Assembly (NCBI GenBank): GCA_000708835.1
Contig: DF237311.1
Location: 1 to 64,000 of the forward strand
Direction of reading: 5' to 3'
Source: Klebsormidium nitens
Lineage: Eukaryota; Plantae; Klebsormidiophyceae
DNA: 64,000 nucleotides
Under the pieces are notes generated by a model, which was not told where the DNA came from, searched no databases, and saw only the letters and a list, made by a program, of their open reading frames with translations. Below, piece by piece: positions 1 through 64,000 of this stretch; positions within the stretch are counted from its first letter, which is position 1, and each line of letters opens with the position of its first letter. The position numbers and the translations under genes are program-made.

Positions 1-10
1 GGAAAGGGGA

Positions 11-49
11 GGTCACGTAACCTTCGATGTCAGACACGTACATAGCTTT
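11..49 (+). promoter_or_regulatory. Putative upstream promoter of tRNA-like locus 1 (GGTCACGTAACC at -58, CATAGC box near -29)
   Basis: The same motifs recur at the same spacing upstream of locus 2 (GGTGACGTAACC 2089-2100, CATAGC 2119-2124), while the sequence between them diverges. Confidence 0.35.
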
Positions 50-68
50 CTGGCCGACCAATCTGCCT

Positions 69-161
69 GTCGGCGTAGCAACACAACTTGTCGCGAACTG
101 GAAATATGGCAACTTCGAACCCGCAGGGTCAGCATCGTCGGTTCGACACCGGCCGCCGAGA
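69..161 (+). ncRNA. tRNA-like RNA locus 1 (93 nt)
   Basis: Acceptor GTCGGCG/CGCCGAG (1 mismatch), TA at positions 8-9, D-like stem GCAA/TTGT, GCGAA-CTGGAA-insert-TTCGA, ACCC/GGGT arm, T arm GTCGG-TTCGACA-CCGGC, followed by TCTTTT. No D-loop GG. Confidence 0.45.
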
Positions 162-510
162 TCTTTTGTCTTTCGATCGTTTTGGCTTTTCTGACAGGGC
201 TGAAAGAGAGTTACCATGTCAGAAAGCCCTTTTTGCTCAAGAGACAAAGCTGCCGCCGACTGTTCTTGAGCAGGGCAACTGTGTCTTTTCAAAAGGCTTA
301 TGCAGATGTTGGTGGCTACAAAAACCACACCAAAAAGCACCGACAGCCAGCGTCTGAATTGTTTCAACCCGTTGACCGAGACAACCGGACACGTTGCGCT
401 CCAATGTTTGTTAAAGCTTTTCGTCGCAGAGCTGAAGATTAGTCTCCCAAACGCGGGGCAGTCAGGTTGATTGATAGCAATAGAAGGTGCGGCAGCCTTC
501 GTCGTCAGCC

Positions 511-582
511 ATCAGAGTGGCGCAGCGGAAGCGTGGTGGGCCCATAACCCACAGGTCGAAGGATCGAAACCTTCCTCTGATA
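511..582 (+). tRNA. tRNA-iMet: Cytosolic initiator tRNA-Met (CAT)
   Basis: ATCAGAG/CTCTGAT acceptor with A1:U72. Anticodon arm GTGGG-CCCATAA-CCCAC with three G:C pairs. T-loop ATCGAAA (A54/A60). Body matches the plant initiator tRNA as recalled. Confidence 0.96.
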
Positions 583-584
583 CA

Positions 585-589
585 TTTTT
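585..589 (+). terminator. Pol III oligo-T terminator of tRNA-iMet
   Basis: TTTTT begins 3 nt after the tRNA 3' end. Confidence 0.75.
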
Positions 590-1008
590 GGAGTTTCCTT
601 TTTCGGGATCATGCTTGCGAGCTGACGTCATCGGGAACGTGACGTTCCCAACGAGGTGACGTCCCGGCTTGTTGGTGCCACTTGTCCTGGTTCGTTAGCG
701 TGCAAGGCCTGAAGCTTCTTTTGAAGGACGGTCCACTACAGCCAATCTTCGAAATGAAATCAGCCATGGCTAAGCTTGAATAAAACACGCTTCCTTACTC
801 ATATAAGTGTCTCTTCTGTTTTCTGTCTTCTGCTTTCTGTCGGTATTGATGCGACCTCAGCATGGAGACCAACCGGTTTGACTGATGAAAAGGTTCCAAG
901 GTGATATTCATCCCAGTACAGCAGCTGCCCCAGTCTGAAAACTTGCTGTCATCGGATCTTGGCATCTGCGCTGTTGTCTGGCTCCGGTTCAACAAAAGTG
1001 GCTTCCAA

Positions 1009-1068
1009 GGTGACGTCACCACAGAATGTCACTCGCCAGGTGACGTCACCAACGAAAGTGACGTGCTC
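1009..1068. promoter_or_regulatory. Cluster of CRE-like palindromes upstream of tRNA-like locus 3
   Basis: GGTGACGTCACC at 1009-1020 and 1039-1050, plus GTGACGTG at 1058-1065. Confidence 0.3.
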
Positions 1069-1111
1069 CGCTGTTTTCGTGTACTTGATGTTGAGAAAGC
1101 AGTGTCTGGTT

Positions 1112-1215
1112 TTCGGCGAAGCAATCCCTCAGCGCAGCAGCGCAGTCAGCCTGGGACCCAAACGGGTCAGCCTTTGGCGTCGATCAAACCGTCGTTTCGA
1201 AACCGGCCGCCGACG
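1112..1215 (+). ncRNA. Divergent tRNA-like locus 3 (104 nt)
   Basis: 5' TTCGGCG-AA-GCAA and 3' GTCGT-TTCGAAA-CCGGC-CGCCGAC-G match loci 1 and 2. Contains a GACCC/GGGTC hairpin; the centre is otherwise different. Confidence 0.3.
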
Positions 1216-1494
1216 CCTCCTTGCTTTTCCGTTGTTCGCGGAATTGTGCCAATGCAGGTCTTCCGGACCCACGCTTCCCACTCTTGTTGACATCAAGTTG
1301 GTGAAGAAGTGTCCCTCACCCTTTTGATGAAAGATGTGAACAAGAAGCGTCTGGAAACCTCATCTATCTCAACTCTGGGAAGCACGTACGTACACACACT
1401 CTGATTCGCTGTTGGGCTGCCAAGAGACTGTTCTCGACTCATTTCCTGCTCCGCCGGGCTGTCCGCTGACCCCGGCGCACAGGCATCTTTGGCC

Positions 1495-1612
1495 GTTAAC
1501 CATGGGCTGGTTAAAAAGTGGTTATATGTCCCTGGGCGATATGTGGTTATCGCCCAGGGACTTGGGCGATAACCAGCCTTGGAGCAAGGTTAAACATTGG
1601 CTATTCCACTAA
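1495..1612. repeat. Short dispersed repeat with 14-bp perfect hairpin
   Basis: GTCCCTGGGCGATA (1528-1541) pairs with TATCGCCCAGGGAC (1548-1561). 1561-1592 matches 63616-63647 at 29/32. Confidence 0.55.
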
Positions 1613-2146
1613 TAACCGGAGATCAAGTCTGGCAAATAGCCTGATTAGCGGCCAAGCAATCCTGTGGCGCGCTCATTTCAGTCGAAGCCTCGAGGACGTG
1701 AAGTGCTCGGGGACTCCCGCCGAGCCGTTGCCTCCTCTTCCGGACCGTCCGCCACTTCAAGCTTTATTAGCAATCTTTGGCAAGCCCTTTTAAGGGTATT
1801 CGGCACAGAGGTCTATTCTAGAGAAGGCACCAACACCTTTGCTTACAATTGCAGTGAGCGCTGAGGTCACTGCGGCGTGGCAATTGGGTTGCCGGACCAC
1901 CGTTTTGCCACCTCATAGTTGTTCAGGATTGAAGAGTGTCCGCGCGCGGGTTGCCCTCTGGACCGTTGCGGACGCCCACTTCACCACCGTCCGCAAGCGC
2001 TTCCGTTTCGTGAGTTCCTGGGGTTTGCGGACGTCGTTCCAACGAACTTTTGCGTACTTTGTCTTGTCCGCGATTCAGTTCGAACCGAGGTGACGTAACC
2101 GTCAAAGAAAGAATCGTGCATAGCCTTTCAGTGGACCGTTCTGCCC

Positions 2147-2246
2147 GTCGGCGTAGCAACACTCAACTAGTCGCGAACTGGAAGCTTTGGCAATTTGAGT
2201 CGACCCCGCAGGGTCCGAATCGTCGGTTCGACACCGGCCGCCGACA
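2147..2246 (+). ncRNA. tRNA-like RNA locus 2 (100 nt)
   Basis: Perfect 7-bp acceptor GTCGGCG/CGCCGAC plus A, and T arm GTCGG-TTCGACA-CCGGC. Shares GTCGCGAACTGGAA and CCCGCAGGGTC with locus 1. TCTTTT follows. Confidence 0.5.
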
Positions 2247-2527
2247 TCTTTTGTCCCGCGACCGTTTGGATGTTTTGGCAGAGCTGAAAGAGTGCTACTA
2301 CAGAGGATTTTATTGGTATTCTGATCCGCTGTCGTACTTCGGGCTCCACATCGGTGAAACAAGCTGCCACCGTTTCTTGTTGAGCGGACGACTGGTTTTG
2401 TTCAACAGACTTTAGCTGTGGGGAGAACAGGCATCCCAAAAAGCCCTGGAATCTAGCGTGTCATTTGGACTCGTCAGTGCGGACATCCGGCCACTCCGCT
2501 CTAACAGTGCTTCCGCCTGTTTTGCAG

Positions 2528-5500
2528 GCGTCGAGCCCGTCCTTCTAGAGCCACTCCGCCCAGATTACGACCTTTACATTGACGCCCCTTACAACGTCTT
2601 CGCTCTCAGCCCGGGAGGTGTGAATTCGCTCCCTCCAGAGGTATACTGCGCGCGAGCGGGGCTAACTTACGGGTCGGTGGCGCTAGAGGACGCGGAACAG
2701 GTGAGGCTATTCACACCTGCGGGTGGTGCGTGTCTGGATGAAGTGTGAATAAGCACATTCAGGCCGGCTCATCGGGTCACAACTCACGCAAGCCGCGAGC
2801 GGTGTGCCTGGCCATTCAGACTCTGGGGAAGTCAGTATGCCGTGACTCTCTTTGCTGAGATAGTAAGTCTACTGCTCAAAGTGTGGCGATGTGAGTGTGG
2901 AGCCCAATGGACGAGCGGCATTGGCACCCGAACTCACGCGACCGTTCAGAATGCATCTAAGCCGTCGCCTGATAGAGTTTGCACAGATCTGTGTCTCGGC
3001 GGCCTGTACCAGGCGCTGTAATCGGCGACAAATGTACTGTGTTTGGTCTTTCTACTACTTCAGTAAATAAAACCCTGAAGCTCGTCTGGCCATTGGTAAA
3101 GGTGGCGTGTGCGCCAAAAGCCACATCATCAAGTCGAGTTTCTGTACTCCTCCGGTCTTGCTCCCTGCAGCTTACAACTAATCAAAGCCGCCCTTTCGAG
3201 TCCCAAAGAAGAACTTGTAACGCCTTGCCCAATCCTCTCCTGCCACGTGTCGCCAGGTCGCTAAGCACGTGACCTACCCGTGCCCCGCAGACTACATCCG
3301 GACTATTCTCAGCTGCGGCCTCCCGTCCGTAGCGGCCCGGCTGACGTCAGACGGAACCCTTGTGGCGTGGGCGCTGACGCAACCTTACCTGGCATTAGGA
3401 ATGGTTAACGTCATGCCGGTAAGCCCTTTATTGCAGCCGCTACAGGATGGTCCTCGCCCCTACTTTGAATATACAGGAACTTAACGCTCTCTAAGCTACG
3501 CTCTCGAAGGATAGCAACGATTTCAGGAATTTCAAAGATTCCACCGTGGCCACTACGGGGATAGTAGCAAGGATGGTAGCTTGCACCGGGGCAGCCTCCT
3601 GGAACGAGAACTCGATCGGACGACTAATATCGATCGACTTTCTTGAAGCAAGTTGCCCGGGCCGAAAGTAAGCTGCGCAACCGGTCACCGGTGCTAGATT
3701 CATCATCCATGACCGGAGGTGCTGAATAGCCTGCGAGAAACCGAAGCAGTCGGTACGTTCCTGGTGGGCCACCTGCCGGGCTCGGAGTGCGGGCCCGGTG
3801 CGGGCAACGCCGACCCAGTTCGGACACCCCCCTGGGACACTGACTCGGTAGTCGGTACGGCGGAAAAGTTGGCCGGTACCGACCGGCGTTGACAGTGCTC
3901 ATTGCACTCGAGTGAACCGTCGATGTGCAGGCCGTAAGTACACGGACGGCGCAGAATCAGTTATATTGTTGCCACGGTGGAAATTGTTGCTACGTCAGCA
4001 AAGTGTGCAATTGGACGAGTTTAGAGAGCGCAGGGCAAGTTAGAAAGCGTAAACTTCTTACATATTACTTTGACCCGTCCCGTTGGGGAGCCCTGTTCAG
4101 AAAGTGTCCCGCTTTAGTTCCGTTCTTAGGGGTCCTCAGGATTCGGAACCCCTCATGCTACTGTGACCGCTCCATCGGGAGACCACTTTCTTGAGAAAGC
4201 GTCCCGCTCTAGTGCCTCCTCCAGGCCCCTACGAACAGCTCTGTCCTTTTTTGAGCGTTCTCATTCTCGAACCGGGATTTGGGAGCTCCTTCTGCAATCT
4301 GCCGGGTCTAATTCGGCCCTGCACCTGAAAAGATACCTTCGTTAAGCTCTTATCACTTTGTTTTCTGCTTGTGCTGTGACGTCCCCCTCTTTCCAAATCT
4401 CGATACTGCATTTTGGGCAATCGTCTGCTGGCTGCGCCAGCGCGCCACTCACGTCTTTTCCAGGGGCCAGGGGCCAAAACATCTAATGCGCAATTGCGTC
4501 GTTGTGTTTGACTGGAAGATGCGGCCAATCATCACCTTATTAGGCTTCTACTCTGGGCGGTTCTGGTTGTTTCCAAAGACAACATGCCGATGCTTTTAAC
4601 AAAGAACAGAATCTATATCAACAAGCGTCCTTCTTGGGCGGACTGTTGCTTCTCTCCTTGTCTTCATTCTTCCGTGGTGTCTTCATCACTTGATTTCGTT
4701 TCGTTTATCAACCCCCTGCTCTGTGCGCTGTAAACCTGAGACGACGTTAACTTGGGTCAGAAACTGATTCGTACCTATGAATGAAACTCTCAAAACTCAG
4801 ATCGTTAGACGGTGAAGATTTTGCACAGTCTTCGGAACTTTGCGTGCAGATTGACAATTGTCTCGCCTCCTTTGATTCTGGTTGTTGGCGCTCTTTCTTT
4901 TGAAAAGGAATCTGAGAAGACCTCTCACTTGGGTTCGGCGGGATTGGCGACCTTCTGCTTAATCGCTGGCCGAAGGACGAGTCTGCAAGGTATCAAAACT
5001 GGAACTTCTCTCTCATGCCATCTACTTACAATGTCTCATGGACACTTCTTCGGTTCTCATTTGTCGGCGACCTAGGAGCTCTGAGGACGTGTCTTGTCTC
5101 CGGTTCGCGGTTGCGGCATTCCTTTTCCTGCACGGCTTTGTAACCGATGATTCCTGAAGGCAAGTCTTTTTTCGAAACAGGGTCATCGAAGAAGCGGCCT
5201 AGGGCGTGCTGTCGTCACGCTCTTGGCCCGGCAGCAGCTGGCGCGTGGCTGGACGTCACACGCTTACGTCAGCGTCGACAACGTCGCGTCCGAGCAGCTC
5301 TTTGCGTCGCTGGTGAGCCGCTGTCGTGACGATAAATGGGGCTCACTCGTTGAGCCCATCTGCTCCCACCATACGGGGCAACGAGTAAGATGCCCAAGCG
5401 TTTAAGCCAATGCTGTTATTAGTTTCTCCTTGTGCGGTCTTACGTCAGGTGTTGAGGATTCGTATGTTGTTTGAGAGATTGGAGACGATCTTTCGGTGGA

Positions 5501-5861
5501 AAAAGTTCGTGAGGTCACTCCCTTCGTCGATTGTTTCCACCGTCTTCTTAAAGTCTGCAAAGCTTCACATGGTTTGCTTGCCCAACTTAGCTTGTTCGCA
5601 TTTTGGGTCTGATATTAGCCTGTTCGCATTTTGGGTCCGATCATGCAAGCCGAGCTTATGTTGAACATGCACGACCAATCCTTCGGGGCCACGTATGCTC
5701 AAGTTCCCAAAAAGCGGACGCATTGCTCAGCCACGTCCTTTATATGGCACAAGCCCATTCGGCTAAAGCTGATTGCTGAGTTGTTTACTTTCTGTTCGTA
5801 GGGGTACAAAAAGGTTGAAAGAGCCTATTGGACAGGCTGCATGGTTCAGACCCCAAGCTAG
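2528..5861 (+). CDS. GNAT-family N-acetyltransferase (FR47/glycine N-acyltransferase-like); 5' exons unresolved
   Basis: In-phase GT-AG exons 2528-2700, 3257-3418, 5181-5312 and 5802-5861 give ...EDAEQVAKHVTY...GTLVAWAL...VNVMP-GHRRSGLGRAVV...YVSVDNVASEQLFASL-GYKKV. This contains GNAT motif A (RRxGLG) and motif B (NxAS..LF..LG). Confidence 0.85.
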
Positions 5862-7078
5862 CCGTTTTTGTGAAAAGGGAGGATGGAGTTCGTGAGTTGT
5901 TCAGTGACACGAACTATGCATCACTGACATAAGCTTGCTGGACAGATCGGTACCTTGTGGCAATAAGTGTGAGATGAAGCCAATCATGGCTTTATGGGGG
6001 CAGTTTGTTGCAAAATCAATCTCATGTGATTGTGATAACGTGACTTCAGTCACTTTAGTCGAGTCACTCGGTTTTTGTGATTGACTGTACACAATTCTGT
6101 GAGCTCACCTACATGACGAGCTGTACTATAAGTTCATGCTGTTTAAATCCCATGTAACGACATAGGTTGAATGAAGCACGCAATCACAATGTGTAGACCG
6201 GACTTAACCTGAGGTTCGTGGCATGACATCCACTCGATTTTAAAGCCCAAGCTCGCGCATTTTGCAGCAAGTCCACTAGTTTGAATATAGTGCACCCAAG
6301 CCCTGTCACGCAGCGATATCGTTATTAAAAAGCTTTATAGTAAGGAGCAACAATAGGTTGAATGCTGTCATTGTCTAGAGTCATGACTGCGCTTTATCTA
6401 GATTGCCAGCTAGGCCGGCAGCGTCTTCAGATGGCGCGCTTGCTTCGGCGTGCCACTCGATGGATACTTGTCTGCCCGTGCGAATCAAAGGCATGGGGCG
6501 GAGTGCGGGTACAGGGCATTGTTAGTGCTGTTCGCAAGGCAATGTTCTGACAACAACGTCTCGACAACTACGGACTCGATGCATTTGTACTGGTATAGAG
6601 TCATCGACACCAATGGCACGGGTGACAAGGTGACAGGGGCGGCAGCACGCCGGCACGCCGACTTTTGAATCAGGATCCGGAATTCAGGCAGGGTTTACCA
6701 GTATGGCAGTAGCTATGCTAATAAAATGTTCAAGAGTCAAGACTCAAGTCGTACCCGCGGCGAAATTTGCGGCCGGGTTTTACGCGGCGCTCGGCTGCTA
6801 GCATGCCATGATGCGTCACGACTCACAACCGCCGTGCCAAGTTCCAACTGCATATCCGGATTCCGGATCCGGAATTCCGAGACGAAGCGGCGTGGAAGGC
6901 CGTTCGCATCAACCTAGGCAGCTAGGAGCGCCCGGGGTAAACCAAAATCGGCCCTCGGGTACAACAAGTGCCTCCGAGTCGTTTAGCCGGGCGGACCAAT
7001 ATAATAAGCTTGCCAGCCTGGGACGGGTAGGGTTAAGTTTGGGGTTAGGGTGGGTACGGCTGCGGAGCACGTAGATTA

Positions 7079-7388
7079 CCGTAGTGGAACGTAATGATTC
7101 CGAATAAATAAATAATTAATTGCCGTCGGAAAGTTAGAAACTCATTTTTGGGTTCGGAAAGTGGATTTTTGCATTCTAAAAATAATTGCTCAAGGGCGTT
7201 CGGATTTAAAAAAAGTACAACCGGTCGGTTTAAAACATACAAATGTGGGGCAGAAAAGCGCTCGGGGGACGATTCCGGCCCAATTCGGATTTGGGGTCGT
7301 ATTTAAGAAATTAATTGAGAAGCTGAGGTCGTATTCGATAAAATAATTGTAATTTTTGACCATTCGGAATCATTACGTTCCACTACGG
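7079..7388. mobile_element. Tc1/mariner-type MITE, 310 bp
   Basis: Perfect 27-bp TIR CCGTAGTGGAACGTAATGATTCCGAAT (7079-7105 / 7362-7388), TA on both sides, AT-rich non-coding interior. Confidence 0.88.
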
Positions 7389-9948
7389 TATATGGCCGGG
7401 TAAAAGGGCTGGTTAGTGTTTAAGCTGGAGCTCCATATACCGTACCTAGCTCTTATTTAATTGTTCAATGTACCTACCCCGTCAACAAGGCTGGGTCCTG
7501 CCACCAGGCCCCAGCTACCCAAAATCAAGAATTTCGATTATTGTTCACACCGCCCGGGTTGTCCCGAGCACTCCTGTTGACAATTGCCCTCTCCGACCAC
7601 TCAGGACTCATGAGCCGGTTGGAAATCGCCGACTCATCGAGCCGCACGTGTTTGTGAATTTAGTAGGACACTACCCTGTTCTGGCCTAGCCTAACAAAAT
7701 TGCGGGCCGGTGGGTCGCGGTAGGACTACGTCATAAAAGGACGTGCCATGACGTACGAAGACATGTGCAAAATATCAGCTGCAAATCGTGCCACGTGAAC
7801 CCTCAGGTTTGACAAGATGGGCTATGATTTCCTACTAGCTCCCGAATCGCCGTGTGATTAGTCACGCGCTCGCAGCCTGAGTTGACTGCTCAATCTCGAT
7901 TCTTAACTGGCGCCAAATAGCAATCCCCTGCACTATGACCTCTTTTGATTGGCCAAAAGTTATGACCGAATCCCAGCAAGGATACGAGGATTGGTCGATT
8001 GCAATATCCTCCGATTTGGAGGCCGGCCGTGCCGGCGGTATAATGATGTCAATGTTTCGAACGTGCTGGACAAGCGCCCCGGGCCTGGGGGTGATGTCAT
8101 GCATGATGCAACGAGAGCACGATCTAATTCAAAGCTTATTAACGAGTACCATGCCCGCACAAAGGAGTATGACAGAAGACTGATGACCGGTGCTTATCAC
8201 CGATCACCAGAATCATGCCTGCTGGGATCGTTTATGCGGTGAAATATTGACCAGGTGGACCGTGGAGGTTCCACGGTAGTCATCGCCTGGTTCCTTTTCA
8301 ACAACTTGGAAATTTTGCATGCCACAGAAGAGGGAGGTGATACGGCCCCAGTACGTAAGCACGGACACGCTGCCGTCAGGAACAACCTTCCATTATTGCG
8401 CGCCTGTCAGACTCCCAGAATGGCGCATCATCGTGCTGATTATAAATCGTAGCTTGTATCATGTACCCGCTACCTGTATTGTTCTCAGTGATGATTCTTC
8501 ACTCCTGATTCCTGAATCGTCAGGTTTAACAGGTATATGAAAAAATTTGCATTAATTGATTCTCTCATCTGGAGACTGGCACGCAAGCTTTTGAACTTCG
8601 GAAAATGTTCAATATTTAGGTAATTTCGCTATTGGCTGCACATTCCGGGCAGCTCTGGAGCTGCCTGCAGCTATTCTTGGGGCATAAATCTCAACAGACA
8701 GCTCGTGCAAAAGAAGGTGGAGCATTCAACAGACGTCTGACGTGGCTGTGCTTTCTGTCCTTGATCAGTTTCGCACGCTGGTGTGGCACCCATCTGACCA
8801 TTCAGCTAATCACAGTGGTGCAGGTGAACATTCTTGTCGTCGAAAACACGGGCTTTGACCCCTTTTTCTTGCTATGGAACCTTCGATTACTGAAGTCTCA
8901 AAGGAAGTTGCTGGCCGTACTGGTATTAATCCTGGTATTAATCCTCAATTAATACTACAATACCTTCTGTAGTGATTATTTCGGCAGTGCGAAGTTTTTT
9001 CAAACACTGGTAACTAGTACATACTACAAACGAAGAACTTTTGAATGTTACCTCCCTACTGGTCAAGTCTGGTAGAATGTCGGCCCTTCTGGCTATTTTG
9101 GCATACTGGTGTGGAATTCACAATTGGCCGCACACAACATCACATGTGCAAGAGAGTGTTGCATTCAAATTTCACGAGCATTGGGCTCAAGTCGAGCTGG
9201 CGCAGGGCGGCTCGCGGTTCGCCTCATGCAGTTACCAGTCTATTCGGCCATCTAGGATTTCAGCTAGCTGGTAGGACCTAGTGGCAGTACTAAAGGATTC
9301 AGCTCATCGATCAGCGTCACAGACACACAGGAAATGGATTGTCGCCCAAAGACCAGCTGCCGTACGAAGGTACAGTCGACTCGTCGAGCTCATTGCACTC
9401 TAGGTTTTGGTCTTGACTCTTGATCGCAAAGTGCTGGGCGTCTCTCTTCTGAAATTGCCGCCCCCAGATGTTGCTTCCATTTGTCGTCCTCTTTCCTCAA
9501 GGTACGGGTGCCAGTTCATCTATGTCTGCCCACATCCTGGATATCGTCGAACCAAGAATGTCGAGGTCAGCAAGTATGAAGCAGTTGTAGATACGGCATT
9601 CTTGCTGAGTCACCCGATATCAGCAGGCTTCCTCAAGCACCATCCTGCAGCTGCAGAATGCCCCTGCCAAGACACAGCTTCCGACTTTTCTACTCTCTTA
9701 TGCAGGATACATTCTGAGAAGAAAGTCGCTCAATGCAGTTGCTGGGCGTCCATCTCGCTAGCACTGCGAGGACTGCACAAGAATCTTCTGCCACCAGCTG
9801 CCCTTACTTTTCGATGACCACTTCTCCACTAAGAGACCGCCCGTCGCTTTCAACCACCCGCCGCAGCACAACAGGTGGTGCGCTTTAGCAGCTTGCAGCT
9901 GATCGCATATAGACGCAACGGCGCCTGTCCGCAAGTCTGCGCACGACT

Positions 9949-12900
9949 ATGGCCATAAAAAGATTTGATTTTGGGGGGTCCCCAAACGAGCGCAGCTCGG
10001 CGCAGCCCATTCCCATCAAGAAGCCCGCGGCGTCAGATGCCATGGGCGCAAACGGCGTCCAATCGGGAAGCGCCAGCTGGCGCCAGCTGGCGCTTAGCGG
10101 GCTGAGCTTGCACCAGCAAATCTTGGCGGCATCACGGCGTTTGCCCCCCCTGCTGGACTTGGACTCGGAGGGAGCGTGTAGGGGGAGTGCCGAGGGGGGG
10201 AACGAAGAACTACGGATAGCGGAAGCGATGGATTGTATGAGGGAGTTTGTGCCAAGAGCTGCGCAGCTGGGAAGCGATAAGGTAACTTTCAATCAGCTTG
10301 TCTGGTGCATAATGTTTTTCTAACAATGATGTTTGAGTATAGTTATGAGGTCTGCAAGATGTAATGAAGAAGTGTTTTTGCTGATGTTGAATCTTGAGGT
10401 GTATTATGCGACACAGGAAGTAAGGCCGTGAGGACTCTCGCTTCTCTGGGCAGTTTGTGAAGAGCTGCCAAAGTTGCCGCATGCTTTGGCACTGGGCTAG
10501 GCTGATTGGTGGCTTTTGGATTTTCAAACTCTTCATTATTATCCAACCTGAGCAAGACATGAGAAGTTGAAAAACTGCAAAACCTGAACCAAATGAGTGC
10601 ACTAAGTGGGAGGAATCGTGAAACGGAAAGGTGTTTGCTGCAAGGGGGAGCAGCCTGAACAGAATTTCCCCTGCACTTGCTGCCATCTCCTTTTGAAGAT
10701 TACGCACTTTCTTCTGAGAAAGGTTGGGCCTTCCTTTGCCAGGCCCAACCTTTCAATCTGGCTGTACTTCAGTCTTAACACCCGCTGAGCTATTCAGGAA
10801 TATTGTGATGTTGCCATGATGAGTATTCGGGGAGAATACATTGAGAACTTCGCATTCGCGATGCTGTTTCGCAGAATGCATTGATAGCTGCTCTTCACTT
10901 CACCGGTGGTACACTTCGAGAAGCTTTTCAAACATGCGGTTTGTTCAGATACGGACAAGCGCTGACTTCAGAATGATGCGTGCTGACGTCATTCCTTCTC
11001 CTCCACAGGCTACGAATATCAGTGGGGGCAGTCCCCCCCAATCTACCTTGGAGCCAGGTGTCACTCCCCCATGCACCCCCGCTCTGCTCCCCTGCAGCCC
11101 CACCCCCCGCTGGCAGGTGAGAACAACTTCTGTTTGCATGTGCCTTCTCTTTTTCTGGTTTATATTCAAGCTCTCTCTCTTTTTTGGTCAGGATTGCCTA
11201 TTCCGTAAGGCAGACAAGCTTGACTAGCAAACCCTTTCTAGCTCCTTACGTCTTCTCAGCTACCGCCCAGAGACTCGCTTCTTTGTCAGGAAGAGGTGGC
11301 TTTTGACAGCTCCTGCTTCAGGAAATTAAGGGAACTGGGCCTGCTTTGCATGAAAGTGACAGCTTTACACCACTGTCAGGAGCCTCTACATTCCCAGGTG
11401 TTACTTGAAAGCTGATGAAGAGTTGGGCTCTCCTTGAATAATTTTTGAACCCTTGCCCCAGTTATTTAGCTGAGTGAATTGTCCAGGAGCTGAGTGCACT
11501 AGCTCGAGTGTCCTGTCAGCCCAGAGCTCTCAGCAAGCAACACGAGCTGTGTTGGAAAGTGATAATTTCAGAAGGTGTGCTGCACTTGGCTACTTGGCCT
11601 CTGGGTTCTTTTCACAGGACACCTGGCTCTTGGTTCATTGTCGGACAGCAAAGGGGGTGTCGTTTAATAAGTTCTTCGAAGCTTGATTTCCATTATTCTT
11701 AGAGTGTGTCATAGCAAGTGTGTGTTTCGCCCTCTGCCTGGCCTAGAAGGTCTTTTCTAGATCAAAGGACTGCTGGTAATGCTTTTCTTGTAAGTCAAAC
11801 AGCTGGGGCTGCTCTTTTCTCATGCATGGGCGGCAGAACAGGTGTTGCCTGGTCTGTAAACCCAGCTGGATATGATGACAAGCTACGTTTCTCGGTAAAT
11901 TGCTTCCACTGGGGCGTAAGTTGTAGGGGGTCCCCTTTGTAACGATGCAAAAGTCGTTGTCTCTCCGAGTTTGTCTGCATCATCAAGTTTGGGACCAGCT
12001 CCTCGAATTTGACTCCTGGTCCTCGAAGTGGACTCCCTGGGCTTGAAATGGCCCCTTCTTGTCAACACCTGAAATATGCTGGCGTAAGAAGCTCGCACAA
12101 GCTGCATAGAAGTCTCTCCAAGTCCTGGTCCGCTTTCTCTTCATTATTACCTTTTTCAAACCGGCTAAATCTACATCAAGCACTCGTCTTTGACTTGGGT
12201 AAAGCTTGTTGATTAAGAGCGTTTGAGACCTCCTCTCCTTTCTTTTCTGACAACCTCAACCTGCTCAAAATCGCTTGAACCTGGTTGATGGGCAAGGCTC
12301 CTCCAACAACCCATTCAACCAAGTACACGCCACACTGACTTCGATCGACAGGCTCTCTAGAATTCTTAGCTCAATCAACGGGCTTCTATAAGGAAGGGCC
12401 TTACCGTTTGTTAATGCTCGCAGATCATGGGCCCGGCGTCTCCGGGGGGGAACAAGCTGCGCCGGCTGCAAAGCATGGCCGACGTTGCGCACGTGAGGGA
12501 GCACTCTTGCTGTCCCGATTTTGGGAGCTCCCCCCGTGAAGAATTCCAAGTGCCCACCAGAAGCTCCAGCCTGGACTCCGCCCACAAGACAGCCGGCGAC
12601 TCGAGTCCGAGCGACGGGTTCCTGAAGAGAGTGCGCTTGTATGAGGAGGTGAGAAGCTGGGAGCCCGCTGCTTTTGAGGCTCGATCAATTTCCAGTCTTT
12701 GCTTTGCGGCCTATTGTCTGGATTATCCACTTTTGATTGGTCATAAAGAGGGGCCGGTGGCTGCTCTATTGTCAAAATATAACAGCCCTACAGCACGGAA
12801 GCTGTAAATTTTCTTTCAATGATCTGGTCGGTCGGTTCGTGCTTGACACGGCATGCCGACATGGGTTTGGGGGGGAAATGAAGAACAGCAAGGGTTTTCG

Positions 12901-14833
12901 TTGGAACCTCTGTCAAATGCCCTTCAGGAGGTGTTCAGATGGCTTCTCGACTTTGTTGATCTGATCATTCTGCAAACTCCGGCCTTCTTGGTAAACCCCT
13001 CCTTCCTACTCAGTTTTCGCCCTCCTGTCTTCCATCAAACCCTTTCTGCCTCTCTTCCCCTCTATTTGCAAGTTTCTGCATTGGTCTTTCCCCGTCCAAA
13101 CCGCTTACGTAATCAGTATCTCCCCCCCACAGACCGCTCACTCCGGCAGCCTTTTCCTCACAGCTCACTGGATCGGGTATGCCCTCCTTTAAATCGCTGA
13201 TTGAATCAGTCCCAACCCTCTTCAACCGCTCATTTCATCATTCTTTCCTTTCTTCACCAGACATCTCACTCGATTCGTCTTGCCCCGTCCAGATCCGTTG
13301 CTCCGCCTGCGACGCTCTCTTCGATTGCCCGGAATCCCTCCAGCTGCACCAGCCCACGTGCATACACCGTGACGTGACTTGCGAGCTGTGCGGGCAGGCC
13401 CGCCCACTGCGCCAGCTGGCAGCCCACGTGCAGAGGGAGTGCCCTCACGCCCAAGTGGCGTGCCCCAAGGACGGGTGCGCCTGGAAGGGCCACCGGGAGT
13501 TCCTTAAGGTACGGGACACGTGTCGTCATTTTGTTGTCCGGAAAGATTATCTCACTCATGGAAAAGCCGTTCGTTTTGGTCAATAGATTGTTCCTTCAAG
13601 GTTTATGAGAGCGACGCTGTTGAGGAGGTTGTTCTCATCTATCTTTGGCGAGACCAGTTTTCAAACTTTAGAGCCGAGTATGGACTTGCTCGAGATTCTG
13701 ATAGCAATTTTGCTTCATGCAAATCCCCGTCTCGTTGCACAACCTCGGTTGCCGTCCAGGTCCTGTTGCAAATCACCGATAAAACGAAGATACGATTCGA
13801 CTTTGCGCAGTCCGTTGAAAAGCTCTTACACCGAAAGCCAGCAGATTTGGACATTGCAGTGTGCTTTTTTTGCTCGAGATAGTACCCACGTTTTCATGAC
13901 GTCAGCGCCGCTTGCGTCACACCGTCTGAGGTCTCGATGTCTGACGTCATGCGCCTGTCGCTTCCGTCGCGCAGACGCATCTCAACGAGGTTTGCGCCTT
14001 TGCGGTCGTCCCGTGCCCCTTCGCTGGGAGCGGGTGCCCGGCACGCGTGACACGTGGCAAGCTGGGAGACCACCTGACCGATGACATCACGAACCACTTG
14101 CTGCTGGTAAATTTCGCAACTCGGCTGTGCAACTAGACCGTCTTCTCTTGCGAACTTTCTGGTCAATTGTGCACTCTTATTCATCTCGTATGCGCAGGCT
14201 GTTTTAGTTCACGAAAACCCGACGCTTTCAAGAGTATTTATTAAGCCAAGAGCCTGTCTGGGCTGTAGGTCGAACGGAGTATTGTGGGAAGTACCGGAGA
14301 TATTGCAATAGTAGCCCAATCATTCTTGCTGTAATCTGTCGCCCAAGCCTTTTCTGTACGGCAATCAGCCCACCAAATCCCGTTCGGGCTACCAAACAAC
14401 AGCCGTTTTCTCAAGTGTGCCGCTCCTTGCACCTGTCGACCATGCAACCGCTCACTCTGATCTCGCTGTTTGTTGCTTGCTTGGCCCCGACCATTTCCTT
14501 AGCCGTACACTCTGACTGACTATTCAGTAGCCCTCGCGCGCTATTTCCTTCACCGGTCAGACTCCGTCCCCTGGTTTTCAGCGTGCGTCCGTTGCCGTTT
14601 GCTCGCTTTCTTTCGACTTCGTTTCTCTCTGCACTTATGCGTCCCTTAATCGCCCCCGCGCGCTTTCCCCGCAGGTCGCGCACGAGAACGCGCAGCTGCG
14701 CGTGCGCCTTCACCAGATGGGCGCCGCCCAAACCCTGATCCAAACCCGCGTAGATAACCTCGAGACGGTGGTCCTGGTCGACCACGAGGAGGACGACACG
14801 GACGACGCCGCGTCCGAAGGCTCGTCAGCATGA
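9949..14833 (+). CDS. TRAF-type zinc-finger protein A (~390 aa; no RING or MATH domain seen)
   Basis: Six phase-0 exons: 9949-10281, 11009-11116, 12424-12648, 13293-13508, 13975-14106, 14675-14833. Repeated TRAF fingers (CELCGQ...LAAHVQRECPHAQVACPKDGC; HLNEVCAFAVVPCPFAGSGC), then a coiled-coil-like, acidic tail. Confidence 0.82.
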
Positions 14834-17800
14834 CGTCAGCGCCGAGATAAAAATCCAAACCCCAAACCCCGCCCCTCAAAACCTATTAACCCGAGTGCCA
14901 GAACCAAGCTTGCAACTCTTCGAAGCCTCATTTTTCGTAGCTCCCACAGCCCTCCACATGGGCATCTCTGAGTTCCGAAGCTGTCCTTGGAATCCGACGG
15001 CGAAACCCTTAACCCGACACCCCTAACCGGCAACCCTTTATCTCAGTCCCCCGGGAGCTCCGGCCGGTGGCACGTGGCAACGCGCCGGTTTTGATCCCAG
15101 TCAACGTCACCAGAGGAAAGCTGTATCGTATCGTGTGGTTTGTACATAGATGCCACGTGGTCTCCGATGGATAGGACAGGTTGTAAACGTATCCGTCGGC
15201 TGTCGGCATACTAAATAGACGTCAAATGTCCGGTTATAGAGTTTTGCGCCGATGATGATCTCCGGGAATGTCGTTAGAAAAGATAGACGGTTCGAGGGAG
15301 AATCTAGCTGTAGGTGTGAGTTCCCGGGTACTGGTGAGGTGTATATACACCGAATAGAGCAAGGAGGTTTCGCAGAGTAGGACCGCTAGTCGCCAATTGT
15401 AAGATCGGAGCGGCAGCGAAACAGAGATTGACGCCTGAGAAACTGTGAGGCTGCAGCCACACACTGAAGTCAAGGGAGACGCGGGTAGCGTGTATTCGTT
15501 GCACAAAACTTTGCTTATGAGGATGACTGCTTGTTCAATAAAGTACTGAAGACCTCAATGCAGAAAGTTTAGGAGAGTAATATCTATAGGTCCGAAGTCG
15601 AGTCAAAGTGATACCACAAACTTATGCGACTGGAGCAAACTCACTTGGTGTAGATTCGTCAACCTTGTGTCAACAAATGAGACGGTTGGTGTAACACCTA
15701 TTCGCCCCTATGCGATGGAGCTGTCGACTGATCGAGTGGTTCGCTTCACTCACGGGCTGGTATTTAAGGCGTATACTGCCGCCATGGAGATGTTTACTGC
15801 GTGGTTCTATCAAAGCTGGCATGCTATACTAAAGAGATCCGCTTCTCAAACGGTGTGCTTGCTTGACGGTCTGGACATTACATGCGAACTCTATTTTGAA
15901 TCGGGCGCTGCACATTTAACGCCAAGGTCGGACGCTACTGAAATGCAAAAGCTCGTGTCTAATGCACGCCTTTGAGCCGTGCACTCCTAATGATACTCAT
16001 TGTGAGTCTGATCGATGCCAACAAATGTATAGTGACTAAGTTATGCAGCGGCCGCTTTGCATATGTGTCGCCCTAGATCAACAATAACTGCAACAGCTGC
16101 ATTATAATAGCGGCACGAACGCCGATCATATGAGCTAGACGCGAAACAGGCACACTCAATCAACTTCCTGAGATATCTTACCAGGCAGGACTTGGGAGGC
16201 TGCCAAAGATGCCAAATGATCACCCAATGTTGAAAGGACACCACACACATTTGTCGCCACAGGGCATTCCACATTCGATATGGAGCACTAGCACAAAAAC
16301 GTATGGCATCCTTATGCATCGTCACGGTTTCCTTTTTGCAGCATGCCATCAAGGGCCGCCTGCACTGAGTAGATCGCCGACACGCAGTCTATCTTACTAG
16401 TTGTAATCCGGCGACTCAAAATTATCAGAGTGCAGAAGCCCACCACTCATACGTGCATTTAAAGCTTGGAGGTTGTGTGCATGATACTAACGTCCAGTAA
16501 CTTTCGCTCGACCGTTTCTGCTACTAACTACTAGCTGATTGGGCCCTTGAGTACAATATCGATCATCGAGCCAACTGATAGTGGAATGAAACCTGGATGG
16601 CGACGGCGATAAAAGCTCACATGATACTAGGATACATACATGATCCTTACTCTTTGCTTATACATATTTGCGATTCTCTAGTAGCGTCCACAGTCACTTA
16701 ATATCGAGCTTTCATTCATGATACTACTGCTAGCAAAATCCAAGCACATTGCTAATTGAACCTTAATAAAAATTGAGAGACTGTCGGAAGCGTCGGTAAG
16801 GTGTACATGACGAACGTTTGGTAGGTGGGAGCACACTAGACGAGCAATTGAACTCAGGAGTAGCGCGCGAAAGAACCCAGACCACATATGTACGCAGGCA
16901 TGATGAGAACCCTATGGTCTAGTTGGCTACAGCGAGAAGGAAAAGTGACCATATTCCGATCGTCGACCGTTCGGACCATCATGTAACATTGCTTATCTAT
17001 ATCAATGCTGCGCCTGGGTGCTCGGGTGCTCGACAAATCAGTTGGGACCTACACCAGCCGTGTCCATGCAAAACTTGAAAATGTGAGTAGGAAAGACCCT
17101 AGTATATATCAAACGGTACGGTTAAAACCTTGCAGAAAGGCCGCTGGCATCCTGGAACTCCTGGACTCGAAAGGCGGCACCTGGGAGTCGAATGGGCACT
17201 GCTTGCAGTGCTCCCGGTGGTGCCAGCTGGCAGATCCTGAATCCTGACGACTAGATTGTATGCATGGTCAAACCTCCACTTGCCGACCGTAGTACCGGCA
17301 AGACCCCGGCAGAAAGGTGGTCGGGTTCGCTGAGACAACACCGAATACCGGCATCACACAGACGGTGCATAGTCCCGGGCACTGCTCGAGTGAGCTTGCA
17401 CTCGACGGTCTGCACTGTGCACGTGCTGCATGCGCACTCGGTAGACTCACAGTTGAGGCATTGTAAATTGACCCAATTTTACGAAACAGTTAACCCGAGG
17501 GTTAATGCAGATTAACTGCTGGTCGACGCGCTTAGCCGGTACTCGCTCAAAAGTCAGGAGTCAGCACTGAGCGGACGTCACCGGTCGGCCGGCGATTGGG
17601 TTCAAACTCAATTTCGTACTTTAGCGACTTTTCCGGCGCCTCCGACGAAGGCGGCCGGTTGCGTCACCGAGACGGCGCTGATGTCGCCGGTAGCGTGCGT
17701 GGCCCGATTGATGACCAGAGAAGATGCACGGTGGCATGCGCGGCTTCGCCTGAGAACTCGGCTGTGAGGGCTTCAAGCTTCATGGACTTGGCGTGGAGCG

Positions 17801-19232
17801 CATGCAAACCATAAGCGATCCTCTTTGGGTGAGGGCTGCACATCCTCAGCCCCACTGAGACATAACGCGTTTTTTGCATCTGCCTTTTCAATCGTCAACC
17901 AACTGTTATTCTACTAGTGTAGCTGGTAATCCACTACCGTATCTCTACCTGCAGACACCTTGCAGATATTGAGGAATCAGTACAGAATCATTGTAGATTT
18001 GTAGACGTTTGCGTCTGATCGGCCTGCCTGCCGGCGTCAATCGCTGGCTGCATGCTTCTTCGACTTGAACACATATACGTTCGGCTGAGCGCATCATGTT
18101 TCTTCTAAACGGTCCTAGCATCCAGAATGATTGCAGTTTAAATGCCAGCTGACTAGGTAGGTATGTGGCAGAGTCACAGCAATGCGACAGCCTGCCCTAT
18201 CATCATAGCGGCGCTAGCACTTTCAGCTCTGGTTCATGATCGCGTGTCAGACAAGCTGGCCACATGAACAATGATAAGTGGGGCATGCAGCAACTACCGA
18301 CGTCAGAGAGCGACAGAGAAAGTCCTCAGCTCGCTTGCAGGTCGCCAGAGAGCTCACGTCAGCACTCAGTTAATGCTGCGCCCGGATCGCAATGGGCCTG
18401 GTTGCACCCTCCAGGCACCTCCCATGAGCTTCATCACCTTAAGTATCTACCTATCAAACATTCTCAGGATATTCTTAGCGAGGTGCCGCAGCGCTAGCTG
18501 GCACTTGCAGTGGCGGCCGCCGCGGATCTTAACCACTTAGCCAGAATCATTTGATTTGTTGCGTGAGCGCCAGAGCTGGCGCAGAGCCCAGCTCGGATTG
18601 GATTTCAGTCCTCATGCGCTAAGATACATTGAGCAGGCCAGCTCACTCAGTGAAGACAGGGGCAACCCCGTTCTTTCTTCCTCAGGTCCCGCCACTGGCT
18701 GTAAGCACTCTGACGTTCTTTGAGCAAAACCCAAAGCATTACAGTAGCTTGTGGCGGATGCAAGTGGAAGGGAGTGTTGCGGAACTTTCATGCTGCAGGC
18801 TGATCCTAGTAGCTGAGCAAAAGGCCAACCCCCTCCCTTCCAGTCAGTACGCAATGTCGTTTGAAAGAGCCTGACCTCAGAGTCTGATTTTCGCCCATCA
18901 GAAGGTGGTCTTGAACAAGAATGAGGAGTTGAACCTCACCGATGAGGAGTTGAACCTCACCGATTCTTCCGAAGTCCTGGCAGCTGCTTAGCAACACGTC
19001 GCCCCCCCTTCCCTTTCCCCTCCAAAACCCTCTACGATTCTTCAGCGCGCCCTCGATTCAGCGACTGCGGGTTGCCATTCTCATTCCTAGCGATGCGCAT
19101 CTGTGCAGTATCAGTGCTTGCCTTTCGAAAAAAGGTAAGTTAGGGCTGTTTCTGAGGGCAGCCCCCCAGTCAAGTCAGCGTAGATAGCGAACAGCGCACG
19201 GCCAGAAAGACCTCCAGAACGTCCAACACTCA

Positions 19233-22200
19233 ATGGCGATCATGAGGTTGCAGTTTGAGGAGTCCCCTCCGGAGCGCGCCTCATCGCAGCCTATGCCCAT
19301 TAATGGGAAGGCGGCTGAACCCCACGTCAGCTCGGACGGCGTCCACTCATGCGCCGCCAGCTGGCGCCAGCTGGCGTGTAATGGGCTGAGCCTGCATCAG
19401 CGGATTGTGGGGGGGGCGCAACGGATGCCTCCAAAGCTGAACCTGGATGCCACAACGGAGGGTGAGGGGAGTGCTCTAGATGGGGGTGACGACATCATGG
19501 GGGTTGGCAGGGGGGGGGGCAAAGATCAGCTGATGGCTGAGGCGCTGGGCTGCCTCAATGGAACGGTGCCTGTAGAGGTCTGGCCGGACGGACAAAAGGT
19601 GAGCAATCAGAATTTGAACTGTTTTTTTGTGGTTACGTTCTGCTGACCCAAAAGTGTAAATCTGGAGGAAGATTGCAAGAACACCTGAAATCTGCTGATG
19701 GGGCCTACAGTGGGGGCTGCTTGACTTTGTGCAGATTGAGACCAGTGTGAGAGTGATCCCCCAATTCCAGTATCCAACCTTTGAACAAGGAGATGGACAA
19801 AAAGATGCTCTGCTAAATCGAAAGGGCGGCTGGTTTTCAATGCAATTGACAATGGAACTCAGTAGTCCTTGAACGGGGTTGTGGGGCGGGCTCCTTACAC
19901 CTGTTGGTCAGGAGATTGGTACTGATCAGAAGACCTGCAAATGCATGATTTGTGTGCCCGTCTGTGGAAACCAAAACTCTGCAAGGTACAAGGAAGTTTC
20001 CTCGTGTAGATTATCAGCCCCCTTGCTGAAAGAATCGACTTTCTTCAAGAAAGCCTAGATCCGGGAGATACAGGTCAGTGTGTGTTACCCACCATGTGGA
20101 CTAAGATCCTCGTTGCACAGACGATTGGGGATCGTATCCTGCATCACCTCATGCTACTTCATGCGCTTTGCGCGTCTCCCACAGCAGCTCAAAGAAGGTT
20201 CTTAACTTAACCCACTGTCCGGCTTGAGAATGTTTGATGTCACTCTGACGTGTGCTGACGTCATCCTTGTCCTCGATAGGCTGCGGAGACGAGCTGGGAC
20301 ACCCCTACTACGATTACGATGTCCGAATCGGACCCTGGCGTCACTCCCCCATGCACACCGGGTCAGCCCACAAGCAGCCCCGGCTCCCCATGCCCCTCTG
20401 TATCACGGACCCCGGTAAGACTTGCTCACTGCTGCTTTTTCCGGGTTTTAATCTGATCGCCCCTCATCCCCCCAGGCTTTCCTTTCCTCCCACTACTAGA
20501 TTAAATGCTTTTTTTCCGCAAATTCTTCAAACATTTTAATGAATTTCATTCGCACTCTCCCCCTGAAGCCTCTTCTTGGTGCTCTTCTTGGGCGAACTCT
20601 GTTGGCAGCCCAAACATTCGAATCCGCTTTTCTTGTCAGCTCCGTTATTTAGAGACGTAGGAACGGAGCCAGCTTTTACAGAGTGGCTTTGGTCTTACCC
20701 CTCTTTGATTGCTGTCATAATGTCCCTTGAGCTGCAAAGGTATCACCTTTTTGGTGCTTGAAATATCCGTGTTCCACTGCCCTTTCTGGACTCTATGGGA
20801 ACATTGGCTGGGGCTTGAAGCTCTCTTTGAATACTCGGAGCGGACCAACACTTCCACGTACGGGGAAAGCTTTTCACGAACAAGACAATGAAGCTCTTAC
20901 GTCAACTTCGAAACCTCTTGAAGCCACCATTCTTCTTTCACTTCACTCTTCACCTCGTGACGGATTAAGCCAAGAACATTTGATTCTTCTAATGCAAGGC
21001 TCCTCCACACCTTTCATCCATACTCAAGTTAATTAAACTGTCTCCAGGGATCCAAGAACGAATCGAATTCGTTTATCCGTCAGTCAGAGGTGTTCCCGAA
21101 TCAAAAATGCCCCAGACGCTCGTTTTACCACCGACTTTCTACCCAAGTAAAGCTGTGGGGGTAATGCTGGAGAGATCATTCATCTCGGCGCTCGCTTGGG
21201 GTTTATGGCTCGCTTCCGAGGCAGCCGCGAGCACTCGTATACGTGCACGAGATGCGCATGGAACAAGGCAAAAGCTCATCCCATTCTGTCTTGCAGTGCC
21301 TGGCTTTCGAGACGCTCGGGGCGCCCCCAGGCGCTGAGGGGGAAGTTTGCTGCGAGCTGTGCGGGCGCACCCATCCGGCGCGCCAGCTGGCAGCCCACAT
21401 CCTGCGGCAGTGCGCGAACGTCGACGTGGCGTGCCCGAAGCCGAACTGCGGATGGAAGGGCCGCCGGATGTTCCTCAAGGTACGGTCTTGGCATTTCTTG
21501 ATGGATGGATCAGTAGGCTGCATAGTTCTGTTTATGAGAATTTGAAGTTGGTGGGTTGATCGATTCGGACAGTGTGACCTGGGTTGAAAGGCCCGCCGGA
21601 GTTCCCTAGGTACGTTTTGGGTTTACGTTGCATTGCTCAGGTTGCTCACCGTCACTTCCTAGACAGCATGGTTATTTGACCTTGGGGCTTTGACTTATGC
21701 TACAAAAAGGACTCAATGCCGGTTGAAGGGCCGCTGGGGAATTCCAAAACCGGCGTGCCGGAGTTGGATGTTTCACAAGTGAGGTCTTGCTACTCTGTGG
21801 ATCTTTAAAGTCGGTCTATCATTCCAGTTTACCATACTCGTCTCAGAATACGTTGGCTGCAGATTGAAGCAAGAAACGAGATTCTGGAGTTGCCGTGACA
21901 TTCAAATCAAGCCTCGAGACGCCACTTTGGATCTGCCGAGAAGCCAGAGGTGCCCCCTTTTTGCTTCGTACTTTTCTAAAGTCCTGACGTCAAGCTTTCG
22001 TCATGCAGACGCACCTGAGCGAGGTCTGCGCCTTTGTCGTCGTCCCGTGCTCCTTCGCCGCCAGCGGTTGCCCCGCGCGCGTGCCACGTGGCAAGCTGAA
22101 GAGCCACCTCATTGAAGACATCGGAAATCACTTGCTTCTGGTGAGGCGGGGAGATCTTGTTGGTACTCCTGCTGCTTTGGCAAGGCTGGCAGATATATCA

Positions 22201-23107
22201 AACGAGGAATATTGCTCATCATTGACGGGCGTACTAGCAGTATTCGCTTCCGCTCACGAACGCTTAATTGAGCTTCCTTTTTTGAGTTGTCTTCTTTGAA
22301 GACTGAAAGTGCGTCTACGGAGAAATCCGAAGATTTTTCCTTGCGTTTCTGCATTCCTTTGTTATCAGGAACAGGGTGTTTCGTTTCGACCCACTTATGA
22401 ACGTCGCCGACTAAACTTATACCAATCCGCTCGACTTACTGAATTGACATCTCTTATACTCGACCTTAAACTCCGTCGCCTCTATACCGTTTACGCCCGA
22501 CTACATCGTAAAGCATGAGACGTTAAGAATCAATTCGCAGGATTGTCCACCCGCACTAGATGCCGCCAGATTCATTTCAAAAGTGAGGTCCGTCAAATGC
22601 CAGTTGCGAAGAGCTGAAGCTAAATTCGAGCCAGATTCCAGTGTCGTTTTCTCCTCTCGCGGGAAAGACATCCACAGCTTGGCATTGAAGGGAAGAATTC
22701 CAAGTCTGACCACGACTAAAAATCAAGAGGCGATTGGACCATTCAGCTCAGCGAAACAAATACCACGTCTGATTTTTGCCCAGGTTTTTCCGCCGCAGGT
22801 TGAGCTGTTGGCCTGTGCTTCGTTGCTTGCATTGAAACACACATCCAACCTTATGTTTTTCTTTGTTGATGCTCCGATTCAGAGGAGTTTCGAACAGCTT
22901 TTTTTTTTTATGCGGTTCGACGTCAGGCCCTAAGACCCCCCGCAGGTCGCCCACGAGAACTCGCAGCTGCGCGCGCGCCTTCACAGGATGGGTTCCGCCC
23001 AAACCCTGCTCCAAACCCGCGTCGATAACCTCGAGACAGTGGTCCTGGTCGACCACGAGGAGGACGACGCCGCGGACGCTGCCGCGTCTGAAGGCTCGTC
23101 AGCATGA
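19233..23107 (+). CDS. TRAF-type zinc-finger protein B (~325 aa), tandem paralog of A
   Basis: Exons 19233-19598, 20280-20414, 21297-21479, 22009-22140, 22946-23107. Shares ASWRQLAxxGLSLHQ, GVTPPCTP, the TRAF fingers and a near-identical last exon with A. Confidence 0.8.
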
Positions 23108-24589
23108 GGTCAGCTTGTTTTCCATGACGTCAGCGCGTGGTCTGGGTGCGCGAAGCTTTTGCACAGTCAGAAGGCTCGTGCCATTTCGTGGCCGACAAGA
23201 CCCCTTCCTCGAATCCCCCGCGGCTGATAACTCAGAGCCGGACGGTAGTCATACAGTGGGTTGTAGATAAGTGCCACGTGGCACCAAAAGTAGAGAGATT
23301 TCTCAGATGCTGGCCCGTTTGCATGTCGTCAAAAGGTCCTCGCTCGGAAGCATACATCACTGGCCGCCCGCGTATACTATGTACCATACGATCTGACCAT
23401 TGCTTCCGGGAGTGCGAAACATTCTAGGAAACTTCCAATAGGAGAGAGTCCAGTGATACCAGTTGAAAAAAACAGAACGGCAGATTGGGCGCGTAGCTGC
23501 CACCCGTCCGCAAGTGATCATAAATCGTTCGGAACAGCACCGCTTTGAGACTTCAGAGAACGCGCAAACTAGTTTTCAATGTCCGCCACATCATGCAGTG
23601 GGGTGTAAAGTAGTAGTAAAGGTAGATCGACAAAGTATTTTGGCCGATTTGTACACTGCACGAGATCGAAGCTTCTTTCAAGGAAGTCGAGGACGATAAA
23701 AAGTCATTTTCCTGGTCAGGAAGAAACTTGACACGTTGCATAGGGCAGTGGGCCGCTCGCGAATCGGGTCAGAGCCCGACTGTAACATTGAACAGAGAAA
23801 TTCAGTCTGAAATCCCATCTGAAGCATTGCATTGAATTGTCATTCGTACGTTCAAATTTTCAGTGGCAATTTGAGACGGATTGTCAACGCAGCCGGCAAT
23901 GTTTCGCCTCTGCAATGAGTCGCGTCAGTTACTTCAAGTTCAGCCAGCGCGGCCTCTTTTGGTTGCGCTGGGTATCGTAGCTGGTCAAAATTGACTCTTG
24001 TCATGAAAACCATACCTTTGAGCTCTTGCGCCAAGTGAGACGTACCAGAAAGTTTGCTACCCCTATAGCCACAAGGTCTCCAATCCACGGTGATCACTGA
24101 TTGGTCGACGTTATAGCGTATTGCGACGATTCCTGCAAGGAATCGACTATGACTTGAATCTCGTTAAGGTATATTGGTGGGCTGCTTACGGCTTACACCG
24201 ACGCCAATGCCAGTGGTTGAACTGCCGACTGGTTGGTCCACTCGGGTGGATTGCAATTGCACCCTGGCTGGAACGTCTTTCCGAAACGCTGTCGACGTAG
24301 ATTAGAAGGAGAAACCTACTGCAACCGGCATTTGCCCCTTCATGCAAATGAACCTACGCAGTGAACACAAGCTAACACGTTTACGTACAAGGATGACAAC
24401 ACGATTTATGTATGACTGATATGGGCTGCTGATCATTGAAGGATCTTTGAAGTACGTCGTCCTGCCTGATAGAACGTCTCGTTGGACTTTCTCATTGACA
24501 GAGCAGGCCCCCGGATTGAAGTGGCTGCGACCTGCTCCTATTTTCTAAGAATCAAGTCGCCCGTACGCCTTTCTTGGGCTGCAGCGTGG

Positions 24590-24860
24590 CCGTGCTGCCA
24601 AGCCGCGCGCGCGTTTGCGGTGACAGTGACACCGTCGCAAAACCCAGCCGCGCGCACGCTGATCAATGCGGCGCGCGCGCGCTTGATATCAACCCTGCGC
24701 CCTCAGTGAACTGGGGGCCGCGCGTGCCGGCTAGTGCCGGCGGCCGCTAGCTTAGTATGACGTACTTCCGAACATAAACCCGCCAGCGCGGCCGCCACCC
24801 TTGCCGCGCGACGCGCGTGCGGAATATTCGCCCAGCCGCTCATGCAGCGCGCATAGCCAG
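24590..24860. promoter_or_regulatory. CGCG-rich island upstream of gene C
   Basis: Dense GCGCGC/CGCG runs. Similar islands precede genes at 31575, 58365 and 62515. Confidence 0.3.
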
Positions 24861-25613
24861 TCCGGGTTGAGACAGCTCAATATTTGTGGCGGCACTAATG
24901 TAGTGTGTGCCCGGCCTTAGGTGAAGACCAGAGCAAGGTTGAGGAACAAACACGTGCAGGGACGTGAAAGGCTGGAAGGACATTGCCCCACACTTTGTGG
25001 CCTTTGACCCCGGAGGCTGCTTCTTCTATTGAGCGTGGGTCAGTCGATCACATACTTTGCTCTAACCTTTTCAGAAACTGTTTCGCTTTTGCTCCAAAGC
25101 ACGGCCCGACGAGTCCTCTGTGAGATCTTGCTCCTTAGACTATAGGAACTCTGCAAGGAGCGACGTCTTCGCTTCAGATTGTGAGGCGGACCTGCTCAGC
25201 TGGGTTTCCCTGCGATTAGACCCATTGATAACCCATTTTCGCGATTGAAACAACATCAATGAACTCAAGACGGAACCCTGCTTCTTAAATTGTAGGGACG
25301 CATATGCTCAATTGGGTCATTAAGGTCCTGCTATCTATGCGCCCACTCCGCTCAACCTGCCCTTAGAAGCCAAGTTTTGAATCCATCACAAAGCTAACGT
25401 CACGGTTTCACAATTACTTGTGAAGTACAAAGACTCCCGTTTTGAGGCCAGTACCCTCCCCCAATCCGATCTTTATCGTTTAACCGCAACAGACGGAGCC
25501 CACTGTTTCAGACGAATTCGTTCAAGTGCCAAATACTGATGACCCCCTCCGGTCTTTGAGCAATCGCCAAAATGGTTTCGGCTTTTTGTTCTGATGCAGC
25601 GTTTGCAGTACAT

Positions 25614-28600
25614 ATGGCGGCCACGCTGGGCTGCAAGTTTCACGAACTTGCAGAGAAGATAGAAAACGCCCAAGACCCTGAAAGGTTGCGCATTCATAAG
25701 CGGCATCAAAGCGTCATTGAGGCGCGGGCGAATCTGCACGCAGAAGCAGGGGTCGAATTTTACAAGTGTTTCTCCCGCTTCAAAGACCAGGTGGACGACT
25801 ACAGTAAGACCATCGACCCGGAAGATGATAGATTTCGAGGGCGGTAATGTTTGTCACAACTTTTCTAGGCGCCATGAAAAGTTCATGGCTTTGGAAAGAG
25901 CATATGCATATGCCGAAGCATGGAAACCTCTTGTTTCTGACTCTGAGGCTTATACCTGTTGCACAAGGAAGAAAGCAAGTTCTCAGATGCTAGCCCTTCA
26001 GAGCGGGCTGCTTGACAGTGTCACAGTCCGCTCCGGCTAACGGACACACTCGAAACTGACCCTTTTTGTCGGAACGACGCTCTTCCGCCTTGCTGATTCA
26101 CTCGAGTCTTGGTTGCAGCCGATCATGACCTCCTCGTTCAGCCACGCGTCAGCCCCCATCCTTGCCACGTGGAGCCAAAGTGGAGCATCTCAGGCAACAG
26201 CCGCTTGGTAGTTGAGCTGGACCCAAAAGTGGCGGCAGCCAATAGTGTTCAGGAAGCTGGAACCGATCCTCCGTACGTCACTTTTATCAGAGATTCCTGG
26301 CGACCTGTGACGCCTCCAAAAGGAGGGACTACACGGCAGAAATATCGGTCTCCACAGATGCAATTCTGGTGGGTTCTTCGACTTTTTGCTCTTGCGTTGA
26401 ACTTTATGGAGGCGGGAACTGCCTCTGACTTCTGTAAGACCAAGCCAGATCCTTCCGACACATTACAACTTTGTAAGAATCTTACAGACTATCGTCTTCG
26501 GAAGAAAACCCGTTCTATTGCTGAACAGATATTGTATTACCTGCAAACTGCCCAAGAATCCCTTTTCCGTTAAGTGCGGAGCTCTGTCCTAGAACGCTTA
26601 TCTACTGAAGACGACGTAATGCGGTTCCATCTAAAAGCCTTCTACCCATGCCGATCTAGCTGACCATCATACAAGAGAGGCGGGACTGAGCAATGTACGT
26701 TGTACGTGCAATTTCATACGGAGACTTTCTTGCCTGACACCTTCGCAACTCTCTTTCCTTTGCAGGCAGGAGACAGGACTCGCAGAAGTGAATGACTCCC
26801 CTAGGATTGGCCCACGCCCCGGTGACTACTGTCACCCCGCCCGGCAATACGAGTCGCTTTACCTGAACCAAACCGCCTCGGCGCCATACGCTATGTACCG
26901 CATGCTGTGCCTCTTCCCATGGCTCGTGTCGGAGTGGCGGCCCTGCGACTACTACAAGCGACTGTGGTACTTCATAGTCGAGCACAAGGAGACGGGCTTC
27001 GAGTTTGAGTTGACGGAGCACAAGGGGTCCCTGCACGCCTATGTAGGTTTTCCAACTCGACTCCTTTTCTTCCTTCCACTTCTGCGCTCTGTCTTTGTCA
27101 AGATGACTGTCCTCACTCTGCACCCTAGATCCGGGATTTGCTTCTCAAGTATCCTTGTTCTCGTGCTTTCACCGCATACATCAAAGCATCGTTGCAGTAG
27201 CGAAACCCCTTTCTTAGAAGTCCAGTTTTCCTCTCTGCAAAAATCGCGCCAATCTGTAACCCAGATATCCGCTGTAGTGACAACATTAAGAAGACGCAAA
27301 CCAATGCTTCACTGCAACGGAATCAAGTGGAAAATTACGTTCTCCACTCAGCAGCAAGTAACGTGCAAGCTCTCATGCTTCTCTGCAATTAGATTGACTA
27401 GCTGAAGCGTTCCGACTCCCCTCTCAGCAAAACCTCCAAACGGTACTAGATGCTCAAGAACCTGCTTCATTTAACCCACCAAGAAGACGCAAGTGAATGA
27501 TCTCCTGCAACCAGATTGAGTTGAATCCGGACAGCCCCTGGGCCGACTGCCTCAAGAGCGAGGCATGCGCTCTGCTGGAGCTGATCTTGTCGGATGCCTG
27601 CCGTCACCCGTGCGGCGTCCCGGCCGGCAGCGTCGATCCTGTCGTCTTCGTTCCGTACAACGAAGAAGACCCGACGAAGGTGAGACTTGAAAGTACGAGG
27701 ACCGTGATGACTTTACGGTTGTTGATTTGCTATCGGAGAGTCACGTTACCCGAGAATCTTTCCCCTCGCTCGAGCGGCACGCGCGCAATCACCCCACAAG
27801 ATGCGTGTTGAGCTGGCCATGCGAGAATTTGTTAGGCGATTCAAGCAGGGAGATGCTTCCTTGCTGTTCAACACCTGGATGAGCCGAGAAAACACATTGC
27901 GGCTCTCTTGATTCTCTGATGTAGTTGCTCTCCAATTTTTGACATCATGCCCGTGAGTTCTCTAGACATCTGCCCGGTGGCTCCTGCCCGGCGTTTCGGG
28001 ATTCAGTTACTACCAGACATTTATGACCGTGATTACTCATGACCCGCCCTGGTCATAAGCATCTGATCGATCGTAGATGGCCTCAAAGAGGGGCTTCAGC
28101 CGAGGTCTGGTCGGAACGAGCCTTTTCTCACAGGCTGAAGATTTGGATGTGAACAGAGTGGGTAACCAGACTTGAGTCTGAAGCTTGATCTATAATCGGT
28201 CTTTAACCATTTTAAAAGTCGAGTCACTGCTCCAGTCTGGTCGTCGGACATCGAACCAGATTCTAACCAGCCCTTAACCGACCATGCTTCACCGCCAGCA
28301 ATTCCAGCGGTCTACGACGCGCAATTCCAGCGGTATGTTGTCGACCCTAGAAACGCAGGCCTCCAGCACGCGTCGCAGGAAGACTGCGACAACATCGTTC
28401 GGGTGCGTGAGCGCTGGAGGACGGTTCCAGAGCCGGACACGTAAGTTTCAATCTGGTCGGTCACTCAAACGTCAGGACTCTTGCTTTCGTCGCTTTTAGA
28501 GAACACTGGTTCGCGAGCAATTAGTTTGCCCGACGACAAGTGGCGCGCTTTTGTTTTCCACGCCCCGAGCACCATCTTCTTACAAGCTTCTGACAGGGCC

Positions 28601-30047
28601 ACAGCGACACAGCTAACACTCTTATATCCGCCAGGACTCGAGCCGGAATCTCAGGCGCGGCGGAATCTGCTAACAGCAGCGATATATAAGTAAACCTTAC
28701 GCAAACGCTCTGATACCAAAAAGTCGTAACCAATTGGGATGATCAGGGGCGTAAATCGTAGAAATCCAAAGTCGATTTGTTCAGCTTGATGCGACGGTCC
28801 CTCCAGTAAGATCCAGTGAAGACGTCCAAACGTCAGGGTCGATCGAGGAAATGAATCGTTTATCGAAAGCTTGTAGGAACTCAGTACCGGTTCGAAGCTT
28901 GTGAAATGATCGTCCAAGCGGGGCTGTAACGTCAGGCGATTAGCCGAACTCTAGCTTGAGCGACGGAAGCAATTGATCAGAACCTTTGGATGGCCAGCTG
29001 GTGAAGGGCAAAATTCGTCAGTGCGTCACAAAAGAAGCTCAAGTCTAGTACACGGAAACCGTTTTCACCTGCTTGTATGGATGCAGATCTGAGCGAACTT
29101 ACCGGGAAAGCCTCACGATCACCGTGGATCCGCCGTCTAGAATGGTCTGCATCCTTGAACTAGAGCAAACTCTTCAAGGCGCCCCATTCGAGCGTGGGTT
29201 ATGTGGACAGGTAAGTTTACATTTTCAGCGCTTAGAGACCTTTGAGATCCTTTGGCACTTTGATCTCTTCGTCTCGTTCAACCATGTTGAGCAGTACCAT
29301 GCTCGATCCGGCCGGCGAAACCGCAATCTGAATCACGCACCTCCTCGAACACGTCCGTCAACGGGAACTACTGTTTCTTTTCCATGTTCTTCGCTGATTC
29401 TGTCAGCAACAATGTTTGTCAACGATCAAGAGAAGTCAAGACCTCTGTGTTTTTGCGCACAAGTCCCACGGATCCCTACAGGCAGGGAAAGAGAGACAGT
29501 TGCCACGAAGTCGTCCGTATCGAATCAAATCCTTATCGGTCAGTCAACCAAGTCATGTTCCTGAAGCTTTGGCCCACCGTCACTTCTGCGGACTATAGCC
29601 TCGAAAGGACTCTCCTAATTATCTAGCACATCTGCTCAGGTATCGTTCATCAAGCAGAGCGGAGGCAAAATGGTTCCCCTGTGCGCGGCTATCTCCTCGG
29701 GGCTCTTCCTTTACCGTCTGATCTCCATCTTCACACACGACATGATGTTTGACAGCTGTGATTTCGCCCCAAACCGATCCCTGGCCGACCTGCCCAAATT
29801 CATAAACCCCCCAAACCCCGCGAACTCGCTCTGGTATACGGAGATTGCTCACGTGGCGACCGGGCACGTGGTGCGCGTCGGCGAGTTCCGCGGGGCCACG
29901 ACGGTGTGGAGCGTGAGCGGAACGGATTCGTTGACAACGGAAACGGAAGTGGCGGCTGTCAAAGAGGACCTTGAGTGGCTGCTGGCGCTAGTCTGCGGCC
30001 GGTGTCCGCACACGTACGATGGGGTCCTGGCGGGATGCCACGCGTAA
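25614..30047 (+). CDS. Gene C: uncharacterised ~546-aa protein with two copies of a YR(L/M)xxxF...W...H..TG...E.(K/R)G...H domain
   Basis: Eight phase-compatible exons: 25614-25803, 26119-26368, 26766-27042, 27515-27679, 28379-28440, 28525-28689, 29087-29210, 29640-30047 (1641 nt, in frame). The first four exons are supported by paralog D. Confidence 0.7.
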
Positions 30048-31574
30048 TGAATGACGGAAGTAGACGTCGGCCCGGGACGATAAAGAGCAAAAACGACGGT
30101 TTCATCCAGAAATGTTGTCCTGGAAATCATGCCGCTTCTGTAACCGAGACGGCCATCAATCATGATGCATTCTGCGACTCAGGCAAAGAAATCATGAAAC
30201 GGTTTGCCCATGTATGTCCTCTTATTGCCGATTCTAGTCGCACGGCATGAGCTGACACTAGCTTCCAACTTTTTTACAGCTCAGAGTACAATCCACTAGT
30301 TTTGGCTCCAATTGCTGGCGCTTAGTTTATGAGTTGTGCATTTTGGCTCGCGCGTGTGCAACAGAACAAGGCCAAACATTATTCAACCTGTTATGAAGGG
30401 GGATGTCACTCCCCAAAACAGCACAGGGCGTCTACCGCTGCAGCGCGGGCGGCCTCGCCGCCAACTAGTTGCGGGCCAGCTTTAGGGTATGCGCCACGCT
30501 GGACGCATGCCTGCGCGCGCATTGCCCGCGGGCCGCGCGGTTCCGATGACCCGACCGACGCCGGCCGCGGCGCTGGGTCCAGTCAGTGATCGAACGTCCG
30601 ATCGGACTCGACCAACGGTAGTTGCGCCGCGGCCGCGGCTCGGAGCCGCCTACCCGCCGGAACTCAGTCGTAAAATCGCGGAACAAACCCTGGCAACGCT
30701 GTCCGATGGCGCGGCCGCGTGCGAACGCCTGCCGCTTTGAAGGCGCGCAGCACGTCCGTATATCCATTTAAATAGGCTGCAAGTTTTGCAGCCTCCGGCC
30801 GCTTTGAGACGAGGCTCGGTTCATCAGAATATGCTCTTGCTGCAACAAGCTGGCCTGCCAGTCAGGGCAGCTGATAAAATCCCTGTAAGGCTGTGTGCTT
30901 GACAGGCGGCAAGCTTCAGAACCAGTCAAAGCATCGGGAACCCTTCAGGAGCTAAGAAAGTGTGGACAAAGTGGACAAAGTGGACTAAAATTCTGCCAGC
31001 TAAGAAACATTGGAAGGTAGGGAGGCGCCTTTGACGCAAAGTACTGCATCTGAGGATCTGAATGATGCTCATGGACCCAGATAAAACGTGATTCTGTTTC
31101 TTTCTGGATCAATAGTCGACTGCATGACTGTGTTTGTTCCAGGTTTTCATTCGAGCCACTCACAAACGAAAGTAACGCTCAATAGCTTTGCGTTCAAGAG
31201 ATTTGAGCCCCTTACAATAAAATTATGTGTACATCAAGAGCACCTGGTTCGGCTGTCATGAGATCCATGCGCTGGTCAAGCTCCTCATATTATTCCGTCT
31301 ATGTTTGTTTTTGTCAATCTGCTCCAAAAACTCCTGCGTTTGTCGCTCATCCCGGCCGACTCATCCTGCCCCTAGACAGTATGCTCTGACGATCTTGATT
31401 CTCAATTGAAAATGTAACCTAAGAGCGCCTCCGGATCTTACTCCATTTTCCCCGTCAAAGGTGATTGAAATGATGCTTTGAGACCGCTGTGATTTGTTGA
31501 GCAGCTTGGTTTGAGTTGCAAAAACGGAAGCCGATTGGAACTGATGCAGCTTGTGTTTATGCAGCATTTGCAGC

Positions 31575-33534
31575 ATGGCGACCACGCTAGGCTGCCAATT
31601 TCACGAACTTGCGGAGAAGATGCAAAAGACTGAGGACCCTCAAACGTTGCGCATCTATCAGCGGCATCAAATGGTCCTTGAGGCGCGAGCAAAACTACAC
31701 GCAGAAGCGGGGGTCGGATTCTACAAGCGTTTCTCCCGCTTCAAAGACCACGAAGACGACTACAGTGAGACCATGCACCGGAGTGACTCCTCAGAACATT
31801 GGAAACTAGGGTGGACACAATCTGCTTTAACTTTGGGCATGGCCCGTGAAAGTATAGAGCCTGTTTGGAACGCCAGATCGCAGCTGATTCCACCCTCGAA
31901 GGTGGTCGTCTTTCTTTGCAAGAGGAAGCACTGGTTCTCATCTGTCTGGGTCTGATGAAGAACAATCTATTGATTCGCTGCAGAAGCAGGCCTGAGGCGG
32001 AAAGTCACGTTCGCTCCCCCTCCGCTCATACGATTTCGAAGGATTCAAAGCGTTTCGTCGTTCCGCTGGGACTTCATGCAGCTTTCAGTGGGTGGTCGCA
32101 TCATGGTTGCAGGGTGCCACGACGTCCTCGTCCAGCCACGTGTCACCTCCCAAGCTCGCCACGTGGGGCCAGACTGGAGCTTCTCCGGGGGCAATCGGTT
32201 AGTGGTCAAGCTCGACCCGAAAGCGGTGGGAGCCTGTAAAGCTGAGAACAATGGAACCGACCCTCCGTATGACGTCAGCTTTATCAAGGACTCGTGGAAA
32301 CCCAAGACGCCTCCGAAAGAACTGGACAACGAACGAGTTATCATGTGCGAGGGCCTGCAGTATTGGTGGGTTCTCCTTTTCATTGATCATTTCTTCCGCT
32401 ACACTCTGTACGGTTTTACGAAGACTTCCAGGGGAAAGCTAGCTCTGACGACTCTCGGCGCCCTGACTAGACGAAGTCATCCAGGTGTTTTGTTGACCGA
32501 CCCATCCAGGGTCTCAGGAAACCTTTTAGCTAGCCATAAAGCAATCCGTCGTGCTGTTGAACTCTAGTAAAGCTCAGGTTGAAACAAACGGACTGCTGGG
32601 GCTCTGCAACGGACACTCTGTAACCTTTTGGTCAGTCTGATGCAAAATCAAATCAAACATTCTCTGTAGATGCCGTTAGTGATTGGCAAAAGGAGCGCGT
32701 TCGGATTTGCTTGTACATGTCTTCTCTCATGAGCTTTGTGATCTTTCGAAACTTTGACTGCAGCATTTCGTAATCCCTAATTTGTTGATACTTTCGCAAC
32801 GTTTTGTTTCTTTTTCCAGGCAGGAGACGGGATTCGCAAAAGTGCAAGAATCCGAGGGTGAAAACCCGTATCCCTACAAGCACCCCGCCCGGAGATATGC
32901 ATATCGCTCGCTTCACCTGAACCAAGCCGCCTCGGCGCCATACGCTATGTACCGAATGCTGTGCCTCTTCCCGTGGCTTATCTCCGAGTGGCGTCCTTGC
33001 GACTATTACAAGTGCCTTTGGTACTTCACAGTCGAGCATAAGGAGACGGGCTTCGTCTTTCAGATGTCGGAGCACAAGGCTTCTCTGCACGCTGTGGTGC
33101 GCTTTCCATCCTTGTTCGTCTGAATCTTACCATGTTTTTACATCGACGCTCTTGTTTTTGCTTGACGACATCATAGTTTCTTACTGTAGTCTCTGCTTCG
33201 TAGATGCGGGAACGTTTTTTCAATCTCTTGTGTCCATACTTTCTCCGCATCCTCCGAAACATCATCTGCTTCTCGTCATTCTCCCTTTCAGCAACAGATA
33301 GTACGCTCTCATTAAACTTGAAACTGAATATGGTGATTCTCACCGAAATTTTAGTTGCTTCTCTGCAACTAGATCGAGTGGGATCCGGAGAGCCCCTGGG
33401 CCGACTGCTTCAAGAGCGAGGCGTGCGCGCTGCTGGAGCTGATCTTGTCCGACGCCTCCCGTCACCCGTGCGGCGTCCTCGCGGGCAGCATCGATCCTGT
33501 CGTCTTCAAGCCGTACAAAGAACACTGGACGAAG
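31575..33534 (+). CDS. Gene D: tandem paralog of gene C exons 1-4; 3' end unresolved
   Basis: Exons 31575-31764, 32113-32365, 32820-33096 and 33373-33534, with the same intron positions and phases as C. Shares SAPYAMYRMLCLFPW and EACALLELILSDA. Confidence 0.7.
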
Positions 33535-34166
33535 GTAAGGTTTCTTTTTAGATGCAATAGGAAAAGCCTTGATTTTAAGCTTCTGTCTCAAGGCCAAGTA
33601 GTCGGTTGGTCGAGACAAGGGATCCTAATACCGAAAAGGATCGAAAAGGTGATCGAAAAGGAAGAAGCGTTCAAAGATGGTTCGACTAGAGATCTCTTTC
33701 CTTAATCGACGAAGATGAGTTACTAGCTGAGGGTCAGTGTTTTGGGTCATTTGCGTATACCAGAGAGTCTATGTATTCGGCGCCGTCCCCAAGATCTTCG
33801 AGACTGTAAGCTTGTGGGCAACAGGTAATACTTGAGCTTGAGTCGGAACATTCAGGGATCGGGCGACCCATTGAGCGAGCTCCGCTAGAATTCTGCCTTC
33901 ATGCCTCTGGTCCAAGAAGGATTGCCAGCAACCACCTTTTCTTTCGAGTCTTAGGATTAAGTCGACCCAGGGCGGTTTTCTTCGGTCGGAGTCAAAATAC
34001 CTGCGTCATATATGAGGAATTAGTTGCAAAGGCCCCTTGTTCGGTTTTGTTTGCAAACGCCTTGCCAGCTTAAACTGTTCCTTCTGTCCCGGGCCGCGCC
34101 GCATTCTTTCATCTCCTTCACCTTCTACCGGTCCGGTTTTGGGCCAAGCAATTGCTTGATGAAGCG

Positions 34167-34187
34167 ATGCGTTTCTTCGCTGGTGTG
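34167..34187 (+). pseudogene. 5' fragment (MRFFAGV) of the membrane-protein gene interrupted by the transposon
   Basis: ATG CGT TTC TTC GCT GGT GTG. The last codon is the TSD and rejoins GAG ACC GCG... at 56358 in frame. Confidence 0.6.
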
Positions 34188-34520
34188 CACAGGGAGGAAC
34201 ACCGGTTTGCCCGGTCTTCCTGCCCGGCCATCCCCGTCCCTTCTAGTTCTGCCCGGTGATCTGACCCCCTGCCCGGTCTACCGACTTCCCTGCCCGGTCA
34301 CAACACCGGGCAGCCAATCGACGGACGTCCTGCCCGGTCTCGCAAAATCACTGGGCAGGAAGAATGACCGGGCAACGATTCTCTACTACCGGGCAGCGCA
34401 TCACAAGGCAGCAACACGACCCGGGGCAGCCGACATCGCCGGGCAAGTGCGCCGGGCAGCATCTACAGCCGGGCAGCGCAGTCGGGGAAGAAAACCGGGC
34501 AGTGAGATACGACCGGGCAA
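34188..34520. repeat. Left TIR and subterminal TGCCCGG/CCGGGCA array
   Basis: By manual count, 6 TGCCCGG and 8 exact CCGGGCA copies with unique spacers; orientation switches near 34300-34340. Confidence 0.9.
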
Positions 34521-35729
34521 TTAGGTCGGAGAAAGAGGACAGTAGATATCTGCTGCTTTTGTTCCGTAGTTCATACAAGTACTGTACGATCATTCAATGC
34601 GTTCAGATAATCAAACTGTTCGCAATCATTGAATTAGAGTCCAAGACGTTCGGAGCCATTATAATTATGTTGCCGCATAGATATGCATGTAACATAATCT
34701 TTTTTGTCCATTTCGCAGGCGATTAAGCTTCGAACTTCACTCGTTCCAAAGTTGAAGTGTGGAATGAATATATTGCTGCATAGTTGTTCGCTGGACCCCT
34801 GCGCCATGGATCCTTCAAGTCTCGTACATGTGCAGCGCGAAATATGCGAAGATTGATCATGAGCCGATGCGATACTCGCTAATTCATATACAACCTGTGC
34901 TTGAATAGATGGATGAGGCCCATTCGGAGAGCAGAGGCGCAAATCCATGTATAACGATTGATTAATCAAAGGCGTTCCAACTTACATACGGTCGAACGAT
35001 AGCCCTCCTTTTGTTTTGAAAGTCGGTTCGAGCTCGACCGTTGGATGAAGAACGGACAACCCTGATTTCGTCGAAAAGCCCACAGATGTGTGAGGCCACG
35101 CTTCGGCACGTTTATAATAAATAATCGCCCCGAATTCTGCCAACAATGAGGGCGAGGACGAGATGCTGGCTACGCTAATTGCCAACCTTGCTTAGATGAT
35201 CTGAGAGCCGCGGAGCCCTCTGTTTTAATACGAGGCTTGGCGCGTTGATCGTCGGATCGTATACATCGACGATCCTGACTTCATCGGGACGCCCACAATC
35301 ATGCGAAGCCACATTCCGAGAATTTAAAAGGAATGTTCGCTTCACTGTTGTCATGACGCTGGGGCTATGGCGAAACTATATGCGCTTGGCGCCAAGAGCA
35401 GCTAGGCGCCAAGCGAGTCCAATGGGTTCGCCGAGCCCCCTTTTTTGAGAGGCGGTCCGAGCGCTAGGCGCCGACTGTTTGATGAAGAGATCAACGATTG
35501 ATGTTCCGTAATCAGCATCCCATAAACCAGCGATCCAGACGAATGCTCTTCGCAGGCATCATGCATATGCACCAGCAATCCTTCACGCTGCATGTCCAGA
35601 GGTGTTAATTCTGTTCTGATTCCCAGATTCGGAGCCTATAGAGTTGTACGTCCCATTCACAAGCTGTAGTGTAAAGTGGCCCCAAACAATCTTACTTCAC
35701 AAGCTCACCCCTGAAGCAGCTCATCCGAT

Positions 35730-35826
35730 TCCGCTGACCCGTCCGCTAACCCATCCGCTAACCCGTCCGCTAATGGGTCCGCTAACCCCCCGTCCGTAAA
35801 TCCCCGTCCGCTAACTCAGGTCCGCG
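35730..35826. repeat. Degenerate ~12-bp tandem repeat (CCGTCCGCTAAC)
   Basis: About 7 imperfect copies of TCCGCTAAC. Confidence 0.75.
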
Positions 35827-36216
35827 ATCACTAGAGTAATTGTCCTGAGTCACTCGTCCTCAAAGTTGCTGTTATCTGTAGCAAAAGGAGAGGGAGATCC
35901 GTAAGCATCAAATTCGCCCATGAGCGGCAGGTTCACGGAATGGTTGTTACTTTCTCTACGAAATGGTTGACACTTTCTCTTCAATCCTGTTTGTCCCCTG
36001 TTTGTCAAGCGGCAGACTGCGCCTGAACGAGTTCGTGACGGCGAAACTTAAGAATAAGTGCTGTTTCATGCGCTACCGTGAGCTCCTCAAGCGTTCCTTT
36101 CCGGGTGTCTGGCCAGCTTTAAAAAGTCGTCGCGCATCCGTCAGGTTTGGCTAGCCAGGGCGGTGTTTTGCTATCCTGGACTCAAAACCTTGTCAAATGG
36201 AGAGCTTGAGTAGTCA

Positions 36217-37605
36217 TCAGAAGTTATGAAACGGAAACTGCAGTTCGTGTTGACCTGTGGAAAAGCACAGGCACTGGACTCGCCTCCAGAGATTGTATAC
36301 CTCATAAGCCTGTGGCTGAAAAATCTGACCTCCTGATTCGTTGTACGCAGAGCGAAGTTCTCTGTGTCCACCAAGGCCGCTGAGAGTTTCTTCAAAAGCG
36401 GGCATATGTCGAGCGAGCCCGAAAGACACCGTCTTTAGAGCGAATTCGATCGAACTGAGTCGGGGTACGTATCTCAGAGGGCCAGACGCAAAAGTTTACC
36501 CTCAGAAGTAGCTTTGCAAATTCACGCGTCCTTTCGCGAGGTTAAGAGACGGTTCTTTGCGCGAGCTACCGAGTAGCTGCACACGGGTGACAGATTTCTG
36601 ACCCCGGCTGTTCAAATCTGTGGCACTGCATGAAACGTTTCTCTTGACGGCTCTTGTCAGTTCCTATAATGCGAAGGAACCTTTCTCACCTTCTGCCACC
36701 GAGTCCCATGAGCCGTCCGAGTCGCCCTCCGAGTCGCCGTCCGAGTTCGGTTGGCCGTACATCACCTATACACAAGGGGGAAACGGTCAGAGCTGGCTTT
36801 TTCTTCGTACTATTCTGTTCTGTGGTTACAGAGTATTGAACTAGCCAGACCCAAAAGATTGCTCACACTCAGCCCGAATGATCAGAGCTAAGCCTACTTA
36901 TGCGAGCTACCCAGAAGCTCTACACGCTCGATCAAGGGAGAGAAGCGCTGGAAGATCTTCGAATCTCTGCATCCGGCTGCTCAGAAGGGCTGAGAATAGG
37001 GGTGAATTGAAACAGGTCTCTCAACGCGTCTGGTTGCGGCAAAGTAATTGCATCATCACCTGGCCAGGCTCCGCGTCTGAGCTGTCGCCTGAGCTGTCGC
37101 CTGAGCTGTCGCCTGAGCTGGCGAAGTCGTTCCGGATTACCTGTACCCAAATCAGAAAACGAAAACGGTCAGAGAATCGAATCAGCAGGCGAAGGACCAG
37201 CTCGGTGTAGATATCATGTAAAAATACAATCGAATCTCAACCGCGCCAGCTACGCGCTCGTCAACGGAAGAACATTGTTGGATGGAAATTTAGCTGCTTA
37301 AAGCGGCTGCTAGTGGGTGCAATGAATGGGAATCCTGAATGCGCCTGGTTACGACTGGACCTCACAAGCGGACCTTATGAGTTTTTGAATGTCCTCACGT
37401 CTTCTTCGCCATGCGGATTGTAGTCCTCCTCCAGGCGCGGCCACGCCCGCGCGCTCCGGTTGCCCGGCCACACGTCATTCCTCTCTTCCATGTTGTCCGA
37501 GAAGGAGATTGCCCGCACGAACTCGTCCGGTCTCCAGGGCAGTGGCTCGCTTGTCGGCCGCGGCGGACCAACCTCGTCGGGCATGAGCATCAACGGCGGC
37601 TGGAC
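36217..37605 (-). CDS. Probable downstream exons of the third transposon gene (splice model unresolved)
   Basis: Coding-like segments (EVQPPLMLMPDEVGPP...EEDV; PNSDGDSEGDSDGSWD; HMPAFEETLSGLGGHRELRSAY...), some ending at GT donors. Confidence 0.3.
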
Positions 37606-38225
37606 CTCCTTGCACAGTGTTTGAGATAAATGCCTGTCCTTGATGTTTGCTCACGGAAGCGCAAGAAACACCGAAGTGGCGCTCTCCGAATAGAACGGAG
37701 AAGAAAGCGCGAGAGTCCTTTGTCTGAGCAGATTCTCCGGACCAGATTCTTCAGATTGTTTAGATCCGGTAGTATTCTTCTCACTCCGGTTATCGGTGTT
37801 CTCCAGACTCTTCAGATCAGATTCTTCTTCTCACAAGCACTGCAAACGGGCAGCACGGGAATCGCAGAAACCTCAGGTCTCGCTTGACTAGATTCCGGTT
37901 ACTTCGACCCGGCTGGTTTACCTAAATCTCGATTACTCCCGAGTATTAGAAGGAAAGGATGATGGAATCAAGTAGAATCAGAGAAGGCGAGGCCAACCTA
38001 CTGCCAATCGGCGGATTCATCTCAACAAGACAGACAGAGCTTGAAGGCTATTCTGGACAAAAACGTCTACCATCTTCTGGGTTAATCTAGGCTTCTAGCT
38101 GACAATTGATTTTTTTTTCAACTATTTCTGGAGATCCGAGCAGATTTTCAGAACGTTAACCACAGCAGTCGTATCTCGATAGTAGAGAAGCAACGCAAAC
38201 CGCTCAGAAAATATGTACAACTTAC

Positions 38226-38986
38226 AGGTCCATCTCCAGGCCCTGCCAGGCGAGCGCCTTCTTGCGGCTGTTGGCGAGCATCTTGCTGGTTGTGTGCCTC
38301 CTGCTGACTCTCCGCCCCGTCAGCTGCGTCTGCAGTACAGTCCTGGCCGTGACCGCGTGCCTGTTCTCCTGGATTACCGCTGCCCGGAACGCGGCGAAGT
38401 TGACGCTCTTCTCGGAAAAGAGATGCCTGCCGATCAGGCATTCCCAGTCAGATTCCAACGTTGCCTTGGTTGAGAGCTTTCCAAAGTCAAACAGCAAGTC
38501 ATCTTCCGGACGATCATCCGGGTCGAATTCGGGGTTTAGGTACGCCTTTCCGCAGTTAACCTCGTTCTGGCGGGCTGCAAAGTTAGCACGTGCCCCGCTC
38601 GCAAACCCAAAGGTCCACATGAAAAGAATGATTCCATCCCGCAGCTCCCAGTACCCGTCATCATTGCCGAGGCCCACTGCATTGTAGGCTGCCCAGAAAG
38701 CATCATCCATAGCCCTCCAGGCCTCAGCAGGCGAGAGGACCGTCCCCTCCTTCACCTCATCAAACACGATCCAGGCAAAGCCCTGAGGGTTGGCTGTCCA
38801 CCTGGCCATTGACTGTGCCCTAGTGCGCAGACCAAGGACGTAAGATTCCCAGTGCATGCGCCAACCCTCAGAGGCCACCACCAAGATCGCGAAGTTGGGG
38901 ACTTCAAGCATGCACTGGGGCCCATTGAAGCCCTGTTCAGCCAGAAAGCTCAGGCACTTATCCTGGAGAGACGATGGCTCAGACAT
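38226..38986 (-). CDS. Third transposon-borne gene, large exon (~254 codons), unknown function
   Basis: ATG-initiated, aromatic-rich, globular-looking ORF ending at a GTAAG donor (38225-38221). No motif recognised. Confidence 0.55.
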
Positions 38987-40250
38987 GGCGCAGCAGACTT
39001 CAAGAAGGAGCAGCTATGGCGTAACGAGAAAGTGGGGCGCAAAGCTTCCTCAGAAGGCGTTCGTTGCAGGGGCCCCGTTTCTGTTTGAGCGAAGCGGGAG
39101 ACTTTTCGAAGCTTCCATGCGCAATCGCGCAAGGAAAGCCGAAGCTTTGATCGGCCACTGGCAGTCACGCGTACGAAAACGGCAGTTGACGATCGAGCAA
39201 CGGAGGCATAGACGGCAATTGCGCAGCAGTTACACTACTGTAGGTTTTAGCACTGACAGGGAAGTCGACCATTGGACAATCCATATCGTACGTCCGAGAA
39301 AGTTAAGTCCTAGGCAGAACGTACGTCCGAGAAAGTTAAGGCCTAGAATGCTTCAGCTGCTGCAGCAGCACGCCTCACAGATCAGGGAGCGCCCTTTGTT
39401 TTGACTGCGCGCTTAGGCTCCAGCCGTATTCCAGACAGCCATATTCCAGACAGGACGTGCTCAGAAAAGATTGGCTAGAGAAAAGCAGGGCGCTCATGAG
39501 CTGATCAGGTTATTGCCAAAGTTGCGTCCCAGCTCTCAGACCGGCAGTCGCGCTTTGCGTAGATATTCGACGTGGGCGCCTTATTGAAACCCGAGACCGG
39601 TGACGGAAGGTTTCAAGATAGACAGACACAGCATCTGAGCAAACCACACTCCTGTCTTTTGACAAGAAAGTTTGGGACGAAGGGTGCGAACAAACCTCTT
39701 AAAAGGGAGAAGCAGCGGGGGCCTTTGAGTGCCCTCAGATGGGCGCTTTTGAGGAAGCAAGCAGACGGACGAAGGTCCGCGTGTCCAAAATTTCAAAGAA
39801 CGGCTCTCCTTTTGAGTCCAGTTTTTTGTTCATGAAACTGTGAGAAACTTCTCAACTTCTCAAATTAGAAAGGGGACAAGATCAGGCCAGAAATATATCT
39901 AAAGAATCCGGAAAGACGGGAAGAAGAACAAGTAGCTTCGCCCACGAACAATCAATCAATCAATCATTCTTTCAATCAGTCAGTCAATGCAAGCTTTGAT
40001 ACTTTGATGTAGCTGAAATCAACGGGATCAGGCTCTAGCAGTAAGCTGATGGGCGCTGGCCAGAGATTCTTGCTTAGTCTAGGCTTTGTTCAGTCTGACG
40101 TAAAGTCTGATCATTCACTCCAGCTGTATGTGGGTAGACCTGACCCTGCAGACATGTGTCTTAAACTGACCCTTATCGACCGTTTTCAAATGTCTGAATA
40201 AATTGCACTCACGTTTTTCTAAGGGAACCCATGGGTTCCCTTGGCCAGCC

Positions 40251-43200
40251 CTAGATCCGGATGCGTACGGGCGGCAGCGCCTTGAACGTGTAGATCTGGC
40301 CCCGCTGCCTGTCCTCCACCATCTTCACCGACTCCACGCGGTCTTTTATCTGGTTCCAGGTCACCGTCTTCAGCTCGTAGGCGCGTGCCTCCCCGTCACT
40401 CTCAGCGTCACTCTCCTCGTCTCTCTCGGCGTCGCTGTCGACGTCCATCTCTCCCTCGACTGGGTAGGGCGTCCAGTCTTCTTCCCCCCCGTCCGGTGCA
40501 GGTGGTCCGCATCTTTTCAGCCACTGGAGGGCTGCCTTCCTTCCCCCACCGGAGCTGACCTTCCGCACGATGGCGTACGCCAAGGACCAGCCCGGCCTCA
40601 CCGACTTGAGGACCCCGTACGGGACTCCGTAGCCCCACTGCCCTTCTACACCCTCTTTCCGGACGTCCGCGTCCTCTAACACCTCCACTCGGACGATGTC
40701 CCCGACCTGCGAGATTTGGGCGTCCGAAGGTGAGGCCGAGAATCTACAGTAGTAAATTGCTTGCAAAAAAAAAACGGGCCGACTTGACAGGAAGGCGAAA
40801 GGATTTTCGAAGAGCTTGTCTGCAGCAGGTGGTGGGCTCTGTGAGAATTCAAGGTGTTCTTTACGTAGTGCCAGTCTCTCAAGCTATCGCATAGCCTTAG
40901 TGTGCAATCAACACGCATCACTTCAAAGATTGGTTAAAAGGACCCCTTATGGAGAGGCTTGAACAACTTTCAGGGTTTTGCTTTCGGATTGCGGACGTTG
41001 CAGGAGCTCTTGTCGCACCGTCTTCATCGCGGCCGCACGCGAGGTTTTTGTCAAGGTTTCTGCGAGGTTTTTCTCGAGGTTTTGCGCGCGGCCGCGCCCG
41101 ACCGCTTAAGATGTTTTGTTTGCACAGCCGCGCGCGAGGCCTTTATTGGGGCCGCGCGCGAGGTTTTGCGCGCGGCCGCACCGACCAAAGGTTTGCGCGC
41201 GGCCACGCCCAAGGTATTGCTCGCGGCCGCGTCCGCGGTTTTGCGCGGCCGGGCGCGAGGTATTGCTCGCGGCCACGCGCGAGGTTTTGTGCGCGGCCGC
41301 GGGCGTGTCCGAAGCAAATATTCGCAAAACCAGAAGGTTGGGGGGACGTGAAGAATAGAATTTCGGCGCGTCGTGAATGATAATAGAGTGTGCCACTTGT
41401 CGCGTTTCCTCCAAGATAGGGTCTGCCGTTTTGCTGATGGCAGAGCCTATTCTGATGTCTTATGGTTTCTGGAAAAGAAGACCAAAGTCTCTCGAAGCCT
41501 CGGAGTCTGTAAACAAACTCAAGACTCCCAGAAATAATAGTCTGTGAACGCAGCTGAACGTCTCCCACGTACATTGAAAGTCTCCAAAAAAAGTTTGTAA
41601 AATCTTACCCGGGGTAAGACCGGCACCCACACGTCGTGCGCCTCGAACCCCAGCCCGCTCGGCGCCACCTCGATCACGTGACTCGCCCCTGTGCAGAGCG
41701 TCTCGCCGAGGGCGGGCACCGGGATGAAGTGCCTCCGCAAGTGGCAAGCCAGCCGGACGCGCTTCTGGCCTGGCTTCAGGGGCTCGAGCATGAGGCAGTT
41801 GTGCGGACTGCCACCCAGGGGAAGCCCCGTCTCCGCGTCGCGCTGGATGCGGAACCGCGAGTATTCCAAGAAGATCCGCCGGGGGCCGTTCTTGGGCTTC
41901 GCGGTGAAGAACGACTCCACCAGGACGTACTCCTCCGACTCGTCCGCAGCTTTCGGGGCCAGCACGGCGTGGTCGCCCGGAGCGAAGTTGTTCTCGCCGA
42001 GCTGTAGAGGGTGAGTGCATCGTGTGTGAGTCGCTGTAAGACTTTTCTGCGAGACGGTTACTTCTTACAGCCTCTGTCAATCATGCTTCATAGAGGCCTA
42101 CAGTCGCATGTTGCCCGTGATACTACCAATCGGGTCGATTGTCAGAAAGATTCGCACCATCTGTCGAAGAATATCGATTCAATTTGAAACTTGGTGGATT
42201 CCAGAAACTTAGAAACACGCGCTTTCGATCTTGGGGAAAAGACTGTTCCAAACGGGTCGTTCAAGGGCGCGAGGAAAGCCCTCAGCACGTACTTTCGACC
42301 GCAGGACTTCGTTCAGACTGCAGTATATCTTTTGGCAGGACCCATATAAGGGGGGGAGGTCGCTTATAACCATGCTTGGGCTGAGGGAAGGCTTCTCGGA
42401 AACCCGTCTCACCGGAAAGTAAAATCAGTTTTTCTTGGCTAAAAGCCGTGGATGCGTTGAGTGGGGTCCATAAAGTCTTTTAAAATATCTCGGGCACGCC
42501 AGACGCCCGACCGGTTAGGGAGCTGTGGCGTTAAGTGTTGACCAGACCGGTACTAGTGAGCCAGGGATTGAATGAGACTGAATTGGTGTGAATGCACTCT
42601 CTCAGGTCTGAATCCGAAAGAAATTTCACAATCCGCTCTCGCAAGAAGGTTAGCCGGATTGCATGAAACGATGTTGGAGACGTAACCGTGCCTTTCAAAG
42701 CGGCTGATGGCAGAAACGGAAAGTCGTCTGATTCCAGAGCTTGCCTGCTTTCTCGCTTCGGACACGTCCTTGCTCCTGAACGGCCTGTTGAGCAATTCAA
42801 AGTCTCCGTCAATTAGCTGAAAGACTGTTTAAAAATGGCAAGTTCTTTGCGGCGCAAAACCTGAATACTCCTTGCCCGCCGGACCGTACGACGATCCACT
42901 CGGTAGTACCGCTCCCCCGTCCTCGCGGCCGCCCGCGCCTCTCCGTCAAAGATGCGCTCGACGGCGACGCGCTGCACGTTCTCCAGTCGCAGGCGCGTCC
43001 GCGTTTCCCACTTTTCCGGCAACTGCCCGACCGCCACACCCTCCTCGCGCACGCGCGCGAGTATCTGCTCGTCCGACGCGCGCGCATCGCGCGGCCGCTC
43101 GAGCCCCAGCTGCTCCACGTAGGTCGCGGCTTCTGTCTGCGACGCGGCGAAGACGACCCCATCCGACTCGCGCGCGCGCGCGCGCGCCCACACGTCGTCG

Positions 43201-46200
43201 CCCGCTGACCGTCCGGCGGCACGGAGTCGCTCTTCGCGTCGTTTTCGGAGCAGCCACGCAATCCTCACGCAGAAAAGCGCCCGCTTGTGGAGCGTACTCT
43301 CGACCTCCTTGCAGTTGTGCTTGGTGTTGACCAGCTGCTTGATCTTGCGTTCTTGCGCGTAACACCAGTACGCGTCGGGCGGGCCGTGCATGCGCACGTT
43401 TGTGGGCATGTGCAGGCAGGTCTCGTGATCGAGCGGGCGCAGCTTGGGCAGCGCGTACTCCTCCGCGCGGACCAGCTTCGCCTTGAGCAGCTGCTGGAAC
43501 ACGCACGCAAGCTTGCTCGTCCACCCGCCCCGCGTGCCGACCAAGTACACGAGCGTGTGGATGCACGCCACCAGCTGCACGATCGCGTACCCCTCCGGGT
43601 CCTCCGTCGCGACGTCGGCGAACGCGGTGGCGAAGCAGACCGTCGCCGCCTTCATGTGCTCCTCCGCCTTCCACCACCCCAGCGGCCGCTTCTCCGGGTC
43701 TGCCGGCCACCGTCCGTCGCCGAGCTTCCGGGTGGGTCTGATGCCCGCCAGCCGCTTGCCGAAATCCTCTTTATCGGCCCGGGGAGGTTCTAAACTGAAC
43801 GTCGTGTCGCCCTGCTTTGAAGTGACCCCGTTCAGAAAGTCTTGTAACAGGTGCTTCACCATGTTTTCGGGGCCACAGTGCAGGAAGTCGCTGCATATGT
43901 CCAGCAACAGGTGCAGACCGTACGCCGCCCACAGGATCAATAGCATGCAGAACCCATTGAAGCCCGTCCGCTTGTTGATCCGATTCCGCTCCGCCTTTGA
44001 CCTCGCCCCTAGGTGCTCGAGCATTGCGGCCGCGACATCTTCCATCGTCTTCTCTTCGCACCCGTCGCGCGCGAGCCGCCGGCCGTCTTGATAAACCAGC
44101 CTCCCGTCGTTGTAGCGCGTAGCCTGGTGCTTGCAGCTCCGCGAAACCCAGTATCCCCCCAGCTTGAACTTCAACATATCCGCCAGGGCCGGAAGGTCTG
44201 AAAACACGCTCGAGACTATCATCCGGATCCTAACCGGGCCGTTCTGAGGGGGGAGTTTGGGGCTAATCTCGTTGGGAGGGAGGGCGTAGTTGACCAGGAT
44301 GCCCTCCTTGAAGAGGCGCAGGGCGTCCAGCACGAATGCGAGCATGAAGGGGTCGTAACAGTCGGGGCCGGCGACCATCTTCGTCTTTTGGGGCAACATT
44401 AACGGCCACAGCCAGTCCTCCGTCCCCCTGTGCAGATTGCGTTTGGAGACCGTCATTGGAAACACGTCCAGGATGCAGCTGGACTTGCTCGACGTGGTTG
44501 CCGTCGGGAACCCGTCCTGATGCAGCCCCAGCTTCAAGTTCCTCGGGTCCCCCCGTCTCGCCAGGTCTGACAGCGTCGCCGTCATCTCCGTTTTGCAGAT
44601 GGGGCACAGCGCTTCGAAGCGCTGCCGTTCGGCGACCCACATCTGGAGGGTCGGCCGGGTGAACCAGGGGGGGCTGAACGTCTTGGCGCAATGCACTTTC
44701 CGGCTTCTGCAGCACTCCGGGCACGTCAGCGGAAGAAGGAAGCTGGACTCGGGGTCGAAGAACGCCGCGTCGTCTCGCCACCGCTCCCCGTCCCAGACTT
44801 CCGACTGCGGCTCGAAAACCCCCCCCTTCGGTTGCCCCAGCCAATGTTCCCGCTGTCCCCAAGCCCCCCGGACCGTCGCGTCTTTGCAGCCTTCCAGCGT
44901 GGTGAGCTTCGCGCGCGCGTGCAGCTCTGGCGATATGTACGGCAGCTCGTACGCGTCCCGCCGCCGGAAGCCGCAGTCCGGGCACTTCTCTTGGTGCACG
45001 GGGCAGTCGCGCCACGCTGGCCTGCGCGGCCCCTCTTCGCATTCGGGACAGGGAGTCGTTCTGCAGTCTTCGGCGCTCGGGGCGAAGAGGTGCCAGTGGC
45101 CCTTGTTCTCTCCTGTTTTGGGGCCCGGGTGCCAGCGCCAGTTCTGTGCTTCGCCCAGCTCACGTGACGACCTTGCCAGGTAGGCAGTTACCTGCACAAG
45201 AATGTTTCGAAACTGTAAGTCTACGTACCGGAAGTCATACCATCGGAAGGCCCGACTTTTCCATGCGATCCCGCGTGAAGGACAAGTTTTTTGGAAGCAT
45301 AATCTTTTCGTGCACCAATGTTCCGCTGTTCTGCCGTTCCTTTTGTCTGCCTGCTCGAAAGAAGAACGGAACAGCAGAAAATCGGAACAACGGTGCTTGC
45401 GTGCGCACCACCGCTTCCATGTGCACCCCTCCTCGTGAAAAACTCAAGATCTTTCAGTTGAACGTTTTCAAAATCCAACTCTGCTTTCAAGCCGTCTTAA
45501 TCAATTTTGAAAAAGAGCCAATCTCCATTCAGACATTGCGCACACTTCTTTTGAGATGCAAACAACTTGGTAAATCAAAGACTATGATTGTCTCCTTGAT
45601 CAATCTCACGAGTTGACGTCTGGTCAGAAAAGTTGATTGGACGGAGATGTCTCCGAGCACAGAATCTACAGAATATTGCTATGCTTCCCTCTCCTTCAGC
45701 CGTGCTTTACGATTCAACAACGATCAGATCCCTCAACTTCAACTGCCCGGTTTTGAAAGACGGGGAAAGCTTATAGAGTTAGCGGCTGAGTTACTCGCGA
45801 ATAACTTACCCACCATGGTGCTTATTGGCCAACTATGTGGTGCTTGTTGGCCAACTCTCTAAGCTTCCCCTTCGATCGAGGGGACATTGCGGACTCGACT
45901 GAGTTGTTGACTAACTTTCTAAGCTTCCACCTCCACACATTACTACCAGGGGAAGCTTAGAAGTTAGTCAATAACTTAGTGTTTGAAAAGCCAGCAGGTT
46001 GCAAGCTGAGAATTGTAATGTTTTTGGTCAATTACGTCGCCTTTGGTGGTCAAGTGCAGGGCCCTTGTCAAGCCCCGCGGGACAAGGGTCCGGCCGGGGC
46101 TCATCGTCGTGGGGTTGGATTTACCGGTGAATGTTACCCCCCAACCCCCTTGCTGGAATGAAATTCGGAGAAGGCTCTGCAAATTGTCTTATAAAATTGT

Positions 46201-47226
46201 CTAATTGTCTTATAGAACTGTCTAATTGGCTAATCGTCAAATATTTGTCTAATTGCACAGCATTTCAATTTCTAATTAGGAACGAAGATGCTGCACGGTT
46301 CTCTGAATTCAGATCCTGCATCCTGACGTACCTAAATGGCAGCAGAAAGGGAGATTAATTCCATCTGACGGAGGTCTCCGCAAACTAGAAGAGAAGAATC
46401 TGACCAGGGCCAGGTTTGTTCAAAGGCCCTCTCGAAGTTAACAGATTGTACTGGACAGCTAGATCGATACATATTCATCTGGCCAGCAGCTTCACAGGAG
46501 ATTTGGTCAGTTCGGACAGCCTACCTGAGCATGCGATTGAGGAAGAGCCAGCCTCGTGATGGTCTCTTTCCACCGAGGGTCGATTGCCGCAGCGAAGGAG
46601 TCGCTCGCGCCGATGCACGTCTTGAGCAGCTTGTCCATGACTGCGTTGCTGAGAGCACTCTGCTCTCCAATCCTCTGCAGGTCGACGATCGCATCGAGCA
46701 GCTTCTCCTCAAGAGCAGACCCTGGACCACCCGCTTGCCCTGGATCTTCCCCCTGGCCATGCTCGCGGTCATCGTCTACAGCAGGAGCCTCAAAGTCCGG
46801 TAACTGGCCAAACCAGCTGCCAATCCCTGCCCTTTCTGTTCCGTTTCTCCCACCCTCTCTTCGCGCATGCGCTGCTTCAGCTCGTGTCCCTGGCTCTGCA
46901 CCATCTAGCCCCCCTTCCCCCTCAAATTCCACGTTACCAGCCAGAAGATTGGCCTGGTTTGCTTCAGAGCGCCCTGCTGGAACTCGAAGCTCTGTCTCTG
47001 CGTTTGGGATTTCTCTCTCCACTAAGGCTCCTGCTGCAGATGTTCGAGCATGTGAACTGACAGCAGCTGCAGGTGCTCTCTCTTTCTCAAGGTGCTTTCT
47101 CCTGGTGCGTTCGTTGACGTACCGTCCCCCATCCTTGTTCTGTTTGCACAGCGTACATGTGCACCAGATTCTTCCCTCCGAGTCGAATTCCGCTTCGAAA
47201 TCCACGGGAACCTGTTTCAGACGCAT
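40251..47226 (-). CDS. EnSpm/CACTA transposase (TnpD-like), ~1,293 aa, with C-terminal BAH-like modules
   Basis: Phase-0 exons 47226-46525, 45191-42861, 42001-41609, 40706-40251. N-terminal CxCxxC transposase-associated motif (WCTCTLC...RTRRKH). LGLHQDGF, FSDLPA, DFLH (CMC DxxH signature) and HMPTNVRMHGPPDAYWCYAQER (DUF4218-like region with the catalytic E). Confidence 0.88.
41027..41305. repeat. CG-rich ~24-bp degenerate repeat array in transposase intron 3
   Basis: About 9-10 units of GAGGT(T/A)TTGC(G/T)CGCGGCC(G/A)C. Confidence 0.8.
45762..45980. repeat. Two related inverted repeats in transposase intron 1
   Basis: 45898-45928 pairs imperfectly with 45951-45980. 45762-45780 pairs with 45853-45870. 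Shared CTAAGCTTCC core. Confidence 0.7.
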
Positions 47227-48124
47227 GCTTACTTTCGAACTATACTGCCGGCATACTGCAAGCGCCTCACTGATTACATGAAGATTCTCATGATCGCGAG
47301 CAATTCTCAGTGACACCTACAGCTTGAGGACGTCGACTCCATCTCTTCACATTCTTCGATCTGTTTCCCCTCTGCAGGAATCTAGCTCGATCTCTGCTAG
47401 CATCACAATCGCTTTTGCGACTGCACATGCGGTCTCTCACAAAGCAGCAAATGAGCTCTAGATAGTCTCCGAGGGTGCTCAAGCTCATCATGTCGATCAG
47501 CCTCGAGGCTGATCAAAGAGCTCTTTGAACGTACAAAGTCAACCATTTCCTTCATCTTGCCATCTTCACTCTGCAGCAAAACACAAGGAGCACCAGCCGG
47601 GGTTCGACGCGAGCATCGAAGCTAAGATACAGGTATGCGCAAGTACTTCGCGCCCGTCGATGTTATAACTATCTGCAAAGAATCCCGCCAAATTTGAGGC
47701 AGATTCGCGCGTACGGCTCTGATTTCCAGGCTACAGGTTGACTGTCAAGAACGATCGTCCGATATCTTTGGAAACCTGGTTTTGACACGGAGTTACGCAC
47801 TTCGGTTCGATAGGAGATCGAGGTAGATGACCTGACGGAAATGATGTATATCGTCGAACTTCGTGTCAAAGCGAGCGCACGAAATCCCTGGTGTTCGAAC
47901 ATGCAGACGTCGCGCGCCTAACGTTAGGTTAACCCTGTTACAGTCAGCGCACAAGCAAAGAACGATGCTGCAGCAAGGAGGCAGCACTAGCAGCAGAGAC
48001 TTAGATCAGCAGTAGTAGCAGCAGCAAAAGCCGCTGCAGGTCCGTCTGAGAAGGGGCCAAAGCATCTACAGATCGAAGTCGTTCTGGTTTTTTTTGCATT
48101 TTGATCAGCGCTCCATAGCTTCGG

Positions 48125-51100
48125 ATGGCGCAGGCTGACGCGAACGAGATGAATGACAGCAGCGCTAACGTGAGCGATATGACCTGCGAGGAGTTTGCGC
48201 AAGAGGTTGAAAAGAGATTGAAGAGCGATAGATACACGAAATTCATCATCGAGGAAGAGATCAGCGGAGAAGCCTTCCAGGCTGGAGGCGACCCTCTCAT
48301 TCAAAGCTTCACGGATCTAGACAGTGAAAAAAAGATAAAGCAGGGTCACATCGTAATCTTGCAGAAGTACAGACAGTCAAGCTTTGGTACGCAGGGATCC
48401 ACTGATGAGAGAGTCAGCGGTGAAGCTGACAAGGGTCCTGCAGATTGCCTGAGCAGGGAGCTGGTGGCTGTGGAAGAGGGGGGTGCTTCTGAGGGGGCAA
48501 AAGAGAAAGGAACGGAGAAGAGGAAGGCAGCGCAAGCGATGAATGAACCTGCGACTGCACAAAACCTGTTCGCGACACTGTGGCAGAGCCATAAGTGGAA
48601 GCACGTCATGGGAGGGAATGGGGTCCGGAGGATGCAGGCAATGCATGCAGACCTTAGTAACCGGATGCACGTGGATCTTGGCCTGGAAGACTATGCCCAG
48701 GGCGGGAGCAAGGAGAACGAGAATCTGCCAGATGAGCAGCAGGAGCGGCTGGCGTCGATCCACTTGAAGAAGAACGGCAAGGACCGAGAATGGAGGGACC
48801 GGATCTACGACGCCATCATGGGGGAGGGAGAGAGCGGTGGAATGTTGACGACTCTGGACGGCAAGGTCTTCAGGTGGCCCAAGGGTAAGCTTGAAAGCTT
48901 TTAACTCTCGCAGAAAGTACACTTTTTTTCGAGCCAAACTTTCTTCTCTGTGCAGTACAGCTCAGTACGTAACAGACTCTTGAACTGGAAGGTATCATAC
49001 AGATCCATCGCTGATATCGATAATCCTGGGACATTAGACGCTGTCAGCGTGATCTTTCTCAATCTTGGAAATTATACGATGATATCCTGCTAGCTGTTTT
49101 GTGCTTTTCATCTTCGGATGCATCTGGCCTGCGCATATATATGGACCGTGGAGATTGTCAGTCATTCTTGATTGCAGATTGCTAAGACGAAAAGCACTGT
49201 TTATTGTGACAGCGTTATCGAGAATTATCACCTTCGTCCTGCTCGGTGCATCTGCAACTTCGTACGCATCCAAGGGCGTCGAATTTTATCAGACGTACAC
49301 GAACGCCTCTTGCTGGATTCGTGACTTCACTGGCTTTGATGTGCAGCCGCTCCAACAGATTTGTCGGGAATTGTTCCGGTCATGAACTGGATTTGACTCA
49401 CGACTGTAGACTCTGCGAATCCCAGCATCAGATTCGTTCAGCTCAAAGAAATCGGTCTCCAGCAAATCGCGGAGGATTGCCAAGGGCATCATTCTAATTG
49501 CGCTGCATGCATTTCAGGATCGATCACGTACATATATGCATACTTTCACCTGCAGGGACCTTCAACAGGACGTTTAATTCCATCCTGGACACGATGAGGA
49601 AGAAGCTCCTGAAGGCAGAGAAGTACAAACGCAACCAGCAGAAGAAACTACAGAAGTACCATGCCAACAAGAAGCTCAAGGTAGGAGAGCCAATGTTCTT
49701 TGGACGGCTGCTTTGGATGAAAATCGACAGGCACATTGATATCTTGTTCTTCTGTGCCCCGCCTCGCGTGAATCTCTTGGCATGTCCGAAACACAGGGTC
49801 GGCCTTTAGAAACAGAGGTTAGTGCTAGTGTCGGTCAGCTTTCCGCAGGCTGTTTCTGCACGCTTGGGGCGGCGCTCTCTTCACATCTCAGTTGCGTGCC
49901 TCTGGACTCCCTACGTCTCAAGGCCAGAATCTTCACCCCCTTGTTCCAATCTCAGAATACTCTCAAACTTAAGGGGAACGAGTTCTGAGATTCAAATCCC
50001 CCGTCGTCGATGGATCTGATCAGTGCGGCATGATTCCTAAAGCTTCCTTTCCGAAAAGGCTGGTCAAATATGTTCGAAGGTGATGTAAATCGCACGTCAA
50101 AGTGAGAAACTTTGCCAATTCGTTTCCTCTCCCCCGAGCGTTGAAGTTCTCTGCTCTATCTTCAATTCACCTCTGAAATAACTTGTCGGCTTGATCACAT
50201 GCCGTTGTTTGAGGACCGATTCGCACCCGCTGGCTGTTTCGAGTTTGCAGGGACGTTCCGAAGCTCGCGCTGCGCTCCCGCAAGGAAGCGCCGACGGGTC
50301 ACACGGCGAAGCTCCCGCGCAGGTAGGCCCGAAAACGCTGTGTGCGTATACGTTTCTGCGCATACGTTTCGTGTCTCCTAAAAAGTGTGAATACACGAAG
50401 TTTTGAAAACCTCTCGGGACTGTCCGCACAATCCGCTGCACAATCCGCCGCAGAACCTGGGGGTTATTCACATCACGTGACTTGCCAGCGGTAAGGAAAG
50501 CATTCAGCGGATTGGTCTCAGCCGTGCGAGGTGGAAGCAGCCAGAAAGCCTCTCCCGTTTGGAACAGTCTCTGTGTCTCTTACACGTTCACGGCTGCGTG
50601 ATAGGTTCCGGAACCGACGCCCGACGCAGCCGACGATTACGTGGGCCCCGAACAGCAGCTCAACAGACAGGCACGTATTCAATTTTGAGAAAGCCGCAAC
50701 GCGCGGAATTTGCCCCGCAGAGAGAGGAAGACTCCGATGGGCTCTCAGTCTGATCCCTTTCGCCTCGGTGCAACGTCGTACTGGAAGCGTCTAAGAAAGC
50801 AGTGTTATTTCAAGGCCTCTTGCTCGAATATAGTGTTGACTCTGCAGATCTGAGCTTTGTCGGCATTGCAATATTACGCGAGTGATTCTGAAGCCTACTC
50901 GTGTGCAGGAGAGCGGTACGCCGTCCAGCGACCCCCCCCGCAGCCCTCGAGGCGAGCCGCGCGCGTCAAATGCGAACCCGGTGAGTGCGGAAGACGGTGA
51001 ATTTGTGCCCGTTCCTGGTTTCGCTTTATCAGCAACGCAGGATAGGGAAGACTCGGATCTCCTGTCAGTTGGACTTCTCAAAACTTTCTTCTCGACGCAG

Positions 51101-54100
51101 CGTTGTACCAGAAGCCCTTGCGAATGATCTTAAATTCTAAGACCCTCTAGCTGTCCGCATCGAAGATTACACTCTTTGCAGACTTTACTTTCGCATCTGA
51201 GGCCTCTGGCCTGTACGCTGGGCCGCAATACTGGTGTGAAGCCGCAATACTGGTCTGAAGCCGCTATGTGTGCAGGCGAAGGAGACTGGTGCGGACGGCC
51301 CCCCTGGCATCTTGGACGACCCTGAGGAGGCGCGCACTGCCATCGCAGCTGTGAGCGAGAATGGACTTTCTGCCCAGTACTTTCCGACCAGTACTTCTGC
51401 CCCCGACGCATCGAAACAAAAATTTGTTCACCGCATCAGATAACACGAGATTCACAAAGAGTATTTATAGGGTCTTGCCGTTGCGCACCCCTCGTCTTGT
51501 GTCGGGTTGAATACACGCTTTTGACCGCCTCCACTGCAGGAGAACCAGCCCGCTGACCACCCGACGCCTGCTCCCACGAGCGCCACGAAGAAGGCCCCTG
51601 TCAGCGACGCGTCCAAACAGCGGTAAGCGCTGCACTCGTTCTGCCAATTGCGCACGCTCTGTTTGATATCTCCCTCGTAGAATCTGCTAATGGCTCATGA
51701 GGGTCTGCGAGAAATCTTACCGATGATACTATATCCGGTCCTTTTCGAAGCCAGACTTTCGCCTTCTTTCCACTCCAGGTTTTTTCAGGCCAGACTGCGC
51801 CGCCGATTGATTGCCCGAGCTGGTTCCTTATTGATAGTTGCGGTTCCTTGCGCTCTTTGTGGTTTTTCGGAAGTTGCAAGATACACAGAACGACAGGCGT
51901 TTGCCTAGCGACTCCTAAGCCCTTTGAAACGGATGGCTGCTCTTTGACCTCTTTCATCTTGTTCTCGCGACAGCCAAAGCCGAAGTCGGGCTGCGCGATC
52001 CAGGGGTGCGCGTCCGCGGCCAAGATGCAAGATACGGAGTTCTGCAGGGACTGCTCTCAACCCGTGCACAAGGAATGCGCGCGCGTGCAGCTGAAGAAGC
52101 TATACGGAGTGCCGCGGTACGACGGGGACGTGCTGTACTGCAGCGAACATATCGCCAAATTCAACTTCCGGAAGGTCAGTTGTTCTTTAACGGGCGGAAG
52201 GTGCGCTCTCGATCTGCCTGCATTCGCTTCAAGGGTCCGTGGCGAAGTTGCCTGCTCTCCTCTTTGATAGCTCCAGAGGTTCTCATCGAGTCAACTCTGA
52301 TTAGAGGTCGGGGGAAGATCTTTAATCGAACACCCTGAAGTCTCTGAAACCTCGAGAGAGTCAGTTCTACCCTATCCTGACCCATCCAGATTTAGCTCAG
52401 AGACAAGCACGCAGCAGCCTGCCTAAGTTTCATGTGAGGGCGCGCGGCGAGTAATGTCCTGTTTTCAGTGAGAGCGTATTTACACCGGCTCAGTCTCTGG
52501 CTCACCAGCTGTTTTTACTTCCTAACACCGTATCTACCTTATTAACCCGTCAGTGAAGGTTCCGGACATGTCAGCAGAATTTGCGGATATAGGACCTACC
52601 GTTCTGAGCTTTTCTTGACAAGGGTTTGAATGGCCTGCCCAGACCCGCTTCAAGGCGACCCGTTCTCTTGTATCTAAAACGGCGCCAAATAATCTAGCTC
52701 GGCCAGTCACAGCGTGCCACGTGTCACCGCTTAACACTCTCGAGTGCCCTTCCCGTGAGTCACAGAGCTAGATTTCACGGAGATGCCAAGCCGCGCGATA
52801 ATTAAGTGTAATTTTGGTCCGAGTCACGTCTCTCTAGCGACAAATCTTTAGCACTACACACATACTTTACTTCCTTTTGCAGGGGCTCGGCGGCAAGTGC
52901 GCGCTCCCGAGTTGCGACAAGGCGGGCAACATGACCCAGCACTGCTGCAAGACCTGCCAGGCGCCGATGCACAACCTTTGCTACCAGAATTTCCTACGCC
53001 AGGAGTATGGGAAGGAGGACTTCGACGGCGGCGCCTACTTCTGCAAGGTCCACGCAGGTGCTTTGGGCTTGAAGAAGGTAAACGCGCGACACTGCTCTGT
53101 TGCTCTTAACAGGATCCCCTTGTTTGTGTCCGCTCGCATCGGGGTTTTAGAGCGCGCGGCGCGCGCGCGTTGCATAGCAGTTGTCGGGATTTTAATCTAG
53201 GGTGCGCGCGCGACAGGAGAAAGAATAGACTTCAGTGGGCGCGCGCGCCCGGCCTCGAATAAGCGAATTTTATCCAAGCTCTGCTTCGGTGCGATTGTAC
53301 CTCTTTTGTGATCTGTGCGTCTAAAATCCGCCGTTGGAAGTGCGCCAGAAAACACCCTAAAGCCATCTCTTGTCGATGTTCTGGTGTTCACTGAACTTTC
53401 CCAGCCCCCGGGTCGTTTTCGTATTGCTTCTTCTTGGCCCCTTCTTGCTGTGTGGTCGGGTGTATAATCATTCGTGACTTCACGATCAGCAGAGAATCTT
53501 CTGAATCGATCTCGCTTCCGTCTTTCCAGCTGACGACAGCATCCACGTCATCAACGGGAGTATGCGCGGAGACGCTCCTGGGCCTGTCGGAGCAGGAGGT
53601 TGATTTGCCGGTGAAGAAGCGGTCTGGGGAAAGCGGGGACGCCGGCGAGGAGCAGCAGAAGAAGCGGAAGGGGGGTGGGGACAGCATGAAGCAGGACAAG
53701 AAGAAGCGCAAAACTGGCCCGGAAGCGGAGAAGACGGACGGGGATGACGGGAAGGACAGCAAGACAGAGGAGGGGGGAAAGTCAGGGAAGGACGGAAAGG
53801 GGGGGAAAGGCGACAAACCCAGGAAGGAGCTCACGTCAGCGGAGCCAGAAACCGACCCACCCACGGAGCCGGTCGAGGACTCTGCGGCGCCGCGGCAGAG
53901 CATGCGCAAGGCGGTAAAGTATACGCTCATATGGAATGCCAGCCATGTGGTTCCGGACAAGTCAGTGGGGAAGAAGGGGGAGAAGCGGGCAAACGGGGGC
54001 GAAAAGGCCAAAAAGGGCAAGAAGAAGCGGAAGACGGCGGCCCCGGAGGACAGCGAAGATGAGATGAGCCTCGAGGGAAGCGCCGCGGAGTCCTCTGAGG

Positions 54101-55020
54101 AGGAGTCAGACGCCGAGGCGCAGACGGACCTGCCAAAGAACGGCGACTTCGAGGACCGGGACGAGAAGCTCTCGCCGGCGATGCGAAACAAGTATGAGAT
54201 GATCTGCATGAAGGGCCTGGATGTGACCCAGTCTTACAAGGTAAGAAAAGCATCTTATTTGAGGAGCCGCAACTCGACAACGGCCGGGTTGAATTGCTTT
54301 CACTGCTTTCAAATGCCACGCCAGCGGTCACCATCTGCGAAGAGCTTGGCGGTACATTATCATTACCATTAGTACCGCACATATGTTTTCAGCGGGCTGT
54401 CGTCCGCGCTTGTATCGCTTGTTAGGGGGATAACTGAGTCAAACGGAGGTTACTGACCAGATTGTGGTGGGGCTAGGTCGGGGTTAGGGCTGGTGTTAGC
54501 GGAGGCAGGGTTTTGCTTTTCTGTGTCCCTGATTATCGAGGTTTGAGAGCAAATAAAGTGGCTTACCGTCTGGTCGACAACTCTGCCGGACGATTGTCGT
54601 TCAGAGAAGTTCCTCAGAGACGTGCATTCGTGTGTTCTTATGATCCCAACCATTTCCTCGCTCGGCACACCAGTGCACGCGACACTCACAGTCTCTTCCA
54701 GTCGGCATGCTTTGATTCTCCGTTGCGCCCATTCTTGCCATAAACACCTGAATCTCGAGGGTTCAAGAAAGATTGCTGTTTGCTGACGTTTACTTTTGTA
54801 TTCGCAGCTGAGCACGGATACCCTCGTTAGCGCGATCAAGAAGCTCCAGATTCCGCACGTGTCCAAGAATCGCGAGCTGCCTGATCTGCCCCTCGAGTAC
54901 CTGCTCAAGCTGCTGGCGGAGGGGCTCATCGACAAAAAGAAGATCGTGATCAAGGGCAACAGGTGGAGGGAGGACGCGACAGAGCTGCGCAAGTCGGACA
55001 TCAGTCGACCTTTTTGTTAA
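48125..55020 (+). CDS. Transposon accessory protein: SAM-like N-terminus, tandem PHD/ePHD-like zinc fingers, K/E/D-rich region
   Basis: First exon from ATG 48125 (MTCEEFAQEVEKRL...YTKFIIEEEISGEAF...IKQGHIVILQK, SAM-like). Phase-0 exons 51974-52174 and 52883-53077 each encode C-x4-C-x10/11-C-x2-C-x4-H-x2-C-x20-C-x2-H. Further exons at 53530-54240 and 54808-55020. Small middle exons (49.5-51.6 kb) are only partly resolved. Confidence 0.72.
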
Positions 55021-55175
55021 GACTCCGGGTGAGTCACTTATACGAAGAAGGGTCCTCACTCTAGCGTGTGAGAACGGGAAAACCTGGTATTCAGAATTGA
55101 TTTGAAGACATTCCTGAAATGAGACCAGACCAGCAGTGTCGATCGACGAAGTTCCCGCGAAAACAGTCGTGTCAG

Positions 55176-55293
55176 CGTAGCGCGCGCGCGGAGTTTGTAC
55201 AGGCCGTCCCGCGCGCGCGGGGTTTCTGTCGGCGTCCCGCGCGCGCGGGGTTTGTGTCGGCGTCGCGCGCGCGCTCGCGCCAGCCGGGGTTTT
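55176..55293. repeat. CG-rich 28-bp tandem repeat downstream of the accessory gene
   Basis: CGTCCCGCGCGCGCGGGGTTT(C/G)TGTCGG at 55205-55232 and 55233-55260, plus flanking partial copies. Confidence 0.8.
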
Positions 55294-56018
55294 GAATATA
55301 CTGCTATCATCTCCTCATTACAACAATCCGTGGTTACTCGGGCACCGCGCGGGAAGGTTGGGACTTCGGTACTGCTGCGATTTTTTCTTTGTTTCGCGCT
55401 TGAGCCATTCTATAAACGTGGTTCAACGGTCTGACAGCGACAGAGGGCAGTAATTCGAGGCGCCTAGGTGCTTAGCGATACTCAGGCATCGCTCGTCTCA
55501 CAAGGGCGGAGCACTTCGCGGATCAAAGCACAGTCATCTAAAACTACTGCCTTATGTGCCCAGGAAACGAGCAGGCCAGGTTTGCAGCGAGACAGACATG
55601 CAGCGCGCAGGCGAAATATCGTGTCGATATCAAACGAAAACCTTTTTTCGCGTCGGGCATCAATCCTCTCATCCATTCGTTCTTCCGTGCATGCAGATGT
55701 ACAACGGCGTAGCGCATCAACATGAAGCTCACAGGCAGTTCAAGGCTTCCAAGAGCGTGGTAGATAGGCATCAGCTTACGCGTCAGCTGCGGCCAACGAG
55801 AAGCAGGACACATTGAGATACAAGGATATTTTCGTCGCATCCAGGTTGGAGGCCAATAGATGCAGAAAGAGCTTAGTTGTACGGGCAAGACTGAGCAAGG
55901 ATACTGAGTCTCAGGCTTAGAGGTTGCTGTAACTCCTTATGACTGCTTCGATATTGATTGATCTTTCTTAGAACTCTCTTTTCGACGTCTTCCTGCTCTT
56001 CTCTATGCGCCAGCATGT

Positions 56019-56354
56019 CCCTGCCCGCTCATGTACGATGAGTTTGCCCGGTCTAATTGCCCAGCCACTTGCCCGCACATGTGAATGCGTTCCCCGGCGT
56101 TGCTGCCCTCCCTTGAGCGCAAGCTGCCCGGTTGTACTGCCCGCTCTTGAGCGCGAGCTGCCCGTTTGTGCTGCCCGGTTTTCGTTCGCGCTGCACGGAG
56201 ATACGGGTAACCCCTGCCCGCTCGTGCTGCCCGGCCACGATCACCGGTCAAACGGCCCGCTGCCCGGATTTCGGCCGATGACCGGGCAGGAGGCCGGGGA
56301 ACGCGCTGCCCGGTGAGCTGCCCGTTAACGGGCAAACCGGTGTTCCTCCCTGTG
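56019..56354. repeat. Right subterminal TGCCCG array and TIR
   Basis: About 15 (C/T)TGCCC(G/A/T) copies, ending in the inverted TIR. Confidence 0.9.
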
Positions 56355-56957
56355 GTGGAGACCGCGTTGAGCTCTTGCTATAAACTGGTGCCTGTCAAGC
56401 TTTCCCTTGGGATAAATGTCGAGGATCTTAATTACGCAATGGTGCTCGCAGCTATTCCAATGGTGGGGATACCCGCCCTTTGCTTTGCTTACGTCGCGCT
56501 CGATGACCTTCTCTTCAAAGCCCCGCTGCCCGACCCTGGCAGCCTCAACGCCTTTCTCCAATCAAGCGGCCAGAACGTAACGCTCAGCCTCTGTACCATC
56601 AGGGACGCGTTTCAGGTCTATCTCGGTTTCTCAGACAGCTGCGACCAGGTTTTGGAGTCTCGCTATCCAGAAGCTGGCGCCTCCTTCGTGGAAATAAGGA
56701 AATACACCAAAAGACAGGCTTACAGCCATGGCTGGGAGCTAAGTGTTATCCTTTGTTTTGCTGGCATAATCTCATGCTACTCCTGGGTGCTTGCTTTCGG
56801 AGGCCTGCTTTACTACTTAGGGGGAACCGTACGCCTGCTTTGCTGTCAGCGACCTCAGGCCAAAGTGCACGATGTCGAGATGCAGGACGCTGCACTTTTA
56901 GATGATGACGACGGTAGTGACGGACTTGGTAGTGGGTCAGATCTGGAAGATTCTTGA
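56355..56957 (+). pseudogene. 3' part of the interrupted membrane-protein gene (paralog 1, single LPDP domain)
   Basis: Open frame with TM-LPDPGSLNAF...CTIRDAFQVYLGFSDSC-TM, homologous to 58365 and 62515. The reconstructed empty site gives 206 aa. Confidence 0.75.
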
Positions 56958-58364
56958 CGCGGGTGCTTACGAAACCTGAACGCGGAACTGGGTAAGGCCT
57001 CGTAAGGAAGCATGGTGGGTGAGAGCCAAAGTGACAGGTAAAAGAATAAACAAAGGTGCAAGCAAGGAGTTACAAGTGAAGAAAAAGAGCTCCCAAGCTA
57101 CCGGTTTTCAAGAGCGTTGCATAGAAAGAAAACATGAGATGCAGCGATAATTTGGGCTCGAGCGAAAAGACTATCGTGAGGATACTTTCTACTGAGGTAC
57201 ATTCAATTTGATTCTGGATGCATCTAGTCAACACGTTTAATCTGTAATACACCAACTAGTTTTCGAAGGCTATCACGAGTTTTGGTTTTTCTGGGACCCT
57301 TTCGCTGCCATCCAATCGTCACCTAGCTCATTTCGTACTAAAAGTATATTCGTATTATGGTGCTTCATTATTCTTGCCCGCTAAGCAAGAGGTGTAATCG
57401 AAGGTAGTAAACCATACATAGGCTCCTAAAGTAACCTTATGCGCTATTGTCCCTGACGTTCTATGTCCTGTACATTTTCTGCACTCAATACTTCGAAGTC
57501 TAAGTAGCATGCTTGATGTGGGCGTCTCCACTTTTAAACGATCCAATTGGTTCCAAAAGTCGTTGTTGCTGCAGAGGTAAAACATTCTTCGTTTCATGCT
57601 CATGCGGTCTGGTGCAAAATCTTCTCAATCATGGGCAGCTGTATTTTTGCGCGCAATGAGTTGGTCAATTCAGGACTGTTTATGCCATCCCTGCCGAGTC
57701 GCGGGAGTTCGAACTCAATACCACGATGTCCGTTCTCTTGCATTTTGACGTTAATCCAGAAATGAAACCGATTCCAGGATGTAACGAAACCGACGCAAGC
57801 ATCTCAAAGGCAGAACCCACATTCAACGGACACTAAGCTTTCGAATTCGAATGGAACTCTTTAACTCTCCCGGCTGGCGCTCGCCAATGGTTTCACGTAA
57901 GAACTTAAATTGTGTATGCCATACAGTATGGGCTTCTTGAAGGGTAGAGTCACCGCTTTCTTCCTGGACTGCAGCCTTCGCTAAACATGGGAACGACGTT
58001 GACCTGTTAACGTGGATCTATATCCAGATATGGGGCCGGACGCGCTCGCGCCGCGGCGCGCGGCAGGGTAAGCAAAAGCCGCGCACGCCGGCGCATCGGG
58101 GGTCGCGAAGGGCCACCGGGCGGACGTATCCGAGCGGACGCATAACCGTGACGGTCGGACGTCTTTCTGCGCGGCCGCCACGCGCAGGCCGCCCTCTTCG
58201 TCCTTCCAAAGCCTTTTCAATCCTAAGCTGGGCCAAACCATTCAGCGAACGCGAACGCGAACGCGCGACACGCGAACTTCAGCATCTAACGCGCTGCTTA
58301 CTTGCCATAGATCAAAGAAGCGGCTGGACGTACATCCTAAGACTTTAGCTGCGGTGAGGAAAGG

Positions 58365-59420
58365 ATGACGGCCTTCAAGGCTTCTGGCGTGTCACTTTGG
58401 GCTGCCAGCATTTTGGCCATTCTCTTGGCGTTTGTTCAACAAAGCGAGGCTGCAAACTTTACCGTGGAAGTGACACTTGTTCACATGAAGGTCAACGGCA
58501 CCACCAGCTTGCCTGACCCAGGTCCCCTAAACGACTTTCTCCGGCAAAACGAGAGTTTGTTCAACCAATTATTTCCAGACCCTCAGCCCCCCTTGCAGCT
58601 GCAGAAATGCAACGCAACCATATACCAGATCAACGCGTTTGAATTTTACACGCTCCAGCATCCGAGGGGGTGCGAGAGCGCACCGGGGCTCGCTAAGGAT
58701 CCTGCGCAAGAGAGAATGGTGCGCAAGTATGACAAGATTGTGGGAATCTGGGCAGTGGCCGTGTTGGCTTTGGTGATCCTCCTAGGCTGCGTGTGGCTGG
58801 TTAGCCCAAAGTTCGCTGCAGGCGTTTGCCAGTGCCTCGGAAAGATGCTAGTGCCCCCCCGTTATGGTAACCCTCAGTATAATGAAATCTGGGTGCTCGG
58901 TTTCTGCTTCCTCTTCTTATGCACCACGCTGCTTGGCTGGTTTGCAAGCTTCATCACGGGCATAGTTGTGTACGGCGCATTCATTGGCGTCAAGCACTTA
59001 GACCCAGCGAAGCTACCTGACCCAGCTAGCCTTAACCAATTCTTTTTAAACAGAAACCAAACCGCCACCCTCTACCAGTGCACAATCCGAGACATGTTCG
59101 AGGTTTACGTTGGGTTTGCTGACAGCTGCAATCAGTTGCAGAGCTGCATTTACCCGGGAGTGGCACGCAAGGATGGGCCACCCCCTTTCGCTCACGGAGG
59201 CGGAGTAACCTTCGTAATGATGATGGCATCAGTAATCACTTACGCATCCTTTCGGGGACTCTCTACTGTTGCTGCTGTTGCTGGCCGATTACTAAGAGCA
59301 CCAGGAAGGTCTTTCGCGAGCGCAAGCAGGTGCGGAGTGTCGAGTTGCGGGCTCCAGATGGGTCCGCAGTGTAGGCCGGATAGATCAGGAAAAGCGCTCT
59401 CTTTCGTCCTCTTACGTTAA
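58365..59420 (+). CDS. Intronless multi-pass membrane protein, paralog 2 (351 aa)
   Basis: Signal peptide (..QSEA/A), two internal LPDPxxLNxF...C...F...C modules, hydrophobic helices and NxT/S sequons. Confidence 0.8.
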   Translation: MTAFKASGVSLWAASILAILLAFVQQSEAANFTVEVTLVHMKVNGTTSLPDPGPLNDFLRQNESLFNQLFPDPQPPLQLQKCNATIYQINAFEFYTLQHPRGCESAPGLAKDPAQERMVRKYDKIVGIWAVAVLALVILLGCVWLVSPKFAAGVCQCLGKMLVPPRYGNPQYNEIWVLGFCFLFLCTTLLGWFASFITGIVVYGAFIGVKHLDPAKLPDPASLNQFFLNRNQTATLYQCTIRDMFEVYVGFADSCNQLQSCIYPGVARKDGPPPFAHGGGVTFVMMMASVITYASFRGLSTVAAVAGRLLRAPGRSFASASRCGVSSCGLQMGPQCRPDRSGKALSFVLLR

Positions 59421-62400
59421 TAGCGTAAGTTTCAAGAACGGCTTGCAGTTAAGGCGTTACGTATTCACGTCAGAAGTAGATTTGCTTCAGACCGGTCATG
59501 ACCTCTCGGAAACGAGTCGTAAGAACAGAGTGCAATGAAGTGAGCTTTGGCAGCATACAGGCATGATTACTTAACTTGAGTCTTGATTATTGAGGCGAGA
59601 GATCAACGCTAGAAAAGCGAGGTGAGTCATGAAAACAGAAGCGCTTCTGTGCGCTTTCTTTTAAAAGCCGTACGCTAAGCATTACCATCAGATTGGGTAC
59701 ATCATGTATACTTCTAGGTTCGAGTCTGTAGGAAGAAGTAGCAGTCCGGTTTGCGTGGCGGTCTTTGGGCCCTTGTCAAGCGTGTACAACATAAATGCCT
59801 GGCGCGTTTGGAGTTGCTATCTGTTTATGTAAGCTTTGATCATTCAAATTCATGCAATCAAGCAAAGGGCTTTGACACACTCATCCCTACCCAATGGCGA
59901 TCAAAGTGTTTCGCTTATCGTATTATGAGGTGAGGGGCTCTTGGGCTATGAGCTACTACTCCTTGAGTCGTGAAAAAGCTATGACTGCTCATGTGGTTTT
60001 GATTGCGCCACGTCTCACAACAGCTTCACGTTCCGGCTGTTTCCTGATAAGCACTCATGAATGTAATGGTATTGAGAAAGGCTCTGAATAGCTTCGAGAA
60101 CAGGATGATGCTTAGAACAAGTCCACATGCTTCGTAGGGTGGTTGTAGACTGGCGCCACCACCCAAATGCAAACCTGCTACTAAGGCTCTTTACTTGGAC
60201 TCGATACTTCTCTACATCAAACTAAAAAGCGTCAAAGTCAAAGTCATTCAAACACCAGGAAGATAACAGAATTGCATCTACAGGTTTCGCACACGCCGAT
60301 CATCATGAACGCATCATGCAGCAGAATCAGAAACGTGTATGCTTATAACGCTTGGGTAAGGTTTCACCACAGCTTTATCGAACCCTGATTCTCCAGAGCC
60401 TTTTACTTTGCAGAAACTTGATCCGTATTAGCAGATCCCGCTGTTATTGCCGTTTGCCAAGAACGGGTCCGAAAGGCAACAGCTTAATCCATTTGTCAAA
60501 CGAATTGCCGTTCAATGTTTCTGCCGCACGCCAATACAGTGAGAGCAGTGGTCCTCCAGTTCAGACTCCATTAGAGCTTCGAAACCTCCTCAAAGCTTGC
60601 GTAAATCTGTGGAAGTTTGAGTGGTAGCTTAAATGGGTCGCCCAGCTGCGCTTGTCGGAACTTTCTCATGAATTGTTCTAGTGGCCGGTTGTACCAATAG
60701 TCTGAAGAGAGCGGGGGAGAGCCACGCCATCACGTACGTCCTGAAACGCTGATAAGATCTGGGGCTCGATTTCAAAGATCTGACAAGACGGGCTTTCACA
60801 AAAACGCCGGGTTCTCAATTTCAGTATGAGGTTCCGAAAGTCACAGCAACAAAATATATCTTCAGACGTTCTGCTGTTCTGCTGACTGAGAAGTGGCCTG
60901 CAAGGGAATAGAGGGTTCCAACGCGCGAATGGTAAGGATCCTTGCAGAATGCTCAAGCCCAGCGCGCGCGCGAGCTCGGCGTGCTCGTGGCGGCCAGCGC
61001 ATCGGCCCTTGGATGCGCGGCCGCAGGTCGCGCAGGGTTTAGGAGCCTTCAAATCCACCCCGCCGCGTGCTAGCACAGAAAGATAGAAAGTGCGACCGCG
61101 ACGCCACAGAACGCGGCCACTCTCTGCTCAGCGGGGAGGCGCAAGGGAAGGCGGTCTTACTAATCATTAGTAAGAGCAAACCGGCAAACAGCCTTGGCGG
61201 CCGCTCGAGCAGGGCCCCGGGGGGGTAAACGGCTGGAAACGGCCACCCCCAGGAAAGTGAAGGCGGTGCAAAGCATGTTAAACTTCCATACTGCGACCGG
61301 ACAGCAGAGAAGCAGCCCGGACGGCGGTGACGTCAGCCAGGAAGCGATGGTGCGTCAGCTGGAGGAAACGGAGGTGAGCCGTTGATCGGAAGAGCGTTAA
61401 GCACGATACCATATTTTCCCGATTCACTGGAAACAAAAGTGTGGCGGGGTTTGCCAGATGCACGTTTTGTTATTCTTGTCCAAAACAGACGAAATGTATA
61501 ACGCGGCCTCTCTCAGGGGCGGAAACCGTTCCTGAGCGCGAACTTGTGTCCGATCAACAACCTGATTTCAAACCTGAGATATCCATTTTTGCCAGGAATC
61601 TCCACACAATGGAGATTGTCCTTCATCAGAAACCCCTCGGAAGCGCCATGTAGGTAGGATGTCCCCAAAACTTTGCTCGAGCGAAACCCACCGAAACACA
61701 TCACAGGATTCGAAGCGCCCGGCAAAGGCCTCGCACAAGCCGCGGTACACGTGGCGGTCCCCTCGGAACACCCGCGAGTACGACGACTCGAACGCGGACA
61801 GGGCCTCCACGGCGGCGCACGGGCTGCTTCAGAGTGCGGCGGGAGGTCGGCGTGGGGCGCTTCTCCTCCGTCTACCAGGTGCGCGCGCGCGCGCGCGCGC
61901 GCGGCTGCTGTGATGCCTCTCTCAGTTTCATCTCTGTATGTGGATATCCAAAGGACGCTTTGTACACTGTCTGCCTTTTCAAGGTTGTCCGCCTGTTATT
62001 GTCCCTTCTTTAGTTCTTTTTTGTTTCTACTTTCGAGAGGGCGATACTCGGACGCTTACCATGAGGTGCGCGCGCACGCGGCGCTGCGGCGTTGAGTTCG
62101 CCAGACCTTAACGCGCGAACCTACTCTGCAGACCTTTCAAAAAAGCTGAGCAGTCTCAGTCTGAGAGACGCACCGTAGAGACGACGTGATACCAGCTGTC
62201 GCCCTGAATGGGCTGGTGTTGCGCACTACACCTGTCCATTTTTAGTCATTACACTTGTCGACAGGCGGGCGCGCGCACCGCGGCCCCCACGCGGATATGC
62301 GACGGAAGCGCGGTCGCTCTCCACAGCTCATCCGAGCCGGAAGGACGCGCCGTAATGACTTGTTATAACCGGCCTTCAACCGGAGCGTCACAAACTTGAA

Positions 62401-62514
62401 CCTCTAGCATTGCAGCAAGCTCGCGAAGCACCGAAGCTGGACAAAAGCGGGTAGCGCCTGAACGTCCAAATCACAGGTCGAAAGCGCCACAAAGAAGACT
62501 CGTCCTGGGCAGCC

Positions 62515-63553
62515 ATGGCGACTTTCAGACACGGCAGCTGCTCCTTCCCAATGAAGATCTGCCTTCTCCTCCTCGCTGGTGCGTTTGTTTCCACCGGGGA
62601 GGCCGCTGACATCACTGTGGAGGTGGCGCTTGTTCACATAGAGGTGAACGGAACGACCAGCCTGCCGGACCCAGGTCTCCTCAACGACTTTCTTCGAGAG
62701 GACGCGAGTTTGTTCAACCCTCTCATTCCAGACCACCCCCCATTCCAGCTGCAAAGGTGCGGCTCGCGTCTGTTTGAGACTCCTTTCGACTTCTACACGA
62801 TCCAGCATCCGGGGGGATGCGCGCGCGCGCCGGGGCTGTTGAGAAACCGGGAGAGAGACAGGGCGCTGCATACTTTTGACATGGTCGTATGGATCTGGGC
62901 GGCGGTTGTTCTGGGGCTGATTATCCTTGCCTGCGTAGGCTGCTGCGTGAACAAACCGTTTGCAACGGTTGCGGGGAATTACTTCGGCCAGCCGACAATC
63001 CCTGACCGCGAGTCATTATGCTCCCCTGGGCCTTCAGTGGGCAATTGCACGGCCTTTTCCCTGCTCGTCGGCGTGGCTTTTGGCGCAGCTTTGTATGCGA
63101 TAATCAGTCACCAGTACCTGAACATGGTAAAGCTCCCCGACCCGGCGCCGATCAACCACGTACGTCTTCGCTTCCCACGGTTACAACACCACCCTTTACC
63201 AGTGCTCGATCAAGGAGAGATTCCAGGTCTACATCGGCTTCGCAGAGAGCTGCGACCAAGTCCAGAACTACACCTACCCGGAAGTGAAACCGATGTCGGA
63301 GTTCAACCCACCCCTAGTTCACGGACCGGGTTTCACCACGCTCATGTGCTTCGCCTCCGGAGTTACTTTTTCTTCGTGGACCCTGCTGGTCCTACTAGCG
63401 CTCTCCTTCTGCTGCTGTGGAGGGGCCAATTGCTCATTTCCCGAGGACCCAGATGAAGGCCTGGATGACATAGCGAGGTTCCGAAAGCTGCAAGGACTCA
63501 ATCCGGACGGGAGCCCTAAATTCGAGGTTTACAAAGGAAATCTGGGCGTGTAA
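62515..63553 (+). pseudogene. Intronless membrane protein paralog 3, frameshifted by a 4-bp ACGT duplication
   Basis: Homologous to paralog 2 up to PINH. Homology resumes in another frame (VFASHGYNTTLYQCSIKERFQVYIGFAESC...) to TAA 63551-63553. Removing one ACGT (63158-63165) gives 344 aa. Confidence 0.7.
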
Positions 63554-63660
63554 CCATGATGGTTCTGGGCTGGCTATGAGCTGGTTTCAAAGTGCTCAAG
63601 TGCCCAGTAGCCAGGCTTGGGCCGTAACCAGCCTTGGAACAAGGTTAGATCCCAGTTACT
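63553..63660. repeat. Second copy of the AACCAGCCTTGGA dispersed repeat
   Basis: 29/32 identity with 1561-1592, with a similar GGGCTGG motif upstream. Confidence 0.5.
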
Positions 63661-64000
63661 GTCCATTGATCTGAGACTCGAGTCTGGAAATTCAGCAATA
63701 TGGTTAGCAGCCAGAACTTCTTGTGTAAGGCGCGTTTCGGCAGCATCAAGAACTGTTCAAAAGCGCCCGTATAGTCACATTGAGTTCGTAGAAAGGGCGT
63801 GAAAAGCTTCAGATGAGAGCCGCCGAAGACTTTGTGCGGCATACTATCACCTTGGATCGTTCGTACCTAGTTACGTTGAGAAGTAGATAACTTTCTTAAA
63901 GAGCTAGGTTAGGGTAGATTATACGGGACAGCAATACCCCAAGGTTAGCGTCACTCGTCCTGCTTATTTTGTCGCTTTGGATCTTACCAAATAGGTTCAG

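Follow-up and report, generated by a model that had tools for sequence, protein, structure and literature searches.

The 22-kb segment between positions 34188 and 56354 of the window (the window being the whole stretch of Klebsormidium nitens DNA analysed, 64,000 nucleotides in length) is probably a structurally intact cut-and-paste DNA transposon of the CMC/EnSpm (CACTA) type, present in one copy and belonging to a Klebsormidium lineage of such elements, a reading to which we assign a probability of about 0.75. Two conserved genes are arranged divergently within it. One encodes a predicted transposase and the other a partner protein, for which a co-factor mechanism is proposed below.

Termini and target site

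The inverted ends of the element (CACAGGGAGGAACACCGGTTTGCCCG) are complementary at 26 of 26 positions, and by our own estimate about 7e-8 such pairs of terminal inverted repeats (TIRs) would be expected by chance in the region. The boundary features are as follows.

34185..34187: left copy of the target site duplication (TSD), GTG; the same GTG adjoins both termini
34188..34213 (+): left TIR, 26 bp, beginning CACAG, 100% complementary; 34188 is the exact end point of homology to the relatives L001 and L002
56329..56354 (-): right TIR; the junction is crossed without differences by reconstructed DNA contigs of two runs, X1 (record 2) and X3 (record 11)
56355..56357: right copy of the TSD, GTG, identical to the left copy

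These data confirm the perfect CACAG-terminated TIRs and 3-bp TSD described in the first-pass annotation. EnSpm elements are defined by TIRs with 5'-CAC...GTG-3' ends and a 3-bp TSD (PMC12730594). Such ends are found here in the form CACAG...CTGTG, with GTG/GTG as the TSD in the window and GCT/GCT in the related element L004. The CACAG terminus, rather than CACTA or CACTG, occurs in the window element and in all five relatives. A scan of metagenome contigs with the TIR pattern gave no match.

Subterminal repeats, tandem arrays and intergenic region

Both ends are also marked by dense fields of a short repeat, and further non-coding features lie between them.

34208..34520: left subterminal repeat field with 14 cores (TGCCCG/CGGGCA), the unit being approximately CCGGGCAG; enriched about 40-fold against the window background
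41119..41305: GC-rich tandem array with a 24-bp unit in about 7.8 copies, within intron 3 of the transposase gene
47227..48124: divergent intergenic region of 898 bp between both start codons, according to the gene models
56022..56334: right subterminal repeat field, 14 TGCCCG/CGGGCA cores, 12 of which share one orientation

The TGCCCG core is present 14 times in each terminal 450 bp, compared with about 0.7 per kb elsewhere. In the left field, the repeats of the inner block are inverted relative to those of the outer block, which share one orientation. The repeat unit differs by subfamily (CCGGGCAG in the window element and CCGGGCAA in L004), with CCGGGCA(G/A) as the lineage-wide form. Several short tandem arrays lie inside the element, and a 34-bp tandem unit occupies 56093-56177 inside the right field, so that the several motif arrays reported earlier were recovered. 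The 898-bp region presumably serves as a shared promoter of the transposase gene and gene 2. No Rfam match was obtained within the element.

The transposase gene

Gene 1, on the minus strand, encodes 1308 amino acids in four exons separated by three GT-AG introns, without internal stop, as had been claimed for an uninterrupted spliced transposase. The model is collinear with annotated K. nitens homologues.

46525..47226 (-): exon 1, ATG at 47226 (gene model)
42861..45191 (-): exon 2, Cys-rich N-terminal part and predicted DDE core (motif alignment with homologues)
41609..42046 (-): exon 3, BAH-like beta-barrel module (AF2, Foldseek, VIA and an atlas lead; dN/dS 0.35)
40251..40706 (-): exon 4 with TAG stop, conserved C-terminal module 2 (gene model; AF2 pLDDT below 50)

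Alignment of exon 2 with the homologues places the acidic residues at 44514-44516 (D, in HQDGF), 44196-44198 (D, in FSDLPA) and 43350-43352 (E, in WCYAQER), together with an H(4)H motif (HETCLH). The C(2)C motif reads S-R-S-C, Ser replacing the first Cys. This S(2)C form is invariant across the family, which evolves under purifying selection, so the substitution is no defect peculiar to the window copy.

A direct Pfam scan of all long ORFs and exons returned no significant family. The transposase had no match to Transposase_21 (PF02992) even at E<=10, and DUF4218 was matched below the cut-off (E=0.04). A profile built from the transposase family found 359 proteins, including P0017 (3.6e-47) and P0034 (8e-32). 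PF02992 was detected in 13 of 37 distant matches of this profile (best 3.4e-9), and P0034 itself scored 35.6 bits against a cut-off of 28.6. As Pfam was missed directly but distant homologues carry Transposase_21, the protein is best described as a divergent CMC/EnSpm-type enzyme. The assignment to this type made in the first-pass annotation thus holds, on the 3-bp TSD, the subterminal repeats, this transitive homology and an accessory gene in a TnpA-like position. Sequence and profile searches of the PDB gave nothing significant for the transposase, RAG1 and Transib structures included, and the Plavaka Pfam model matched none of 38 family members and homologues.

C-terminal modules of the transposase

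An AF2 model of the corresponding part of the K. nitens homologue P0001 (residues 742-1035; 57-66% identical to the window protein) gave pLDDT values of 65-84 for residues 1-110 of the modelled part. When this module 1 model was searched with Foldseek, the top 50 matches were all BAH domains, with TM scores up to 0.49 and weak E-values (6e-3 or higher), and VIA gave Z scores of 8-9.6 for 42 chains. The models of this part and of the SAM-like part of gene 2 are of middling confidence overall (mean pLDDT 54 and 60). On these models, module 1 has a BAH-like fold. No sequence match was found between module 1 and Pfam BAH or solved BAH domains. Two BAH-like modules had been proposed; the first is upheld by Foldseek and VIA, but the second was rejected, since module 2 is poorly modelled (pLDDT below 50) and hhalign gave a probability of 0.2% against module 1. 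Neither C-terminal module had a significant match in the PDB by sequence or profile. In the atlas, the C-terminal region has fungal proteins as its neighbours, a DUF6830 cluster among them.

Gene 2

Gene 2 (48125-54372, plus strand) lies head-to-head with the transposase gene and encodes about 707 amino acids in five exons with canonical splice sites.

48125..48884 (+): exon 1, SAM-like domain (aa ~15-90), disordered linker and conserved helical domain (aa ~145-235)
49556..49680 (+): exon 2, conserved basic helical segment (FN.TF..I.D...ERY..QAKK)
51974..52174 (+): exon 3, first C4HC2H PHD-like finger; the sole part of gene 2 found in an RNA run
52883..53077 (+): exon 4, second C4HC2H PHD-like finger
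53530..54372 (+): exon 5, tail rich in K, E and G that bears KKRK motifs, then a conserved acidic block at the C-terminus and the stop

The gene is present in all five related loci (L001-L005) with dN/dS of 0.23-0.37, and every exon of genes 1 and 2 gave values of 0.21-0.37, which indicates purifying selection. It is therefore a family gene rather than cargo or a capture, and by analogy it may be compared in role with maize TnpA. Chromatin-reader-like cargo, as the first-pass annotation had it, is consequently not an apt description; the BAH-like module, for its part, belongs to a C-terminal exon of the transposase.

In the AF2 model of the N-terminus, residues 15-90 have pLDDT of 63-86. Nearly all of the best 34 Foldseek matches were SAM domains (TM up to 0.77, E>=0.55), the nearest being the polymerising SAMs of L3MBTL3, Scm and Ph. 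The L3MBTL3 SAM also gave a weak sequence match (E=0.86). The modelled N-terminus can thus be called SAM-like. Each finger has eight invariant candidate zinc ligands, in the order C4HC2H rather than the canonical C4HC3. Pfam PHD matched the two fingers below the cut-off (E=0.02 and 0.09), all 10 named atlas neighbours were PHD domains (0.84-0.87), and a PDB profile search scored C1 and PHD domains equally weakly. The fingers are designated PHD-like here. No significant SAM or PHD domain, transposase-accessory family or TnpA homology was detected in the gene 2 exons (Pfam for the domains), and the fingers and N-terminus had no significant PDB match by sequence or profile. The BAH-, SAM- and PHD-like domains noted earlier are accordingly retained as fold and ligand resemblances, and none of them reaches significance in Pfam.

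The 4.9-kb segment

34488..39357: lineage-specific segment of 4.9 kb that L001, L002 and the collinear relative L005 all lack
37438..37572 (-): short conserved piece coding for a peptide (LPWRP..VRA) that also occurs in the downstream exon annotated in P0002/L001
38225..38986 (-): orphan ORF of 254 codons, candidate third gene; coding-like codon-position GC (GC3 0.72)

The extra size of the window copy is due to this segment and not to the reader genes. The segment has no TIRs, TSD or bounding repeats of a nested element. The piece at 37438..37572 is possibly an extra exon or a small downstream gene. The orphan ORF had no Pfam match and no homologue among 5.8 billion proteins, and it resembled none of the related loci or retrieved proteins. 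Lacking homologues and sitting in a segment that relatives lack, it does not support a third gene; of the two additional genes proposed, gene 2 alone is confirmed.

Related loci, copy number, transcription and insertion site

The relative at L004:1902-19577 is complete (17,676 bp), with TIRs matching at 25 of 26 positions. The transposases of L001-L005 are 46-82% identical, and the nearest annotated relatives in the same genome only 68-72%. Read depth is 16-18.5 in the element and 20-35 in the flank, and this similarity indicates a single copy.

The transposase was found in none of the listed RNA runs, and gene 2 is touched by one low-depth contig of 202 nt (X5, covering 51979-52175, with 5 further nt at the predicted donor that do not match). 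The window copy thus shows almost no transcription in these data, which are contig-based and cannot show the absence of a transcript. The single copy and the lack of the transposase in the listed RNA runs do not support the young, probably mobile element that had been supposed.

The element sits either inside or just upstream of an incomplete copy of a membrane-protein gene that is repeated in tandem. Although joining the flanks without the element creates an open frame of 237 codons, insertion into an intact exon found no support: a search for an empty site, made with the exact 26-nt joined-flank pattern, had no match in metagenome contigs, and the N-terminal half of the homologues is not encoded to the left of the element.

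Proposed mechanism and alternative explanations

In the proposed mechanism, the transposase would recognise the TIRs and make 3-bp staggered insertions. Gene 2 would act as an architectural co-factor, comparable with maize TnpA by analogy and not by homology. Somewhat better than even, in our judgement, is the chance that its product binds the subterminal repeats and pairs both ends through self-association of the SAM-like domain. The BAH-like and PHD-like modules could then dock the complex on histone tails. Such docking might, at odds below even, bias the landing site or control cleavage, much as the PHD finger of RAG2 acts on RAG1; that it instead counteracts silencing of the element seems improbable. 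The full proposal, in which the BAH-like module and its SAM/PHD-like partner form a transposon-encoded histone-reading device that gates cleavage or steers integration according to chromatin state, is itself unlikely at present.

An alternative account, which we put below even odds, is that the modules are not histone readers and serve the transpososome only, through DNA-end binding, protein contacts or oligomerisation. It fits the failure of all three modules to reach sequence significance, and the C4HC2H fingers, which C1 domains match equally weakly; a common fold alone does not show function, and zinc modules bind DNA in many transposases. Against this stands the occurrence, in one two-gene unit, of three modules that each resemble a chromatin-associated domain. 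The top fold matches of module 1 are all histone- or nucleosome-binding BAH domains, the SAMs nearest to that of gene 2 belong to the Polycomb group, and the capture of reader domains by transposable elements is documented (10.1101/2021.11.30.470311).

The preferred reading of an intact family member must also be weighed against one in which the window copy is an immobile relic, silenced or defective, its intactness reflecting limited time since insertion. We regard this as a substantial possibility that falls a little short of an even chance. Single-copy depth, the near-silence in RNA data and the 68-72% identity of the nearest annotated same-genome relatives speak for it, as would the Ser at the first Cys of C(2)C, were that substitution not family-wide under purifying selection. 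Against it, neither the TIRs nor the TSD have a mismatch, both genes keep open frames and canonical splice sites, and the contig-based RNA data leave room for transcripts. A one-off capture of host genes by the window copy, in the style of Pack-CACTA cargo, is very improbable for the non-transposase genes. Among the compared loci, only the window copy contains the 34488-39357 segment and the orphan ORF in it; this DNA could be captured or lineage-specific, but a search of 5.8 billion proteins gave no host homologue of the ORF. Capture of gene 2 and of the BAH-like module is refuted by their collinear presence and dN/dS in L001-L005.

If the modules do bind histones, the element would offer a compact system (two genes, defined ends and a defined repeat) for chromatin reading by a cut-and-paste transposon, and the question would be whether chromatin is used for target choice or for escape from silencing; its host is a relative of land plants that diverged early. 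The element would then provide, in a streptophyte alga and within the same broad transposase clade, a parallel to RAG1/RAG2-PHD and a non-vertebrate comparison for that arrangement, and the coupling of transposition to chromatin would then look like an old trait that recurs among CMC-type elements. If they do not, the analysis still describes a divergent algal CACTA lineage wholly missed by standard Pfam-based annotation.

Comparison with known systems

In maize, En/Spm encodes the TnpD transposase and the TnpA accessory protein. The window element resembles En/Spm in having short subterminal repeat arrays in both orientations, arranged differently at the two ends, and a DDE transposase transitively related to Transposase_21/DUF4218 together with a second element-encoded protein. 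The 5'-CAC...GTG-3' ends, 3-bp TSD and large size are likewise shared with En/Spm/CACTA elements (PMC12730594). It differs in ending with CACAG instead of CACTA or CACTG, and its transposase lies below Pfam thresholds, replaces C(2)C by S(2)C and bears a C-terminal BAH-like module. Whereas the En/Spm products arise by alternative splicing of one unit, gene 2 is divergent and is read from its own start; its sequence is not similar to that of TnpA, and it is made of SAM-like and PHD-like modules.

The fungal Plavaka elements are distant CMCT relatives with a TSD of 2-3 bp. Their termini are TGT..ACA or CATCA..TGATG (PMC12730594), unlike CACAG, and of the homologues of the present family, 13 of 37 match Transposase_21 and none the Plavaka model.

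Mobile elements with chromatin-reader domains have been surveyed by Grau-Bove et al. (10.1101/2021.11.30.470311); a role in guiding insertion or evading silencing is proposed for such domains. Like chromodomain Gypsy elements and PHD- or Chromo-fused DNA transposons, the window element has reader-type domains, but the survey highlights PHD and Chromo. The literature searched contained no CMC transposase that bears a BAH-like module and is accompanied by a SAM-PHD partner gene.

As in RAG1/RAG2 and ProtoRAG/Transib, a DDE enzyme of the CMCT clade is combined with a separately encoded partner bearing a PHD-type finger (PHD-like here). The ends beginning with CACAG also recall the RSS heptamer CACAGTG, but the whole CMCT clade shares CAC termini (PMC12730594), so no particular significance attaches to this likeness. 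The TSD has 3 bp and not 5 bp, there is no sequence match to RAG1/Transib structures, gene 2 has no kelch propeller, and the two window genes are head-to-head. By analogy, the coupling of the RAG2 PHD finger to H3K4me3 may be taken as the best precedent for histone-gated cleavage.

Termini, flanks and relatives of the element

The first-pass annotation had described a CACAG-terminated EnSpm transposon at 34188-56354 with perfect terminal inverted repeats (TIRs), a 3-bp target site duplication (TSD) and motif arrays, and all three were recovered. The features of the element and its right flank are the following:

34188-34213 and 56329-56354: TIRs, 26/26 complementary, starting with CACAG
34185-34187 and 56355-56357: TSD, GTG directly outside both termini
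47226-46525, 45191-42861, 42046-41609 and 40706-40254, minus strand: exons 1 to 4 of the transposase (gene 1), placed by homology and canonical splice sites
40251-40253, minus strand: transposase stop codon
48125-48884, 49556-49680, 51974-52174, 52883-53077 and 53530-54369, plus strand: exons 1 to 5 of gene 2, placed by conserved blocks and strong splice consensus
54370-54372, plus strand: gene 2 stop codon
38225-38986, minus strand: orphan ORF of 254 codons with coding-like composition
58395-59250 and 62563-63496: tandem paralogues of the right-flank membrane-protein family

By our own estimate, chance would produce about 7e-8 perfect inverted pairs of 26 bp in a 24.5-kb region. Three independent lines fix the boundaries. 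Position 34188 is the exact end of nucleotide homology with the related elements in loci L001 and L002; L004:1902-19577, a complete but more distant relative of 17,676 bp, likewise starts with CACAGGG, its TIRs agree at 25/26 positions and its duplication is GCT/GCT; and the right junction is crossed without any difference by contigs rebuilt from DNA runs X1 (55243-56900) and X3 (56281-56575). The length of 17,676 bp was measured on K. nitens scaffold DF237050.1. One 3.8-kb contig of run X1 agrees with the window only over 56272-56313, with 2 differences, and beyond this stretch continues as a different TIR-like sequence, suggesting that the genome contains a further member of the family at another site.

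Each terminal 450 bp contains 14 copies of the TGCCCG core; elsewhere its density is about 0.7 per kb. The commonest 8-mer of these subterminal repeats is CCGGGCAG (16 copies), in place of which L004 uses CCGGGCAA. At the left end, the outer block of repeats has one orientation and the inner block is inverted, while the right-end repeats are mostly in a single orientation. A 28-bp tandem array (3.8 copies, 55169-55274) lies close to the right end.

When the element and one GTG are removed in silico, an open frame of 237 codons runs through the joined flanks. Sequence to the right of the element (56358-56885) codes for the C-terminal half of a membrane-protein family. The expected N-terminal half was not found to the left of the element, which points either to a partial gene copy as the probable insertion target or to a rearrangement. 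No empty site with joined flanks was found in metagenome contigs. Counting the partial copy, three tandem copies encode this cysteine-rich family (LPDPxSLNxFL ... CTIR..FQVY.GFSDSC ... AKVHDVEMQ); the homologues found are about 50% identical and all come from JGI metagenomes and one EukProt transcriptome, with no Pfam domain on record. The sole tRNA gene detected in the window by ARAGORN is a tRNA-Met (CAT) at 511-583.

Locus L005 (JGI metagenome 3300060284, contig Ga0590114_0003468), whose source is presumably a Klebsormidium-like alga, has a relative of the element at 142-15535; the two are collinear over window 54259-34163, with a nucleotide identity of 65-82%. A 4.9-kb segment (34488-39357) is missing from this relative and from L001 and L002, and no bounding repeats were found around it. 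The orphan ORF within this segment had no homologue in Pfam, among 5.8 billion proteins or in the related loci, so that a third gene remains putative. Of the "two more genes" proposed earlier, gene 2 is confirmed.

Transposase and classification of the element

The uninterrupted spliced transposase was verified: its three introns are all GT-AG, and the 1308-aa product has no internal stop and can be aligned over its whole length with homologues annotated in K. nitens. Its best protein matches are hypothetical proteins of K. nitens (72% identity over the core). A Pfam search at E<=0.01 gave no match; at E<=10 only DUF4218, a domain of plant CACTA transposases, was matched (E=0.04). A profile of five family members matched 359 proteins among 1.84 billion representatives searched. 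Among the 37 longer distant matches, 13 bear PF02992 Transposase_21 (best E=3.4e-9), one of them, P0034, scoring above Pfam's cut-off, while the Pfam Plavaka model was found in none. In the alignment, family and distant homologues share the first D (in HQDGF), the second D (in FSDLPA), the H(4)H motif HETCLH and the glutamate of WC..ER; the C(2)C motif is S-R-S-C in every family member.

EnSpm elements combine CAC..GTG ends with 3-bp TSDs; the wider clade has C(2)C and H(3-4)H motifs in common (PMC12730594). By these criteria, the element is best classified within the CMC/CMCT clade as EnSpm-like but divergent, in keeping with the earlier assignment. Plavaka was ruled out because its termini differ, and Transib/ProtoRAG because these have 5-bp TSDs and searches against RAG1 and Transib structures gave no sequence match.

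Intron 3 of the transposase contains a GC-rich 24-bp tandem array (41119-41305, about 7.8 copies). The annotated K. nitens homologue P0002 (L001:15683-16816) runs into downstream exons beyond the stop position used by the window gene and the homologue P0001, and the peptide LPWRPEDWVRA of these exons is conserved at window 37438-37572. Either an alternative C-terminal isoform or a small downstream gene that the annotation has joined on could account for this extension.

Exons 3 and 4 encode two conserved C-terminal blocks (modules 1 and 2), which were modelled on P0001:742-1035, 57-66% identical to the window protein. Residues 1-110 of the model reached pLDDT 65-84 and the remainder was poor. 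For module 1, the best 50 Foldseek matches were all BAH domains (EBS, DNMT1 BAH1, SHL, ZMET2, BAHCC1, AIPP3, Rsc2; E 6e-3 to 0.16, TM up to 0.49), VIA-align gave 42 chains with Z from 8 to 9.6, almost all of them BAH, and an atlas neighbour of the C-terminal region is named "BAH domain-containing protein"; Pfam and PDB sequence/profile searches gave no BAH support. Taken together, these results argue with moderate confidence for a BAH-like fold. The BAH-like modules suspected earlier are thus retained for module 1, by way of its modelled homologue, but not for module 2, where the model is poor and profile comparison found no relation to module 1.

Gene 2

Gene 2 lies on the strand opposite to the transposase gene; 898 bp separate its start from the transposase ATG, and its product is about 707 aa long (665-807 aa for homologous genes in the K. 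nitens annotation). All five related loci contain it, even where transposase identity is no higher than 46-49%, and each exon of both genes gives a dN/dS of 0.21-0.37 against L005. Gene 2 is therefore a gene of the family, not cargo as described earlier.

The model of residues 15-90 (pLDDT 63-86) is a small helical bundle, for which the best 34 Foldseek matches were almost all SAM domains (TM up to 0.77), led by lymphocyte cytosolic protein 2 and L3MBTL3 and followed by polymerising Polycomb-group SAMs (Scm, Ph/PHC3); the L3MBTL3 SAM also appeared in a profile search of the N-terminus (E=0.86). No match was found for a conserved helical domain at residues 145-235. The finger exons share eight invariant ligands (C-x4-C-x10-C-x2-C-x4-H-x2-C-x20-C-x2-H), with one finger in L003 and L004 and two in the others. 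They matched Pfam PHD at E=0.02 and 0.09, and 10/10 named atlas neighbours were PHD families (0.84-0.87). The proposed SAM- and PHD-like nature of these regions is therefore upheld in part: the fold matches and PHD leads favour it, but the Foldseek SAM matches have E of at least 0.55, and C1 and PHD fingers score equally weakly in the PDB profile.

Copy number and transcription

Read depth was 16-18.5 inside the element and 20-35 in the flank, about the same, so the element is present as one copy. The transposase was found in none of the RNA runs listed. The supposition of a young, probably mobile element was not supported by these results. A 202-nt contig of RNA run X5 covers gene 2 finger exon 1; its last five letters, at the predicted donor, are unmatched. 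This is weak evidence of a spliced gene 2 transcript.

Proposed mechanism and known systems

By its anatomy, and with selection on both genes, this is an autonomous-looking two-gene CMC element. The transposase would cut at the TIRs. In a TnpA-like role, gene 2 may bind the subterminal repeats and bring the two ends together by self-association of its SAM-like domain. The BAH-like and PHD-like modules might contact histone tails and thereby bias targeting, oppose silencing or gate cleavage, as the PHD finger of RAG2 does for RAG1. Transposons are known to capture reader domains (10.1101/2021.11.30.470311). The literature searched contained no description of this element family, nor of a BAH-like CMC transposase partnered by a SAM/PHD-like protein.

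In En/Spm the subterminal motif fields are asymmetric, and this asymmetry is mirrored by the window element.

Follow-up and report, generated by a model that had tools for sequence, protein, structure and literature searches.

A second gene conserved beside the transposase in a Klebsormidium CACTA/EnSpm-type transposon family is predicted to encode a SAM-fold protein with PHD-like fingers

A Klebsormidium CACTA/EnSpm-type transposon family carries a conserved second gene ('ORF2'), and the plus-strand gene at 48125-55020 of the window (the whole 64,000-nucleotide stretch of Klebsormidium nitens DNA analyzed here) is a member of that family rather than a host gene. In the database it is GAQ87577.1 / KFL_003620090 and is labeled "hypothetical protein"; we refer to it, and to its product, as the partner. 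Transcribed away from the transposase, its 10 exons are predicted to be spliced into a message for an 827-aa protein in which a SAM domain and a helical domain specific to the family would be followed by two PHD-like fingers, a long charged, disordered region with NLS-like motifs and a small conserved C-terminal domain. The explanation that best accounts for the observations as a whole, to which we give a probability of about 0.6, is that this element-encoded second gene acts as a nuclear accessory factor of transposition. We are a good deal more confident of the broader statement, that the partner is a functional accessory protein encoded by the element; the narrower one, that its main job is to bind and bridge the element ends as TnpA does, is a tentative proposal.

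The limits of the element bear out the sequence-only reading, in which the partner was taken to be transposon-encoded. Both genes lie inside an element of 22,167 bp (34188..56354) bounded by terminal inverted repeats (TIRs) and a target-site duplication (TSD). The left TIR (34188..34213, plus strand) starts with CACAGGGAGGAAC and the right TIR (56329..56354, minus strand) is the same; both are perfect over 26 bp and begin CACAG, and a GTG TSD flanks them on the left (34185..34187) and on the right (56355-56357). An inverted-repeat search confined to 38-58 kb had returned no termini because the true ends are further out. Subterminal arrays of CCGGGCAG are found at both ends, with 10 sites in both orientations at 34220..34502 and 6 sites at 56124..56313; these two clusters hold 16 of the 21 sites present in the window, in which 2.4 would be expected. 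With its CAC(T/A)(A/G) termini, 3-bp TSD and subterminal repeat arrays, the element has the characters of the CACTA/EnSpm (CMC) group. Variants of the subterminal motif, CCGGGCAA and CCGGGGAA, occur in divergent and sister subfamilies. The 34.5-40.2 kb part of the element holds further ORFs, so far unexplained. The possibility that the partner is a syntenic host gene was also considered and was rejected, since the locus is inside the TIRs and TSD of a transposon.

The exon count of about five given previously was wrong: there are 10, and five small ones (49556-51599) separate exon 1 from the finger exons. Exon 1 (48125..48884) encodes the SAM domain, a variable linker and, from about residue 156, the first part of a conserved helical domain, which ends in exon 2 (49556..49680, residues 254-295). 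Exon 2 is conserved in L001, L002 and L007, three of the further family loci described below. Mapping of the database protein assigns linker sequence to exons 3 (50251..50322), 4 (50909..50980), 5 (51276..51350) and 6 (51540..51599). Each PHD-like C4HC2H finger has an exon to itself, finger A exon 7 (51974..52174, 201 nt) and finger B exon 8 (52883..53077, 195 nt), both exons being phase 0-0 with AG/GT borders. Exon 9 (53530..54240) encodes the K/E/D-rich disordered region with its NLS-like motifs, and exon 10 (54808..55020) supplies a conserved C-terminal domain of ~65 aa and the stop codon. All ten are on the plus strand.

The partner gene is expressed and exons 8 and 9 are spliced, as seen in short contigs, presumed to be RNA, from two public runs; in a comparison that covered 6,000 letters, these map to exons only. 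One lies at 48470-48722, within exon 1, and another at 51979-52175, on the finger A exon. A third, at 52890-53077, continues in its loose end into the start of exon 9, giving the splice 53077^53530. The sequence-only reading had depended on a spliced transcript that joins the SAM domain to the fingers; the two are joined in the database gene model and in its paralogue, and no single RNA spanning the SAM exon and the finger exons was found among the public-run contigs matched to the partner gene.

The transposase is encoded on the minus strand by an N-terminal exon holding a CxC...C motif (46507..47226) and a core exon with a 794-aa open frame (42813..45197). Homologues of the N-terminal exon are found upstream of the core in all seven further loci of the family that we examined (L001-L007). 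The core matches Pfam DUF4218 weakly (E 0.038; 14.3 bits, where the cut-off is 27) and does not match Transposase_21; its paralogues gave no Pfam match, and a profile search with the transposase alignment against PDB sequences returned nothing. The distance of some 900 bp previously noted between the two start codons is 899 bp, measured from the partner ATG at 48125 to a transposase ATG (47226, minus strand) that is itself a prediction. The 898 bp between these predicted start codons (47227..48124) form a candidate shared promoter region. The head-to-head layout is a recurrent one, with a spacer of 0.6-1.3 kb in seven of the eight loci. Alignment of the spacers from five loci showed only short stretches in common, with no promoter element clearly shared among them, and the spacer is poorly conserved.

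The partner has been kept with the transposase throughout the family as examined. In 7/7 further loci a partner homologue, truncated in one case, lies divergently upstream of the transposase; three of these loci (L001-L003) had been found through the partner and four (L004-L007) through the transposase alone. Transposase identity to the window element is 72-82% in L001, L002, L004 and L007 and 46-55% in L003, L005 and L006, so that the pairing persists even where the transposases are only 46% identical and the partners 25-40% identical. Related TIRs are present in L001, L002, L004 and L007. L001 has a TAA/TAA TSD, and L002 has TIRs with flanks (TCG vs TGA) that give no matching TSD; the gene pair is therefore inside element ends at these loci too. 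The exon-intron structure is conserved across loci. Divergent subfamilies have one finger only, and the tandem pair is therefore not essential; it appears that the finger exon was duplicated in one subfamily, finger B being the ancestral-looking copy.

Rough dN/dS values for the partner are 0.2-0.6 overall, and in the comparison with L002 the SAM domain stands at 0.19, the mid domain at 0.28 and fingers B and A at 0.24 and 0.36, respectively, while the transposase gives 0.21; the values are rough because dS is near saturation. As far as such ratios can be read from sequence, they indicate that the partner is under purifying selection. When exon 1 was searched against 1.84 billion representatives, it matched family members only, and every member for which context was fetched adjoins a transposase. 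All of the relatives were from K. nitens, from a single metagenome sample or from a handful of short contigs, and the family as seen here is therefore narrow. Other searches were less productive: the whole partner protein found only itself, its candidate list being flooded by low-complexity words; residues 385-525 found only an ORF fragment of L002; a metagenome scan with the N-terminal alignment was empty; and Pfam scans of every exon, of the partner protein and of its paralogues gave nothing above curated cut-offs.

These observations bear on whether the partner might instead be passenger cargo, that is, a host chromatin gene captured once and without a role in transposition. Large CACTA elements are known for capturing host fragments, this element holds the other unexplained ORFs mentioned above, and SAM and PHD domains are common in host chromatin proteins. 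However, the position and orientation of the partner beside the transposase are fixed in 8/8 loci, including subfamilies whose transposases are only 46-55% identical; all of its domains are kept, with dN/dS below 1; its exon-intron structure is shared across loci; and the exon 1 search brought up family members only, all of those with fetched context sitting beside a transposase. We consider passenger cargo very unlikely, and return to the partner as an accessory factor of the element.

The SAM-like N-terminus previously proposed is upheld by structure modeling and fold search, but not by Pfam. AF2 models residues 15-88 (about 48167-48388) with a pLDDT of ~90, and when this model was compared with 48,161 PDB representatives using VIA, the best 40 matches were all SAM/PNT domains, which aligned across 67-72 residues at an rmsd of 1.9-2.8 Å and reached Z 9.6; Foldseek gave probabilities of 0.97-1.0. 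The closest structures are those of L3MBTL3, DGK-delta, SAMD1, PHC3 and Scm. Neither SAM_1 nor SAM_2 of Pfam matched the partner protein or its paralogues, even at E up to 10. The modeled structure indicates that residues 15-88 adopt the compact, five-helix SAM fold. This fold is in common with the polymerizing chromatin SAMs of Polyhomeotic/PHC3, Scm, L3MBTL3 and SAMD1 (Z 9.0-9.6); however, identity to these is 9-20% with no Pfam SAM match, and polymerization of the partner domain would be a prediction. Neither the ESM Atlas, queried by features or structure, nor a fold search gave a usable match for the mid domain (residues 145-300). The K/E/D-rich, NLS-like segment already recognized from the sequence corresponds to exon 9 (53530-54240), whose 237 aa include 37 K, 10 R, 21 D and 29 E and three KKRK-type motifs; it is modeled as disordered (pLDDT <50), with the final ~60 residues conserved. 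The C-terminal domain of exon 10 had no match in Pfam or PDB, and a profile search with the C-terminal alignment against PDB sequences gave chance-level matches or none.

In the ORF and exon translations, both fingers read C-x4-C-x10/11-C-x2-C-x4-H-x2-C-x20-C-x2-H, one in each of the two adjacent exons, just as had been described. Fingers A and B are 30% identical (tblastn E about 5e-7 within the window), and all eight Cys/His ligands, one Pro and one Gly are invariant in the seven fingers aligned from four loci. The ligand order, C-C-C-C-H-C-C-H with spacings of 4, 10-11, 2, 4, 2, 20 and 2, places His fifth, as in PHD fingers; departures from PHD are a last ligand that is His rather than Cys and a first pair spaced x4 rather than x2. 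From this pattern, the fingers are probably cross-brace fingers with PHD ligand order. Pfam PHD (PF00628) scored 17.6 bits for finger A (E 0.0039) and 16.3 bits for the other, below the gathering threshold of 24, and phmmer and profile searches of PDB sequences with finger A and the finger alignment gave chance-level matches or none. The finger models have a pLDDT of 70-88. With Foldseek, the top 11 rows were all tandem PHD/PZP domains, but at E 0.007-0.14, and an unbiased VIA search reached Z 4.0 for PHDs and Z 3.6 for RINGs, which is a tie. For finger B the Z scores were 4.3 with the second PHD in the PZP domain of BRPF1 and 4.0 with the PHD of ARID5; PZP domains and the double PHDs of DPF3 and MOZ are likewise among the fold neighbors of the fingers.

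The best structural neighbors of finger B are the second (extended) PHDs of PZP domains (BRPF1, JADE1, AF10, PHF14) and PHF7, at Z 3.8-4.3 and an rmsd of 2.0-2.8 Å over 44-55 residues. They have in common a terminal C-x2-H, an H-x2-C-A/Y helix start and an aromatic residue immediately before the seventh ligand. In true ePHDs, however, a zinc knuckle precedes the finger and the ligands are more numerous, whereas the partner fingers have eight conserved ligands only. The former description of the fingers as ePHD-like thus holds for the terminal C-x2-H and the fold neighborhood, but not for the extra ligands, the zinc knuckle or a zf-HC5HC2H match. A strict ePHD assignment was rejected, there being eight conserved ligands per finger, no preceding zinc knuckle and no match to the zf-HC5HC2H models.

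A RING or FYVE class would have been at odds with the sequence-only reading; by ligand order the fingers are neither, and by fold PHD and RING tie. The RING order was rejected on the grounds that His is fifth rather than fourth and that ligands 3-4 are two Cys spaced x2, and FYVE because there is no basic R(R/K)HHCR-type motif. If the fingers were nevertheless RING-type E3 ligase modules, the partner would ubiquitinate or SUMOylate a host factor. Finger B does have a weak Pfam zf-RING-like match (E 0.017), and the RINGs of Listerin, HRD1 and gp78 differ from the top-scoring PHDs by no more than 1 Z unit; against these stand the invariant PHD-type order and the top Foldseek rows, all of them tandem PHD or PZP domains, and we regard a ligase role as highly improbable.

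For PHD-like fingers, two kinds of target come into consideration. The partner could be a chromatin reader rather than a binder of DNA ends, with fingers that read histone H3 tails and a SAM polymer on the chromatin of the element; the outcome would be protection from silencing, VANC-like in effect, or a transposase steered to permissive chromatin in the manner of RAG2. The PHD finger of RAG2 steers RAG1 to permissive chromatin. Consistent with such a reader are the PHD-type ligand order and spacing, the histone-binding PHDs among the best structural neighbors (ARID5, the DPF3/MOZ double PHDs, PZP) and the chromatin SAMs (L3MBTL3, SAMD1, PHC3, Scm) nearest to the SAM domain. However, the Pfam PHD scores are under the cut-off, the pLDDT of the finger models is only 70-88, and the partner lacks similarity to VANC or RAG2. 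The best single match is the second PHD of BRPF1-type PZP domains, which binds DNA and is not known to bind histone tails. A precedent for an anti-silencing protein encoded by a transposon does exist in VANC (PMC5735166). On balance we think a chromatin reader rather unlikely. A more elaborate version, quite unlikely in our estimation, is that the partner is a polymerizing chromatin protein of the transposon's own, in which a SAM polymer on the repeat arrays and fingers that read or mask histone tails would set up a private compartment; this would shield the element from silencing or license the transposase.

The preferred reading, a nuclear accessory factor of transposition, is that the partner, presumably nuclear, would be anchored to the ends or chromatin of its own element by the fingers, the C-terminal domain or both, and would self-associate through the SAM domain. 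It would thereby bring the subterminal arrays rich in CCGGGCAG together for the transposase, as TnpA does in maize En/Spm. TnpA binds subterminal repeats and brings the ends together, and it shares a transcription unit with the transposase, from which it arises through alternative splicing. Both proteins are second, non-catalytic products of CACTA-type elements that have arrays of short subterminal repeats, and by analogy the role expected of both is repeat binding and end bridging. In contrast to TnpA, the partner is a separate, divergently transcribed gene, and SAM plus PHD-like fingers is not TnpA's domain set; in Pfam scans, the partner and its paralogues had no sequence similarity to TnpA (Transposase_24) or to the VANC families. 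In piggyBac, a cross-brace finger of the transposase recognizes specific short repeats within the ends of the transposon itself (PMC5861402), a plausible model for the partner fingers on the CCGGGCAG arrays. Each is a PHD-like cross-brace finger in a transposon protein, but the piggyBac cysteine-rich domain (CRD) is part of the transposase itself and has no detectable sequence relationship to the partner fingers. VANC of the Arabidopsis VANDAL elements, which are Mutator-like, resembles the partner in being a non-transposase protein encoded by a transposon and proposed to act on the element's own non-coding repeats (PMC5735166); however, the two elements belong to different superfamilies, the partner has no domains in common with VANC, and an anti-silencing activity of the partner is hypothetical. 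RAG2 and the RAG2-like protein of ProtoRAG, the accessory subunits of a DDE transposase, serve as an analogy only, that of a two-gene cut-and-paste unit in which the partner of the transposase has a PHD-type finger. RAG2, however, consists of a Kelch propeller and one canonical PHD without a SAM domain, lacks sequence similarity to the partner and has another gene orientation.

Two-gene DNA transposons are well known (TnpA/TnpD of En/Spm, Harbinger, VANDAL, ProtoRAG), but to our knowledge only a small number of transposon accessory proteins have been described, most of them without kinship among themselves. Should the partner have no role at the ends or in chromatin, the result would be an improvement in annotation only, for two "hypothetical proteins" and their paralogues. 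If it does bind ends or read chromatin, it would provide a simple system for transposase targeting or protection from silencing and, after RAG2, the second case of a transposase partner with a PHD finger. The apparent duplication of the finger exon in one subfamily, together with the subfamily-specific variants of the subterminal motif, makes a natural co-variation test. A private compartment, if that were the true function, would be a Polycomb-style SAM-plus-reader architecture used by a parasite, and the CACTA counterpart of the RAG1-RAG2 division of labor. Klebsormidium belongs to the streptophyte algae, which are distantly related to land plants, and in it a whole CACTA lineage keeps a partner made of what appear to be host-style chromatin modules, a SAM domain and PHD-like fingers.

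The window comes from the genome of a streptophyte alga, Klebsormidium nitens. An exhaustive HMMER search with the first exon of the partner gene (ORF2; plus strand, 48125-55020) recovered an 827-aa protein, identical across all 253 residues and recorded as "hypothetical protein KFL_003620090 [Klebsormidium nitens]" under accession GAQ87577.1. Mapped onto the window, this record resolves into 10 exons with GT/AG borders throughout: 48125-48884, 49556-49680, 50251-50322, 50909-50980, 51276-51350, 51540-51599, 51974-52174 (exon 7, finger A), 52883-53077 (exon 8, finger B), 53530-54240 and 54808-55020. Exons were searched singly; the joined sequences of this protein and its paralogue are database records. 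The four large exons predicted by eye match the mapping exactly, and the one correction to the sequence-only reading is that five small linker exons sit between the SAM exon and the finger exons.

Contigs from two runs under the same species label matched at 48470-48722, 51979-52175, 52890-53077 and from 54029 onward, with 100% identity; all fall within partner exons, and the introns carry none from these runs. One contig extends beyond 53077 into CTGACGAC, the eight bases with which exon 9 opens at 53530; this shows that exon 8 is spliced to exon 9 and hence that the contig derives from RNA. These data show that the partner gene is expressed. Among the contigs of the two runs, no molecule linked exon 1 with the finger exons; that join is predicted from the gene model and from the paralogue KFL_004010030 (815 aa, 45% identity), which has the same collinear architecture.

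A perfect 26-bp inverted repeat starting CACAG was found at positions 34188 and 56354, flanked by GTG on both sides. The window contains 21 CCGGGCAG sites against 2.4 expected, 16 of them in two clusters directly inside the element ends. Together, these features place the partner within an element of 22,167 bp that bears the hallmarks of the CACTA type. The transposase lies on the minus strand, with a 794-aa core exon (42813-45197) and an N-terminal exon (46507-47226); because it gives only a weak DUF4218 match, it is assigned to its superfamily by the termini, the subterminal arrays and the duplication of 3 bp. From its predicted ATG (47226) to that of the partner is 899 bp, in agreement with the earlier estimate of about 900 bp. 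Further open frames (for example 38222-38986, minus, and 38856-39404, plus) and the transposase 3′ exons lie within 34500-42800. GC-rich arrays of tandem repeats (24-nt and 28-nt periods) occur at 41119-41305 and 55169-55274, the latter about 150 bp past the partner stop codon, and intron 8 carries CG-rich palindromes (53150-53260).

The two genes are kept together across the family. Three loci were fetched via the partner, L001 from K. nitens and two more, L002 and L003, from a single JGI metagenome; in each, both the core and the N-terminal exon of the transposase lie upstream of the partner on the opposite strand. In a less biased test using four loci (L004-L007) fetched through transposase homologues only, a partner homologue was divergently upstream in 4/4. 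The L007 partner (7578-8906; KFL_004030030, 318 aa, K. nitens) is a truncated copy that ends after exon 2, with no fingers or C-terminal domain within 7.5 kb, and the adjoining transposase core is open. The pair lies within terminal inverted repeats (TIRs) in L001 (about 16.7 kb, with a TAA/TAA duplication) and L002 (TIRs 17.2 kb apart), and motif arrays flank it on both sides in L005; the flanking triplets match in the window and L001 and differ in L002 (TCG at 1067-1069 versus TGA at 18304-18306). The pairing persists even where transposase identity falls to 46% and that of the partner to 25-40%. In 7 of 8 loci the two genes are 0.6-1.3 kb apart, and the spacer is poorly conserved in sequence; the genes may plausibly share a bidirectional promoter.

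Rough Nei-Gojobori estimates against L002, which give direction only since dS is near saturation, yielded dN/dS values of 0.19 for the SAM domain, 0.28 for the mid domain, 0.36 and 0.24 for fingers A and B, 0.58 for the last exon and 0.21 for the transposase. The exhaustive exon 1 search returned eight proteins among 1.84 billion representatives, all full copies or N-terminal parts of the partner family. A minor alternative is that the partner is passenger cargo; its retention beside the transposase, these dN/dS values and the family-only matches make a captured, functionless passenger unlikely. The partner is an expressed, selected, element-internal gene, kept head-to-head with the transposase by the family.

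The N-terminus was modelled over residues 1-300 from an alignment of 8 sequences. Residues 15-88 (pLDDT about 90) gave only SAM domains as top Foldseek rows (probability 0.97-1.0, TM by target 0.70-0.78). In an unbiased alignment to 48,161 PDB representatives, the first 40 rows were SAM/PNT domains, with Z up to 9.6 and rmsd 1.9-2.8 Å across 67-72 residues; top rows include L3MBTL3, DGK-delta, SAMD1, PHC3, Scm/Sfmbt and Shank3. These results support the proposed SAM-like fold but not polymerisation; Pfam SAM models do not match the partner. The mid domain (residues 156-299; pLDDT 70-92) is conserved and predicted to be helical with a hairpin; fold searches with it, modelled as part of the larger chain, gave no convincing match. 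Exon 9 encodes a segment of 237 residues rich in K, E, D and G (37 K, 29 E, 21 D). It is disordered in the structure model, and its three KKRK-type motifs bear out the NLS-like segment described after the fingers. The C-terminal ~65 residues are conserved across all subfamilies, matched nothing in database searches and gave a low-confidence model; their helix, helix, basic-hairpin pattern (54808-55017, residues 758-827) is reminiscent of a winged helix. The initial observation of the gene, with its fingers, K/E/D-rich segment and distance from the transposase, is confirmed.

Exons 7 (201 nt) and 8 (195 nt), both in phase 0-0, encode one C-x4-C-x10/11-C-x2-C-x4-H-x2-C-x20-C-x2-H finger apiece, as had been noticed. 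The two are 30% identical, and across seven aligned fingers from four loci all eight ligands stay unchanged, as do one Pro and one Gly. With finger models of pLDDT 70-88, the first 11 Foldseek rows were tandem PHD or PZP domains (MLL3 and MLL4 PHD2/3, DPF3, MOZ, Ehd3, AF10, PHF14), at E-values of only 0.007-0.14. Realigned, finger B best fits the second PHD of the BRPF1 and JADE1 PZP domains, PHF7 and the ARID5 PHD (Z 4.0-4.3, rmsd 2.0-2.3 Å). Pfam PHD scores were 17.6 and 16.3 bits, below the cut-off of 24. RING-type E3 activity is a minor alternative: a Foldseek-independent search put PHDs (Z 4.0) and RINGs (Z 3.6) in a tie, and PHD is told apart from RING by an unvarying order of ligands (His in fifth place, x2/x4/x2 spacing). 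The "ePHD-like" label does not hold in the strict sense, as the fingers have no zinc knuckle, extra conserved ligands or zf-HC5HC2H match; they are best called PHD-like C4HC2H cross-brace fingers.

Two finger exons occur in the window's subfamily (window, L001, L002, L004). Divergent subfamilies have a single finger (L003:12940-13116, L005:6250-6405, L006:5784-5939) that, compared with window 51974-53077, is nearer finger B, which suggests that finger A arose by tandem duplication of a phase-0 exon. Subfamilies differ as well in their subterminal 8-mer, which is CCGGGCAG, CCGGGCAA or CCGGGGAA (window 34220-34502 and 56124-56313; L003:18554-18723; L005:1941-2124 and 19274-19552), and offers a co-variation test against DNA-binding candidates.

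The partner combines NLS-like motifs with a SAM fold and PHD-like fingers; we infer that it assists transposition as an accessory factor in the nucleus. We give most weight to a TnpA-like role, in which it would attach to the repeat arrays or the ends of the element and bridge them through SAM self-association. The dense arrays of one motif and the motif shift between subfamilies point this way, as does the precedent of piggyBac, whose PHD-like cross-brace finger binds transposon-end repeats (PMC5861402). The main rival is that the partner reads histones, for targeting or anti-silencing, in a RAG2-like manner or with a VANC-like effect (PMC5735166).

Both K. nitens proteins (KFL_003620090 and KFL_004010030) are annotated as hypothetical, and a literature search turned up no account of a SAM/PHD partner gene in a CACTA element. 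The element falls among two-gene CACTA transposons, and would be of high interest only if the partner turned out to act on chromatin or to bridge the ends.
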